This document shows positions 1-64,000 of a stretch of DNA of 64,000 nt, piece by piece. Positions within the stretch are counted from its first letter, which is position 1, and every line of letters begins with the position of its first letter. Source of the DNA: Mytilus californianus (Eukaryota); NCBI RefSeq assembly GCF_021869535.1, contig NW_026262734.1:44640001-44704000 (forward strand), in the 5' to 3' direction. The notes below the pieces were generated by a model. That model worked only from the letters and a program-made list of their open reading frames with translations, did no database searches and was not told the origin of the DNA. The position numbers and the translations under genes were made by a program.

Positions 1-489
1 ATGTTTCATTAAATACTTTCTTTTTGAATTTTCCTGAAAACACTATATAATTCCCAATAGTTATTTGCCTTTTACATGTTTTATCCAGGTCTCAATTATT
101 GTCAATGATCATATTTTGGACATCAAGGATAAGCGTGATATCTGTGGACAGGGAAAGCAATCTCTTTGACTTTCCGTTTTAAATCATTGTTTTTTATTAT
201 TAGCAATTATCGGTATTCCGGGTGGAGTATTTATGCCCGAGGGTATAATCAGATCAACAGTCGGTACTGGCCTAAATTATAATATATTTATTTTTAAAAT
301 TCCCTGTTGATTAATGAAGAAATTACTCATAAAGTGAGTTTCAATATTCCCCAGACAACGTTGACCCTAGTGAAATATGTCTATTATTTAAGTATGGTCA
401 TTAGGCTCCTAGCATTTTCAGGTTTTGTATATTTTTAACTTTCAAATGTTTGGCCCTAAGCGTTTCTGATGGGAATAATTCAATAACAA

Positions 490-715
490 CCAATCTCATC
501 TCCATGGCGTCCATACCACTTTTAAAGGAATTACTTCAAATTTTCAATTAAGAACCTTTTGTAAACACCAAAATTTTTTCAAGGAAATCGTTATATAAAT
601 CGGAAGCCATGGAATATGGTATCGAACGGGAGATATATACTCCTTATGCAGGTGCTGCTTGAATGTAACTAAATAAAAATGGAAAGTTTACTATCGTAAA
701 GAAATAGGTTTGATG
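490..715 (-). mobile_element. Penelope-like retroelement RT C-terminal relic
   Basis: Minus-strand reading VNFPFLFSYIQAAPA*GVYIS...NDFLE, with stops. Confidence 0.7.
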
Positions 716-819
716 AGACCCCATTATGCCTCTATTTCTAGGTAAAGGTTTATTGACCATTATTATAATGAATCAGTGACCAGTTATGAATTTGATCCCT
801 TTGTTGACCATTTACGAAA

Positions 820-1975
820 AAAAATAAAATAACAAAAATACCGAACTCCGAGGAAAATTTAAAACGGATAGATAACAACGGTCATATTCCTGACTAGAAA
901 CAGGCATTTTCTTATGTAGAAAGTGGTCGATTGAACCTAGTGTTAAAGCTAGCTAAACCTCTAACTAGCATGACAGTCGCATAAAATTCCATTATATTGA
1001 CAACAATGTGTGAACAAAACAAACAGACATAATAGGTAAAAATGTCAAAAATAGGGGTACAGCAGTCAACATTGTGTTATAATCTTAATCACTATAAAAC
1101 CAAACAAATATGCCAAGAAAGAAAAACAAAAAGGAATATAGAAAAAGCACATCAGCACAAACGAAAGACAAGAATACAAAAATAGCACAATAACACTATG
1201 ACGGGATGTATAAGTACCGACCGACGTCAAATGGGTATTACCAAGGATAGACTCAACAGTAAAAGTAATAATTTATTAAGACAAATAAAAAAAGACTATA
1301 ACACGTAATTCAGATGATAAACAACATCAGTACCTAGAATCTATACTTCAAGACCATCGTGTATTAATTGTGAAGTTGATACGGAATATTTATCAACAAG
1401 GTCTTGGTATCTTCCGATGAACTTTTTTTAGAAAAAGGACAAGACGTTCTTTGACATAACCCTGGTTCATCAACTTTCTGCTCAGACACTGATAGCGTTT
1501 AACAATGTCTGAGTAGTAGCTACAAGTTCTTGAATACCGAATGAGCTGGGAAATATATATCCCATATGCAGGTGAAGTTGGTATATTGCTACTAAGGTGG
1601 AGCAAATTAATAATCTCAAAATTAAAATCGTCTCGTTTGTCATAGAGATGACCGCTTATGGCAAATTAGAGGTATAAGTCTATAAATGAAGCAGAAAAAG
1701 CCGTGTCTGTTGTTTCTTTAATTTCTAGTTCTGGAGGATATATTAATGGAACCCAATCAGAAAAGTTTGGATTGTTAATAGAAAGAACGTCATCATTATA
1801 TCTGAATGTGAAACTTAATGATCTGGCTTCTTTGATCTTCTTGTTTTTGACAAGTATCTGAAGGAATTCCGACTCATATGAAAATAACAAGAGATCGGCA
1901 AGATGCGGCACACACTTCGTTCCCATAGGAATGCTGACCGTTTGTTAAAAAAAAGACTACCTCCAAATTCTCCAA
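820..1975 (-). mobile_element. 5'-truncated Penelope-like element: RT pseudogene (about 1393-1960) plus 3' UTR
   Basis: ORFs 1666-1926 and 1393-1605 are one frame split by a single TAA: IPMGTKCVPHLADL..FRYNDD..IYPPELEIKET..DLYL*..YDKRDDFNF..SNIPTSPAYGIYISQLIRY..QGY. Confidence 0.88.
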
Positions 1976-2420
1976 AGAAACTCCAGCAGAAACGGCGTTC
2001 TTTTCATGAAGTCATAAGGAACACAAATTTAAATTCCTCGAAAATAATAAAAAATGTATATATATATATATAAGTCTAAATTGAAAAAAACGTTCAAACC
2101 TATGATTGCGTTGGATAAAAACCGCAATTTTTATACGTGTGCATGCAAAACAAATTTCTTGGTAGAGGGGTCTAAATACAGCACAAACAACATTTTCCAA
2201 AAAAACAAAAAAGTGAAAAAGTATATTTAAACAAAACGCATTTGACTAACAGGGCGAACAACGGATGTTCTTAAACCCTGCTGACTGCCATTGGCGATAG
2301 CCAAATAAACGGATCACAAGATGTAACAAAATGGATCGTTATAATAATTTAATACCAAACTGAAAACAATAAACTTGCGGAAAAGATGGTATACTGCAAA
2401 CATGAGATGCAAAAATTTGT

Positions 2421-2464
2421 ACACCATATCCGGATTTCGACAATTAACGTCTCTTCAGTAATGC
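2421..2464 (-). ncRNA. Minimal type I hammerhead ribozyme (unit 1)
   Basis: Reverse complement GCATTA-CTGAAGA-GAC GTTAATT GTC-GAAA-TCCGGA-TA/TGGTGT. Core intact, palindromic stem III, weak stem I. Confidence 0.8.
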
Positions 2465-2958
2465 TAGGAATCGAAACGGTATTTGGAAGGCCATATAATT
2501 TACCTCAATTTAGGATAGACTCCTGAATTTTGAAGAGTCGAAATAGGATGAACGGATCATATAAACCCACAGGCAAATATAATACAAGCCCAAACGAAAA
2601 AATATAGATAAGTCTAAATTGAAAACAACGTTCAAACCTATGATTGCGTTGGATAAAAACCGCAATTTTTATACATGTGCATGCAAAACAAATTTATTGG
2701 TAGAGGTGTCTAAATACAGCACAAACAACATTTTCCAAAAGACAAAAAAAGTAATAAAGTATATTTAAACAAAACGCATTTGACTAACAGGTCGAACAAC
2801 GGATGTTCTTAAACCCTGCTGACTGCCATTGGCGATAGCCAAATAAACGGATCACAAGATGTAACAAAATGGATCGTTATTATAATTTAATACCAAACAG
2901 AAAACAATAAACTTGCGGAAAAGATGGTATACCGCAAATATGAGATGCAAAAATTTGT

Positions 2959-3002
2959 GCACCATATCCGGATTTCGACAATTAATGTCTCTTCAGTGAT
3001 GT
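2959..3002 (-). ncRNA. Minimal type I hammerhead ribozyme (unit 2)
   Basis: Reverse complement ACATCA-CTGAAGA-GACA TTAAT TGTC-GAAA-TCCGGA-TA/TGGTGC. Confidence 0.85.
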
Positions 3003-3420
3003 TAGGAATCGAAACGGTATTTGGAAGGCCATATAATTTACCTCAATTTAGGATAGACTCTTGAATTTTGACAAATAGAAATAGGATGAACGGATCATAT
3101 AAACCCGAAGGCAAATATAATACAAGCCCAAACGAAAAATTATAAATAAGTCTAAATTGAAAACAATGTTCAAACCTATGATTGCGTTGGATAAAAACCG
3201 CAATTTTTATACGTGTGGATGCAAAACAAATTTATTGGTAGAGGGGTCTAAATACAGCACAAACAACATTTTCCAAACACCAAAAAAGTGAAAAAGTATA
3301 TTTAAACAAAACGCATTTGACTAACAGGTCGAACAACGGATGTTCTTAAACCCTGCTGACTGCCATTGGCGATTGCCAAATAAACGGATCACAAGATGTA
3401 ACAAAATGGATCTTTATTAT

Positions 3421-5042
3421 CCTGACATAAAAATAGTTGCTGATTTTCTATGCGGCTATAAAGATTTACAAAATAAAGTGCCAATATGGTCAGTTTCGGT
3501 TGATGCGGTCAGATAATTTTGTTATAGGAGTCAGCTTGAGGTATCAAAACTACTGAAATTTTGTTGCGAGACAATATTTTGATTAAAAAGAGGACATGCT
3601 GGCAATCTAGATTGATACAGACAAAATTTTGTATTCACATTATGTTCCAATAATGCTGTCATTTGTATTATACAATACATCCTGACATAAAATATAACTG
3701 AATTATTATGCGCCTATATAGATTTACATGATAAAGTGCAAATATGGTAAGTTTTTGTTGATAAGGTCAAATAATTTTGCTATACAAGTCAGCCTGGGGT
3801 ATCAAAACTACTGAAATTTTGTTACGTATCAATATATTGAACAAAAGGAGGACATGCTGGCACTCTAAATTTATGCGGACAAAAATTTGTAGTTGTTGTG
3901 TTCCAATATTGCTGTCATTTGTATTATACATTAAATCCTGACATAAAAATAGTTGCTGATTTTCTATGCGGCTATAAAGATTTACAAAATAAAGTGCCAA
4001 TATGGTCAGTTTCGGTTGATGTGGTCAGATAATTTTGTTATAGGAGTCAGCTTGAGGTATCAAAACTACTGACGTTTTGTTGCGAGACAATATTTTGATT
4101 AAAAAGAGGACATGCTGGCAATCTAGATTGATACAGACAAAATTTTGTATTCACATTATGATCCAATATTGCTGTCATTTTTGTATTATACAATACATCC
4201 TGACATAAAATATTACTGAATTAGTATGCGGCTATATAGATTTACATGATAAAGTGCAAATATGGTCAGTTTTGGTTGATGCGGTCAAATAATTTTGTTA
4301 TAGGAGTCAGCCTGAGGTATCAAAACTACTGAAATTTTGTTGTGAGACAATATTTTGATTAAAAAGAGGACATGCTGGCAATCTAGATTGATACGGACAA
4401 AATTTTGTATTCACATTATGTTCCAATATTGCTGTCATTTGTATTATACATTAAATCCTGACATAAAAATAGTTGCTGATTTACTATGCGGCTATATAGA
4501 TTTACAAAATAAAGTGCAAAAATGGTCGGTTTTGGTTGATGCGGTCAAATAATTTTGTTATAGGAGTCAGCCTGAGGTATCAAAACTACTGACGTTTTGT
4601 TGCGAGACAATATTTTGATTAAAAAGAGGACATGCTGGCAATCTAGATTGATACAGACAAAATTTTGTATTCACATTATGTTCCAATATTGCTGTCATTT
4701 GTATTATACAATACATCCTGACATAGAATATTACTGAATTATTATGCGGCTATATAGATTTACATGATAAAGTGCAAATATGGTAAGTTTTGGTTGATAC
4801 GGTCAAATAATTTTGCTATACGAGTCAGCCTGGGGTATCCAAACTTCTGAAATTTTGTTACGTATTAATATATTGAACAAAAGGAGGACATGTTGGCACT
4901 CTAAATTTATGCGGGTAAAATTTTGCAGTGATTGTGTTCCAATATTGCTGTCATTTGTATTGTACATTCTATCCCGACCTAAAAATATTTCTGATTTACT
5001 ATGCGGCTATAAAGATTTACATTATAAAGTGCAAATATGGTT
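3421..5042. repeat. Satellite, about 259-bp monomer, about 6.3 copies, alternating A/B variants
   Basis: Units start at 3421, 3681, 3937, 4199, 4457, 4717, 4973 (CCTGACATAAAA). Confidence 0.95.
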
Positions 5043-5190
5043 AATACGATTTAAACAATTTGATTTGTATTGGAATATATATTCAGCTCGTTAGTATTGT
5101 AACCATTATCGTTTTTTTTAATATATAGAAAGGCAGATCACGGATAAATATATAAACAAGCAAAGTTTTATGCGTAATTTATTTACAAAT

Positions 5191-5301
5191 AGATATAAAA
5201 AGATGTGGTATGAGTGCCAATGAGACAAATTAACTCTCCATCCAAGTCAAAATTTATAAAAGTAAACCATTATAGGTCAAAGTACGGTCTTCAACACGGA
5301 G
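5191..5301 (+). repeat. Fragment of an abundant dispersed repeat (AAGATGTGGTATGAGTGCCAATGAGACAA...CTTCAACACGGAG)
   Basis: Same family at 23420-23552(-), 47745-48170(-), 55846-55953(+); related at 10275-10375(-), 44925-45228(-), 50140-50390(+), 61240-61530(-). Confidence 0.85.
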
Positions 5302-5429
5302 TTACATGTATTTAATCATGTTTATATCACGGAAGTATTAAATTGATTTTATGTTTTCTATGTTTGTACCAAGAAACAAAGACATTAAAAAATATTTTAA
5401 AAAATCGATGTAGATCGAGCGGTCCTGGT

Positions 5430-5740
5430 TACAAGTTAACTTAGTGTTGAGCAGACCAGGCCAAAAGTTAACTTGAGATCAGGTCTGGTTCGATCGGAGT
5501 TGTCAAAATCAAAGTTTACTTGTGTTAACTTATGGCAGAACTGGTTTCGAAGTTAACTCATATCAATAGCGGACCTGTTTCCAAGTTAACTTTTTCGGCA
5601 GACATAAAAACAGTCCTAGGACCAAGTCCGCTTTTCAAGTTAACTAGATTGTGGTCCTAGGACTGGTCAGAGCAGTCCTAAATCCTGTCACAGGTTAACT
5701 TTGACCAGTCCAAATGACTGGTTATCAAGTTAACTTGCTG
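5430..5740. repeat. Cluster of AAGTTAACT palindromes with variable spacers
   Basis: GTTAAC at 5435, 5467, 5524, 5553, 5585, 5639, 5694, 5729. Confidence 0.75.
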
Positions 5741-5906
5741 TACAGGTAAGGACTGCACCCATCTGTATATAGATAGATATAAAGTGTTGTTTTCATGTTT
5801 TACAGCACTGGTTCGTACCACTGCTGAGTAGTCAGTTCTTCGGAAGTTCGGTACTGACATGATTTATAATAAACCTTACTCAATTTGTTCGATTATAAAT
5901 TTCGAA

Positions 5907-6125
5907 ATTATTAAGAAACTAGGGTTTCAACGCCCTCAGGCAATGTTGACCTTTGATGGATTTAGCGATTATTTTAGGTACTTTTAAGTTATATAGATTT
6001 CCAACTCAAACGGTTATTCTACATCCATGTCTTACACGTATTCGTCTATTAGCGTTCTCGATGAAAGTATATCAAGAAAAGCGCTTCGGACGTATGAAAT
6101 TTATAATGTATTGTTTTTATTTGGT
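5907..6125 (+). mobile_element. Hammerhead-bearing repeat monomer with a decayed core; inverted relative at about 8330-8520
   Basis: 6052-6093 GCGTTC-TCGATGA-...-GAAA-AGCGCT-TC-GGACGT. The 8334-8374 minus-strand copy is also degenerate. Confidence 0.7.
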
Positions 6126-7484
6126 TGTTTGTTCATTATTAGGTTAAGAAGCATACAGTGCTAAATTATCTTTGGACATAACAAATTACATATCTGATTA
6201 AACATCTATATTTCCATATGCTAGATGTGGTTCCAATCCGTACAATTTGTAGATCAAAATCAACAGAAGCTTGTTTTTTTGCATATTTAAGGCATACAAG
6301 TCAACGTGTAGAAAGAAAAGCTCGACGAAATAGATCTATGTCACGTTTTAACATGTTTATTCACGAACTTTAAACACTTTTTAGCTTGAAGGAAAAAAAA
6401 TATAAATTCGGAACCTGGAAGGGTTTTGTCCGAACTTACTCCTTTAGACAACAGAAATTTACCGATATTCAAATATCACAAATATATTCTAATAACATAC
6501 AAAAACTGAGTGTATCGTATGAACTCTAAAAGAAGTCAGACCGTGCGTGTCGACAAAGTAAACCCCTCCTGTTATGCATGCTCCGGTCGTAAAAGTAAGC
6601 CAATCAACACTCAGTTACCAAGGAATAGATCACAATCGGTAAATTATGAGACGACTATGATTATGGTATCTAAGGATCGACGACCGCGAAAACATGTCGC
6701 TATTGAGTTAAGACGCATGGTACCGTCAACCAATTTGAACTGGTGACGACAAAACTTATGTTGTGTCGATTTCAGTCGTTCTCCCTCATAAGTCCGTTGC
6801 CGTTTTTTTTGTACGGACCATATCCCTCCGTATAGTTTGATTATGTAAGAGCTTAACGTGTTAATCAATTGAGATATGTTAACGCCATATGATTTGACAG
6901 AGGGTAAGTTAAGAAATGTGAAATTGTCAATTTGAAAGTTGAAATCATCACGTCTGTCCTAAATTCAAGTTAAGTCATCTCAAGTTTAGCTGTAATCGAC
7001 GACCATGTCATATTATAGATGTAAGTGGAAATATAATGCAAGTCTATTTGTATTTGTGGTATCCTTAATTTTAAGATAAAGAGAAATGAATTTATCATGG
7101 TCATTTATCTTTATATTACTCGATCAGTAGAGAGTAGTCAACTTTACAATTAAATGCCACAATGCTATTGTGTGCCTTCTTTATAAACAAGTGCTTCAAA
7201 AAGGCACACAATTACATTATGTTGGAAGAGTCAATGAAGTGTTCTACTGGTTTCAGAAATTCTTATCGATAGGGTTGAAATAGGTCATATGATGTATTGA
7301 AAAATGTGACTATTAATGTATTTAAAAAAGAATTCAAGTTGCATATTTGTTTTACTTTTTATATTAAAAGTCCATGCTCTGCATACAAATTGATCTTGGT
7401 AGGCCTTTTTAATATTTATTAGTAAATTCATGACAATCATGTTCTTGTACAAGGTAAAGAGGCAACTTTCGTATTGGAAAAAAC

Positions 7485-8309
7485 TAGGGATGTCAACTCG
7501 GTGAACAATTACTAATCGAGTACTCGTTGGTTTTATCGAGCGATACTCGAGTACTCGCTCGGGAATATATCTACAACACGGAAACACAAAAATACGTATT
7601 TTGCATTCTGTGGTTTGTTGTTCAACGGACGAAAAACCATCTAAATAAGTATATGAGACAAGGAATTACACACCTTAATTAATAGCTCATTACCTACAAG
7701 TACTAATTAAGTAAAAAAAAACAATAATCTGATCAATATAATTTAATGAACACCTATTTAAAATTATAACAAGGAAAAACCATATCAAACATTAATATTT
7801 GGTAATCGTTAAGAAAACACATTAAATGTCTACAAAGGCGTATGGATTAGAAGTTTAACTATTCACTGAGGGTCACCAGAGGATGCAACGAATTTATTTT
7901 ATTAGTAAGCATTTTCTTGTCAGCTATTATTGGAAACATTCGGTTTTGCAACTTTGTAAATTACAGTCTTGCAGACAAAAATATTTGCTCTGGCGGAACC
8001 GATGTGACGGAATGGCTAAGACATGTTTAGTTTAAAGTGTTAGCTTAGGTACAGCCCACGTATTTTCGGACGCATTTTAAAAATGACAATTTAGCACAAG
8101 CATTCGAAACAAAATGTATTTTATTAACTAGTATGATTAATCAGTGATGCCTATTCAATTTTCCAAAAAAGGTTCTCAAAACGATCAATTTTATATAAAG
8201 AAGACAGCAATATTTAATAGGAAACCGATTAGTCGAGTATCGTTTTGATATTCGATACTCGGTACTACCGAACGATACTCGAAAACTCGAGTACTCGTTG
8301 ACATCCCTA
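7485..8309. mobile_element. Non-autonomous hAT-type MITE, 825 bp
   Basis: TIR TAGGGATGTCAAC / GTTGACATCCCTA; exact 8-bp TSD GAAAAAAC (7477-7484, 8310-8317); subterminal CGAGTACTCG repeats. Confidence 0.92.
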
Positions 8310-9823
8310 GAAAAAACACATTATAAATTGCATATGTCCGAAGCGGTTTTCTGTATTAACCTTAATAAAGAACGACCAAAGCCGAATATTTGAAAGCCAA
8401 GGATGTATAAGAACCGAAACAGTTGAAGAGCTATATGAACAAAAAGACACAAAATTTAGCCAAATCCATCTAAGGTCAACTTTACTTGAGGGAGTTGAAA
8501 CCTTAGTGTCTTTATAATAGCATTATGGCGTTTAATTGTAAAGTTGTTGTCTACTTTCTACTCACCGAATAATATAAAGACAAATTACCATAACGATTAC
8601 ATCTTTCCGTTTTTTTTAATCAAAGGAAAAGGAAAAAACAGTTTAAACAACTTCAGGGTAAGAACTGGTTTATTCATGTGTTATGAAGGAATAATGTTAA
8701 GTGGAAATGTTCTTTAGAAATGGTCAATGAAGTAATGAGTTAAAAATATTTTCCCACCTTCTATCTGTAATGGATAAAATCATTTCCTACTGGAAATGAA
8801 CATTTGCAATTTAAATTAAGTAGGCCTACCTTATAAGTGAAGTCTTGTTTCATATAAGTTGTATAATGATGTACAATAATATGCACAAAACATGTTGTTG
8901 TACTTACGAATTGACATATGAATCTTGAACACGTTACGCAAACACTCTGCTTACACTTTATACTAGCAGGTCGTCTATAAAAGATATTTCATGATGGTAA
9001 AGATGACAGTTTTAAAAAAAAAAATGTTTTGGAATGATTATGATTTTGATTAAAATGTTGACATAGAGATATGTGTCGCCTTTGTATAATTTGATAAAAT
9101 AATGAAAATATTTTACTTAAATTTCAATCCTTTACATGCACAAATGTTAACATTTTACCCCCTAGATATCATTACTAAAGGGAAAGGGTCAATTAATCCC
9201 CATACAAATAAGATATGCAAATACTATTGCAACGCAAACATTTAAGTAGCAATACTGTTTAAGTTCTTATTGATTTTTTTTTTACTTTTAAGACAATTGA
9301 TCGAGCTTGGCAAAGGAGCAATAATCAGATGTTGACTGTATATGCGCAAGTAGAGGAATTTGCGTCTTAAACGACCGTTTTTTCTTATCATTATCTGAAA
9401 AGTTTTATATAAAAAACGAGTCTTATAGGAGTTTCATTTTTTTTTAGACGTTTTCATTACTGGTAAGACATTTTTGTCTAGAAGGAACATCCAGTGCTGA
9501 TTTTCAGTCAGTTCAGTATGTTGCTGTTTATAAATGATAACAGCTACTGCACAATCTGAATACAGACTGGACAGATATTTCTACACTGCAAGCGAACTGT
9601 TGAACAGTACTGAATTTATCGCAGTCCAAAGGTTGACTAGAAAACTTGAGAATATATTGTCTATAAAAATATCAACATTATCAACTGATTTAAAAAAAAT
9701 AAACGATTTAATTATATATGGCAAATTGCGTTTCAAATGACAGTTGATTTCTTTTTTATTATGATTTTTTATACTTGTAAAACATTCAAATAGAATAAAG
9801 GTTTTTCAATTATGGTTTTATAG

Positions 9824-9978
9824 GTATGACAGCGGTTTCTTCTACAAAAGATGGGTTTAAGATGGAGACATCAAATATTTCTCCAGTTGAAAGATCGAGA
9901 ACAGACGGGTTCGACGATATAAGGCAAGCAGAGCCAGTCGCAGAAGAACACAACTACCAAACCAACGACCTTATATCT
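9824..9978 (+). CDS. Exon 1, ATG at 9826: MTAVSSTKDGFKMETSNISPVERSRTDGFDDIRQAEPVAEEHNYQTNDLIS (phase 0 out)
   Basis: Acceptor ttttatag|GT ATG, donor TCT|gtatgt. 51 open codons; phase fits the next exon. Confidence 0.6.
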
Positions 9979-12900
9979 GTATGTTTATTATACTATATTA
10001 TGTCCTTTGACACCTTTTTGATTCATGCGATCTCCCCAGTTTTTGATTATTACACTTTACGAAATAAAATTTGCAAATGGATGATTATTATACAACAGCT
10101 GTATGCATAATGATGATGATGATGATGATTTTTTGTCGGAATAACATTTTTACTCTTTTTCTGATTATTGTACTAATCAAAAAAGGCTGATAAACACAGC
10201 TTGAATACATTAAATTCTAAAATTATGAACATATTAGACAAATTAATTATAAACGTCTATACGGTGGGGGTCTACTCAATGTTGAAGACCGTACGGTCGT
10301 CTATAATTGCGTACAGTCATTCCATTTAAACTCTGGTGGATATTTGTCTCATTGGCAATCATACCACATCTCCTTACTGGTATAACGCACTGTGAAGATA
10401 TAAATGAAGAAAGTGAAATGCAAAAGCTTTGTGTATATATTTAAGATATACACAAATAAATTTAATGATAAGTATCCCGCAGCACCAGCTGAAAGGCAAA
10501 CGTTGTGTTTGCCTGACTTAAATACGGGAATAATAGGTTTTGATGTTGTCCATCTTAATTGAAACCTTTTTTTGTTAACGAACACCATAACTACATTAGA
10601 AGATCAAGTCATTATACTTATGTACCGCTTAAATTAGAGGAATTGAATCAACAATGAATAAACTCAGGATTTAAATTTTTTACGCCAGACGCGATGACCG
10701 AAACAAAAAAATAAAGAATAAACATAGAAATTACATAAAACAATAGACACAAATCACCGATATAAGATAATCGGTAGTTACCGAAGGTAAGTTCAAAGCC
10801 AATTAAAACAAATAAATAAATCAAGTTCTCCAGGACTAAAGTACCAATCAGTACATATCCAACTGATTCAGTGTACAAACATCATTAACAGACTGATAAA
10901 CGCATCAATTGTGCTATGCAAAAAAGAAAAGAAAAAGATAAACCGTATCGACACAACATATGAAATAATGAAGACTCATAACTTTACATATATAGCAATA
11001 TATATTAAGTTGTGTTTTACTTTCAAGAATAAAATCAATATTAGTACCGATAAAAATAATATCTAAAGATTTTCTGCTGCTTTACATGGGTAGCATCAAA
11101 TTTTACGTGCTTTATAACCAACATCACCGAAAAAATAGGATAATCTAGTTTTAATAAAGAAAGTTCAGATATAATTAAGCTGTGGTAACAAATCCATTCC
11201 TTAATACTTTATTAGTTATACATAAATTACGTTCATTTGAAACGAAATCGTCAATACAGACATGATAACAGCGAGCGAATTGTGAAACATACACACCGTC
11301 GGAAGGGACCAAAGGAACATCAACGTCCAAACAGGAACGAAAAATCGTTTGGCTTTCAATTTTGCAAAACACATTGATAAATTAATATTGGAGTAAGAAA
11401 AAGTCTGTTTAACTTGAAGAACAAACACAATTATAGTGATTATGCATTTTATTCTGTTGACTGTTATGATTATTAACCAGGACATCAAGTGTTATCTGTA
11501 TATATATTACAAACACTATATTACAGAATGTGGCCAGGTTAAAGATTGTTGTGAACGCCTTTTACCGTGTGTCTGTCTGGACAATCAACTGAATAAAGTT
11601 AAAATAACGGTTTATGGCGTAAATTTTTCAGATATAACAGTATAATTAGAACATTGTAAATTGGAAACAAGATATACAGTAGAGGAAACGATTTCAAATT
11701 TCCACCACAAACTTTCCTTTTTTTAGAATAAGAGGGTATTTTTGCCACATCCTATGGCGTTTACCTTTTATAATTTGTGCGGTTTGCTAGAATATGTTCT
11801 GATTAACTACTCTAAAAAACTTTAAAAAAAATACGGAACCTCTACAAAACTATAACAAAAATACCGAACCCCAAAGTACATTCAAAAAGTGAAAGTCCAA
11901 AAACACTGACTAAATCCAACGTTAGACTTTATCAAACAACAGAATAAATTGAAAACAACTTTCATCTTCCTGACTTGGTACATGCATTTACCGAAGAAAA
12001 TGGTGGGTTAAACCTAGTCTTTTAATTGAGGGCAACATTGATTTAACACACAACACTTCTTTGTTACAGATACAATAGACTTACAACTTTCTCATTTCAG
12101 ACGAACCAATGTCAATTAAGTTTGTTTTTATTAGGCTCTTTTACAAATTTATAAAATCTGTATCAAAATTAGGTTGGGATATCCGGTGAATTTGAAACTC
12201 GATGGTATCTGTCAATTGATTTATACATGTAGGTCGAACTTTGTTACCCTTGAACCTGTCTGAATTTTGTATATATTTTCATATATTTAACGGTTGGAGA
12301 GACATTACTAGTATATTGATAGATTGACATTTTAGTGAATTTATTTCAAAACCGGTTGAAGAGACATAATAGTTATCATACACCAGACGCTCGTTTCGTC
12401 TTCATAAGACTCATCAGTGACGCTCAGATCAAAATAGTAAGAAAGCCAAACAAGTATAAATTTGAAGAGCATTGAGGACCCAAAATTCCAAACAGTTATG
12501 CCAAATACGGCTAAGGTAATCTATGCCTGGGATAAGAAAATCCTTAGTATTTCGAATAATTCATACTTTTGCAAACAGTAAATTTATAAAAATGACCATA
12601 TAATTGATATTCATGTCAACACCGAAGTGCTGACTACTGGGCTGGTGATACCCTCGGGGACGAAACGTCCACCAGCAGTCGATGGTTTGGCTTTCAAGAG
12701 ATGTGGTGTAATGATTGTTGATTTATATTTATGCCTTTTAATGCAAGTGATTGTTCTGATAATTTGAAAAATATTTATCAAGTAAATATTTCAATAGACG
12801 GAAATTCAAGATGAACCACGAGTCCAGGGTTATCTATCCAATTTTTCAACTTTTGCTGGAGAAAGAATTACTGATCGATATGCTGGAGGTATGTGACTTA

Positions 12901-15900
12901 TTAATTTTTATATACATATTTATAAATAGAAATGTTTTTTCGGATGCTAAAATCATAAATTAAAAAAAATGTTATAAAACCTACACAATTACGCATATTA
13001 TTAATGACAATAGGGCGTACACTTTATATCTAGAAATAAATATTGCAATGAATGGTGGTTTTTCATTGATTTGAAAAAAGTTTATTAGTTTATATTTGAT
13101 AGGAAAAGGAAGTATTAAATTTGTCTGAAAATCGTCTAATGTCATTAAAGAGAGAAAAACGTTTTACCACAAAATTTCGGGCAATACAATATTTCTCTAC
13201 TCTCGACATTTAAATTATAGATATTTAAAACTATCTCGAGTGGAGATACATTGTATCACACTTGATCAGGTGGTTAAATCTATATTGACAATAAATTGAG
13301 GTATGAAAGGATTAGGAATTTAAACTTTCAATGTCATTTGCGGACTGTAAGATACAAACATATTTTTTACCAAATGCTGTCTCATAAGCGCTATAGCTGA
13401 AATGAAACTAATACTTCCTTGATTGTCTTATACAATATAATAGCATTTACAATATAACATATTGAAAACAATTGATTTATTGTAAGTTGCTTATCGTCTA
13501 GTGCATGAAAAATAAAAATAAAACTGGTTGCAACTGAAAATTGCATCTAATTAAACCATTAAAATGATATGTTATGAATTAACACGATAATGTCTGTACC
13601 AATAATGTCTGACTACTGGCGTAGAGTTTACTGCATATATATACTTTTTGGTAAAATACCAACAACATATGCAATTGGCGTACACGCTTGAAAGTATTTA
13701 ATAATTCCTATAATTTTGCTGTATCCCTGCAAGTGTTCAACTGAACTCATGAATTGATTGCAGGATTATGCATGGTGAATCACAAAAGGAAGCCTATATA
13801 TTTACTCTGTTTGTTTATGTCAATACAAGACCAATATTATGTACAGTACAATGCATATCTATTATGTTTGGAATTTTATATTTGTACATTACGTTCTTAT
13901 TCTGTTATTTGTTTGTTTGGTAAATGTATTGATTGATTGTTTGATTGGCTGATTGATTGGTGTAAAGGTTTATAGAAAGACCAATTGCATAGCGTAGAGG
14001 AGAGACGCATATTTCATGTTGAGTTGTTCATTAACTGAGTGTTTGTTTGGTGTGAAGTGACGAAAATTCTGTGTTCCATTCCCCCGCTCCTGATACAAGA
14101 AAATACAGTACGGGGACCACTTCCTCGATTAAATACACGAGAACGGGTCTCCAGGCAAACAAGAAAGAAACTACGAGAGAATTTTCAGATTCATGTAAAA
14201 CAACAACAAAAGCAAAGATCCCATTCTGATTTTAAATCACATGAAAACAAACTGCATACACAACAAATACAAAAAATATAAATTCCAAGAATCATAGAAA
14301 AAAATAAATGCAAAATAAAAGGAAGATTCAAGGATATTTGTTTTGGGATGTTAATCTTTGCATGTTCTCATTGTAATTATGTAGGAACATGTAAGGATAT
14401 TTTTTCGGAACAGGAAAAGTAGAAGGGTATTAAATCCTGTATTTTTACCGGCCAAGACATATAATGACTTTAACACAAATAAACATGCTGTACTGATTCG
14501 GAAACGTCTTTTAAGGAGTACTAGACCCTACAGATGTGTTCCGCTTGTTCCTAGAAACCCGAACCCGTTCATGTTTTAATAGAGGAATTTGTTCCCGGTC
14601 GGCCCCTTTATTTGGAGGACAGTGCATTTGCCATTCCATGGGCAAACAATTCACGCTAAATATTTGTCACTAAACATATAAACTGTTCAAAGATTAATTA
14701 AATATTTCTTGAATATATCCCATATATAAAAACATGAATGTAGATTCAGAATAATTTATCTTCAATTTTATCTTTATGATCAAACCTTTGAAAAGAATAT
14801 ATTATATTAATCTTTAGTTTATTTTGTACCAGTTTAGATTAAGCTAGCTTCCACTAGCAATACAATTTTGAATGTTAAAATTAAAAGTCATAACTTCATG
14901 TTATCCAAATAATGTAGAAACAAACAAAACCAAAATAAAAAACTCTTACATGTTTACACTATTTGCACTTTAGCTTGGAATTTTCGAATAATTTCTCTTA
15001 TATTTTTAGAAAAAATCAAACAACACTCACGAGTTGTTAAAACATCATGGACACCCAAGGAAGATATGCAGTTAGGCACAATAGTCAGGGTAAAGAAATC
15101 AGGAAAAGAAGTCCATGTGCAATGGGACAAGCTAGAGGAAAAAGTTAACCTGCTCGATCTACGCTTAGTTGACAATGCGTCAGGTATTCACCAATTACAT
15201 TTTTTCAACGTTTTATCATGAAGTAAATATATATTAGATGTCACTAGTGTAGTTGGAACTGCTGACCATTTCGAGGCATCCGAGTAAACCACCATGCTCA
15301 ATCTTAGTTTTTTTTTAGTTTTCTGTGTAGTAATTTGCAATTATAATATGTTATTCGACTTTTCGTCGTTTATTTTGCCATCATGTTGTCTTTTATATCG
15401 TTTGATTGCTCCCTTGGTCTTTTTCAACATTAATAAAGTATACAATTTAAATTGTTTTTTAAATTGTAAGGCTGTTTCTCAAAATGATGTATAAAGAATT
15501 TAGATAAAAACAACAATGACTATCTGCCTATGTACAACCGTTTTGTACGGCCATATACATATCATCTGTATTTTAAAATTCTCCTGTTTCACTGTATTCG
15601 TAAATCATTGATATCAAAAGTTGACTACATGATACGATATGGTAAATCAAGGTTGGCGATGTGCTTACGCGATCTATATGATGAATCAAGGATGCCAATT
15701 TGTTTACGTGATATATATGGTGAATCAAGGTTGCCAATTTGTTTACGCGGTTACGATATTTTCCTCAAAAGACCATAATGGTGTACAGTACAATGATAAT
15801 TTATTATTTCTACTCAACAAATACTGTAACCCGCTGAGGAAGAACAAATAATATTGTAGTTAGTCTAATATTTTCAAATTGCTGTGTAATTAACTTATGT

Positions 15901-18900
15901 CGAGATTTTATCTGGTAAGAGCATAATTTAATCATACTATTCAAGTATTATTTCTGATTTAAACAATATCTCCAATGATAATTATTAACGATTCAAAATA
16001 TATTGAATTTCATTTTTCTAAACACAAAGCAAAAAGTTAAGCACTCCAAAGTTTTTTTTGAAATGATACGATTAGTATCAGACGATTACGGACGAAATAA
16101 TCGCAAATATAGAATTGTTGTTTGTAAGGCCATTACAGTGGCTTTAATAAAACACAACAAATATCAACAGAAATGATAATTTAATGAATAGATTATCACT
16201 AAATCACAACCCCAGTTAACATGTTCATTTTAAGTATTGACCTTCTGAGTTCAAAATGACTGAAAAGATTGGCATTGCGCTTGGCAAAAGTGAATTGTAA
16301 GCCAATTAAAGACATCCATGGTTCAAAGTTTAATTTCGAGTGAAATCACCACTTGCTTGGATGACGGTCTCAACCGGCCTGCGTCTTTTACTGGCTTTCT
16401 GTCGTCGGATTTTCTGCTGTGTTAGCTGTCACCATTCCCGGTGCATTTCTACTTTCAACTGACGTACGTTTTGTAGAGGAGGTTAGACTGCCTGTACACG
16501 ACGACATTTCTTGCCCTAAAAATGCGCTATTGGAATCAAATCCGGGCTCATGGCTAACCATGGAAGAGAAGTCATGGCTTCAACTTGGGGTAGGCGGTTA
16601 CGGTCCTTGAACACTGCGGCCTAGCGTTTTCATCCATAAACACATGTCTCGCAGCCAATGGATGGTTGTCAATATGGTGGACAAACACCGGCTGAAAAAC
16701 GTCTCTGATGTATTGATCACCTATTAGATTTCGACGAATGGTCAGATTACAAACATGAGTGATGCACCCCAGTATTTTTTTGTATCCAAACTCTCACGCG
16801 TCCATCCGTTACATGCGACAGAAACCAGTTATCGTCCGACCACTGGATCTTGCGCCAGGTCCTTAAGTTCCAACTATGTGGTGGTCAACGCAATGCCAAT
16901 GCCAAGTAAAACACAATCGTTGACGATGATGAAGGTAAATCCAGAAAAGCGCTCGAACGCATGCAATTTATAACATTACTATTTGCAAATGGCATTTGTC
17001 TTACACGGCGATTCAGTGCCCTGTCTTTAAGCTAATATTTCACAGGTTGTCTACAGGATCTAGGTACTGTAAGCAGGGAAATTTTCGCGGCAGTCTTATT
17101 TTCTCGGTTAGATTGGAAACACAAAAATAAAACTTTCGCGAATATTTTCATGGAGTTGGCTTGGGTGTGTTTTCTCACAAGATGGCTAATTACAGTATAG
17201 TGATAGCCCATCTGATTTCCAATATCTTGAAAGGACATCCCGGTTGGCCGCAAGCTGATAATAAGCCATCTGAGAGTCTCCGGTATTTGTCGTCGTACCA
17301 AGTTAACAGACAATGTATAAATGTGTCAAAACACCGGGCTGAAATACCAAAATTTAAAGCGTGGAAATACTGAATTTTGGATATTAAATGGAGGTATTGT
17401 GCACGTGCATGATACCTCAATATCTTAATAACAGGTCATACCTGTATTATCACTATTTTTTATAGAACAATGTGTGTTTAAATCAATATTTGCATTTAAA
17501 GAGCTTTTATGTTTCACCTGTAGCATTTCAAACTATTGCAACGTTTGAAAAATTGTATTTTACCACTATAACAACCTTCAACAGAGTGTATAAATAAACA
17601 TGTGACCGCTTTTTACATTCTGAAACGCTTTAAGGGTCCCAAGTTTTGGAACATATGAGTCTATTGTTATACAACTGCTACAACTTTGGCTTGACTGTAA
17701 CACATTGTTTTAGCTGGTGTAACGCTTTTGAACAGTATAAGTACGCCAAAGGTATAGTGGGTTGTACTTTATAGTTGTGCTAAACCCTATCTCGTTACAT
17801 TAAATGTAATCAATTGTTACCTCTCTTATACATGTTATAGCTATACTCATTTTGTTTAAAAGTCATTTTCAGTCATCGATAAAATAATTAATTAAATGAA
17901 TGTCTCTATTATGAGGTTTGTTTGGTACAGTCCTGAATTAAATGTAGATGGTTTCGTGGTTGAATCATATTAGACAAAATAAGATGGCATGCTTATCTAT
18001 TTTATCAAATCTTTATACTTCACTAAACATAGATGAATAAAACCAAATTCTATTTTTAGCACATTCTAAATTAGTGATGATTTAATTGGCTTTGCCAAAA
18101 AGTTTTCATTTTCAAATTACATGTCTTCATTATCTTCATTTTAACAAAATAACATGAAGAAAGAAATATTATATTTAACATTTCCGAATTATTGTATTTT
18201 TTATAGAAAAAAAAGAAAAAAGTTCAAGAGTAGTTTTCATATCACGGACAATCATGCGCAGCAGTACAGTAAGCAGTATGCAGGTTGGAAGAAACGTTAA
18301 CCTACGTTTATTAGACAATGCGCCAATAAGTATGCACTTCTTGTATTTTTAGTTTTGATTGTGAACTCTTCGTTGTTGTAAAACGGAGAGCTTAAATGAA
18401 ATAGATGATTTCGGGTATACGAAAAAGGTCAAGGTAAAGTAACGATTCAATATATATGAAGGTCTGCGTTTTACAGGTTATCTAAATTACAAAAAAAAAA
18501 AAAACAACAATGATAATGATATATAACAAATTAAGAAATTGTCAGTTTTAGATCATAGTTAATGATTGGTTTCTGTCTGGGTTAAAACCAGAGGAACCCG
18601 AAAGGTCTTTAAAACAGAAAATCAATTGGAGCGTTGTCATATCCTTGTAAGCGAGGCATGGACGCAGGATCTGTATTTTAATCAGATTGAGTTTGATTCA
18701 AATGTCACTAATGATATAGTATGAAAAACGAAAAGACTACTGATAAGCCTTGTATCTTTGATGATTTGTTTTTAACCAATATAGAGAAATACCAAGCAAT
18801 TCTTCTATGGTTAATAAGTAAGACATAAAAATACGGATACATATGAATAAAATTGGATGTTACAAAATTTCTGAAATTATTTTAGAATAAGGATTATATC

Positions 18901-21900
18901 TCCCTCCTGCAAAGCTCTGATTCCTTGCCTGACTTTGGCTACCCTTTTTGTCCTTTTTTGGTTTTATCAGTTCTTCAAATATGAATAAGTTGTGGATTTC
19001 AAATATTTTGGCTTCTGGTTTACTACCACTGATTCGGGCCCTTTCAGAAAGAACATATAAGAAAGTTGTACATATTTTAAACAAAATAGTTCCTACGCAT
19101 AGCTGTAACTTTGTCAATAAGAAACATATTTAGGCAATTTTGGTATCAAATGAAACCTTAAGGACTTGAAATAACTATAGAACCCTTGTTGAAAATTTCT
19201 TTTGAATAATAATAAAAAAGAAATTATAAAAGGAGGGCACATTTGCCCTGTTGATCGGATCAGAAGTACCTGTTTTGTACTACCAAACTGCAGAGAACCA
19301 ATGCGCTTTAATATGCAATTAAAGGTGTGTTGAAATTTTACGCACAAGTCAGGATAAGGTAATGTTTTGACATGAAATGACTACCACTTTATTTGAACTT
19401 AAGACAAAGTAACCATTAATGCTTGAATTCAAAATTTATCAGAGAAAACATTGGGACTATGAATTAGTTTTATACCTTCTTGAATCACTGAAGAGACAGA
19501 TATTATGTTATATTGATAAGCATGGTGCAGTAAAAGTAATACCGTTAATGTTATCACTATCACTGTGTCGATACCTCTGCTGGTGGACTGGTAGGACTGT
19601 TAGTCTTCTATGGTATACCAAAATCAGTAGCCGATGCTAGATTCGGTTAAAACGTGAAGATACAGATATTGTGTTATTAAAATTTTGATTAATAATTGAA
19701 TCTCACTTGTGTAAAGCTTTAATTGCTTACCCAGATTTGGCTACACCATTTGTCCTTTTTAACAGCTCTTCAATTTTTGAATAGTATTAAGTTGTTTTTA
19801 ATTTTTTATATGTTTTGTCACCGAAGAGACATTAGTAGTCCACATTTAATAAGACATATAAGGCATATAGCTATTTTCGCTGCTTGTTAACTACCAATGA
19901 GAGAATCTATGGCCCAGGGATAAATGCTATACCACTTATACAATTTGGGAAGGTTGCAACAAATAGTTTGTGATTGTTTGATCTCTATAAAATAATATTG
20001 AGAATGGAAACGGGAAATGTATCAAAGAGACAACAACCCGACCAAAGAGCAGAAAACAGCCGAAGGCCACAAATGGGTCTTCAACACAGAGAGAAAATCC
20101 GCACCCCGAGGAGGAGGTCAGCAAGATCACTTTTGTATGCCAAATGTAAATTATAATATAGATTGGTAACTGTAACATCCCTTTCACATGTGTAATATCT
20201 ATCCCCATTTCTTTTGACTGTCATTTTAGTCATCTATATTGTAATAAAATGACTGCCGCTGGTATGAATAGTTGTTTTACGTGCAGTAATGTATCATATG
20301 TAGCTAATGTCTGTAATCTTTCAAATACAATTGGTTAATCAAAAGCAAATCAATCTCATATATCTTATCAACTCTTTGGAAAAAATAACTTAAAAAAAAT
20401 AATATATTTTTGGTATATTTTGTATAGGTCTAAATTTAATTGGTTTTCATTTTAAATTTCGATGTTACATGTCAATACTATAGTTTAACCCAAAAAATTC
20501 CAGGGACGAACGGTTGTATTTTGCTTATGTTTGACATTTTCGGATAATTGTTTTATTCATAGAAAAAATAGAACAAGGTTCAAGAGTAGTAAAAAAATCA
20601 TGGACACCCAAAGAAGAAATGCCTTTAGGAACAATTGTTCTGGTGAAGACATTAAGAAGTGAAGTGTATGTCCAATGGGACCAGATTGAAGAAAAGGTTC
20701 ATCTTCATGATATACGTTTAGAGTCTAGTCAACAATGCGCCAACAGGTATTACCCAATTAGAATGTTTATCGTTTGTGGCTTTTGTATATTTGTTATCAA
20801 ATAGAAAGTGATGAGTTCGGGTTTTGCGAAAATATCAATATAGAGCCATCAATTCAAAATGTATAATGAAGTCTGCGTATTACATTAGGTCGTCTAATTG
20901 ACAACCACTAATAATTAAAATAATATATGAAAAAAAAATAATCAGTACATTATAAGTCTTAGATCCAAGCAAATACTTGCTGACTACATGTGCTACTGTT
21001 CTACTGTAGATCAATACAATTTGGTTGACTAGCAGCAACATATGCCACTACCGTAATCGTACATGTATGAATTATATCATTAAACTGGGCCCACGAGTAG
21101 CTACATGTAGCAGCATCAAACATGGTGAATCAACCAGAATAATTGATATGTGTTTGCTTTAGGTCCAGTGACAAATATATGGTACTCTCTCTCTCTCTCT
21201 CTCTACATGAGGTACCGGGATTTAGCGTCCAAATTCTGACTGAACGGTGGTTCGTATTTATAAATCCCGGACAGCCAAATGGACGCCAACTTCGGAAGGG
21301 TTTAACCACTGGTCGGTAGAAAACCAAGGTGACCGTTTTTTTTTTTACCTCAGTCACCCTTGGAATGATCACCAATGAAAGCCTGTCTATTTACCCAGTT
21401 ACAATGTAAGTTATGTTTCATAAAAAAAAACTAAGTTTGCCGTCAGAGCGTATTATGCAATAAATTGAGTTTGTCTACTGAACGTTTACTGCAATTTCAA
21501 ACTCTGCTCTTTTCTTTGTCTTGTGTCTTCTGTCAATTATATGTTTTAGAAGGAAGTCAAATTATTTAACTGAAAGATAGTATTTCTTTTGAAGAGATCA
21601 CTGATGATTTTATGAGATCGTTGTTCCGAAAATTTTTGTGATCCTTTTTACATTAATATTTTATGACTGTAACAGCCTACATAACGGTGTTAACAAAAAA
21701 TTTGGCAACTGCTTTAATTCTAAAATGCTTTTACTATCCCCACATAAGGAAACAATTTTTTGAACTGGTTCAACTTTGGACAGGCTGTTTCACGGTGTTT
21801 TTACCGTTAAAACTCTTTGTACATGTTATAACACAGAAAGAATACTCAATGGACGATGGGTTGCACTTTTTGTATGCTAAATAAAATTGAGAATGGAAAT

Positions 21901-24900
21901 GGGGAATATGTCAAAGTGACAACAACCCTACCAAAGTGCAAAAAACATTTCAAAACCTTCCAAGTTACGACAAATTAACCATTACAGCACACGAGTTTAC
22001 CAACGGTTTTTGTCGGGTTTCGTGTTACTTAGTCTTTAGTTTTCTATGTTGTGTTTTGTATACTGTTGTTTGTCTTTTGATCAATTTTGGTTTTTGCAAT
22101 GGCGTTGAAGCTCGTTTACAACTTATAAGTTTGATGTTCCCATTAGGTCTTCACCTCTCTTTTACAGCTTATCTTAATTTTTGGTATATTTTGTATTAGT
22201 TTGAATTAAAATTTAATTTGCTACCACTTTGCATAAACTCAAATATAATAACTTTTTTTTTAACTTAAAATGTCAAAAGACAAACGCTTACATTTTTACT
22301 TTCGCTTACATTTTTACTTTCACTTAAGTTTGACATATTACAATTATTTTGTTGATAGAGAAAAAGAAGAAGGTTCAAGAGTAGTTAAAATAGTATGGAC
22401 ACCCAAAGACGAAAGTTGTGTAGGCACGATAGTTAAGGTCAACAAAACAAAACAAACAGCTCGTGTTCGATGGGACAAGCAGCCTGAAGAAAAAATTAAT
22501 CTGTATAAACTACGTTTAGTAGGCAATTATCTTACAGGTATAAACTAATAATATTGTTTTACTTTTACCTGTTTACTCTATATATTTTTAAAAGAAAGAA
22601 AGCATGAGAGCTGATTTCAGTTTTTTGAAAAGTTCAACACACTATTCAAAATGTATATGGAGGTATGTGTTTCACATCAGGACATGCAATTTATTCCAAA
22701 GCTGAAAGTGACCTTGTTTAAGTGTATTCGGCCAAGCGTTACATTGAGTAAGTTAGCTGCTTATTTGATAAGGCATGGTACGTCAAACGCGCATTTCGTC
22801 TACCGTTAAATTCATTAGTGGCGCTTGAATTAAAAAAAGTGTTAAGGTTGTAAAGGGCAGTATGCAGTATGTTTCTTAAAGGAGAGACACAAGATACCAT
22901 AAGGACATTCAAAGTCGATGATAAACTGACAATGGCATGGCTAAAAAGAAAAAGACACACAGACAAACAACAGTACACAGAACACAACATAGAAAACTAA
23001 AGACTGAGCAGCACGAACCATAAGCATACTGCATTTTAACTCTGCTTAACTTTCTCTTGTATATTTTTCGGTCTTTCTTCAATTTGGTGATAGAAGGAAG
23101 TCAAAATCTTTAACTGAAATATTATATTTATTTTGAAGAGATTACTGATGATAATATTGTGGTTACGAAAATCCTGGTAATACGTTTAGGAAGCTATAAT
23201 GATATTGTAATGAATCACATATTTTTCATTCTTGTTTAATGCATTTTGCCTCGATAATCTGCTAAGAATATTAAATGAGCTACCACATAATATGATCAAA
23301 TATTCAAATATTATATCAAATGTGTTCAATATTCAATATTTTCAAAAAATATTATAAACAATTCAAAATATAGTATATTAACATTTTCTTTGAAAGCTTA
23401 AAGTATACATGTATCCTTGCTTGCTGTTCGGTGTGAGCCAAGGCTCCGTGTTGAAGGCCGTACTTTGACTTATAATGGTTTACTTTTACAATTTGTGATT
23501 TCGATGGAGAGTAGTCTCATTGGCACTCATTTCACATCTTCTTATATCTATATAACATTTTGAATTTTAATATGACGCTCCTCAAACGCTTTGAGTACAC
23601 ACGAGTGGTGAAATATGAATATATTGCATGCCAGCTGATCGACAACATCATGATTTCTTTGGACTGTTGAACGAATGTAAAACTGAATTTACCAAAACAC
23701 AGAAACATAAATAAACGATGATAAAAATTCGTTGAATGTCAATGGTCATAGATAAAAGTAAAATAATAATTTAATTTCGTCCAAACTGTCCATGTATGTT
23801 ATTTTAAATCGTTTAAGCATGTCACTAATAAAGGTTTTTCATATTTTACATTGACATTAATAGTGTATTTCATTAAGGGAACAGCAAACATTTGCCTTTA
23901 ACCTAGAAAGCTTCTATCCAGAAGAATTGCCGTATTTGTCCTATTAAAATAGAAATAATTCATGTGGGTTGAATTTATACTGATTTTACCACGGATTTGC
24001 CCTTTATTCCGATATTTTACCCCTCAATATCGCTCGTAGTAAAAAAAATAAGCATAAAGGGCCATCACGTGGTAAAATCAGTTTAAATTAAAACCCCCAT
24101 GAATTATATTTTAAATATCTGAAACACCGAAGCAACTGTTTGTGATATTGAACGATTATCCCAACATTTAATTAGCCGAAACAAAGATATGGCAACTATG
24201 TTAACTCTGAAATGATTTAAAGATTTATTATCTACAATTTTGTGGGGGTGTAAAAAAAAGCGGCATATATGCAGTTATTGTATAGATGTAAATGAAAACA
24301 CATATTTTGCTTGTCATTTTCGTACTTTAATGAGCGCAATAAAAATCAAAAGTGTATTGATTATCGTGTACAGTTAGAACAGAGCCCATACTATATGCAT
24401 ACATGTATACAGCATGTAACGAGCGATGAACTTGACCTTCAAGTAACAACACGCTACATTTATGACACTTCGAATACTTGTTTTTATTTATAGATAAAAT
24501 AGAAATAGGGTCTAGAGTAGTTAAAAAATCACAGACAACTCGAGAAGAAATACCTTTCGGCACAATAGTCAACATAAATCAGTTAAAAAAAGAAGTTCAT
24601 GTTAAATGGGACAAGCCTGAAGAAAAAGTTAACCCGCTTGACCTACACTTATACGACAACGCGCCATCAGGTAGTAAATAGCTATAATGTGTAACTTTTT
24701 TTACTTTTGGACTATATATACTTAGTTTTATAAACCGGGAAGTATTCTGTTTAAATTACTGGAAGAAAAAGCATTGCTTCCGTTGATAAATGTTTCTTTA
24801 CCTTTAAATCTTCTTAAATGTCCCTTGATATATTCTTATCACTTTTTGAGATTTGCAAAACCGTACAAAAAGTTGTAACAGATCCCTGCAACCGACAGCT

Positions 24901-27900
24901 GCGATACTTTGTTTTAAAGACTTCGATAACTTGCATGTTAGAAAAAAACAAATATAACGGCAATGTGAGGCAGGTCATGAAAAAGTAAAATGATACTGTG
25001 GGCAATTAAAACCAATCAGTCGAAGTAATACAGCAAACACCATTGCAGAATTATCAATCACTAAAAAAAATGTAGTCTAAAAAATTCATGGCTTAAAAAA
25101 GACGAACCACAACAGACACAAAGGGCACATTTGGATGTATTATCGTTTTTCCTGAAATTCACACTTTTCATATTAGTTATTTTATTATCCAATGATTGGA
25201 AACATATCCAACCAACCGAAAAATGCAATACACAATAATGGATGGATTAATGTCTTTGTCGAACCGTAAGATTTTTCCTAAGTTTGCCTGACTGCAGTTT
25301 AATGTAAATGTCCTTACCCAAATACAAGACCGGCTTTAGACAGGTCAAAATGAAGTTCATCTTTTTCTTTACGAAGGAAAGACAAGACCATTATCAATAG
25401 AACACAAATACAACACATAACACTGACCAAAAACAAAGCGAACACCTTTAACGAATAAGGGTTGAACTCAGATGCTACAAAAGGGTGAGGATGTACTGCT
25501 TCACTGATGGCTCGGGTTTCTCATATTTGGTGATTAAAAAGTATTTTGCGATGACAAAAATTACGAAAGAAAGACGAGATCGTAACTACGAAACATTAAA
25601 CATTTCCGTTTTTATTTATAAATCGGATATGACGTCTTTAAAACGTTCGAAAGGATAACTTATACTTTTGCATTAGGTGAACAGTTGGTTCATCGAGAAA
25701 TGTTGACCAAATGTTTGTTCAAAAACACATCACCATAAGATAACATATATGTTTTCAATAAATTAATAAAACTTTTTGGGGATGTCAGTTGTAAATACCT
25801 TTTCTTCATGCAGATTCTATGTAGGTTTTTCTAATTCATAGGTCTACGTTCTTGTATACATTTGTACCGACCTTGCCATTCCTTTTAATGAAACAAAGAT
25901 TGGCTTATTCCTTCAACCTGTCCTTTGAGAATGTTTGTGTGACAGGATGAAAAGTTGACTGTTTTATACGATTGCACGAGGAATGGGATATTGTTTGTAG
26001 CTACTCTATCAGATACTTGGATGTTTTGATATACACATCTGGGTCACACTCCGCTCTTTAGAGTATTTAGTTTTATGCTAACACAGATTTAGATTCTTAT
26101 TACAATAAACATTTGTCATTTGGATGTCGTAAATAAAGTCAGTAGGAGTATACAGCTGTTCAAAAGTCAAAAAATACTTAAGAAAAAACAAATCCGGGTT
26201 ACAAAATACAAAATACAAAATTTGTCGGATCCACCATATACATGTATCATTGGTCAGTCTTGTTGGCCGTCATCTATTATCTGTAATTTGGGTACCCGGT
26301 AGACAGAAGATCAAATCAGATTTATTATTGATCGTAAATATTAAAGAACAGAACAGACCTAGATTGTCCAGCAGAAGGTATCATTGGAATATATTACGGG
26401 TTTTTAAGTAAACTGGCAATGCCTTATTACCTGATATAGCATTTTCTCACTCACAAATTGTTGTTTTGGGATTTGGCTGCTGGATCAACAACATATTTTA
26501 CCAGACATGTGTCGAGCCGCATTGGTGTCTTTGAGGATAAGATGTAGTATGTGTGTTCATAGTCCCGTTATGTTTTATATTTGAATCTGTATTTACGACC
26601 GTATACCTAAAATCGTTCAGAATGAGTAAGATATTTTTCATTAAATGTATTTAATTAGACTGCATAATGTTCGACCCTGCGTGTCACACATCAGAAAGAC
26701 AATTATATGGTCAAACTTTTTTACGAGAACTGTCTTTTGATATATAAAAGAGAAATTGCCAAAGTGTAATCAGAAATAGCTTCCCAATTATGAACTTTTC
26801 ATTTCTATACAACACAATAATAGCAGCGCCAACATTGGGAGTATATATCACCCAGTTGATACGATATTCCTAAGCTTGCGTTTCCTCTCATTGTATACAA
26901 GCATTTTATTGTTCTTGTATTTAATAAACGGATGAGACACAAATTTTATAACTTAGTAATGTCTTCTCCTCTCATAATTTCTTTGATATAGTGTTTCTGC
27001 TTACAACGAAGCTATTGATTGAAACAAGGGTTGCAAGTGGTATATTTTAAGTTTTCCCGACTACCTTTATGTTCCAATTGTCCTCTTTTCTTCGATTGTA
27101 ACTTCACCGATTGAGACTTTTCACTGCATTTATACTTACTATAAGCAACTTTCATAGTACGTGTTGCTTAGTCTTTGGTTTTGTATGTAGTGTTTTGTGA
27201 ACTTGTTTGTCTTTTCTTTTTTTTTTTTTTTTTTTTACGTGATGTTGTCTCTTCGACCTAGAGAATTTCTGTCTCTTTTTTAAGACCGAGTTTTCGATGT
27301 AAGATTCTGCAACACACTCTGATGTTGAAAATATTTATTTTCCATCATGTTTTTTTTGTCACAAACTATGTTATTTTTCCAAGTCTGCATTCACCGGATC
27401 ACGTAATATTTTGACAATATCACATCTAGCTAAAGAGAGGCGAAAGATATCAAAAGAACATTCAAACTCATAAGCCGAAAATAAACTGACAACGCCATGG
27501 CTAAAAATAAAAAACACCAGCAAACAAACAACAGTACACAAAACACAACATAGAAAACTAAAGACTGAGCAACACGAGCCCAAAAAGTCAAAAGTAAGAA
27601 CAAGTAAGAATTAAAAAAACTTATTATAAATATCAGGATTAAAATTTTTACTCCAGATGCACGTTCCGATTATAAAAGACTCATCATTGACGCTGGAATC
27701 AAAACAAATAAAAAGGCCAAATAAAATTGGATTTCTGGTAGAAATATATATAACGTCAATTGAATAGTAGGTAAGAGTAAACACGCAGCAAAACAATCTC
27801 AAAAAGATATCTAGAGATAAACTTAGGACTTAGGACAATACAATATGTCAAGCTGACAACAGCACCACAGTCCAAAGAAAACTGTGAAACTCCGGTCACT

Positions 27901-30900
27901 GACAAGGTTCTTGACTTATGTAAAGGTATTAAAATAGTTTGTTTTTTATCTTAAATTCCCTCTTTTTGAAATAACAAGACAGTGCAAAAACAATCAGTGT
28001 TGGATTTGTCTTAAAATTTTAATACCGGTTTTATAAATAGAAAAATAAAAAACCACAATTAACATAATCACATTAAACATTCAAAGAAAGCTCGTAATTA
28101 ATTAAACAAAGCTCAACACAGGTATATGTTACCTACCGAATGAAATCATGTCGCACTTATTTTGATGTCGGTGACTGTACTTCGGAGTAGAAGCCTTTCA
28201 ATAATGTCATTATAAGTTAAAAACAAAAACACGAAATGTTGCAAAGATAATGCAAAAAGAATAGAATAAATAGTCTAGTCTTTCAAACTATAAAAAATAT
28301 GTTCATCACAAATTATACCAGACGTACTAATTTAGCAACGTCAAGTTAACTAGAATCTGAATAATAAATTTGAATACGTCTGAAGGAAAACTAAAATGAC
28401 AAATGATAAACTTTTCAAGGACTATACATCCCTTTTGATAACAAACTGAAAAAGTGATCCTCTTTTTTATATATTGGAGTTTAAAAAAAAACAGTGTTAA
28501 TTGTCTACCAATATTTTATCATTTAGCTTCTAACGTTTTCACGTATTAATACGTATTCCTTAATTTTAAATATTAGGATTGAGCATTCCTGATGAAAATA
28601 AATCCCGAAAACCGCCTACGACGCACGGAATTTTCATTTACCACAAACACTGACCAGTTTTAACTTTGTTAATCGAGAGAACAAATTCAATGTGAATTTT
28701 AACAACAGTTTACCCCCAAAAAATGAAAAAAATTTTCCTAACAAACTATATTTGCTTCTTGTTTTTTTTAATGTGCATATACTGATATAATGTCATGGGT
28801 GGATACCCCATATCCTTTCTTTTCTGTTATATCATTCTTGTTCGACAAAATAACAACGAAAAACATACATACAAAGGAAAACCTGTGTAATAACATTATG
28901 TGTATGAAGTTTAACATGTACACCAGCAAATTGCAGCAAACTAGTAGTAATATTTCTATTGAAAGATTATCTTGGTTTATTTGAATCAGATCTGCATATC
29001 GTATAATGAATATATTTCTTTAATATGTTTAAATGTTTGTTCAAGGAGTGAAGCATACTAACGTAACATGTGATGAATGTTATACATATCCTCTGCGTGG
29101 AATACGATGGAAATGTCTTCACTGCGACAGCTATGACCTCTGTTCAGTCTGCTATATGGTTGATGAACACAATGTCAATCACATCTTCAGCCGTATTCAA
29201 AGTGAAGATTCGAAAGGGTAATAATCAGTTTTTATTCATATATTTTTTTTCCTGTACTATTATATGTCATTTTGTTTTAATTTTTAAAAAATACAATGTT
29301 TTATTTTGTTGGCATGAATTTCGTATCGACCAAACGTACTGAAAGTTAATTTCGACTTCTGGACGTGTAGAAACTAAGGTTAAAGTTCGGTAAGTGCGCA
29401 ACTTAGCCCAATATTAAGTCCATTGTTTCAAGTCAAAAAGTGTGTCTAGTTAATAAATTGACATGTAAGTAAAGTCAAATATAACCATTTCTGTCGATCC
29501 TTCTTGATAAAGCGTTGACATTTACATTCTAAATTGAAAATTCGTCTAGATTTCATCCACTTTCAGGCCTAATAAACCTAGAGCGTAGAGTTATAAACTA
29601 AATAGTCAATTAAAGTTAGATATATAATTGTTGATGACAAGCATAATGTCAAAAGATTATTTTTGTCGACTTATGTGCTGTATGAAATATATCTAGCTTA
29701 CTAGCACTATATATTAATTCCATATCCCAAATCATTAAATTTGAAAGCTTTAAAAAGGATTGTATAGTAATAAATTAAATCCTATGTTCGTATTCAACTA
29801 CTACAAATATTTGTAGGATTAAATAAAGAGCGCAAAAATATTGAACCGGTATTAAAAACCATTGATGTTGTTATCACATGATGGTTTGTACAACAGTAAT
29901 GTTAAGCCGCATCAGAGATTGTCCAGTAAATTAACCTATATCGGTATATAATTTTAAATATTTTGTCGGCTTTAATACAGAGTGCCAAAATATCTTCCTT
30001 TATTTCAAAATAGTAAACCGGGATTAACATCAGCAGTCTTGATTTCTCAGGATGGTTTATTTATTAAAAATGCTTGCCTGCATGAATAAGCACTGGCAAT
30101 ATTTGTACTTTATAATTCAAATTGATGCTTTCATTATAAAACAGCAAACGTGTTTACTCAAAATGGATTTTATAATAATAAATGATACCAATATTGTTAT
30201 ACAATTACTACAAACATTTATTGGCTATTATTTACACTGTCAACATTTTAAAATGATGAATAAAATTAAAAAAAAAAAAAAACACATTATAAATTGTATG
30301 CGTCCGAATTGCTTTTTTTAAATCACGATGGAAAGTACATCGAGAGGACTTATTGTGAACAAAGCAACTTGAAAATAATGTAACTATCCTGTCATATCAA
30401 TATAGTTCTTCTGAAGCTTTTAATCCGTCTTCGAAAATAAGGCTTTTTGTTAAAGCGATTCGCTCGGGTATTTTTTCTTTGTTTGAATATTCGAAATGGT
30501 TTTACGCGTTTTTAACGCAATCTTATAATTGTTCTCTCAATTGAAAAGGCCTCTAATACAACATTCGAGGTATCTTATTAATGTATTTTTATGTGACTTA
30601 ATCATTGTTGTTAATTGTTGAGGTCGATTTTGAAAGAATAATTTACTACAATGTACTTGTTCCATTAGACCTTTGTTGCAGGTTTTAATTTTTTTAACTT
30701 TGTTTTTAAATTAAAAGGATATTTTAGGCTAAATGACAATTGATACCAATACATACTTTTTGAAAGCTGGAAACAAATCAAAAATTAAAATAAGCCAGCA
30801 TTCCGTTTAACAGGTTTTTGCATTCTGATATTGTATCATATAAGCTGTTAGTACCAATATAAAAAAAAATCACGAATGAGCGAAACAAAACATCTCAAAA

Positions 30901-33900
30901 ACCTGCATACTGCATGTACTGTGTAACGCAGCTGAAATTGTATGACATCTTTATCAAATATATAAGAACAGTTTGAAACACTTTGAAACATTATATTTAT
31001 AAATACTTGTAACAATCTACGGCCAATATACATAAAGAAAGAAATGCGGTTCTTATAATGCGAAATTTGAATTAACTAGTATATAGGTATAATTATTTAA
31101 ACCAGAAGTTCTTGATTAAATGTATTTTTTTCGGCTAATATATCTTGTTTGACTTGAACGTTTTATTGATAGCAACTGTAAAAGTCTATATATACACTTT
31201 GTATACTTTATCAACTTTCTTATTGGAGTACGACGGGTGAGACAATTGGAACAGGATTTGCTGACACTTCTGGGGAAAGTAAGGTCACCCGAAATTGTTG
31301 TAGGACTTGTGATGCTCAGTATTCAGTTTTTTTGTAGTGTTTTGTGAACATTTCCTAGTATTTTTCTATATTTTCGTTCAACATATGCATGTTAATGAAA
31401 ACATAGACTATTTATATTGCACTTAACATACTTTGTTCCAGTTTTACAAAACTGACGACTAAAAAAAAAATATATTAGATTACTTCATAAAAAAAAATAG
31501 TTATGTTTCTGTGTTACAGAAAAGAAATGCCACCACGGTTTGATGTTAAGTTGACAGGCTATGCATTTGCATGTGGCATACTAGAGAATGCAGAAGTTTC
31601 GCTTCGGAAAGATAACAGAAAAAAAGGTATAAGAATTACAGATTGGATGTCAGGTTTTACATTTGAATTCGAGTTTTTTCCTCTGGGGTAGTTTTCAGGA
31701 GAATGTTTATGATAAACATAACTGCTTGAAATTCTATAAAAACACTTCTCGTTTTTTTGTGACATGTTTTTTGTCCATATGCGATCAAAGTCGATTTAGG
31801 AATACTGAAATTAGAATAATTGCCATATTTTGCAAGTTGACAGGTCATGTTTGTTTTGTTTTATACTGTCTGTCCTGTGCTTTGAACAGAACATGTATAC
31901 ACTGATGATGCTAAAATAAATACATATGACGTAAACGTAAAAATTGAACCAGTTATGTTTGGAAAATTTTAGAATGATGTCATTGCTAACAATGATTCAT
32001 ATATGCTGATTTTATTATTTGAAAATTCATGATGATTCTAGGTTTTAGTATACATTATAAGGCCATTAAATTTTGTAACAAGGATACATGTAGTAGGGAT
32101 TGGCTCGACTACTGAAAGAGGTTATCAATTATTAATCGGTTACTTGAAGTATTTTTGTGCAATCAATTATTATTCGATTACTCGGATTTTGTTTGTAATA
32201 TATTACAATCGATTACTTTATCAAAAATTATAACATAACTTTTCAGTTACTGTGATATACGTGCTACAACATAACCCAACATTATTAAGAAATTTAAACA
32301 CCATTATTTCGACGTTTGTTGGTATTTTTCCAAAGAACACCATTTTGAATCGTGCATAAAAAAATATTACCAAAATACCAAACTCAAATTGAAATTCAAA
32401 AAGGCAACTTCATAAAAACTCACAAAACCAAACGTTATCAACTAACGGAAGGAGTGGAAAACAACTGTAATATACCTTAAAACCGAAGTCGGTGATCATA
32501 TGATTATTTTCTATCATTACAACGGAAATTTCTACATGTTCTGTATCAACAACATACAATTTGTTAAGATTACCTATAGAGCTGAAATTAGAGATTTGAT
32601 GATTTCAAAACAAATTTGAGAACTTTTTTCGCCGATTTTATGTTTTTTTTTTTGTTTTACAAATGTTTAACCATTTGGGGAGAAATTCAATCAGTAATAT
32701 TTCACAAATGAAAAGAGATTAATGCGTTTTTTTTTTCGATTTTAAGTTAAAGTTGAATGCTACATTTTACCAAAAGCTGACATAGCAGATTTACGTGATA
32801 TTCTATTGTGATAATTAGATTTTGACATACCTACGTTGAAATAGAAAGCACCATTAACTTTTTACTGTGATAGTATCTAAATGATGTTTCAATTAAAGGT
32901 GTTGTACTAGCAATACAAGATGATGAAATCGACGTACACTGGTTGTCTAATCATAAAAGAAGTCGACACAATATACTGGAACTACAATGCGAGGACACAA
33001 CATCACGGCAGTTTTATCCGGATCATCTTCCGATACTTGGAAAAGGTTACTATCATTTACTCTTCAAACCATGTTCTTATAATACATGATGACGACTGTA
33101 CTAAAATAAAAAGATAATATTGAACTTACCTAAAACATAGGCAGCATGGAGTTAAACCAGACTATTGATACAAATTGTATGTATAACTCGTATACAGTAA
33201 TCGAAAAGTAGAAAATACCAAATAGATTACATCTCAACATTTGACACTATAAATATGGTTCAATTTGAAACTCCCCTTAAAAAGTAAGTTTCGAAGCTTA
33301 GTCTTAAGTCATAATATATTGGAAGGAAGTACCGCCGTTACAAAGCACATATCTGTATCATTTTTACAATGAATGTTCCGGGTCAAAATTTTGAAAGACC
33401 AATACAGAATATTAAATATCGGTATTTCATATTATATTTATATCTAAAGATTTGTGGAGCAATACTTATAAAACATGTAAAAGTAAATGCTATATGAATA
33501 AGAGGAAATTATATCGTATTGCCAAATCTTTCAGCACAACAAATGGCTTTTTGCAGTGTATATATTTGTTTGCATGCAATGGTACAATTTACAAAACTCA
33601 TTACATTTAAACAAAGATTGACAGTGAAATATATAGATGAACACAATTAAGGGTTGAGTAATGCTGAAACAAAACATTAAGTTCTTGTTCAGTATTATTT
33701 GACCTCATGTCAATGAGGTCAATGTTGTGAATGAAAAGTAACTAAGAGAGAGGTTGAAAAAGAGAGGTATTGATAATTTGTTTCTAACGATATATGCAAA
33801 GGACGAGGTCTTATTTTATCTCGTTGTTTTTTTCCATTAACCTGGATATAGTGTTCACCATTGAATGAGAATTCTGTCAGAAGGTACAAAAAGGGACGGC

Positions 33901-36900
33901 AATAAGAGAGCACAAGAATTTGACGTGAAAAGGGTCTTCAAACAAAGAAATTTTAAAATGACATGTCTTATTAGACGCCAATTTGAGACCGAACGTCGGT
34001 CTGAGTCCAATACATATATATGCAATTGAAACATATTTAACCTTTAGAGAGTATAATACACTCGTCGACGATTGTTAAACGCTTGTACAACATGTGTTCT
34101 AAATGCTTTTTTAATAAAGGTGATTATTTAAATAGATACTCTAGGCCACCTTGACGTTGATTTCAGCCTCAACAATATAAAACAAAAGGTAAATGATATA
34201 TGCACGTACACTGTAAGCTATTTTTTTTAATAGAATAAATATTTTCTACAATTTCATACATATATTAAAGATATAAACAGAAATCCTTCATTTCATCTGT
34301 CTGTTAGTCGTCCGTCTCCGCACTGGATATTAGAAACTATCGAGTCCAAATAATGTTTGCCTTGGTTGTTTTGACACAAAGACTATGGAACGTTATAAAC
34401 ACGTTCAAAGCTAAGTCTTACTGTACCAGTGAATAATCTATGAATTACATATTTGAATGGAATATATATTTAGGTGAGTGACATTTTAGAATAGCCTCTT
34501 AGTTAATGAATTTAATGTACCAACTTAGCATACGACTATATTATATATCATTCGAAAGCCAATTATTTGAACTTTCTGTTTTGCCGGATAGTCGATAAAT
34601 CGTATGGTGCAACTTTCGTTTAATCAAGTTCGAAGGTCAAAAATTAACATATCTAAATTTTGCCAAAAATAAAAATAAATTAAACAAAAAATCTTTTCTG
34701 GATCTTGTATATAGTTTCGTTTTCTAAAAAACGTATGAATTGTACATTGTATATAACAGAATACAATAATTGAAAATCTTTAAATTAATAGTTAATTGCG
34801 CAATAGTTATAGAAAATTGTTATTCATATAAAAATCCCCCAAAAAGTTTGAATTACTGTTGAATCAAATAATTGCTTACTAAAGTAGATCAATATCTTTA
34901 TTCCCAAAATAAACGCGTTTATCGTTAAAGTTTATAGTTCAAGGAAATTTTGTTCATTGATTGAAACTACAATTGTTGTATATTATCGTGGAGTACAATT
35001 CCTTCGTGAGTTATTCGCTTTAATCTTTTAAAATTTTAAGAAAAACTGTATTTGCGAAAGGGCGGAATTTTGGAAAACTGTGTAAGTTGGTCTGATTGGT
35101 TTTTAAATTAGCAGTCAGCTTTACTAGAGCCAATTGATGATGTCAAAATATTCTTCAGCAGATGGTGGAATTTTGGGAACTGATTGGTTTTTAGATTAGC
35201 AATCAGCTTCATTAGTGTCAATTGATGATGTCAAGAACTTTCTAAGCACTGAATAACGGATAGTGATTGATTTGAGCTTATTAAGTTTGACAAATACAAA
35301 TATTTTGGTTTTCAATCATTTTTTTTTTCATTTTCACTGAAATTTCCTAAAAAAGGCGTTTTTTAGTGAAAGAAAAATCATTCATGTTTTATTGCATTTA
35401 ATCTATGTTCTAAACGTTTTTCTTGTTTTCATACATTGTATTATTATTCGATAGACATACTAAGCAAAATTGCTTATATATTAAAAAATAAGATGTAGTT
35501 CGTCCTCGACCTTTGATCTTGATTTTACGGACATTGCACCGTAAGAATATTTTACGACGTCGACCGGATAAAAAAGATGCATGTAATTCAAATGACATGC
35601 TTTCGAATGGTGTATGATTAAGCCATATGCTTGGTGGTTGCATTTTAAATAACTTTTATAATTGATGGCACTCGCCTAATTGAAAAAAGGCCACCAACAG
35701 TAAGCACATCCCAAAAATAGTATATAAGGATATAACATTTTGTATATTAAGAAAAGTGATTGTAAACGTTTAATTAAGATACACATTAAATTATACAGAT
35801 TCAGGTGAACATTCGATATCGGATCGAAAAGAAACAGAAACGCTCATATAAACCTGTGTTGTATCTCATCTTCGCAAACAATCAAGACACAGATCACAAA
35901 AAAGACAGATGTACACTTATGGATGAAATCTTTGAATATTCAAGTAAGTAACTCTAAAGTTTTTATATTATAGTTTTATAATGCATCAAGTTTGTTATGT
36001 CTATAACTCTTTATTTCTGCTTTCTATCATGCAAGACGTATTACAAGAACTCATTTTCTTGTATCTAGGTTATAATAATTATTTCTTAATATGATTCCGA
36101 TTTTTCTTTAACATTAACGAAAGAGAAACGAAAGATATTAAAGTGACATTCAAACTCGTCAGTCAAAAAAAAACTTGCAATTCCATGGCAAAAAACGAAA
36201 AACGACAAAAAGGTCAAACAAAAGTAAACGAAACACAACACAGTGTGCACGAAATTGACTACTTTGGTTCAGGCTTGAAAAATGCTGATATTATTGTTTA
36301 CTATTATCATAGTTTAAAAATCATTTCAAAATAAAGGAATGTATTTTCCTAATGCCTAGCTCAAATTATTTTTCGAGTTTTGGCTTTAATTTGATCCTTT
36401 TTGGTTTTATTAGCCCTCAAATATTTCTATTAGTATAGACTTTGAAATATTTTGGCCTCGATAAAAACAGAAAAGGCATTTAAAATTATTGTCGAATTGC
36501 GCACGTGGTGCAGTTAAATTGGAAACATTTACGTTATTGAAAAAAAATAATTGTAAAGAACTGAACTTATTTCAAGAAAAATAAATGAGCATAAGTACTT
36601 AACGTATTTTCTCATTTCGGCCTATGATATCTTCTAACTAAATCCATTTCTCAGACTTTTGATTTTGTTACCAAAAAACTATCGACGAAAGTTAACTTGT
36701 ATTCTAACTTGAATTGTAGACTTCTCAACTGCATAATACTCAAAAAGTATAACTGTATCATAAATATGAAGTATAAACCTGTTCCTCTGATATCTTTCGC
36801 CTCTCTTTTTCAAGAGGATACTGACAAAAATGTAATACGATTAGCGATAAAATAGATGAAAAAATGTTGTTCCGGATGTCTGTTAAGTACACAGATCGAT

Positions 36901-39900
36901 AATCAATATAAATTTTTGATGTATTGAACTGGAACTTTATACGATTGTGGTTCTTCCGTCAAATTTACAGATGTTACAAAATTCCGTTTCATTTACAGAT
37001 GTTACAAAATTCCATCACATTTGCAGTTGTTACAACATTCCATCACATTTGCAGATGCTACAAAATTATGTCACATTTACAGATGTTACAAAATTACGTC
37101 ACTTTTACAGATGTTACAAAATTACGTCACATTTACAGATGTTACATAATTCCGTCACATTTACAGATGTCGTCTCATTTACAGATGTAACAACATTCCG
37201 TCACATTAACAGATGCTACAAAATTACGTCACATTTACAGATGCTACAAAATTATGTCACGTTTACAGATGTTACAAACTGAACGTGCATAAACATGATG
37301 TACCCATGATACTTGTCATAGCCATGCACAATGACATTCTCTTTCGCTTTGTTATGTAGTAAACGTTTGTACGTCACAAGACACGAATGTGTTCATTATG
37401 AACATGATGAACTTTCACATTTTATGTAGTAACATTTAAGCAGTAGCCATATTCCAATCTTTTTGTTCTCGTTTAATACTATCGACAAATGCAACTTGTC
37501 AACGAAATTTTAAATTAATCAGCAGCATAAAAGGAGCCCCTTGTTCAGCAGTTGAAGCTTAGATTTTTTGGACCACCTCATGTTTTTTCGTTGGGATATC
37601 TTTTTTAGATTACGTGTAGTATTTTATGGACGGATATAGGGTTTTTTCTGTTTTGCTTAGTTGTTGTCTGTTTTCCTTCGAAATATGAATTTTTATGTTC
37701 CACTTTTTGAACTTAATACGTTTTTTTTTCTTAAACGAATATAATTTTCAAAAATGTAGATACTTTTATATTAGCTTAATGACATATCGCAATATAATTC
37801 TGAAACGATGGTCTTACAGAAAAGACAAAATTGCCATGCCATGTCATCGGAAAGAAAGTACTGTTTCTACATGGTTCTTCGCGAGTTGTATGTATTCACC
37901 ATACCACTAGTGATCATACAATCAAGGTAACTGTAGATTATAATTGAAATAACAAATTATTTGTTTTTACATAAATACGTTATTATATCAATCATTCGCA
38001 ATAAAACTTATACTTATCAAACAGGTTTATTTTTAAACTTTTATTGTACGGGGGAAATCTCTACAAAAGATTATCATTTAAACAAACTGTGATTCACTTT
38101 CAACTTGGTACATAGACTATGCTAATATATAGCTGAATTTAACACCTATCGATAAAAAACCGAAGCCCAAGATAAGCGTGTCTTATAAAAATTGTTCAAT
38201 TTTAAATAATGCTGCAGCTAACTCAAAACGTGTTTTCACATGCAATTGATATGACATGTGTCATAACTTTGATTTACATGATGAACTTTCTTGATCTGTC
38301 CATGTCATGTTACTGAAGCTAATGTTGCACGATCGTCAGGACACATTGGGTAAACATGTTTTACGTCTTCGTTCTTTCTTTTCACACTTTCGGTCTCGAT
38401 GATGACGGTTATTCCAAACACGTGTATTATACATGTTCATTGAAATCACATATTTGTTTAACTCTTTTTTTCTGATTTAAAAAAAAAACAAAGCTTGAAA
38501 ATACGAATGCTGTAAAACATGTTTGATAACACTAACTGTCATCATATCTCATTCAAGAAGTTTTAGTTTGACATGGAAATTGCCATGCTCATAGGTTAAG
38601 CTGTTAGTGTGTTTTATTTCTTCTTTGTTATGCATTCTGTTCTACATATCTGTTCTGTGTTCTGTATTGTCCTCCGCATTTCATGTCTTATTAACATCTT
38701 TTTCAAGATTGTGTTTTACTTTGGTATCAAAATAGTTTGTTTAATAGTTATTTGATATAATGAATTGATCTAATTTTTTGTTTTAATCATAAATAGGAAT
38801 TAGTAAAGAAAGGATTTCGAATTTTCGAAAGAGGGGATACTAACACAGAAGAAAGTGAAATCAAATACTTCATAAGAATGGCAGAATGTATGTATTCCAA
38901 TAGTTCAAATGAGGATCGGTTAAGAAAAAAATTTACAACAACAGAGATAATTTCAGCTTTCTAAGTGTGAACTTTCAATTTCTATGTAGCAATTTTTCAG
39001 CAGCGACTGCATATGGAATATATATATATATATATATATATATCCCAGTTAATACTATATTCCAGGGCTTGCGTTTCTTATCATGAGTTCCTGCTTGATG
39101 CTCATAAGGAAGTTATTTAACAAAGAGTTCTAAGTTGAAATCATCCCTTCGAAATTTTACGGACGCCATCACGAGTTATGTTTCACAGATGACAACGCAT
39201 ATGTTCCAATCGTCGTAACCACAATCCCGTTCTCATTTCCCCCGAATTTGACAAACCGAATTAGACTTATACCGGGTTTGTACTTAGATGAGCAACATGA
39301 CGTGTGTCCAGGATCTGCTTACCCTTCCGGAACACCGGCGATCATCCCCGGTTATTGGTAGGGTCCTTGCTGCTAATTTTTTGTTTTCTATGTTTTATTT
39401 TGTATAAATAAAGGCAACAGTAGTATACCGATGTTCGAAACTCATAAATCGATAGAGATAAAAACAAATCCGGGTTACAAACTAAAACTGAGGGAAACGC
39501 ATCAAATATAAGAGGAGAACAACGACACAACAAAAACACAACATTAAAATGTAACACACACAGAAACGAACTATAATATAACAATGGCCATTTTCTTGAC
39601 TTGGTACAGGACATTTTAAGATAAAAATGGTGGGTTGAATCTGATTTTGTGGCATGCCGCACCTCCCGCTTTTATGGCAACGTCAAACACAACATCAAAA
39701 CGACAATATCACATGATACTGTTGTTTGTCTTTTGTTTTCATTGTTTTTTTATTTGCCATAACTTTATTTTCGACTTATGGGCTTGAAAGTCCCTTTGGT
39801 ATTTTGTCGTCTCTCTTTTGAAATGTTTTTGTTTGCTTTCTCATCCAATAGACTAGCCATAAAACAAGGGCATTCCATATTTTGTTCGTAAAAAATAAAT

Positions 39901-42900
39901 TATTCGAATGGGGTCATGAGTGTTCATTGTTTTTCTTTTTTTGTTTATCAGAATTGTAAAAGTATTGTTTCAACGTATGGCTATGAAAAATCCGCAGTCA
40001 TTCATGCAAGCGTTTTAATTTTTAACTGTCCTTTTTCTTTTAAATGAAAACAGACTCGTTTTCCATTATCATTAAAACCGTGTCTTCCATTCACTTTCGG
40101 TCCCGTTGTTTCAATGGTTTATGATAAATAAGGGTTAGACAAGATATTGTGACGAATCAGCTATTGCGCAGTTTAATAGAACAAACATGGGGGCGGCATT
40201 AGTGGAGGAGGAATTGCTGACCATATCGGAGGATCTCCGGGTTTTTGATGGGGTTCATGTTGCTCAATCTTTTGTTTTCTTTGTATTGTAATTGGATAAT
40301 GAATAGAAGAAATGGCAAGCTATGATAAGACGTAAATGTTACATCATGTGTTTTATCTAGGATTACACAGCAATATGAATCAACATATCAATAATTTAAC
40401 ATGCTTAATAAATGAAGCCTTTTCAAATTGTGTGGAAAAATGCTCTCTCAGGATTTTGCATATCAAATGCGAAATATAAATTATTCATAAACTAAATGAG
40501 AAATGTATTGGAAATGAGGTTTGTTACAAAAACAACTCATGCTTTTGCCAATTATAATTTGATCATGTTAACATGGTTAACAAGAACACTATAACACACA
40601 CGACTGTTCAATTAATGTATGATTAACCTGTCAACACCAAGGTTGTGAATTTGAACCCTCTACGCTGCAGGTGTGCTCGACTTAAATTTTAATTGAGAAG
40701 GATTGTCAGATTTCCTGCCGAAGGTCGATGATTTTCTCCTGGCACTCCTCTGGCTTCCTCCATCAATAAAAACTGAACGCCACGAAATCGTCAATAGTGC
40801 TGAAAGTGGCGTTAAAAACCAATCAACCAACAAACCAACAAATATTACTGTTGAAAGCCTTACATCTAGAAGCAAATTGTCAATGTATTTGCAGGACAGT
40901 GACAAGCTAGAGTCAATTAGATTTTTATTTCTTTTTTTGGCATTTCTGAGTCGGATTTTGTTTTAATGTCCTGGCTTACACCTGTCTACAAGAATACGCG
41001 TCAAATTACTCGAAACATTATGATAATCCTGAATCGACTTCTTTATCTTTATTCTTATTCTGAAACGTTTTTAGTTTACCTATATTATTCAGCCATGATC
41101 CCCGCACATTAGGCGTACAAACTACAACCGTAAACAACAGAAACGTATGACACTTATTCATGCGAAAAATAGTTTGTTAAATATTTTTTTTTTATATGAT
41201 TTGCATTATAATTACAAACCTTTTTTTATTTGCAGATGTGTTAGATGAGAAAGTTTTACCAGTAATTATTTCCATGCGTAATGGAGGATTGAATAAAGAC
41301 GTATTAGTTAGTGCTAGCAGTTTATTACTCCCGATTATTCGATTGAAGGTACACAATTCTGTTAACAACATGATATGTGTTTAAGGCATTTTTCAAAGTG
41401 ATACATGGCTTTTTCAACGTGTTCGATTCGCTCATATATGTAACAATGTATTTGATTTTAACGAAAGCAATCTCTGTATTACTTAAAAACTATTACACCA
41501 GGGTTTTCGATAGCACAAACTAGTCAAAACATTTACTAAATTTTATCATCGGTACAAGGACATCATTCGTAAATATAAATAAACATGAAGACATCTTATA
41601 CGTTCAGGAATTTCACATCAAAACTTTTATGGTAATATTCTATACAAATCAGAAAAAATTCGTCATTCATCTCAAAAGCTAACCAAACCTTTTAACAGAC
41701 TTATTCAGAAGGGATATAGTAACGATACTGTTGTCAGGTCATTAAAGATGGCATATTTTGGAATTAATATTGATTCACTCATAGGGTCTTTGCATTGGAA
41801 ATAAACACATTTATTCTAAAACGAGTTGTTGGTGGGTTATTTGATCTTCTCATATATTTTATAATGGTATGATACTAAACCCCTAACGGGAGGGACTGTG
41901 CTTGATTTTCATATGATGAAGACATATCTTTCAATTAGTTTAATTGAGGTCTGTAGCTGGCATGTCAGTAACTGCTAGTAGTCCTTTGTTAATTCATGTA
42001 TCATTGTCATTTTGCTTAGTTTCTTCTGTTACCTATTCTGAAATTGGCCTCGGACTTCTTTTAAACTGAGTTGTACTGTGCGTATTGCTGTGTGTTTGTT
42101 TATTCTACATTGACTAGAGGTATAGGGGAAGGGTTGAGATCTCACAAAACATGTTTAACCACGCCGTGCTTTTGCGCTTATCCCAAGTCAGAAGCCCCTG
42201 GCCTTTGCTAGTCCTGTATGTTCTTTTAATTTTAGTCCATTTATATGTTTCGGAGTTAAGTGTCACGTCCATTTTCACTGAACTAGTACACATTTTTGTG
42301 TAGGGGCCAGCTGAAGCCCGCCTCCGGGTGCTGGATTTTCTCGCTGTCTTGAAGACCCATTGGTAGGCTTGGGCTGTTTTCTGCTCTTTGGTCGGATTGT
42401 TGTCTCTTTGACCCATTCCCGATTTCCATTATCAATTTTATTACAATGTTGTTTAGTAATGGCCTTGCATGGTATCATTCGTTAATAATAAAAAAAATAT
42501 TATGTTTTTTGTAAGTAAGAAACATATTCTATTGATGTTGTCAAAAGATGTGGTTTTTAAGATAACTCGTTTGGTGAAGGGACACTATTCGGAAGAGTGA
42601 CTTTGTGCCTTTTTTATTCATCTTTTATCGTAGAAAAGCAGTCCAGACGTTACTGTATTGACACTTGAAAATGGTTCCATTGAAAAAGCAACTGAGCATA
42701 TGACAAATTTAAAGACTCCTTGGACTGTCAGAAAATCAGAAACTCTTATTGTAATTAAGAATGCAGAAACAACAGAAGAAATTTCATCTATCAATGAGGT
42801 GCAAAGCAATTACGATTTCGAAGCTCTGATATGTCATTTGGTTATTGGAGGTATGTCTGTTTCAAATAATGCATCATTAAGTAAACTATATATGTGTCAT

Positions 42901-45900
42901 GTCACTGGTACTTCATTTTCACTATGGCAAAAGAAGCTTTTATGTTGTTTTATATTTTATACGTTTTTTTTACTTTGACTATGCTTATAAAAATATACCA
43001 TTTTTAAGAATCTTTATCTTTTTCAGTATTGAATATATGTTTCAATGATGATGTCTTCTTCTAACATGTGCAGAATAAATATAAAGTTCCATGTACCTTG
43101 TCATGCTGCATATAATTCCATAGTCTCAGTAACGACCACAAAGAGTGTCGTTTCCGTTAGCCGGAGTAGATGGGTCAATTTGTATAATAAGAGGTTTCAA
43201 CAATTATCTTTTGTTAATCATTTTAGATGTCACGTGTACTGATGTGTCTGACTTACAAAATTAATTGCAAACCATTATTTGTGCATTAAACATTCATAAA
43301 CGTACAGTAAATGTTTAATTCAAGCATATAATACCGATATAGGCGTATAAAGAACCAAATAAAGACGCTTATCGCACAGGTTTTTTTTATTTAGGTTCTT
43401 TTAATGTTAAAGCGTAAAAAAAGCGTTACTTGTGGTCAACGCTTTTGTACTGGTGCAACTCTCCTATACTGTTTTTTTTAAATACATCCGTGACGTAAAT
43501 CCTTTGTTCAAACTCTCCATTATTTGTTCATCTTCATTCATCTGGACGTTTTGGGCTTTGGATATTTCCATGGGCATTTTCTCAAAAAGTGTGCACCCAT
43601 GGAAATAATTCTAAAGGACGAAACGCGATATTGGATGACGATGAACACTTACTTAAACCTTAAACGTTTGATACTGGATTTTTGTTTCTCAAATTGGGAT
43701 CGTTCTTATACAATGCATACCAAATATCTCATTATTGATAAACTGCTTTTATTAGCGAGTCGTACTTCCATGGTATAATATATATTATCGTATTTACTAA
43801 AATTCCACAACACTATTAATATCTGTTTTCCGATGCAGATCTAGGCTGAATTTCTGTCAAGGATAGTATCCAAGCGGGTAAAAATGAATATTTTCCGCTG
43901 AGTGCCATTCTTCTTCTGTGCATCTACAAAATATCAAACATGTTAACTCTGTTGAATTCTTTAATTTTTGTAATATAATATTGAACACATTAACATTTGT
44001 CAATAAGGAACATTAGAAAAAAATATATTTCAATTAAAGATTTGCGTTTAATTTTACCGTTTAAGATATCATTTCCTTGAAATTTGTAGTGCTGTATTTT
44101 GATTTTTGTACAGCAAAAATAGTTTGTTCCATTTAAATATGTACATTAAAAACAGAAAAAATACTCGGAAAGTTTCTACAATAATACGGTGATTAAATAA
44201 AATAAATAGTTAAAGAGTCTGAAATGGTCAAAATGGCGTATTGGGTATATCATTTGATTGTTCCGACGTTGTTATAATATGAATATAGTACTAATAAATA
44301 GAATTTAGGGGGTATGGATAATATTTAAATAAGGCTTGTGTTAACTATTGGGCGCGGTTTTATTCAAGTTTCAACAGAAACGGTAACATAATCAAAACCT
44401 TCACTATTATTATATATGTCCAGTGACAAATATAACAGTTATATTGACAGTGTAAGTGACGGCGTTAATCTTGAAAGTTTAAATAAAATAAAACAAATGA
44501 TTTCCACTTAAGTTAAAGAAACACAAAACGGAATTCAGAAATGTTTTTAATTACGCGTTTTTTTTTCTAAAACTGGTTGCTTCCTTTCTGACAATAGGGA
44601 AGAGTGAAGTTTGCTTGTATTGCTATTTAAGACGCATCTAAAATATATATAACATTTCTTTCGTTGTCATGGGCAAAGGGAAAGAAAAAAATGTCGGATT
44701 CTACATGAAAGACTGTTTTCTTGTTTAATTTTATTTGATCTAATAGAATGGTTTGATATATTTAGAATCACATTGAGTTTCTGAAAAGACTTATTATTGC
44801 GCACACCCTTATTAGTTTAATAACATAGACTAGAGTGTTACATACCTGAAAATTTATTCTAGTTTCATTTTCTCAGACGATTCTACATCCAAGATTTATC
44901 AAACGAAAAACACACATAGTCCATTAATATGCTGTCCCAGGTTAGGGGGAGGGTTTGGTGACATCTAACTAGTTTAACCCCACCACATTCTGTATTTGCC
45001 TGTCCCAAGTTAGGAACCTGTAATTAAGTGGTTGTCGTTTGTTGCTGTGTTGCATATTTCGTTAATTATTTTGTACATAAATTCGTTAGTTTTCTCGTTT
45101 GAATTTATTTTACATTTCCATTTCGGGGCTTACTATGCGGTGTGGGCTTTGTTCATTGTTGAAGGCCGTACGGTGACCTATAGTTGTTAATTTGTGTGTC
45201 ATTTGGTCTAGTTGGAGAGTTGTATCATTTACGAAAATTTTGCATTAATCGTTCCTGCCCATCAAAAATCAATCTTTTCAATCATTGGTATGAAGGTTTT
45301 TGTCCATTTTCTATTCAACCGTAGTGGATAGTTCAGTAAAAATCATATTAGTCTTAAGTTCATAGAAGAATGACATGAAAATTATGAATAATGCAGTTTT
45401 TTTTATATTGTCCTTACACATATGACGATTTTTCCCATTTTGTAGCTTTAAAAAGAAATAAAAGAAAAACGTTTGGCCAGTGCTTTTTTGATATATTAAA
45501 AAAAAACAAAACAAAAAACAAATAAAAAACATCTGACTAAAAATGCATATATAGAGTTTATAAATTAAGAATACTGCCTTTATTGTTCTTCCTAATTTGA
45601 TTCAAATCCAGGTTCAACAAGCATAGCCTTCTAAAATAAAGACAACGGATTTTGGACATCTATCTATGCATACTATCCTACTGTCTGTCAATACATTTAT
45701 TTTTGGCATTGCACAAGTCATGTCTTCTTTGACTGTCCATGACGTTAAAATACTAAATCCCTGGGATGTGTTTTAGTTGATTTTGTTCCCTGATGCATGA
45801 ATTTTTATTATTAATTATTTTTGGCTTTTTACTAGCTGTCAGTAACTGCGAGTACTCTCAAATCGTCCTTTCTTGTTAATTTGACCTGTTGATACTATTT

Positions 45901-48900
45901 GTAATACTTCTTTGTTATTTAATGTTTACTTATTCAGGGTTATATCTGGTCTATATGTAACACTCCCAAACGTGTTCATCCCCCCAAACGTGTCCTATTC
46001 CCCCAAACGTGTCTATTCTCCCCAAACGTGTCCGTAATCTTCAACATTGCCCAAACGTGTCCGATTTTATAACCCCCAATCGTGTCCGATAATTGTTATT
46101 CGCCAAAACGTGTCCACTGTTAAAAACGCCAGAACGTCTGACGTCTTTTCGCACTAATACATGTATGTCCTAAATGACATCAATAACGTTTACGGCAATT
46201 CTATGATGGGGGACACAGTTGATGAAGTGGTCATTTATTATCATTAGTTTCTTCAATGCCGGTTGTTAATGATTATCATAATTGCAAATTTAATCTGTAA
46301 CATATGAATTAACTTTTGACTGAAATGCTCATTGTCCAGTTGCAAGTATTTCATGCTGATTTAGAGCGAACATACAAATAATTTTAGTTCAGTTGAATTA
46401 ATCGTTTACTAAGTGAATTATTGTGTACTAATAAACTCCGATGATGCCTTTTATATTAAACCGAATATTGCACGGCGGGCTTTCCACAGAATTGACTTCC
46501 CTTTTTTCAACAGTTCTGGTATTTCAAAAGTTCTTCAAGTCATAAACTGTTTATCAGGTTTTTTAATAAATTTTAGGTTTCGAGCATCACAAAAGACACA
46601 CAAATTAAACAAGAGACATAACGTCCAGTGCCAAATATTTCATGTATTATTTGAACGACATCATGTTAACAATAAATACTGTACATAGGTTTTATTATCA
46701 TACCCGGAATTTAGGATTGGGCCTAAATTTTTACGGTTATTTCGGGATTAACACTAGTTGGGATTTTAATCTAAAAAATTAAAGAGCCAGTAAAGACCGA
46801 TCTTTTTATGACTTAAGTAAGAAACTGCTTCAATCTCCGTTATGTAATAGAGGCCGTTTTAAATAAAAGTTGCGGAAATAAAAAAACAATGTTGCCTTCC
46901 AAAATAGAAATGATGGCACCATGAAAGAGTGAAATGCTACAAAGGTTTTAATGCGCAGAGAAAGTGACATTCTCCCTACAGAAGGTATCTGATTTAATAT
47001 CGACAATTTAACTGAGCATGGCTGCTTACATTTACATCCAACAAAGCCGAACAGACGCCCCCACTTTTACCCAGCCTGGTTATACTGCCGGTTTAAAAAA
47101 GACCTAAAGTAATTTATTTCTATTTTATAATGAAATAGTAAAATGAGTATACGTTAATGAAAAAGCAATAACCAAATAACAGACGCATTTATAATATGGA
47201 CCGAATGAAAGTTCCAGTAAAAGAAAATAATTAAGCTTGATATGGACACGTTTGGGGGATTGGACACGTTTGGGGGATTGGGCACGTTTTGGTGTTTATA
47301 CAAATGACACGCTTTTGGCGCCATTTTACATTAAGACATGTTTTGCAGTTCAGTGACGTCATGTGGACACGTTTGGGGGAATCGGACACGTTTGGGGGGA
47401 AGGACACGTTTCTGAGTGTTACATATATACCAGCTTTGATAAGTGTTTGGTATTACTATAAATTTTCACTTATATGAACATCAAAATTATTTATTTTGTA
47501 AAAATATTTCCTTTCTCCTTTTAAACTGTATACCTAACAACAACTTTATTTTCATTTACCTGTGTATAATATTATTGTAAATGGCGGATTTTTGTTAAAG
47601 GTTATTGTTGATTTTCTGAAATTTTTTAACATTTCACAGCGGTATAATACTGTTACTATAATAATTCATCCCTTATTTTATTGATTTTGTGTTTACATTG
47701 TATCATAGATCAAATTTATTCGTTCAGTGTATGTTCACTTGTGTTAATATGTCTTTTGTTTGAGTTAAGCCATTTCAATTGATATTTTATAGTGTGTCTT
47801 TCTATGTTGTAATGTTACACTATTGTTTCAGATAAGGGTGAAGGTTTGGTACCATTAAAACGTTTAAACCCGCTGCAATTGTTTGCACCTGTCCTAAGTC
47901 AAGAATCTGATGTTCAGTAGTTGTCGTTTGTTGATGTGGTTCATAAGTGTTTCTCGTTTCTCTTTTTTTTTATATAGATTAGATCGTTGGTTTTCCCGTT
48001 TGAATGGTTTTACACAAGTAATTTTTGGGGCCTTTTATAACTTACTGTGCGGTGTGAGCCAAGGCTCCGTGTTGAAGACCGTACTTTGACCTATAATGGT
48101 TTACTTTTATAAAGTGTGACTTAGATGGAGAGTTGTCTCGTTGGCACTCATACCACATCTTCTTATATCTAAAGATATTTTACAAATGTTGAATTCAAGG
48201 CAACAATAAAAATAATATTGATGAATTGCTATTGTTTCAATAAAAATGCATTTGGTTTTTTTCCATTGTAATACCATCTATCTCGTTCGTATCTAAATAC
48301 TATGTAACATTCGTAAATACACTATCTATTGTGAAATCATTTAATTTTTATTGCAGTCTCAATTGCGAACAAACATATAGTATATGTAAGTTTATATTAA
48401 CATGCTAAGAAAACATTGTTTTACATTGACTTTCTTCAAAGAAACAGAACTTGCATTGTACTAAAGACAAAGCAACATGAAACACAACAAATTCCCGGGG
48501 TTATCTCGGGTGCTCCGATTTGCAGAAAAATTAAGATGCTTCTTTAGAGTAGAAGGTCATACACCGAAAATGAGAACTGACATATAACTGATCTTGGGAA
48601 AAGTTGGAATATAGATTTGGTTAATGTCTCTTTTCCAACAATAAGACATATCTAAAATTTCAAACCGGTAGCAAATGGAATGTTCCTAACACAAAACAAT
48701 TTCAACGTAAATATTGATCTTTTTTAAACTATCTTAATAAACAATAACTCGTATCATTGGCTTTATACGTTTTATAACTACTTGATATTGATTGAGTGAT
48801 GATTTATGTTTTACGCTATTGTAAGCACCTTTGGTTAATTCGTGGTGCTTAGTTTTTTTGTTGGTGGAGGAAGCCGGAGAGAACAACCGACCTTCGACAG

Positions 48901-51900
48901 GAACACTTCTTGATACACATCGCTTAGATTATTTTGTAAATGTTTTTATCCTGCAATCAGCCAACTATTGTACAAATAACAGGTACACACATACATTTTT
49001 GCTTTATTTGTACTTGTACAAATAAAGTCTCATGTTACCCCTCTTCCATGCTGAGCAAGCGGTAATGGGATATTTCTTTTTGCGTACCAGTTAATTTTGG
49101 GGTTTTCTTCGCGGTCCGCGTTTAAACTATGTCGATTTATTTGAAAAACTAGAGACAATGATTTAGATTTTAACAACTAAAGTTTCAAGTGTTTGGTGTA
49201 AATTTCAAGATAAAAACAATAAATGTACATTGTCGGAAAATATAAAATTTATTTGTACTCGCTGCGAAACAGGAGAAAAGCTCGACGAGCCTCGCTTTTC
49301 GTTCTGTTTCTAAAGCTCATACAAATAAATTTTATATTTTTCGACAATGAACATATATTGTATATATATATATATGTATATATATATTGACTTAAAGGAA
49401 GTTAACTCCTCTGTTTCGAAATTACAAGCTTTTGAAAAGACTGTTAAAAAGGGATAATATATAAAAAACAGAAATTAAAAAGCACAAAAAAATGAAAGGT
49501 ACGTGACCTTGGTTTTTGAGATATAGTCGATTAAAAATTTGGCGGGAAATAATTCTCTCTAGATTTTTCATATATTTAACATTGACACCTTTTTCTTTCA
49601 AAAACTATGAGAAATAAAAAGGATGTTATAAGATTTTCAGCAATACCTTTTTAAACTATATGTAATAAAATTATGGAAAAAATAGTTAGCGTGAATTATT
49701 TCATTGGCATCACATGGAAAAACTGGAGGATTCCGAATATCTGACAAAAAGTCTAAAACAAGACAAACGAATATCCTTAAGTAAAGAATACCAACAATTT
49801 TAGGAGACAGACAAAGAAGAGTATGTAAACGTATTATCGATGTACCTTTTGAAGATTGAAAAATGGCGCATTCCAGAAGACGCTTTTAAATTGACGTTTG
49901 ATCATCGATCTATAGAATACATTTATGAACAGGTAATTTAAGTAAAGAAATATATTAAACTGCATGCCTTCCATTTATAAGATAACGCAATTAAATTGTA
50001 CATCGTTCAAGTGAATTCTAATGACTGCCTTTATCAAACTAATGGTTTTTATTTAGGACAATTAGTTCAATAACGTATTTAGAATGAGAAGTTTCATACT
50101 AGTGCCGAATCTGAGATGTTTTCGTTTTACAATATAAAAATAAGTTGATGTTGTATGATTGCCAATGAGACAACTATCCACATAGGTTCAAATAAAATGG
50201 ATGTAAGCAATAATAGGCAACCGTAAGGTATTCAACACTGATAAAATCCCATACCGGATAGTCGGCTATAAAATGCCCCGACATGAAAAATATGAAACAA
50301 TTCAAATGAGAAACCTAACTGTCTAATTCACTTGTAATTTATAACAAAACTATTTACGAAAAACTGACATGATAGAGACGAACCATCGTGAAATGGACTT
50401 ACTAAATTATATTCAATTGTTTCCTTTGTGTGCCTAATTTCATTTAGTTTGAATTAGCTAATTTACTGATTTCTGTTCACTAATGGAATTAATTTAAAAA
50501 CTTACCTTCAATTTTTGTAACTTTTATATGCCATCACTGGGAATCGAACCCCTCCTTGAAATCTGTTATATGTGACTGACATCGACACATCCATGAAACC
50601 TCTCGGCTACCAATGGGTTGCAAGTTGGATGTCTATTTTATATATATAAACGAACATAGGATACTCATCGCTACAACGGACACACAGGGCTTGTACCTTT
50701 ATATATACATAATAGGCAATCGTATAGTATAAATCAATAGCCGCCAGGTTAACGTGGTTAAGATCAATGAGTTGAAGATTCAAGTTAAAGGTAGAAAGAG
50801 ACTTGTCGGTTTAGGTTCGAATCCCTGTATTCTTTTTGATGTATCTTTTCTTCTTTAGTTTTTCCGTTTTTCTTATTTTGTATGTTAGTGTGAATATTTT
50901 TGTAATAGCTGGTTTTCCCGTTTATGTTTTTGGATTATTATTGGCCAATTCGGGTATTTGATAAAAAATGATTACATTCAATATATCCATTTTTTGTTTT
51001 ATATTTATATAATATTATTTCATCTGTTTTACTACATGTCTTTACAAATGCTTAATCGCAAATACCTATGCGAGTAAATTGTGATGTGCCAATAATAAGG
51101 GTTCTTGCTAGAAATTTTGGTAACATACTTATTATATATACTTAAAAATAAATTCGAACATGTCTTATTTTGTAAATTAAGGATGATATTCAGATGCATA
51201 ATAATTCAAAGACGGACGTGTTATGTTATATTTGTATTTCCTTAACTAATTAATTGTGAACCTTGTTAATGCATCGTTGCACATGATAACATGTCTATTT
51301 ATATTCACTTACAATACCTTCTAATTAAGAAAAGGCTTTAATTTTGAAAAGAAATGAACACAATAGTTTAAGTAATAGATACAATGGATAAGCGTAGATT
51401 CATGAAAAACAAACCATTCGCCCTCCGGGCTCATGGTTTCTTTTTCAAGAATCTACGCTTATCCATTGTATCTATATTACGTAATATATGACCGCTTATA
51501 GGATTTGACAACTGCATTTGCTAGTGGATTACGGGCTGATTTGGTAGCATTGTCTAGGTTAACTGATATGCCAACAGATTGGAAGGAAAAAGGTGAATAT
51601 ATTATTTTGATAATAATTTTAAACATTAGTTGAAATTCTCAGTAACAATATAAGAGTACCACAAACAAGTTTATTGAAATGTGTACATCAATGATAAAAG
51701 AAAATAGATAAGCCAATAGAACAAAATGGTGATTAACACTACCTCCAACTCCAACATTTATAGTTAGTTAATCCATTTTCCTTGTTTGTTTCAAAAATAT
51801 ATATCACACATATATAATAACTATTTTCGAACGATCGATCGAGCATACTGAAACTGATGGCCGTATATATGTTATCGTTAATATAATCAGCCATGTTGTC

Positions 51901-54157
51901 AAGTAAATGTTTAGTCTACTTTAATTTTGTGTCAAACAAAAAACTGATTTTTAAATGCTCTGTACTATATTAATCTATATTATCACTTTTTTACACATTA
52001 ACAGTTTTATTTTTTTCCAGTAAACAAATGTAAATGATGACTTTTAGATAGTGTATCTAATGACGAGGAAGACCTATGTGACTATGTGATCATTCAATGT
52101 GTTTACTTTAAAAAAAGAAATCATCCTATTATCTTTACTATAACTCGTGAGTTTTAGCTACACTGTTGTCATAACAAAATATATTTCATTTAACTATACT
52201 GTACTAAGGCCTGATGTATTTTAATAGATATCAAACGAGCAGTCTCGAATTCCGATGTCATTGGACTCATATATTTAGCATTACTGCGGAAACAGTTTTA
52301 TTCTGGGGCAACTCAGCTTATAGATACAGGATTTGTAAGTCAGTTTTTAAGTTAAGCTTTCAAAAATATAATTTGCTAGTCAATTAAAAGGTTACATGAA
52401 GTTTACAGTTATTGTTACTCTGTGTAGTATGCAACCTGCACATGTGTTAATTCATGTAATATGCGATTCTAACCATTTTTTTATTGGAACCTTTATCAGA
52501 ATGCATAACCACATATCACTAAGATTGGTTTCGAATGCAGACCATAAATTTAGGTTACCGTTACAGATCAACTGTTTCACCCATGACATCTAGTGGCAAT
52601 CTTATTGCCAACCATTACGGTTTTAAGTGTTTTATATTTTGATTTAAAATGCTGGTCTGTATATGTTTTCAATTTTCATTTGTGTTTTTTATTTTTTTTC
52701 CGTACTTTATTTGAGCGTACGGTTTTTGCATGTAGTTTAACTTCAGCTAGATTCATATGTACGTTTTTTTACGGAAATGATATGCGAATGTCAATATGAA
52801 AAAGAAGATATAGAAGAGTTAAAAATGGACCTAACCCATGCTGTACAGTAAGCTATAAACTGGTTAGATTTGTAACTTTAACCACAGCGTATACTATTGT
52901 TGTTTTATTTTTGTTATATGTATATAAATATTGTTTAAGGTTTGGAAATTGATTATGTATTTCATGTAGTTAATATTGAAAAATTGAGAGCCTTATTGAA
53001 TATCGGTTTGATCCAAATTAGTAACTCTCTAAAAATAAAGAAATAATCATTATCATAATTATTAAATGTATTATTATTATCAGTATCAGTACAGAACACC
53101 TAAGACAGATAACTCTTACTCATAGACTGTTTCATTGCAGCGTTTTAAAATCACATGCAATATGCAAGAATTTAAAAGATCCAGATCAGAACATTTACCT
53201 TGTTACTAAGAGCAGATGTACACCTATTTGTTATTCGTTTTATCTTTTAACCCATTTATAGTAACACATTTTCCATAAATGAATCGTCAAAGAGACCAAA
53301 AAGGAAATTTTCAAAGCAAAATTAATTTGAAAAAAGAAAAGCAGGAGATCCGATTTTTTTAAAGGGTCAAATACAGAGAAACAGAAGGAACCAGACGTAT
53401 TTGGCATCTTTAATGACCACTACAGCTATATTCATAACTACATTGATATAGCAGCAGAGACTGAGATCATTGATCCTGTTTATCGGAAACACAGTCCTAG
53501 GTTGTGGGGAGAAATATAGTTGAACTAGATCAGTAGGGGAAAAGTTATTTGGGCTTAGTGGCATTTTTAGGGTCTTCCTTACTTCTAGAAAGAACAAATG
53601 GGCTCACGAAAAAGAAATGACTTCGTGTGGTCTATAAGGAATTTAAAAAGTATGCCTGTGCTGTCTTACAACTTTTACGAAATTATTAAAATGACTCCAA
53701 TCAGAAATATGAGTATCCTATTGTTATAGTTAGTCTGTCTCTATTACCACGTTTTTGTTTTAGATAGCAAAGAGGGTACACAATACGACTCGTGTTTATA
53801 CCAACCGAAAGTAAAAACGCCTAACAATAAAATTATAACCAAATAAACAAATAAACCAAGGACAATTCTGCTTCTATTCGTATCAAATTGATTAAAATCA
53901 AACCAGGATTGTCTCCACGATACTTTTTTTGAAAACCGTAGTTTTGAATGAAATACACTTAGGAGCGTAAAACTATAGGTTTCGAATAATTTATATATGA
54001 CATGTGAATTTGTGTGTTGAAAAACGCTGGCAAGTTACTTTTTTTATGCAATTATGAAAATTTAAGGACATGATTTATATTCATATAAAAAGTAAGAAGA
54101 TACCAATGGGATAATCGACCACTAGTGCATCATTTACAAGTCGAAGAACAAAGACAA

Positions 54158-54203
<46 letters not shown>

Positions 54204-57200
54204 CAGATTCAGTCCACAAAACATTACACAGAAACTAAGAATTGATCACTCAAACATTTTTTTCAATAAGAAAAAAAACTATGTCACTCAACTCTCAGTT
54301 TTCAACTTTATCTTGACAGGTGTAGAAAATAAACAGGTGTCTTCTATTCCGTCCGCCACTTTTTTGGGAAAGTAAAATCTAAATTTAGAACCATTGTTGA
54401 AACTGAAACTAAACATGTATGATAAAAATAGAACATGTTATTTCTGCTTTATCAAATTCTAATTTCGAAGGGATACCGAAATTTTTTTTTATTGTGTGTT
54501 GTGTATCTTTCCGAAGTTGTGAATGCAATTTTGAAGTAACGTTTTTCTTCTCAAGTTTCAATTCAAGATTATGACTGAATAGCGTATATACATGTATATA
54601 TAAGGGGTCCCAAAACTTGTAAACGCAATTTGATATTTGGTGAAATGAGAGTTGAAATGAGTTAAGACTCTTAAATTTTGATAGCATTTTAAAGACTGAT
54701 GTGTTTTAATCTAAAAAAAACAATTGTATCCAATTTTCATAACCTCTGCATAAATACTATCAAATTCTATATTTAACGAACTTGATTATACATGAGGATC
54801 TCGCACGTGGACCAACAAAATAGAAAATCTTGAAAATGTAACAATATCTGCTGTTTTTTATGATTTCCCTATGTATTTTTGTATTTTTTGGCGTCTCATG
54901 CTGTCAATTTTAACAGCTCGTATCTCAAAAACGAAAGCAGTTACCCCCTTTTTTATTTTTATTTTATTTTGTACTTTAACAAGCAGAATCCGTATGTGAA
55001 ATTGAAAAAAAAAATCTGCGGAGGACTTAATTACGTTCACTTCGTCTTAGTAGAAACGATGCCTTTTCTTAAATTTGTATGGAGCTACATGTATTTTTTG
55101 TCTCTGATAACAGATAATTTATATATTTTGTTTGCATGGAATTTGTCTATATGTCACAATGTGTGTTTATATTGTTGTATGGTCGATTTGTAAATATGTA
55201 AAACATGTTTACTAAATATCGACTCTAAATAAACTTTGAATTCAATTCATAACAAGCCAAATAACCGAGGCCTTGGTCAAAAGACAACAACTCATGGCCT
55301 GCTCACGAGTTTCTTGCCAAAAATACATTCATCGTCCTCGAGGTCAAAGTTCAAGGTCACATGAAGTAAAGGGTATCGATGAACTTAAATTCGCCTCAGT
55401 TATCACTATTAACTATGCTGTTGTCAATTTAGGATTCATTTTTTAAAATATTAAAATATATACCCCTATATCCATATTTCTAAAACTTCCAAGCTTGGCC
55501 GATATTAGCAAGCACAAGATGCCATATTTGAGTTGCTAAATCTTTTAAACCAATTGTTCAAATCTTTTGATATTTTTATAAGATGTTTAGCTAGGCCTCG
55601 ATTATCAATGTGAGAAAAATAAGAAAAATTAAACGACAGTGTTTTTGGGGTTATAGTGTTGGGTATCCCCTTAATATCTATGTTCGAAAATCGAATGTTA
55701 AGTCTGCTTACCCTTCCGGAGGACCATGGATCCCAGTCGGTTTTTGATGAGTTTTGTGTTGCTTAGTCATAAGCTTTTGATGTTGTGTTTTGAAAACTGT
55801 TATTTATCTTTTGATCGCTTTTCCTTTTTTGCCATGGCATTGTCAATATAGATAAGAAGATATGGTATGAGTGCCAATGAGACAACTCTCCATCCAAGTC
55901 ATAATGTATAAAAGTTAACAATTATAGGTACGTGTACGGACTTCAACACGGAGCAGTTTGATTTCGACTTTTGAGTTTGAATATCCCTTTTGAATCTTTC
56001 GTCTCTATTTTTAAACATTCCACAAATAATATTGAACGCTACAAATCGAAAGATGAACTTAGCAAATCGAATGATGGACATTCAAATGTTAAATTTCGAA
56101 TATCAAAAATCGAAGGTTAAACATTGTTATATATCGAAATAGTAATTAGAATGTTGTGATCGATGTTGATCGATGTTGATTGATAAAGATCGAATGATCA
56201 ATATTCAAAATCGAAAAGTAGAGTGTTTAATAAGTCATAATCTAACTATTTAATGTAGACAATCCAAATCAAAATAATGAAATGTTGAAGCTAAATGTTT
56301 TAAATCGAATATTTGAATATTGAATTTCGAAATAGAATGCTAATAATTGAAATCAAAGCGGAGTGTTCAAATCGTATATTGATTGGTTTAAATCAAATGT
56401 TGACAATTTGAATTGTTTAACATTCAATTTGAAATTTTGAATGTTGAATATTGCACTAGTTGACATAGTTTGATCTGAAATGGTAATTTTGAATTGAACA
56501 GCTCTGAATTGACTGAACAATATATTATTTAGTCGTTATCAGTTGTTCAGTCTTTTTTCAGGATTATCCTTTGCGGTGCACTCGGTACTGTTTAGATATT
56601 GTTTGCAGACAATTGCGATCGGTACAGACTATTTTCAGTAGTTATTGTTTTCCTTTACACATCAACATCATTCTGAATTGTACGAACATCTACTGAAAAG
56701 TGCTGAATTGTCTGCAGTCGAGTTGGATGAACAGTACTGAATTTACCGCAGTGGAAAATTGACAGAAAGCCTTCACATGACTGAATAATGATGTGTTTAG
56801 ACTTTTCACATGAAGTTAAGATTAATATAAGTATTTGAGACTAACATTCATTTACTGGTGTTGAAATCCAACCTTAAAATTAAAAATTTGATGCTGAATG
56901 ATAAAAATAGTTTGAATGCTCAAAATGTGAATGTTGAATGTTGATATCTCATTTCAATGCTAAAATTATATATTGAAAAATTAAAAGTTTCATGTAGAAG
57001 GGGAATGTTGAAAATTGATAATTGAATATTAATTGAAATCTAATTTTGATTTCGATAAATGTTAAACTCAAATGTTGAATTTTGATAATCAAATGATTAC
57101 TTTGTTTACTTGATTTCAGTTATTTCAATTGAATGTTAAATGTTAAAAACACAATGTTACAAATTAAATGTTGAACATTCGAAAGTTGAATGTTGAGTCC

Positions 57201-60200
57201 AATAAAAAAAAATCAAGCTTTTAAACATTTATTTGAAAACAAATTAAATGTTGAATGTTTAACGTACGTATACGACAACTGCTAATCATTTATAGTATAC
57301 AGTTTTACAGTATTTGCTTCTGCTAAAAAAAAATTGATTTGAACGGAAACTCACATAAGGTTTCATAAAGTTACACATGTCGATAACATCGTTATTATAA
57401 TCAGTGCTACGTGTTGTTGTTGAAAGCATTTAGATCTAAAATTAAGTTTTACGTGTTTTTGTCTAATCTTACATCCAAGGACATCGATTACTAAAACGAA
57501 TCATTTGGAATCTGAAACAACAATACATATTTATAGATTCAAAGTAATTTTGTTTTGGTTTACAGTGTCCTGTGTGGGGAGGGGGGGCAGGGGACGAATA
57601 TTCCAAAGTTGCCAAAATAGGTCCAATTATGATTCGTATCTTCAATTTTTTCAGATTCGCATTCGTCATATTTTAGTCGGATGCAAAATTCTACAGGCTG
57701 CCAGTGATGATAAGAAGAATGAGCAAATACAAAGGGAGACATCACAGAGATTAAAACTGTAAGGGAAATACCAAAGCAGATATCATACTGATTGTTTAAA
57801 AGATGGCGCAGCCGTTTGTCAAATTGCGAATTCATTTAATTGCATTTGACTAAGTTTCAATACTTCTAAATCGAAATGATGGTGTAATAAATGATGATTC
57901 AGAAAGCTCATTTATTTCTAATATACTTTCTAACATAATTTTTTATGTGATTAAGTGTAGGGTAAAATAAAGTTTTTGAGTTTTGGGTAATTGAAACTTC
58001 AAGGAACAGTCTATATTTTAACCTCATAAATTTAGTTTTTTTAATGCATAGTTGATGTGGTCCGTTTTCACTCGTGATTTGTCCATTAATAGCGAACTTC
58101 ACAAAAACACGCAAGAGTAACTGACTGCGGATGTATTTTCTTATTTAAATGCTAGCAATTTTGTAAACAATATCTGAGGACTTTGGTTAATAATATACAA
58201 AGCTCATTGCTAATGTTAGTTCATGCAAACAAACCATTGTTGATAACTAGTATAGATTGGATGTGAATATATTTAACATTTACGTATTGTACTACCCCAT
58301 AACTTCGAAATGAAATTTCTTAAATTATTCAGCCATAAGAGAGAGGCAAGAGAAAACAAAAAGACATTCAACCTCACAAACCGACGAAAAGACAAACAAC
58401 AGTACACAACACGCAACATAGAAAACTAAAGACTGAGAAATACAAACCCAACCAAAACCCGGGGAGATCTTAAGTGCTCTGGAAGGGTAAAATTTCAATT
58501 ATAAAAAAAATGTCATCCTTGGGACAGTCGATGCAATAACTTTACAAACTTTAATAATATTTAGTAAAGTACTTAAACTCTCAGATATTTTGCTTAATTC
58601 TTTGTCAGTATAAATAGATTCAAATCTGCATTTGATGAGATTTACATAGAATGAAAAATTACCAAAATGACATGTAGTTACAAGTGATTACCGTGTGAGC
58701 TCAATCGTTCAATTAAAATTCGTGTCTCGATGTGTTAAACCCTATGACTGATGCGGCATTACACAGTTATTATCAATCAAAATAGTATCTTATAATTTGG
58801 AAACATTACTTAAAAGATTTTTTTTAGTAAATATGTTCTATACATGCATTGTTCAGTAAATAGGTCTATTTTATAGATATTTCACGGAGCGTGCAACCCT
58901 GATTACAGGATTTATTTACGAGGCTACTTCAAACAACGATTTAGTTGCAAATGAGCTCAGTGAATCAGTGAATCATGCTGGTCGTCTTTTGGTGAACCAC
59001 GGGTACTTAGAAGATGCAATTAAGACGGAAAACAAGGCATTTCTTGACAACAAAACCGTCACAGATATTCTGAATAAAATGTGGTACGGAGAGGAGAAAT
59101 CTTTATTTCGTCAGGTATTTGATAAGTATGCATATTGAACGGGGAACAAACTGAGATAGTGCTTATCTGAAATAAAATGGACGCATGTCAGGTCCGGATG
59201 TTTTCAAAACTATTACATGCAATGCACTATACTTTAAAGCAATCTGTTCATTAAATGTTTAAAATGTTGATAAAATACATTTCGAAAATAATTTAGAAAT
59301 TATTGGATCCTAAAATGTAACACTGTGATCGATTGAACACAAGCATGTATTTATTATAATGATGAAGGGATTTCCGGATGAAAAGCATTAATCGTGCAGC
59401 TGGATATGAACCGTAATGATATTTCCCTTCACAATGTTAGAATATCAAGATAAAGAAAGATAGACAGCTCTATCAAAATATAAGATATTTGAAAAATATT
59501 TCGACTCAAATAACACAATTATTGCAACCCTTGAAAGGAATTTAGTAGAATATCAAAACCTCCCATTTAAAAGTTACCCTCATACTTATTTATAAATGGT
59601 AGGTCTTTCTTTTCTCTATGTGTGATTATTCGAGAGATTTCTAGAAAATTTTTGGATTGAATAATAGCAAATTACGGAGATTTTTACTTAATTGTTAATT
59701 TTAAGTGCATTTTAACCAAATTATATCTAGAAATACCAGAACAAGAAAAAGAAGCGAATGCTATATTCATGCACAATTATTCATTTTGAACATAAATTAA
59801 GGTAAACTTGAGTGGGGTTTTGATCGTCATGTATTCACAACTGCCTGATTCTTAGGCAGATTGGCACTTAATAACAGGGTAAGTAATACCCCAAATTCGA
59901 GGATTAAAACAAAATGCATGTACATACAAAGCATTTTGTGTTTGAACTAGCCGACAAAGCAGCAAACAACATGCTAGTGGTATGATGTAGATATTACACG
60001 TAAGTCCTTAAGGATGAAATTATACATTCAACTAAATTTAAGGCCGTATGCTTCATAGAGAGTCTAAAAGTAAATAATCATGACACTACTACATCTCAGC
60101 GTAAAGCCTCCTTTGAAAAGTTTTAAGTCCCTTCTATGTATTGGCTTCCTAAATTACAAAAAACAACCGTTCAAATTTCGTTTCATCCCAGCTTCTAGTA

Positions 60201-62279
60201 AATGGTATTGAAATAATCTTTCTTTGCCGTAAACTACATATTTTACTTCTATTAACGAACTTGTTATTAATTTTGTAATAAAGCATATGAAAATAATGGA
60301 AATAACTCTTTTTGGAGTGTCAAAAACTCTAAAGAACTTACTTTAAATAAATCTTATACACACAGCATTAAGTGTTATTATCTATATTTAAATATTTTTG
60401 TTTCACATGAGAAACTCTAATTGAAAATTTATGACAGAGGAGACGATTTTTCTTTCACGATAGTTAATTTTCAATTTTTGCACATCTATGTTCCTTTTCT
60501 CCCCTTCTTATGGTGTTTATATTCACAACTTCGCTATGTCCATGCTTGTAGTCGCCTTATAGATTTAAATGAACGGTATTTATGTATAGCTGATCGATAT
60601 TTTAATCAGGGATAACGTTACAAAAAATTATCTAAATCTTTACCAAATTCTTTCAAAGACAAAAGAATTGGTTAGGAAGTTTGGCTGTTTCTTTAGTATT
60701 CTTATTTAAAACGGAATATCATATCATAATTTTTATGATGTTGTTTACAAAGCACATTGAATTAGACACGATCAATGGAAACTGAGCCTTTGAATAAACG
60801 TATTCTTAAAGGTTAACAACTTATCACAATAGTAAAAGATTTAAAATATTTTTTGTTTTCGGTACGAACATTGATTTCGTTTTTGAAAAGTTCAAACATT
60901 ACTAAATATATATTACTATATTTGTACCGTTATTCGAACTAATGATCTTATCGATACTGGTTACTTATATTTTGGCATTGCACACGATCATGCGTTTCTC
61001 AAACTGTTGATGAAGTTTTTATAGTTTATCCGTTGAATGTGTACTGATTGACACTTAAGTCTGGGAAGACATGATTTATTTATTAGTTGCAATTGGCTTT
61101 GACCTAGCCTACAGTAACTATGAGTAGGTCTTATTTCGGTGCTTTATGTCTATTGTTTTTATGTTAGATGTTTTTGTGCTTCGTACCGATCTTCTCAGTA
61201 ATGTCCATTGCAACTGACTTGTACAGTTTATTCTTATTTTGTGCTGTTACACCACTGTCCCAAGGTAGGGGTGGGGTTCAACGCTCATAAACCTGTTAAT
61301 CTAGCAAATTTATGTATGTGCCTATGCAAAGTAAGGATTAACAGTAGTTGTCAATGGTTAATATCTATCATATTTGTTTTTCGTAATTGTTTTGTTATAA
61401 AATATGCTGTTATTTTTTCTGGTTTTAACTGTTTCACATTTTCATGTCGGGGCCTTTATAGCCGACTATATGTTATTGGGGTTTCTTATTGTTGAAGACC
61501 GAACGATGGCATATGATTGCATACTACCAACTCAATTTAACTCTTATAAAACACAATTATTCAGACATGACATCAACTAAAATCATACCAATGGAATAAA
61601 TGACAAAGAATAGCAAAGGTGGAGAGAAATATCTGTCCGACTATCAAGCGTATATACATTATCTTTTATTGGCCAGCTGAAGCCCGTCTCTAGATGCGGG
61701 ATGTTCTAGCTGAGTTGAATAACCATTGATGGCGTAGGACAGTTTGTTGCCGTTTAGTTGGGTTTTATATTTTTTACACATTTTCCGTTTCCTTTCTCAA
61801 TTCTATATCTACTTTCAAAGATAGAATAAAGGGAGGTATACAGGTATGATTAAAAATGTCACATAAATTGTTTGATATAAATAACAAGTTAACAAGTTAA
61901 AAGCTGATGATAAAAGAAAGCACATACATCGTTCATTCACGCGAACTCGTAATGACCCTACAAGATCATCGGCCAATAATTAGAAAGATAAAAATCCACT
62001 AACGAACTGGTCACATATATAATGTCTCTAAACGAGATATCTAATTTCAACAATATATCGATTAATTAAGACAAATCTGACCAACTGACCACTACAGAAC
62101 CACCAAAACATTACAGTATAAATATATCCCCTTTATACAAATATAAGGTAAATAACTACAGAATTATACTTCCCTGTTGCCCTCAATTGTTCTATTCAGC
62201 TTTTCAGTTAGCAAATAATATTGAATATCTTTTTTGATGGGGCCTCATACCGTTTAACATGTTCGCTTATAATCCATCC

Positions 62280-62326
<47 letters not shown>

Positions 62327-63766
62327 TCATCAGCTTTTAGATGTATATATACGATTTTGCATAAGCCTTTACAGTTTTCGATGTATAAGCAAGCACCCAC
62401 CAACGCGTTCAGTATTGAATCTTTGTCATTGTATGAGTTCAGTAATAAGGATTAAAAATCAAAATTACCAGTGTACATGAGCACTAAGAATTTTTGGATT
62501 GCGTTAAAACTTTTCAAAAGCCAATTGACACTGACAAAGCCTCATTATGAATTCATGTTGGCATAGAAGACGAACCTCTCCTATACATTTTAATAATTAT
62601 TTTTTGTATTGATGCACATTATACATTATCCGTCGGATCTCCTACAATTCGATTATGACAGGCAAAGTACAATTAAAGGGACTAGATTAACGTAACAAGG
62701 TTAAAGCAGATCCGATTATTTGCTTCCTCTCAAATCATGACTTGAGCTTTGACTGTTTTTTCTCATTTCTTCTAGGTTTTTTTGCCATTTTGACTAAATC
62801 TCAAAAACAACATTCCATTTTATAATATAAGTATGAACGTTATACAAAAGTTTATTTCGTCAAAATGTTTCGTGCACAAAGCATATTAGAACACAGAATA
62901 CTTATTTTTCAAAGCCCTATAACACATTTTATTGCAATGATAGTGTTTAACGTAATTGAGTTAAATTAATCTTCATTTTTTCTCACAAAATAAAATACCA
63001 GTTTAACTGTTTGCCAACTAATAAACATGCACTGTAGTTAATTACCTCTGAATAGGTTGGATTGTTCATCCTGTTAGCCCTTACACACTTACTTGTGATG
63101 CCAGTATTGATGATCAACATAACAGCTCCTCCTCTTAAATGGTAAGTACTAAATGCTTTACTGTTACCAAGATATTGCAATAGAAGTCCTTAAATGTAAA
63201 AGATTTTTATGATGCTATATTTTTAGGTCCCGGTTTGTCTATATGTTTGGTCCTTTTTTGCTTTTATTAGTTCTTTAATGTTTTATTAGGATTTGGTTAA
63301 TACAACATTTTTACTCTGAGCATCATTTAAGTGAAATTAATTGCTGAAATGCGAATCTGCTACAGTAATGTTAATGCTATTATATAACGATACATATGAA
63401 ATCGATGTACAGTGATTACCACAATTCGCTGTCTTATTTTATTTCGATTTTAACTGGTCACTTAAAATGTGCACAACCCAGTTAAGTTGTCTGTCAAGCA
63501 CCATACATGTTTACTCCATATACTACATGCATGCTGTCAAATGCAAGACTTGTCTTTTTGACACATTGCAGTTAAACATATATCAGTTTCACTGTGTAGT
63601 GTTTAGAAGTTAATTATTTTGATTTGTCTGCCATGAAATTTGTTTAAGCTGATTAGATAAAAAGGTGCATGTTTGAATAAAAAAAATAGATCATATACAG
63701 CAGTTTCTTTGTTTTAGGTTATACCAGAAATACAATCTTCCTTTTATGAAAGCCTTCATTCAGATG
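9826..63766 (+). CDS. Multi-exon gene, 3'-incomplete: MIB/HERC2(x1-5)-ZZ-MIB/HERC2 fused to a divergent TRPM-like cation channel
   Basis: About 21 GT-AG exons read by hand with compatible phases. Translations match Mind bomb MZM motifs, then TRPM motifs (PVII..GG; DK.EYV..L; ILVGCKIL; LNKMWYG; hydrophobic pre-S1; YNLPFMK). Confidence 0.85.
11040..11440 (-). mobile_element. Penelope-like RT C-terminal relic
   Basis: LDVDVPLVPSDGVYVSQ...NERNLCITNKVLRNGF (ORF 11175-11372), homologous to the other RT relics. Confidence 0.75.
12372..12680. mobile_element. About 300-bp retrozyme/pLTR-like monomer in intron 1
   Basis: Starts with an intact hammerhead (minus strand) and ends in a GC-rich hairpin; relics at 27640-27720 and 19561-19630. 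Confidence 0.7.
12380..12423 (-). ncRNA. Minimal type I hammerhead ribozyme
   Basis: Reverse complement GCGTCA-CTGATGA-GTCT TATGA AGAC-GAAA-CGAGCG-TC/TGGTGT. Canonical core, GUC cleavage triplet. Confidence 0.88.
12798..12888 (+). CDS. Exon 2: TEIQDEPRVQGYLSNFSTFAGERITDRYAG (phase 0 to 1)
   Basis: tttcaatag|ACG ... GGA G|gtatgt; 91 nt open; bridges exon 1 and the MIB/HERC2 exons. Confidence 0.7.
15010..15183 (+). CDS. MIB/HERC2-like exon, copy 1 (intact, 174 nt, phase 1 to 1): KIKQHSRVVKTSWTPKEDMQLGTIVRVKKSGKEVHVQWDKLEEKVNLLDLRLVDNAS
   Basis: tttttag|AA ... TCA G|gtattc. RVV..GTI...V.V.WD..DLRL.DNA pattern of the Mind bomb N-terminal MIB/HERC2 domain. Confidence 0.85.
15636..15750. repeat. 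39-bp minisatellite, about 3 copies
   Basis: TATATGGTGAATCAAGGTTGCCAATTTGTTTACGCGATA-like units. Confidence 0.85.
16330..17313 (-). mobile_element. Tc1/mariner transposase pseudogene
   Basis: HTH RRQIPETLRWLII..GYHYTVISHLVRKH; WRKIQWSDDNWF..DGRVRVW; FMDENARP; SPDLIPI; VIQASGDFTR. Frameshifts and two nested inserts. Confidence 0.88.
18207..18329 (+). CDS. MIB/HERC2-like exon, copy 2 (internally shortened, in frame, 123 nt): KKEKSSRVVFISRTIMRSSTVSSMQVGRNVNLRLLDNAPI
   Basis: ttttatag|AA ... ATA A|gtatgc. Ends are homologous to the other copies, the core is lost, there is no stop, phase 1 to 1. Confidence 0.5.
20563..20746 (+). pseudogene. MIB/HERC2-like exon, copy 3, frameshifted (184 nt)
   Basis: Reads KIEQGSRVVKKSWTPKEEMPLGTIVLVKTLRSEVYVQWDQIEEKVHLHDIRL. 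A 7-nt insertion (GAGTCTA) before GTCAACAATGCGCCAACAG|gt breaks the frame. Confidence 0.75.
22361..22537 (+). CDS. MIB/HERC2-like exon, copy 4: KEEGSRVVKIVWTPKDESCVGTIVKVNKTKQTARVRWDKQPEEKINLYKLRLVGNYLT
   Basis: Donor ACA G|gtataa. In frame (177 nt) only from the second AG of gatagag; the homologous AG at 22357-22358 gives 179 nt. Confidence 0.6.
23955..24107. mobile_element. Foldback (palindromic MITE-like) element
   Basis: ATAATTCATGTGGGTT..CTGATTTTACCACG..GCCCTTTAT is mirrored by ATAAAGGGC..CGTGGTAAAATCAG..AACCCCCATGAATTAT. Confidence 0.8.
24494..24670 (+). CDS. MIB/HERC2-like exon, copy 5 (intact, 177 nt, phase 1 to 1): KIEIGSRVVKKSQTTREEIPFGTIVNINQLKKEVHVKWDKPEEKVNPLDLHLYDNAPS
   Basis: tttatttatag|AT ... 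TCA G|gtagta. Ends in DNAPSG, like MIB1 DSAPTG just before the ZZ finger. Confidence 0.88.
26780..27270 (+). mobile_element. Penelope-like RT C-terminal and 3' UTR relic
   Basis: FPIMNFSFLYNTIIAAPTLGVYITQLIRYS*AC followed by degenerate 3' sequence. Confidence 0.7.
27435..27580 (-). repeat. Dispersed repeat equal to the 3' end of the RT family at 38960-39820
   Basis: GAGAGGCGAAAGAT..ATAAACTGACAACGCCATGGCT..CATAGAAAACTAAAGACTGAG. Other copies near 21990-22165, 22880-23020, 36120-36245, 55700-55990, 58320-58490. Confidence 0.75.
29046..29217 (+). CDS. ZZ-type zinc finger exon: VKHTNVTCDECYTYPLRGIRWKCLHCDSYDLCSVCYMVDEHNVNHIFSRIQSEDSK (phase 1 to 2)
   Basis: CxxC, GIRWKCxxCxxYDLCxxCY and two His, in Mind bomb ZZ spacing. 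ttcaag| and GG|gtaata. Confidence 0.95.
31520..31626 (+). CDS. Second MIB/HERC2 domain, part 1: KEMPPRFDVKLTGYAFACGILENAEVSLRKDNRKK (phase 2 to 1)
   Basis: gtgttacag|A ... AAA G|gtataa. Resembles the post-ZZ linker and GIF.GARV of MIB proteins. Confidence 0.8.
32899..33045 (+). CDS. Second MIB/HERC2 domain, part 2: VVLAIQDDEIDVHWLSNHKRSRHNILELQCEDTTSRQFYPDHLPILGK (phase 1 to 1)
   Basis: LQC...FYPDHLPILG matches MIB1 LKC...FYRDHCPVLG. aattaaag|GT ... AAA G|gttact. Confidence 0.85.
33719..33913 (-). mobile_element. Penelope-type RT relic of a different clade
   Basis: FSFNGEHYIQVNG, the segment that precedes G.AMG in classical Penelope-group RTs; the rest is decayed. Confidence 0.5.
34136..34188 (+). 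CDS. Junction exon: TLGHLDVDFSLNNIKQK (phase 1 to 0)
   Basis: tttaaatag|AT ... AAG|gtaaat. Supplies the needed phase change; weakly like the TRPM FGDI.F motif. Confidence 0.65.
35799..35943 (+). CDS. Exon: IQVNIRYRIEKKQKRSYKPVLYLIFANNQDTDHKKDRCTLMDEIFEYS (phase 0 to 1), divergent SLOG/MHR1
   Basis: ttatacag|ATT ... TCA A|gtaagt; 48 open codons. Confidence 0.7.
36957..37280. repeat. 28-bp minisatellite, about 12 copies
   Basis: TCACATTTACAGATGTTACAAAATTACG units. Confidence 0.95.
37820..37926 (+). CDS. Exon: KTKLPCHVIGKKVLFLHGSSRVVCIHHTTSDHTIK (phase 1 to 0)
   Basis: gtcttacag|AA ... AAG|gtaact; open, and both phases fit the neighbours. Confidence 0.7.
38797..38887 (+). CDS. Exon: ELVKKGFRIFERGDTNTEESEIKYFIRMAE (phase 0 to 1)
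   Basis: cataaatag|GAA ... GAA T|gtatgt. Loosely like the SLOG DDG....EI.LR..LE segment. Confidence 0.7.
38960..39820 (+). mobile_element. Penelope-like RT relic plus 3' UTR, interrupted by a nested repeat at about 39403-39718
   Basis: VNFQFLCSNFSAATAYG(TA)nSQLILYSRACVSYHEF. The UTR resumes after the insert. Confidence 0.8.
40631..40840 (+). mobile_element. tRNA-derived SINE with a V-domain-like core
   Basis: B-box-like GGTTGTGAATTTGAACCC; core GGTCGATGATTTTCTCCTGGCACTCCTCTGGCTTCCTCC; (CCAA/ACCA)n tail. Minus-strand relic near 48846-48920. Confidence 0.7.
41236..41348 (+). CDS. Exon: VLDEKVLPVIISMRNGGLNKDVLVSASSLLLPIIRLK (phase 1 to 0), TRPM SLOG PVV..GG..PV motif
   Basis: ttatttgcag|AT ... 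AAG|gtacac. Pattern similar to TRPM IPVVCVVVEGG...PVVV. Confidence 0.8.
41415..42440 (+). mobile_element. 5'-truncated Penelope-like element: RT C-terminus (41415-41804, 4 internal stops) plus complete 3' end
   Basis: RVRFAHICNNVFDFNESNLCIT*KLLHQGFR*HKLVKTFTKFYHRY...SLHWK*. Isolated copies of its terminus at 19990-20125, 21882-21960, 61670-61805. Confidence 0.88.
42634..42850 (+). CDS. Exon: KSSPDVTVLTLENG...EVQSNYDFEALICHLVIG (72 codons, phase 0 to 1)
   Basis: ttttatcgtag|AAA ... GGA G|gtatgt. End resembles TRPM DLD.AIL.ALL. Confidence 0.8.
45956..47423. mobile_element. Non-autonomous DNA transposon, TGTAACACTC termini, TATA TSD, 7+7 subterminal CCAAACGTGTCC repeats (possibly Ginger-type)
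   Basis: Left TATA|TGTAACACTC, right GAGTGTTACA|TATA; no transposase ORF seen. Confidence 0.85.
48357..48385 (+). CDS. Tentative small exon: SIANKHIVY (phase 1 to 0)
   Basis: Strong acceptor ttaatttttattgcag and donor |gtaagt. Gives the phase change needed between 42850 and 49804; further exons may be missed here. Confidence 0.5.
49223..49354. mobile_element. Foldback (palindromic MITE-like) element
   Basis: ATGTACATTGTCGGAAAATATAAAATTTATTTGTA is mirrored by TACAAATAAATTTTATATTTTTCGACAATGAACAT. Confidence 0.85.
49804..49932 (+). CDS. Exon: ETDKEEYVNVLSMYLLKIEKWRIPEDAFKLTFDHRSIEYIYEQ (phase 0 to 0), MHR3
   Basis: caattttag|GAG ... CAG|gtaatt. Like TRPM DK.EFV.LL ... FLT...L.ELY. Confidence 0.8.
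51375..51475. mobile_element. Near-perfect 101-bp foldback element
   Basis: 43-bp arms with 2 mismatches around a GCCC-TCC-GGGC loop hairpin. Confidence 0.9.
51502..51592 (+). CDS. Exon: DLTTAFASGLRADLVALSRLTDMPTDWKEK (phase 0 to 1)
   Basis: cgcttatag|GAT ... AAA G|gtgaat; open. Confidence 0.75.
52048..52146 (+). CDS. Exon: SVSNDEEDLCDYVIIQCVYFKKRNHPIIFTIT (phase 1 to 1)
   Basis: gacttttag|AT ... ACT C|gtgagt. HP falls in register with the TRPM YP/DP seven residues before the WAVL position. Confidence 0.7.
52279..52334 (+). CDS. Exon: LLRKQFYSGATQLIDTGF (phase 1 to 0), MHR4
   Basis: atatttag|CA ... TTT|gtaagt. Spliced to 57655 it places A, G, I and L in the TRPM LA..FW..G...I..AL register. 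Confidence 0.75.
52747..52847 (+). CDS. Candidate alternative exon: LDSYVRFFTEMICECQYEKEDIEELKMDLTHAV (phase 0 to 2)
   Basis: ttaacttcag|CTA ... CA|gtaagc. Same phases and nearly the same length as exon 57655-57758, but no clear TRPM motif. Confidence 0.3.
54159..54199. repeat. Poly(A) tract, 41 nt
   Basis: Direct reading; lies within a degenerate dispersed repeat. Confidence 0.95.
57655..57758 (+). CDS. Exon: IRIRHILVGCKILQAASDDKKNEQIQRETSQRLK (phase 0 to 2), MHR4 ALVACKIL motif
   Basis: tttttcag|ATT ... CT|gtaagg. ILVGCKIL matches TRPM ALVACKL/ALACSKIL. Confidence 0.85.
58877..59114 (+). CDS. Exon: YFTERATLITGFIYEATSNN...LEDAIKTENKAFLDNKTVTDILNKMWYGEEKSLFRQ (phase 2 to 0)
   Basis: 79 open codons. 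FE.RA..., A...K.F....V..L..MWYG is the end of TRPM MHR4. Confidence 0.9.
60070..61200 (+). mobile_element. Internally deleted Penelope-like RT relic plus 3' UTR
   Basis: PSMYWLPKL..PFKFRFI..NNSFWSVKNSKE (about 60140-60335), then KIYDRGDDFSFTIVNFQFL..DLNERYLCI..NQG (60421-60615). Confidence 0.8.
62282..62324. repeat. (TG)n microsatellite
   Basis: About 21 uninterrupted TG units. Confidence 0.98.
63056..63141 (+). CDS. Pre-S1 hydrophobic exon: VGLFILLALTHLLVMPVLMINITAPPLK (phase 0 to 2)
   Basis: ctctgaatag|GTT ... TG|gtaagt. A hydrophobic helix right after WYG, as in TRPM pre-S1. Confidence 0.85.
63718..63766 (+). CDS. Exon: (W)LYQKYNLPFMKAFIQM (phase 2 to 0), entry into S1
   Basis: ttgttttag|G ... 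ATG|gtaaga. Matches TRPM FY.AP.VKF. Confidence 0.8.
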
Positions 63767-64000
63767 GTAAGAAACATTAACATCCATTAAAGATAGGCAT
63801 GCTACACTATTATCTACTCATCTGCTGAATAAAAGTTGTGTGTAAATTGTATTTACAGCAATATACCGAATGGCTTAAAAAATGAATAATGTAAATTTAG
63901 AAGAGGAAATATTGTGTCAGCTAAAAATCATACAAGATATATAAAACTTTTATATAAGATTTCTGACAGTATTTGCATACCTTTTCATCTCATTTTTGCA

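What the first reader, a model, noticed from the sequence alone, without database searches (positions are those of the whole stretch)
9826..63766. Mind-bomb MZM module fused in frame to a TRPM-type ion channel
Seen: exons encoding MIB/HERC2, a complete ZZ finger and a second MIB/HERC2 (ending FYPDHLPILGK) splice with no stop into exons carrying TRPM motifs (PVII..GG, DKEEYV, ILVGCKIL, NKMWYG, pre-S1, YNLPFMK). Known: MZM is the substrate-binding N-terminus of Mind bomb E3 ligases, which recognises Notch-ligand tails and is normally followed by REP, ankyrin and RING domains. TRPM channels as I know them start with SLOG/MHR. Here those ligase domains are replaced by a channel, and I do not recall this architecture being characterised. 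Inference: a chimeric channel whose N-terminus is a protein- or peptide-binding module, possibly gating or localising the channel.
Basis: partly seen in the sequence, partly recalled or inferred. Interest (0 to 1): 0.9.

Follow-up and report, generated by a model that had tools for sequence, protein, structure and literature searches.

The report
Mussel TRPM channel with Mind-bomb arm
This mussel gene really does encode one protein in which the target-recognition module of a Mind bomb ubiquitin ligase (without the ligase part) is joined to the front of a TRPM-type ion channel. The design is transcribed, conserved in mussels and oysters, and I found no paper describing it.

Summary

- **Gene model:** 24 plus-strand exons (9826-63766), all introns GT-AG, splice into an open 1022-codon frame. 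It is 100% identical to residues 1-1022 of RefSeq XP_052074314.1, "uncharacterized protein LOC127712112 isoform X14", Mytilus californianus, 1477 aa.
- **Transcript evidence:** stranded RNA-seq reads and RNA contigs of the same species cross 33045>34136, 34188>35799 and 35943>37820. Overhangs match the neighbouring exons and no reads lie in the introns.
- **N-terminal arm:** five tandem MIB/HERC2-like repeats, an intact ZZ finger and a second MIB/HERC2 half. It matches Mib1 MZM (4XI6, E 1e-21) and has no REP, ankyrin or RING domain.
- **Constraint and spread:** the arm is under purifying selection (dN/dS 0.20; ZZ 0.01). The same architecture occurs in five Mytilus species and in Saccostrea and Ostrea oysters.
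- **Status:** the sequences are in databases as "uncharacterized"; I found no paper on the architecture. What the arm binds, and whether it gates or anchors the channel, is untested.

The scan had separately noted the tandem MIB exons on this same window.

The parts
9826..9978 (+). Exon 1 with the start codon (51 aa acidic leader)
   Evidence: ATG follows an in-frame stop 27 nt upstream; donor GT. Translation is identical to XP_052074314.1 residues 1-51.
12798..12888 (+). Exon 2 (leader, TEIQDEPRVQGYL...)
   Evidence: AG/GT bounded and identical to the RefSeq protein. 100% nucleotide identity to the M. coruscus orthologue.
15010..15183 (+). MIB/HERC2-like repeat A (58 aa)
   Evidence: One of five tandem exon copies. 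Predicted five-strand beta unit, pLDDT about 70-77. dN/dS 0.16.
18207..18329 (+). Repeat B, a shortened copy (41 aa, internal deletion), still in frame
   Evidence: Alignment of the five copies. Included in the RefSeq models of four species. Predicted disordered, pLDDT 22-30.
20563..20746 (+). Repeat C (184 nt; a 7-bp insertion shifts the phase from 1 to 2)
   Evidence: The frame is restored only together with exon D.
22359..22537 (+). Repeat D (179 nt; phase 2 back to 1)
   Evidence: C and D must be included together to keep the frame.
24494..24670 (+). Repeat E, the first MIB/HERC2 domain of the MZM proper
   Evidence: Aligns to Mib1 residues 38-75 up to the conserved LxDNAPSG-VKH junction with ZZ.
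29046..29217 (+). ZZ zinc finger exon
   Evidence: Pfam ZZ E 1.3e-10. All 8 Cys/His ligands are present. dN/dS 0.01.
31520..31626 (+). First half of the second MIB/HERC2 domain (DWxW..QDGG loop deleted)
   Evidence: Alignment to Mib1. Its 3' end is the overhang of RNA reads that enter exon 32899 (loose ends).
32899..33045 (+). Second half of the second MIB/HERC2, ending FYPDHLPILGK (end of the MZM)
   Evidence: Aligns to Mib1 up to FYRDHCPVLGE, residue 230. RNA depth lies on the exon only.
34136..34188 (+). Junction exon (DTLGHLDVDFSLNNIKQK), first strand of the TRPM homology region
   Evidence: Joints 33045>34136 (10 reads, 9 starts, plus 2 RNA contigs) and 34188>35799 (8 reads, plus 2 contigs), both GT..AG.
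35799..35943 (+). MHR1 exon (KPVLYLIFANN, in place of the first SLOG glycine motif)
   Evidence: Joint 35943>37820: 5 reads and 1 contig. Part of the model that matches TRPM N-termini.
37820..37926 (+). MHR1/2 exon
   Evidence: joint. The overhang after 37926 equals the start of exon 38797.
38797..38887 (+). MHR1/2 exon (ELVKKGFRIFERGD...)
   Evidence: (loose end).
41236..41348 (+). MHR1/2 exon (VLPVIISMRNGG)
42634..42850 (+). MHR2 exon
48357..48385 (+). 29-nt micro-exon (VSIANKHIVY)
   Evidence: Found from the RefSeq protein. It resolves an apparent phase clash and in-frame stop.
49804..49932 (+). MHR3 exon (ETDKEEYVNVLSMYLL)
51502..51592 (+). MHR3 exon
52228..52334 (+). MHR3 exon
57655..57758 (+). 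MHR4 exon (ILVGCKIL)
   Evidence: Lies in the helical region that aligns to TRPM3 455-745 at 3.4-4.2 A.
58877..59114 (+). MHR4/pre-S1 exon (NKMWYG)
   Evidence: This is where sequence similarity to TRPM8/TRPM2 begins.
63056..63141 (+). Pre-S1 exon
63718..63766 (+). Exon with YNLPFMK (pre-S1 elbow / start of S1); the gene runs on beyond the window
   Evidence: Aligns to FYNAPIVKF of TRPM3 and YSAPFSKF of Nematostella TRPM2.

Best explanation
**Shown.** The window holds the 5' two thirds of one Mytilus californianus gene (LOC127712112, isoform X14 type), which encodes a single 1477-aa protein. From the N-terminus it has:
- a short acidic leader;
- five tandem MIB/HERC2-derived beta-barrel repeats, one of them truncated;
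- an intact ZZ zinc finger and a second, loop-deleted MIB/HERC2 domain. Together with the last repeat these form a Mind bomb-type MZM module;
- directly after it, with no linker, a compact and highly diverged TRPM homology region;
- beyond the window, a TRPM-type six-helix pore domain and a helical tail.

There is no REP, ankyrin or RING domain, so the protein cannot be a ubiquitin ligase.

**Inferred.** TRPM channels are tetramers. I therefore expect the channel to carry four flexible MZM arms on its cytoplasmic face; that TRPM N-termini sit at the outer, lower rim of the cytoplasmic ring is my own recollection of published TRPM structures, not something checked here. The arms most likely act as docking modules for short linear motifs in the cytoplasmic tails of partner proteins, as the MZM of Mib1 does for the N-box of Jagged1/Delta. 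This would tether or couple a probably Ca2+-dependent cation channel to those partners. Residues at the positions I recall as the TRPM Ca2+ site are kept (E..Q in S2, N..D in S3, E after the TRP tryptophan).

The confidence given applies to the shown part (one gene, one chimeric protein). I put the docking mechanism itself at about 0.5.
For: **Gene model**
- 24 exons, 23 GT-AG introns, an open 1022-codon frame, 100% identical to XP_052074314.1 residues 1-1022.

**Transcript**
- Stranded RNA reads cross 33045>34136 (10 reads), 34188>35799 (8) and 35943>37820 (5). There are zero intron reads.
- RNA contigs of two other runs bridge the same joints.
- Overhangs match exons 31520-31626 and 38797-38887.
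- The joints are absent from the DNA-like run X3, which covers the introns.

**Domains**
- ZZ: Pfam E 1e-10.
- MZM against Mib1 4XI6: E 1e-21 over Mib1 residues 38-230. The arm model's best fold hits are 4XI6/4XI7, E 6e-10.
- Pore part: E 1.6e-32 to Nematostella TRPM2 and 1e-30 to TRPM3. The family profile reaches 3e-40.
- Only ZZ and Ion_trans are found in Pfam on the whole protein.

**Constraint**
- dN/dS against the M. trossulus homologue: MZM part 0.20 (92.5 synonymous, 87.5 non-synonymous changes), ZZ 0.01, homology region 0.17.
- The frame is also intact in M. coruscus.

**Conservation of the architecture**
- Mytilus trossulus, edulis, galloprovincialis, coruscus and californianus.
- Oysters Saccostrea echinata and Ostrea edulis, with MIB_HERC2 + ZZ + Ion_trans in that order.
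- Channel-linked MZMs sit apart from the MZMs of Mib1/Mib2 ligases in a tree.

**MZM function in Mib1**
- PMC11887331, citing McMillan et al. 2015.
Against: - No read or contig examined here spans from the MZM to the pore domain, because the one read-laying run covered only 32000-37999. The link from exon 38887 to the pore rests on splice logic and on gene models.
- The MIB repeats of this gene fail Pfam MIB_HERC2 and have lost the GxDWxW..QDGG loop. N-box-type recognition may therefore not be retained.
- Repeat B is predicted disordered.
- The arm model is of low overall confidence (pLDDT 61, pTM 0.30).
- No partner, ligand or current has been measured. The Ca2+-site and rim-position statements rest on an alignment plus my own recollection of which residues ligate Ca2+ in TRPM4/nvTRPM2 and of TRPM tetramer geometry.
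- NCBI lists 28 isoforms for this locus that mix exons of two tandem paralogues, so the real transcript set is uncertain.
Confidence: 0.85

Rival explanations
1. Two neighbouring genes (a small MZM protein and a TRPM channel) have been wrongly joined by gene predictors, and the in-frame reading is a coincidence.
For: - Predictors do chain things in this tandem array. One M. edulis model (CAG2256... 'TRPM2', P0165) runs from a channel part into the MZM exons of the next copy.
- M. galloprovincialis RefSeq splits the gene in two.
- MZM-only models exist in oysters and mussels.
Against: - RNA reads and contigs of three runs splice the last MZM exon to the next three exons, with no intron or read-through coverage after 33045.
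- The M. galloprovincialis split lies inside the homology region (after residue ~742), not between MZM and channel.
- There is no in-frame Met between the MZM end and the first conserved strand.
- The same order occurs in oysters.
- The 'MZM-only' models nest inside the channel-linked clades, as partial models would.
Confidence: 0.03
2. The fusion is real, but the arm works in cis. It would be an autoinhibitory, gating or assembly domain that packs against the channel's own cytoplasmic ring, rather than a dock for other proteins.
For: - The MZM is joined to the homology region with no linker.
- The canonical MIB loop is lost in this lineage, which fits a change of binding target.
- Selection on the arm is as tight as on the homology region.
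- In Drosophila Mib1, deleting the MZM unmasks a dominant-negative activity that depends on the REP domain (PMC11887331). The MZM may thus be able to act on a domain of its own protein.
Against: - Nothing in the models shows a contact. The arm model has pTM 0.30 with independent beads.
- The arm and the ring were not modelled together.
- Five repeats in a row look more like a reach-out or avidity device.
Confidence: 0.25
3. The arm is an evolutionary leftover, a translated but functionless N-terminal extension that is decaying.
For: - Pfam MIB_HERC2 no longer recognises the repeats.
- Repeat B is truncated and predicted disordered.
- Repeat C carries a 7-bp insertion compensated in D.
- The leader exons evolve fast: 8 non-synonymous against 1 synonymous change relative to M. 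coruscus.
Against: - dN/dS is 0.20 over 420 codons of the arm and 0.01 in ZZ, with all eight zinc ligands kept.
- Frames are open in three species.
- The architecture is retained in mussels and oysters.
Confidence: 0.07
4. The main products of this locus are hybrid transcripts that start in the upstream tandem paralogue and splice into this copy, so this copy's own MZM exons are little used.
For: NCBI's isoforms X5-X13 and others switch from paralogue-1 exons to this window's exons at different junctions (before ZZ, E13, E15, E16, E18 or E21).
Against: - RNA reads and contigs at at least 95% identity (most at 99% or more) lie on this copy's MIB2b exon and join it to this copy's next exons.
- The 1683-nt RNA contig extends about 1500 nt upstream of 32899. 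That equals the summed length of this copy's upstream coding exons (1360 nt) plus a short leader (inference).
- Such switches could come from reads placed ambiguously between near-identical paralogues (my reading, not tested).
Confidence: 0.1

Closest known systems
Mind bomb E3 ligases (Mib1/Mib2), N-terminal MZM substrate-recognition module (PDB 4XI6/4XI7)
   Same: - MIB/HERC2 - ZZ - MIB/HERC2 order.
- Conserved junctions: ..DNAPSG-VKH.. into ZZ and FYPDHLPILG at the end.
- All zinc ligands present.
- E 1e-21 to 4XI6, which is also the best fold hit.
- In sequence searches the nearest non-family proteins are MIB2-type ligases.
   Different: - No REP, ankyrin or RING domains, hence no ligase activity.
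- Four extra MIB-like repeats upstream.
- The GxDWxW..QDGG loop is deleted in all repeats of this gene; it is kept in oyster members and in at least one other mussel member, P0222.
- Channel-linked MZMs form their own groups in the tree.
TRPM channels (TRPM2, TRPM3, TRPM4/5, TRPM8; Nematostella TRPM2, PDB 6CO7)
   Same: - Pore domain E 1e-32 to 3e-40, with every one of the listed PDB hits a TRPM.
- No ankyrin repeats.
- S2 E..Q and S3 N..D positions and the TRP tryptophan are kept in the alignment.
   Different: - An N-terminal MZM arm of about 500 residues.
- The homology region is shortened (about 230 residues of alpha/beta part) and is invisible to sequence profiles and to Pfam's SLOG (LSDAT_euk) model.
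- The glycine motifs are replaced (FANN, ERGD).
- The TRP box reads WSQIQT instead of WKFQRY.
- Clade (TRPM alpha/beta or the sister family TRPS of Himmel et al. 2020, PMC7306681) was not determined.
TRPM 'chanzymes': TRPM2-NUDT9H and TRPM6/7-alpha-kinase
   Same: A TRPM channel that has captured a whole module from an unrelated protein family, in one polypeptide.
   Different: Those fusions are C-terminal and enzymatic or ligand-binding (PMC11479946, PMC7306681). This one is N-terminal and brings a peptide-recognition module from an E3 ligase, with no catalytic part.
Lineage-specific TRPM expansions in bivalves
   Same: - Mytilus has the largest TRP repertoire reported (167 TRP genes), with local tandem TRPM 'hotspots' and many members lacking annotation (bioRxiv 10.1101/2024.05.23.594666).
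- This gene sits in such a tandem array.
   Different: That work, and the oyster TRP survey and the metazoan TRP survey I searched for MIB/zinc-finger/domain terms, do not mention MIB/ZZ domains on these channels.

Membership tests
TRPM channel | Six-helix TRP-type pore domain most similar to TRPM | tested here: met
   Tested on the RefSeq protein whose first 1022 residues are identical to the window's product. E 1.6e-32 (6CO7) and 1e-30 (TRPM3); all 60 listed PDB hits are TRPM. The family profile reaches 3e-40. Pfam Ion_trans E 1.9e-8. The pore exons themselves lie beyond the window.
TRPM channel | N-terminal TRPM homology region (MHR1-4) instead of ankyrin repeats | tested here: met
TRPM channel | SLOG/LSDAT sequence signature in MHR1/2 (glycine-rich nucleotide-binding motifs) | tested here: not met
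   No Pfam LSDAT_euk hit even at E up to 1 (P0245) or up to 10 (P0022, P0162, P0159). A 27-sequence profile finds no TRPM N-terminus in the PDB. The motif positions read KPVLYLIFANN and FRIFERGDTNTE.
TRPM channel | TRP helix with TRP box (WKFQR) after S6 | tested here: inconclusive
   The alignment to 6CO7 keeps the W and the downstream EEY, but reads WSQIQT for WKFQRY.
TRPM channel | C-terminal coiled coil for tetramer assembly | not tested
   The tail is rich in heptad-like KLQNQ.. repeats and varies among the annotated isoforms. No coiled-coil prediction was run.
Mind bomb MZM module | ZZ zinc finger with two Zn sites between two MIB/HERC2 domains | tested here: met
   Pfam ZZ E 1.3e-10. 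C288, C291, C303, C306, C312, C315 and H325 are invariant and H321 nearly so in the alignment with Mib1/Mib2.
Mind bomb MZM module | MIB/HERC2 domains recognisable by the family profile (GxRVxRGxDWxW..QDGG) | tested here: not met
   There is no Pfam MIB_HERC2 hit for any exon or for the whole protein, and the loop is deleted. Against that: a pairwise match to Mib1 4XI6 covers residues 38-230 (E 1e-21), the repeats are predicted as five-strand barrels, and the best fold hit is 4XI6. Oyster members and other mussel members of the same channel family do pass Pfam MIB_HERC2.
Mind bomb MZM module | Binding of an N-box-type peptide (Jagged1/Delta tails) | not testable with these tools
   Known for Mib1 (PMC11887331, citing McMillan 2015). 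The structural paper could not be read here, so the contact residues were not compared.
Mind bomb E3 ubiquitin ligase (Mib1/Mib2) | REP (Mib repeat/SH3_15), ankyrin repeats and C-terminal RING fingers | tested here: not met
   None is found in the 1477-aa protein at E up to 1. True Mib1/Mib2 proteins in the same searches carry PF18346, PF12796 and PF13920. It is not a Mib ligase.

The most novel reading that the evidence does not exclude
Mussels and oysters have a family of TRPM channels that are physically plugged, through four Mind bomb-type MZM arms, into the cytoplasmic tails of membrane proteins, possibly Delta/Jagged-type Notch ligands or other N-box-bearing receptors. Cell-contact or receptor events would then be read out directly as cation and Ca2+ influx. 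This would be a coupling principle not known for any TRP channel, and a reuse of an E3 ligase's substrate-recognition module without ubiquitination.
Probability: 0.15. Interest if true: 0.85.

Novelty: new variant of a known kind. Interest (0 to 1): 0.65.

Why it matters
- **A new kind of TRPM fusion.** TRPM channels are known to capture foreign modules at the C-terminus (NUDT9H, alpha-kinase). An N-terminal capture of a ligase's substrate-recognition module has not, to my knowledge and in the held literature, been described.
- **It is not an annotation accident.** It is transcribed, under purifying selection, and shared by mussels and oysters. The arm therefore presumably does something for the channel, and gives a concrete handle on the "dark" TRPM expansions of intertidal bivalves.
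- **A natural test of MZM function.** It shows what an MZM does when cut loose from ubiquitination. It also shows how far a TRPM homology region can diverge in sequence while keeping its fold.
- **Annotation consequences.** RefSeq calls these proteins "uncharacterized". Older annotations call the halves "MIB" and "TRPM2" separately. One locus carries 28 isoforms that look like mixtures of two paralogues.

Tried and rejected
1. **Pfam on single exons** found only ZZ, because the exons are too short or too diverged.
2. **A PDB sequence search with the NKMWYG exon alone** found nothing relevant. TRPM identity needed the full-length protein.
3. **Frame break after 42850.** I first thought the copy was broken there, with a phase clash and a TAG where relatives have Tyr, and tried a cryptic acceptor at 49811. 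I rejected this once the 29-nt micro-exon at 48357-48385 was found.
4. **Repeats B and C as pseudo-exons.** I suspected this at first. I rejected it because B is in frame and C's +1 shift is taken back by D. Both are in the RefSeq protein.
5. **Mutually exclusive use of the five MIB exons** finds no support. The C/D phases forbid single use. No annotated isoform of the two-paralogue set skips any of them; the one shorter isoform, X27, lacks them but is built from a much more divergent set of exons. The RNA contig length fits full inclusion.
6. **Sequence-profile search of the 488-1030 region against the PDB** found no TRPM N-terminus. Only fold comparison did.
7. **Rfam at gathering threshold on the whole window** gave no hit.
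8. **The Mib1-Jagged1 structure paper** could not be opened, so I could not compare contact residues.
9. **TRPM versus TRPS placement** was not attempted, because no TRPS reference sequence could be brought in by reference.
10. **Pfam on transposon-like ORFs in the introns** was uninformative.
Full report
**What is in the window**

The window is AT-rich eukaryotic DNA (about 31% G+C) with no N runs. On the + strand between 9826 and 63766 lie 24 short exons. I first found them as stop-free stretches. I then placed them exactly with help from a related protein, and checked the boundaries by eye and by script.

All 23 introns are GT-AG. The spliced sequence is 3066 nt, open throughout. Its translation is identical at all 1022 residues to the first 1022 residues of P0245. 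That protein is RefSeq XP_052074314.1, "uncharacterized protein LOC127712112 isoform X14" of Mytilus californianus, 1477 aa. So the window is M. californianus, or something indistinguishable from it. It holds the 5' two thirds of that gene and ends at the start of transmembrane helix S1.

**How the relative was found**

A phmmer search of the ZZ exon against 1.84 billion representative proteins gave mostly multi-ZZ proteins. It also gave a 1412-aa Mytilus trossulus protein with 97% identity in the ZZ exon, at position 346-403. Its sequence runs from MIB-like repeats through ZZ and "FYPDHLPILGK" into an obvious six-helix channel. All its exons map collinearly onto the window. Cluster look-ups then gave the M. 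californianus isoforms, one of which is the window's own product.

**Is it one transcript?**

One RNA-seq run kept as raw reads (X5, stranded, paired) and two RNA contig sets (X1, X2) of the same species were laid on 32000-37999.

| Junction | X5 reads (distinct starts) | RNA contigs |
|---|---|---|
| 33045>34136 | 10 (9) | 2 |
| 34188>35799 | 8 (8) | 2 |
| 35943>37820 | 5 (3) | 1 |

- Reads lie on the four exons only. Every intron bin is empty.
- All first mates are on the minus strand, as expected for a + strand RNA in a usual stranded library.
- All three joints are GT..AG. None appears in run X3, whose contigs cover the introns at even depth and which therefore behaves like DNA.
- Read overhangs before 32899 spell the 3' end of exon 31520-31626. 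Overhangs after 37926 spell the start of exon 38797.
- One X2 contig runs from 217 nt upstream of 32899 through to 35890.
- One X1 contig of 1683 nt extends about 1500 nt upstream of 32899. That fits the 1360 nt of upstream coding exons plus a short leader. This last point is an inference, since I could not read the contig itself.

So the last MZM exon is spliced to the exons that follow, and the transcript does not end after 33045. The frame has no Met between the end of the MZM and the first conserved strand of the next domain, so a separate channel protein would lack a start there. What I could not show with reads is the link from exon 38887 on to the pore exons. That rests on phase-compatible GT-AG splicing and on gene models in several species.

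**The N-terminal arm**

- Exons A-E (15010-24670) are five tandem copies of one exon. The similarity is confined to the exon and about 40 nt of upstream intron.
- A, D and E are full length. B has an internal deletion (41 aa) but stays in frame.
- C carries a 7-bp insertion that shifts the phase from 1 to 2. D, at 179 nt, shifts it back. C and D therefore only work together.
- All five are in the RefSeq protein. No annotated isoform built from the two close paralogues skips any of them. The one shorter isoform that lacks them, X27, matches the window's exons at only 33-81% and looks like a third, divergent copy.
- Exon E, the ZZ exon and the two-exon second domain align to the MZM of Mib1 over its residues 38-230 (E 1e-21 for the window's protein, 8e-24 for the M. 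trossulus one). The conserved junctions are included: "DNAPSG|VKH..C..C" and "FYPDHLPILGK" against "FYRDHCPVLGE".
- The ZZ finger is complete, with all eight ligands.
- Pfam's MIB_HERC2 model does not hit any repeat of this gene. The alignment shows why: the GxDWxW..QDGG loop is deleted in repeat E (and is not seen in the other repeats) and in the second domain. Oyster members and at least one other mussel member of the same channel family (P0222) keep it in the first domain and do pass Pfam.
- An AlphaFold model of residues 82-505 has low global confidence (pLDDT 61, pTM 0.30). It shows A, C, D, E and the second domain as small five-strand beta units at pLDDT 70-85, ZZ at 75-89, and B as disordered.
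- Its best fold matches are the Mib1 MZM-REP crystal structures 4XI6/4XI7 (E 6e-10). They are followed by other strings of SH3-like barrels such as Spt5 KOW domains and Tudor/MBT repeats.
- The full protein has no REP, ankyrin or RING domain. It is not a ligase.

**The channel part**

- Residues 900-1477 of the window's protein match TRPM structures only: E 1.6e-32 to Nematostella TRPM2, 1e-30 to TRPM3, and so on. A family profile reaches 3e-40.
- Between the MZM and pre-S1 (residues about 503-940) neither phmmer, a 27-sequence profile, nor Pfam sees anything.
- An AlphaFold model of 488-1030, built on 27 family members, is good (pLDDT 80, pTM 0.75). It has an alpha/beta part of about 230 residues followed by a helical part.
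- 49 of the top 50 Foldseek matches are TRPM channels.
- So the TRPM homology region is present, shortened and strongly diverged. It starts right after the MZM.
- The SLOG glycine motifs are replaced (KPVLYLIFANN, FRIFERGDTNTE). Nucleotide binding there is unlikely; this is an inference.
- In the alignment to Nematostella TRPM2, the protein keeps E..Q in S2, N..D in S3, the TRP tryptophan and a following glutamate. The TRP box itself reads WSQIQT. That these positions form the Ca2+ site of TRPM2/4/5/8 is from my own knowledge of those structures, not from a tool.

**Is the arm maintained?**

I fetched the orthologous locus of M. coruscus (L001) and the homologous locus of M. trossulus (L002). 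I then extracted the same exons and counted substitutions by the Nei-Gojobori method. Both frames are open.

| Region (against M. trossulus, dS about 0.4-0.5) | dN/dS |
|---|---|
| MZM part, 420 codons (92.5 synonymous, 87.5 non-synonymous changes) | 0.20 |
| ZZ | 0.01 |
| Repeats A and E | 0.16-0.18 |
| Repeats B, C, D | 0.30-0.34 |
| Homology region | 0.17 |
| Pre-S1 | 0.14 |

The arm is thus about as constrained as the channel's own cytoplasmic domain. The comparison with M. coruscus points the same way but rests on few changes. Only the leader exons 1-2 look unconstrained there (8 non-synonymous against 1 synonymous change).

**Distribution and origin**

- Full-length models with the same order exist in M. 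trossulus, M. edulis, M. coruscus, M. californianus and, as partial or split models, M. galloprovincialis.
- More distant paralogues on other chromosomes, and proteins of the oysters Saccostrea echinata and Ostrea edulis, have Pfam MIB_HERC2, ZZ (often two) and Ion_trans in that order.
- A profile search with mussel and oyster members found the architecture nowhere else. The next hits are MZM-only models from the same bivalves, and then MIB2-type ligases. That search depends on shared words, so absence elsewhere (for example in Crassostrea) is not shown.
- I built a quick maximum-likelihood tree of 66 MZM segments. It has SH-aLRT support only and its root is unknown.
  - The channel-linked MZMs and the bivalve "MZM-only" models form two groups: first and second MZM of two-MZM proteins (support 90 and 98).
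  - The Mib1/Mib2 ligase MZMs form a third group (support 88).
  - Oyster and mussel sequences both occur in each channel-linked group.
  - This fits one old fusion before mussels and oysters split, but the tree is too light to prove it.
  - The "MZM-only" models nest next to full-length channel members, as fragments of the same genes would.

**Literature**

Five full-text searches ran: four on this question (TRPM with Mytilus, bivalve, mollusc, oyster, MIB2 and Mind bomb terms) and one for MZM background. None turned up a paper that links MIB/ZZ domains to TRP channels.

I opened three TRP surveys and searched each for MIB, zinc-finger or domain terms: the mollusc TRPM "hotspot" preprint, the metazoan TRP survey and the oyster TRP survey. 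They describe large, local, unannotated TRPM expansions (Mytilus with 167 TRP genes) but say nothing of this architecture.

MZM function in Mib1, namely binding of the N-box of Jagged1/Delta tails, is taken from PMC11887331, which cites McMillan et al. 2015. I could not open the structural paper.

**Verdict**

It is a chimeric TRPM-type channel with a ligase-derived recognition module at its N-terminus. The sequences are already public as "uncharacterized" RefSeq models, so the new element is the recognition and validation of the architecture, not the sequence.

I class it as a new variant of a known kind (a TRPM with a captured foreign module) and score interest 0.65. The function of the arm (dock, gate or assembly aid) remains open.

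Noticed in passing
window 9826-63766 and the isoforms of LOC127712112 (P0160, P0161, P0245-P0268): NCBI lists 28 isoforms for this locus. Per-exon identities show that many are mosaics of two tandem paralogues. N-terminal exons come from an upstream copy and the rest from this window's copy, with switch points before ZZ, E13, E15, E16, E18 or E21. They are either long-range splicing between paralogues or artefacts of ambiguous read placement.
   Followed up: partly
window 15010-24670: The five tandem MIB exons are not all phase-symmetric. C is 184 nt (a 7-bp insertion) and D is 179 nt, so the two compensate each other. D also has a second AG two bases downstream (22361) that would fit phase 1 if C were skipped.
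   Followed up: partly
window 48357-48385 and 49771-49803: A 29-nt micro-exon encodes VSIANKHIVY. Just upstream of the next exon (49771-49803) the intron holds a degenerate look-alike of the same peptide, ending in TAG. In M. trossulus this stretch seems to be part of the exon.
   Followed up: partly
window 16365-17435, minus strand: Stop-free stretches with a weak helix-turn-helix hit (Pfam HTH_38, E 0.001) and a local G+C rise (0.377) lie between repeats A and B. This may be a transposase fossil of the Tc1/mariner kind (not shown here).
   Followed up: partly
window 1396-1944 (-), 6647-6958 (-), 26748-26870 (+), 38913-39083 (+), 60421-60612 (+): There are several decayed copies of one repeated ORF (..DKRDDFNF.I.NF.FL.SNIP..PAYG.YISQLIRY..). 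They lie upstream of the gene and in its introns. Pfam does not name them.
   Followed up: partly
window 3419-5041; 36954-37278; 34400-34599, 36000-36400, 36600-37000: A 258-bp satellite (6.3 copies) lies upstream of the gene. A 28-bp minisatellite lies in the intron between exons 35799-35943 and 37820-37926. Intron stretches there reach very high depth in the DNA-like run X3 (800-3400 against about 30), that is, high-copy repeats.
   Followed up: no
window 2071-3420: Another first-stage note reads a tandem repeat with hammerhead ribozymes here. A scan of the whole window against Rfam at gathering thresholds returned no family at all. I did not run the more permissive search.
   Followed up: partly
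L001 (M. coruscus) and L002 (M. trossulus): The same 24 exons are spread over about 71 kb in M. coruscus but only about 30 kb in M. trossulus. Intron size differs more than two-fold between congeners.
   Followed up: no
P0228, P0235 (oysters), P0219 (M. coruscus); MZM-only models P0117, P0269, P0270, P0271: Oyster members and some mussel members of the channel family carry two complete MZM modules in tandem (two ZZ fingers) with canonical MIB loops. The window's lineage has one ZZ and extra MIB-only repeats.
   Followed up: partly

What the first reader, a model, noticed from the sequence alone, without database searches (positions are those of the whole stretch)
15010..24670. Five tandem phase-symmetric copies of the first MIB/HERC2 exon: possible variable-specificity cassette
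Seen: homologous exons at 15010, 18207, 20563, 22361 and 24494, about 1.8-3.2 kb apart and bounded by phase-1 introns, so they can be included or skipped singly. Intron sequence is co-duplicated (GATGA.TTCGGG..CGAAAA..ATGAAG.TCTGCGT after copies 2 and 3; 21545-21640 paralogous to 23090-23190), showing whole-unit tandem duplication. The copies differ strongly in protein sequence. Inference: either a poly-MIB/HERC2 array or Dscam-like alternative choice of the binding domain of a channel.
Basis: partly seen in the sequence, partly recalled or inferred. Interest (0 to 1): 0.75.

Follow-up and report, generated by a model that had tools for sequence, protein, structure and literature searches.

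The report
Five-exon MIB-like domain array in mussel TRPM channel
The five look-alike exons are real, but RNA reads and gene models show that they are spliced one after another into a single mussel ion-channel protein, giving a string of small binding-type domains and not a Dscam-like menu from which one exon is chosen.

Summary
Observation confirmed in the main. Five homologous exons lie at 15010, 18207, 20563, 22359 and 24494. Each has AG/GT splice sites, and nhmmer E-values run from 1e-39 to 1e-71.

- Copy 2 is a 123-nt remnant that lacks the domain core.
- The intron between copies 3 and 4 is phase 2, not phase 1. Copy 3 is 184 nt (+7) and copy 4 is 179 nt, because its acceptor lies 2 nt upstream. 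Those two exons are therefore frame-locked.

Stranded RNA-seq and three sets of transcript contigs show the joints c2->c3 and c3->c4 at exactly these sites. RefSeq models from three Mytilus species contain all five copies in series.

Four paralogous genes on this chromosome, and M. trossulus, carry the same array. All 20 paralog exons are open, their indels are multiples of three, and dN/dS is 0.23-0.34.

The copies are minimised MIB/HERC2 domains (hhalign 98%; the Pfam model alone is sub-threshold). They sit before a ZZ finger, a second MIB-like domain and a TRPM-type channel.

Verdict: a constitutive domain array made by tandem exon duplication. The Dscam-like choice is refuted for copies 2-4. 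The scan has already noted the MIB-ZZ-MIB/TRPM fusion on this window (s1-335330).

The parts
9826..9978 (+). first coding exon (ATG at 9826; ends in phase 0)
   Evidence: tblastn of P0001; sequence and frames read
12798..12888 (+). coding exon 2; ends in phase 1 and feeds copy 1
   Evidence: tblastn at 93% identity; splice sites read
15010..15183 (+). copy 1: full minimised MIB/HERC2-like domain, 174 nt, phase 1-1
   Evidence: AF2 model with pLDDT 81, a five-strand barrel
18207..18329 (+). copy 2: truncated remnant, 123 nt, 40 codons, phase 1-1; open, transcribed and spliced to copy 3
   Evidence: alignment; RNA joint 18329->20563 with 8 reads plus 3 contigs; open in all four paralogs
20563..20746 (+). 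copy 3: full domain, 184 nt (7-nt insertion near its 3' end), phase 1 -> 2
   Evidence: RNA depth and joints; 184 nt in paralogs A-D and in M. trossulus
   Evidence: RNA joint 20746->22359, reported as 20744->22357 'cut +2'; 179 nt in all paralogs, and the only possible acceptor in paralog A and in M. trossulus
24494..24670 (+). copy 5: full domain, 177 nt, phase 1-1
   Evidence: lowest dN/dS, 0.10-0.21; present in the RefSeq models
29046..29217 (+). ZZ zinc-finger exon
   Evidence: Pfam ZZ E 1.3e-10; tblastn at 96.6% identity; boundaries read
31520..31626 (+). first half of the second MIB-like domain
   Evidence: tblastn; boundaries read
32899..33045 (+). second half of the second MIB-like domain
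   Evidence: tblastn; boundaries read
35796..63142 (+). eleven further exon matches of the TRPM-like channel part (P0001 residues 505-992); the gene runs off the right end of the window
   Evidence: tblastn; the channel part of the ortholog matches TRPM3/TRPM2 chains at E about 1e-31
21547..21613 (+). intron remnant paralogous to 23091-23157 (87%), a relic of whole-unit duplication or a shared repeat
   Evidence: the repeat finder family D6

Best explanation
The five exons are constitutive, consecutive coding exons of one gene. Tandem duplication of the exon for the first MIB/HERC2 domain of a Mind-bomb-like MIB-ZZ-MIB module produced four full minimised MIB/HERC2 domains (57-60 residues, SH3-like barrels) and one 40-residue remnant (copy 2). 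These are followed by one ZZ finger, one second MIB-like domain and a TRPM-type cation channel.

The array arose before the gene itself was copied four times on this chromosome, and before the mussel species compared here split. Relatives with a single first domain still exist.

After the duplication, a 7-nt insertion at the end of copy 3 was compensated by a 2-nt upstream shift of the acceptor of copy 4. This turned the intron between them into a phase-2 intron and locked the two exons together.

Shown: the exon homology, the splicing order c2->c3->c4, the open frames, purifying selection, and the domain order.

Inferred: the TRPM N-terminus is cytosolic and the channel is a tetramer, so the array would offer some 16 full peptide-docking domains per channel. 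It would act as a multivalent docking platform for a cytosolic partner or regulator, with copy-specific residues giving each domain its own preference.
For: RNA evidence.
- Stranded raw reads (X15) cover the c2, c3 and c4 bins at depth 7-10, against about 0 in the non-repeat intron bins.
- They give the joints 18329->20563 and 20746->22359, 8 reads each. The same joints stand in contigs of X1, X2 and X5.
- One 1683-nt contig chains a c1-length exon, c2, c3, c4 and 636 nt more.

Frames.
- 184 + 179 = 363 nt. c3 is read in phase 1->2 and c4 in phase 2->1. The junction codon is AGA.

Paralogs.
- Genes A, C and D on the same contig carry the same five copies, including the short c2.
- All 20 exons are open and every length difference is a multiple of 3.
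- Each positional copy forms a clade with 98-100% support.
- dN/dS is 0.23-0.34 over the concatenated exons. Exon identity is 0.78-0.96 and flank identity 0.60-0.93; the exon usually exceeds its own flanks, but in a few pairs involving paralog A (c2, c3) it does not.

Other species.
- M. trossulus XP_063448005.1 (P0001) shows 5 matched stretches.
- Models from M. edulis and M. galloprovincialis hold c1-c5 in series and read the c3/c4 junction as predicted.
- The M. trossulus locus has exons of 177, 123, 184, 179 and 177 nt.

Domain identity.
- hhalign of the copies against canonical MIB/HERC2 exons of this genome gives 98%, E 2.9e-13.
- The c1 model is a five-strand barrel, pLDDT 81.
- The ZZ finger follows the array.
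- The channel part is TRPM-like.

Polarity.
- Paralog E and P0012/P0033 have a single first domain.
Against: - The joints c1->c2, c4->c5 and c5->ZZ were not seen directly in this genome. They lay outside the one 6-kb stretch that could be laid. They rest on one contig, on the RefSeq models of relatives and on frame logic.
- Read depth is low (7-10), so minor isoforms that skip c1, c2 or c5 are not excluded.
- The Pfam MIB_HERC2 model does not reach its cut-off on any copy (best 13.7 bits against 33.5).
- The fold match is generic (Tudor, SH3 and KOW rank with HERC2 and MIB1).
- Nothing was tested about binding partners or channel function.
- c4 has a relaxed dN/dS of 0.46-0.93.
Confidence: 0.87

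Rival explanations
1. The array is mostly constitutive, but c1, c2 or c5 (each a multiple of 3 and phase 1-1), or the pair c3+c4, are cassette exons. Some tissues or individuals would skip them, giving channels with different numbers of MIB-like domains.
For: Skipping c1, c2, c5 or c3+c4 keeps the frame. One individual (X5) carries a hybrid c3/c1 exon in the place of c1, which hints at variation in the array. The old M. edulis model P0003 lacks c1 and c5.
Against: No skipping joint reached the reporting threshold inside the stretch that was laid. The RefSeq isoforms X1 and X2 of M. edulis differ only in the transmembrane part. P0003 has an obviously mis-spliced c2/c3 junction, so it is a weak model.
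Confidence: 0.1
2. Dscam-like mutually exclusive choice: each mRNA takes exactly one of the five exons, which sets the specificity of the channel's binding domain.
For: Tandem homologous exons with diverged sequence. Three of the five are phase 1-1.
Against: c2, c3 and c4 are joined in the same molecules in four runs. c3 and c4 are not multiples of 3 and need each other to keep the frame. The lengths are unequal (123-184 nt). Gene models of three species include all five.
Confidence: 0.01
3. Copies 2 and 3 are decaying pseudo-exons (a truncation and a frameshift), and only copies 1, 4 and 5 matter.
For: c2 lacks the domain core and c3 carries a 7-nt insertion. c2 dN/dS is near 1 in two close pairs, but these rest on very few changes.
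Against: Both are transcribed and spliced. Both are open in four paralogs and in M. trossulus. c3 is 184 nt everywhere. The c2 length differences are 9 nt. c3 dN/dS is 0.16-0.42 and c2 against paralog A is 0.24-0.38.
Confidence: 0.02

Closest known systems
Mind bomb (MIB1/MIB2) N-terminal MZM module (MIB/HERC2 - ZZ - MIB/HERC2)
   Same: Same domain order, with a ZZ finger between MIB-type barrels. The motifs RVV, GT[IV]V, V.WD and DLRL are shared with canonical MIB/HERC2 exons of this genome. In MIB1 this module docks the cytoplasmic tails of Notch ligands (from my own knowledge of the MIB1 literature, not tested here).
   Different: The first domain is present five times (four full copies and one remnant). 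The domains are minimised: the DW.W..QDGG.G loop and the YR.G..G hairpin are shortened. There are no ankyrin repeats or RING fingers; a TRPM-type channel follows instead. The Pfam model does not reach its cut-off on any copy.
TRPM cation channels, including the mussel/oyster-specific TRPM expansions
   Same: The transmembrane part of the ortholog matches TRPM3, TRPM2, TRPM7 and TRPM8 chains at E 1e-24 to 1e-31. It lies in a local cluster of paralogs, as described for Mytilus TRPM 'hotspots' (bioRxiv 10.1101/2024.05.23.594666).
   Different: It has an N-terminal MIB-ZZ-MIB extension with a five-fold first domain. No paper in the held library describes this.
Domain-repeat arrays made by tandem duplication of phase 1-1 exons
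   Same: One exon equals one domain plus its linker. The ancestral boundaries are phase 1-1, intron remnants are co-duplicated, and the copies are spliced in series.
   Different: One internal intron changed phase through a compensated 7-nt + 2-nt change. One copy is an in-frame remnant that has been kept.
Dscam1-type clusters of mutually exclusive exons
   Same: Tandem homologous exons that code for a binding-type domain.
   Different: The exons here have unequal lengths, two are not multiples of 3, and they are included together. See the membership test.
Oyster relatives (Saccostrea cucullata XP_062594126.1 and XP_062595554.1)
   Same: MIB-ZZ-MIB modules fused to the same TRPM-like channel body.
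   Different: There the whole MIB-ZZ-MIB module is doubled, not the first domain alone, and its first domain still passes the Pfam cut-off (67 bits).

Membership tests
MIB/HERC2 domain (Pfam PF06701) | Match to the Pfam model above its gathering score (33.5 bits) | tested here: not met
   The best single copy (c4) scores 13.7 bits, E 0.061. 4 of 17 copies match at E about 0.06. The genome-wide six-frame scan with PF06701 lists no hit in this window.
MIB/HERC2 domain (Pfam PF06701) | Profile-level homology to canonical MIB/HERC2 domains | tested here: met
   hhalign of A2 (17 copies) against A4 (9 canonical exons of this genome plus 1 oyster domain): probability 98%, E 2.9e-13, 58 columns. Intermediate oyster and mussel sequences bridge the two sets. 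A4 contains one bridging sequence, which may help the score.
MIB/HERC2 domain (Pfam PF06701) | SH3-like five-strand beta-barrel fold | tested here: inconclusive
   The AF2 model of c1 has pLDDT 81 and five strands. Foldseek gives no hit at E <= 1e-3. HERC2 (9l93, 9l8y) scores Z 6.8-7.1 and MIB1 (4xi6) Z 6.7, tied with Tudor, KOW and SH3 domains. The fold class fits but does not discriminate.
Mind-bomb MZM module | ZZ zinc finger flanked by MIB/HERC2 domains on both sides | tested here: met
   ZZ at 29046-29217 (Pfam E 1.3e-10). Copy 5 lies directly before it, and a MIB-like domain follows in exons 31520-31626 and 32899-33045. The second domain was not itself tested by profile comparison.
Dscam-type mutually exclusive exon cluster | Exactly one exon of the cluster in each mRNA | tested here: not met
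   The joints c2->c3 and c3->c4 are seen in raw RNA reads and in three contig sets. One contig holds four copies.
Dscam-type mutually exclusive exon cluster | Interchangeable exons: equal or near-equal length and the same phase at both ends | tested here: not met
   Lengths are 174, 123, 184, 179 and 177 nt. c3 is phase 1->2 and c4 is phase 2->1.
Dscam-type mutually exclusive exon cluster | Docking-site and selector RNA pairings that enforce the choice | not tested
   Not searched for. The question is moot once co-inclusion is shown.
TRPM channel family | Six-helix channel domain homologous to TRPM | tested here: met
   P0001 residues 930-1304 against TRPM3/2/7/5/8/4 chains: E 1e-22 to 1e-31. 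Pfam Ion_trans E 4.9e-10. The window holds the exons up to P0001 residue 992.
TRPM channel family | N-terminal TRPM homology regions, TRP box, channel activity | not tested
   Not examined here. Channel activity cannot be tested with these tools.

The most novel reading that the evidence does not exclude
The array may vary between individuals or tissues. Gene conversion or unequal crossover between copies (a hybrid c3/c1 exon stands in one animal's transcripts), and cassette use of the phase 1-1 copies, would give mussels individually different sets of docking domains on a TRPM-type channel.
Probability: 0.12. Interest if true: 0.55.

Novelty: new variant of a known kind. Interest (0 to 1): 0.3.

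Why it matters
The Dscam-like idea is removed. The region is fixed as a transcribed, selected array of four and a half minimised MIB/HERC2 domains on the cytosolic N-terminus of a bivalve-only TRPM-type channel.

Two points have some wider value.
- It is a clean example of a compensated frameshift across an intron (7 nt in one exon, 2 nt at the next acceptor). This converts two independently skippable exons into an obligate pair, and it dates constitutive co-splicing to before a four-fold gene duplication.
- Mussels and oysters have multiplied the Mind-bomb-type docking module of these channels in different ways: five-fold for the first domain, two-fold for the whole module. This points to selection for valency in whatever the module binds, and gives a concrete handle (pull-downs with the array) on the function of an uncharacterised, expanded channel clade.

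The protein is already present as an 'uncharacterized protein' in RefSeq, so this is an elaboration and not a discovery.

Tried and rejected
- Pfam scans of the single exon translations gave only marginal hits: MIB_HERC2, UBE2O SH3-B, Xrn1 SH3-like.
- A profile of the copies against PDB sequences gave nothing meaningful.
- Foldseek and VIA second-look searches with the c1 model returned generic small barrels only.
- AF2 of the whole array with a 3-row alignment failed (pLDDT 28.6). Nothing can therefore be said about whether copy 2 is a linker.
- I looked for further copies in the window with nhmmer. There are none beyond the five.
- Two literature searches for a described MIB/ZZ-TRPM fusion found none.
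- Pfam on intron ORFs (a transposon relic between c1 and c2) gave only a weak HTH hit.
- The vertebrate RPTP hits in the big search are short partial matches and were set aside as spurious.
- The spliced protein of this window's gene was never joined. All searches used single exons by reference or public proteins returned by the tools.
Full report
**1. What is in the sequence**

The window is G000:C154:44640001-44704000 of a 1.65-Gb, AT-rich (about 31% G+C) genome. Its closest public proteins are from Mytilus mussels.

An nhmmer model built from them finds exactly five matches in the 64 kb (E 5.9e-39 to 3.5e-71), and the repeat finder groups them. Each is preceded by a pyrimidine tract with AG and followed by GT.

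| Copy | Coordinates | Length (nt) | Phase |
|---|---|---|---|
| c1 | 15010-15183 | 174 | 1-1 |
| c2 | 18207-18329 | 123 | 1-1 |
| c3 | 20563-20746 | 184 | 1->2 |
| c4 | 22359-22537 | 179 | 2->1 |
| c5 | 24494-24670 | 177 | 1-1 |

- c2 has lost about 51 nt of the domain core. It encodes only 40 residues, keeping the SRVV start and the NLRLLDNAP end.
- c3 carries a 7-nt insertion near its 3' end, so it is not a multiple of three.

Short co-duplicated intron remnants exist (families D6, D8 and D10). This is consistent with duplication of whole exon-intron units.

**2. The frame-lock between copies 3 and 4**

c3 starts in phase 1 and, at 184 nt, ends in phase 2. From the first AG the exon is 179 nt, and 184 + 179 = 363. 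The first base of c4 then completes the split codon (AG+A = Arg), and the MIB-like frame of c4 is kept.

The c3 tail 'SSQQCAN' is the ancestral linker (V-D/N-N-A-P-T in the other copies) read one frame over. So neither c3 nor c4 can be skipped alone.

**3. RNA evidence**

One stretch of 6 kb (18150-24149: c2, c3, c4) could be laid.

- In the stranded raw-read run X15, the three exon bins have depth 7.0, 8.8 and 10.2 on the strand expected for a + strand gene. The non-repeat intron bins have about 0.
- Two GT..AG joints are reported: 18329->20563 (c2->c3) and 20744->22357 'cut +2', which is 20746->22359 (c3->c4 at the upstream AG). Each has 8 reads from 6-7 start places.
- Both joints also stand in Logan contigs of X1, X2 and X5, which belong to a second study.
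- No other exon-to-exon joint passed the threshold.
- Contig record 16 of X5 (1683 nt) chains a 174-nt exon, c2, c3 and c4, followed by 636 nt more.
- The fixed differences in X15 within c2 and c3, and one of two in c4, are synonymous; the other c4 change (22418) is Cys>Tyr.

Limits: depth is low, and the joints c1->c2, c4->c5 and c5->ZZ lay outside the stretch.

**4. Paralogs and selection**

A profile of the copies finds the same array in three more genes on the same contig:
- A at 44.57 Mb;
- C at 44.77 Mb;
- D at 45.46-45.48 Mb, on the minus strand.

A single, more distant copy (E) lies at 44.92 Mb.

All four genes have five copies, with the second one short. Lengths are:
- c1: 171-177 nt;
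- c2: 114 or 123 nt;
- c3: 184 nt in all four;
- c4: 179 nt in all four;
- c5: 177 nt in all four.

Every length difference is a multiple of three, and all 20 exons are open. In paralog A the old c4 acceptor is gone (TAG|TG), so only the 179-nt form is possible.

In a maximum-likelihood tree each positional copy forms its own clade with 98-100% support. The array, the remnant c2 and the c3/c4 lock therefore predate the gene duplications.

Nei-Gojobori dN/dS between paralogs:

| Exon | dN/dS |
|---|---|
| c1-c5 concatenated | 0.23-0.34 |
| c1 | 0.16-0.39 |
| c2 against paralog A | 0.24-0.38 (near 1 in two close pairs with 5-8 changes) |
| c3 | 0.16-0.42 |
| c4 | 0.46-0.93 |
| c5 | 0.10-0.21 |

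Exon identity is 0.78-0.96 and flanking-intron identity 0.60-0.93. The exon is usually the more conserved, but in a few pairs with paralog A (c2, c3) it matches or falls below a flank.

**5. Relatives in public data**

The profile search of 1.84 billion representatives gave 23 hits. The best is P0001, XP_063448005.1 of Mytilus trossulus (1412 aa), with five matched stretches. Its 90% cluster holds RefSeq models from M. edulis and M. galloprovincialis.

- All of these models read exon1-exon2-c1-c2-c3-c4-c5-ZZ in series. They read the c3/c4 junction as predicted ('...CANSEKKEGSRVV').
- The two M. edulis isoforms differ only by 44 residues in the transmembrane part.
- The M. trossulus locus (L021) has exons of 177, 123, 184, 179 and 177 nt.
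- Single-domain relatives exist: paralog E, M. coruscus P0012 and M. edulis P0033.
- Oyster relatives carry two whole MIB-ZZ-MIB modules (P0022, P0031).
- Every named hit with a full-length domain match is from Mytilus or Saccostrea. The vertebrate RPTP hits and an unnamed ENA cluster are short partial matches.

**6. What the domain and the gene are**

Pfam's MIB_HERC2 model is sub-threshold on every copy. It sits with other small-barrel families among the marginal hits. The genome-wide scan with that model misses this locus.

A profile of 17 copies aligned to canonical MIB/HERC2 exons of the same genome gives hhalign probability 98%, E 2.9e-13. The joint alignment shows a graded series from canonical domains to these minimised ones, which have shortened the DW.W..DGG.G loop and the YR.G hairpin.

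The AF2 model of c1 (pLDDT 81) is a five-strand barrel. Its structural neighbours are generic: Tudor, KOW and SH3 domains, with HERC2 at Z about 7 and MIB1 at Z 6.7.

tblastn of P0001 lays out the gene in the window (boundaries read):
- ATG at 9826;
- exon 2 at 12798-12888;
- the five copies;
- the ZZ exon at 29046-29217;
- a split second MIB-like domain at 31520-31626 and 32899-33045;
- eleven further exon matches up to 63142.

The gene then leaves the window. The channel part of the ortholog matches TRPM3 and TRPM2 chains at E about 1e-31.

All searches were exon by exon, or used proteins returned by the tools.

**7. Mechanism**

Shown: a constitutive string of four full domains and one remnant domain precedes ZZ, a MIB-like domain and a TRPM-type channel.

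Inferred from what is known of TRPM topology and of the MIB1 module (my own knowledge, not tested here): the array is cytosolic. In a tetramer it would offer about 16 full docking barrels. It most likely tethers or regulates the channel through short peptide motifs of partner proteins.

Five alignment columns are fixed within each copy class but differ between classes, and 20 more are nearly so. This allows for copy-specific preferences.

**8. Known context and novelty**

- TRPM expansion in local clusters is described for Mytilus (bioRxiv 10.1101/2024.05.23.594666).
- An expanded Mib-herc2 orthogroup is described for bivalves (PMC8382680).
- I found no paper on the fusion or on the array.
- The scan's note s1-335330 covers the fusion on this same window. 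My exon map and the TRPM match agree with it.

**9. Verdict**

The exciting reading is wrong and the plain one is right. Interest is modest. The compensated phase change, the conserved remnant exon and a possible hybrid allele are the only unusual points.

Noticed in passing
window 20561-20721 and 15169-15183, as seen in run X5, contig record 16: In one animal's transcript contig, the exon before c2 is 174 nt long. Its first 159 nt are identical to c3 and its last 15 nt to the end of c1. X1 and X2 of the same study do not show this. It could be a gene-conversion or unequal-crossover allele, or an assembly chimera.
   Followed up: partly
window 19950-20149, 21750-22149, 22950-23149, 23350-23549: Intron segments with RNA or contig depth up to about 10,000 and many variant letters: dispersed repeat families. 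19990-20058 and 21879-21947 are 87% alike.
   Followed up: no
window 16365-17435, minus strand: A G+C-richer block (0.38) in the long intron between c1 and c2. Its open frames give only a weak helix-turn-helix hit (HTH_38, E 0.0012). It is probably a transposon relic that accounts for the wider spacing of c1 and c2.
   Followed up: partly
G000:C99 around 35.36-35.53, 38.96-39.54, 44.38-44.46 and 51.10-51.28 Mb: Dozens of weak, partial MIB_HERC2 matches in tight clusters on another contig. They may be a further large family of genes with divergent MIB-like exons.
   Followed up: no
window 2071-3420: A tandem repeat of about 538 nt, flagged by the scan as a hammerhead retrozyme (s1-335392). It lies upstream of this gene's first coding exon. 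I only saw its repeated open frames in the ORF list.
   Followed up: no
P0030 against P0026 (M. edulis isoforms), residues 1021-1064: The only annotated isoform difference in the ortholog is a 44-residue segment in the transmembrane region of the channel.
   Followed up: no
P0033 (M. edulis CAG2188976.1): This public model, named TRPM2, starts with the C-terminal part of a neighbouring channel and runs on into the next gene's MIB-ZZ-MIB start. It looks like two tandem genes merged by the predictor.
   Followed up: no
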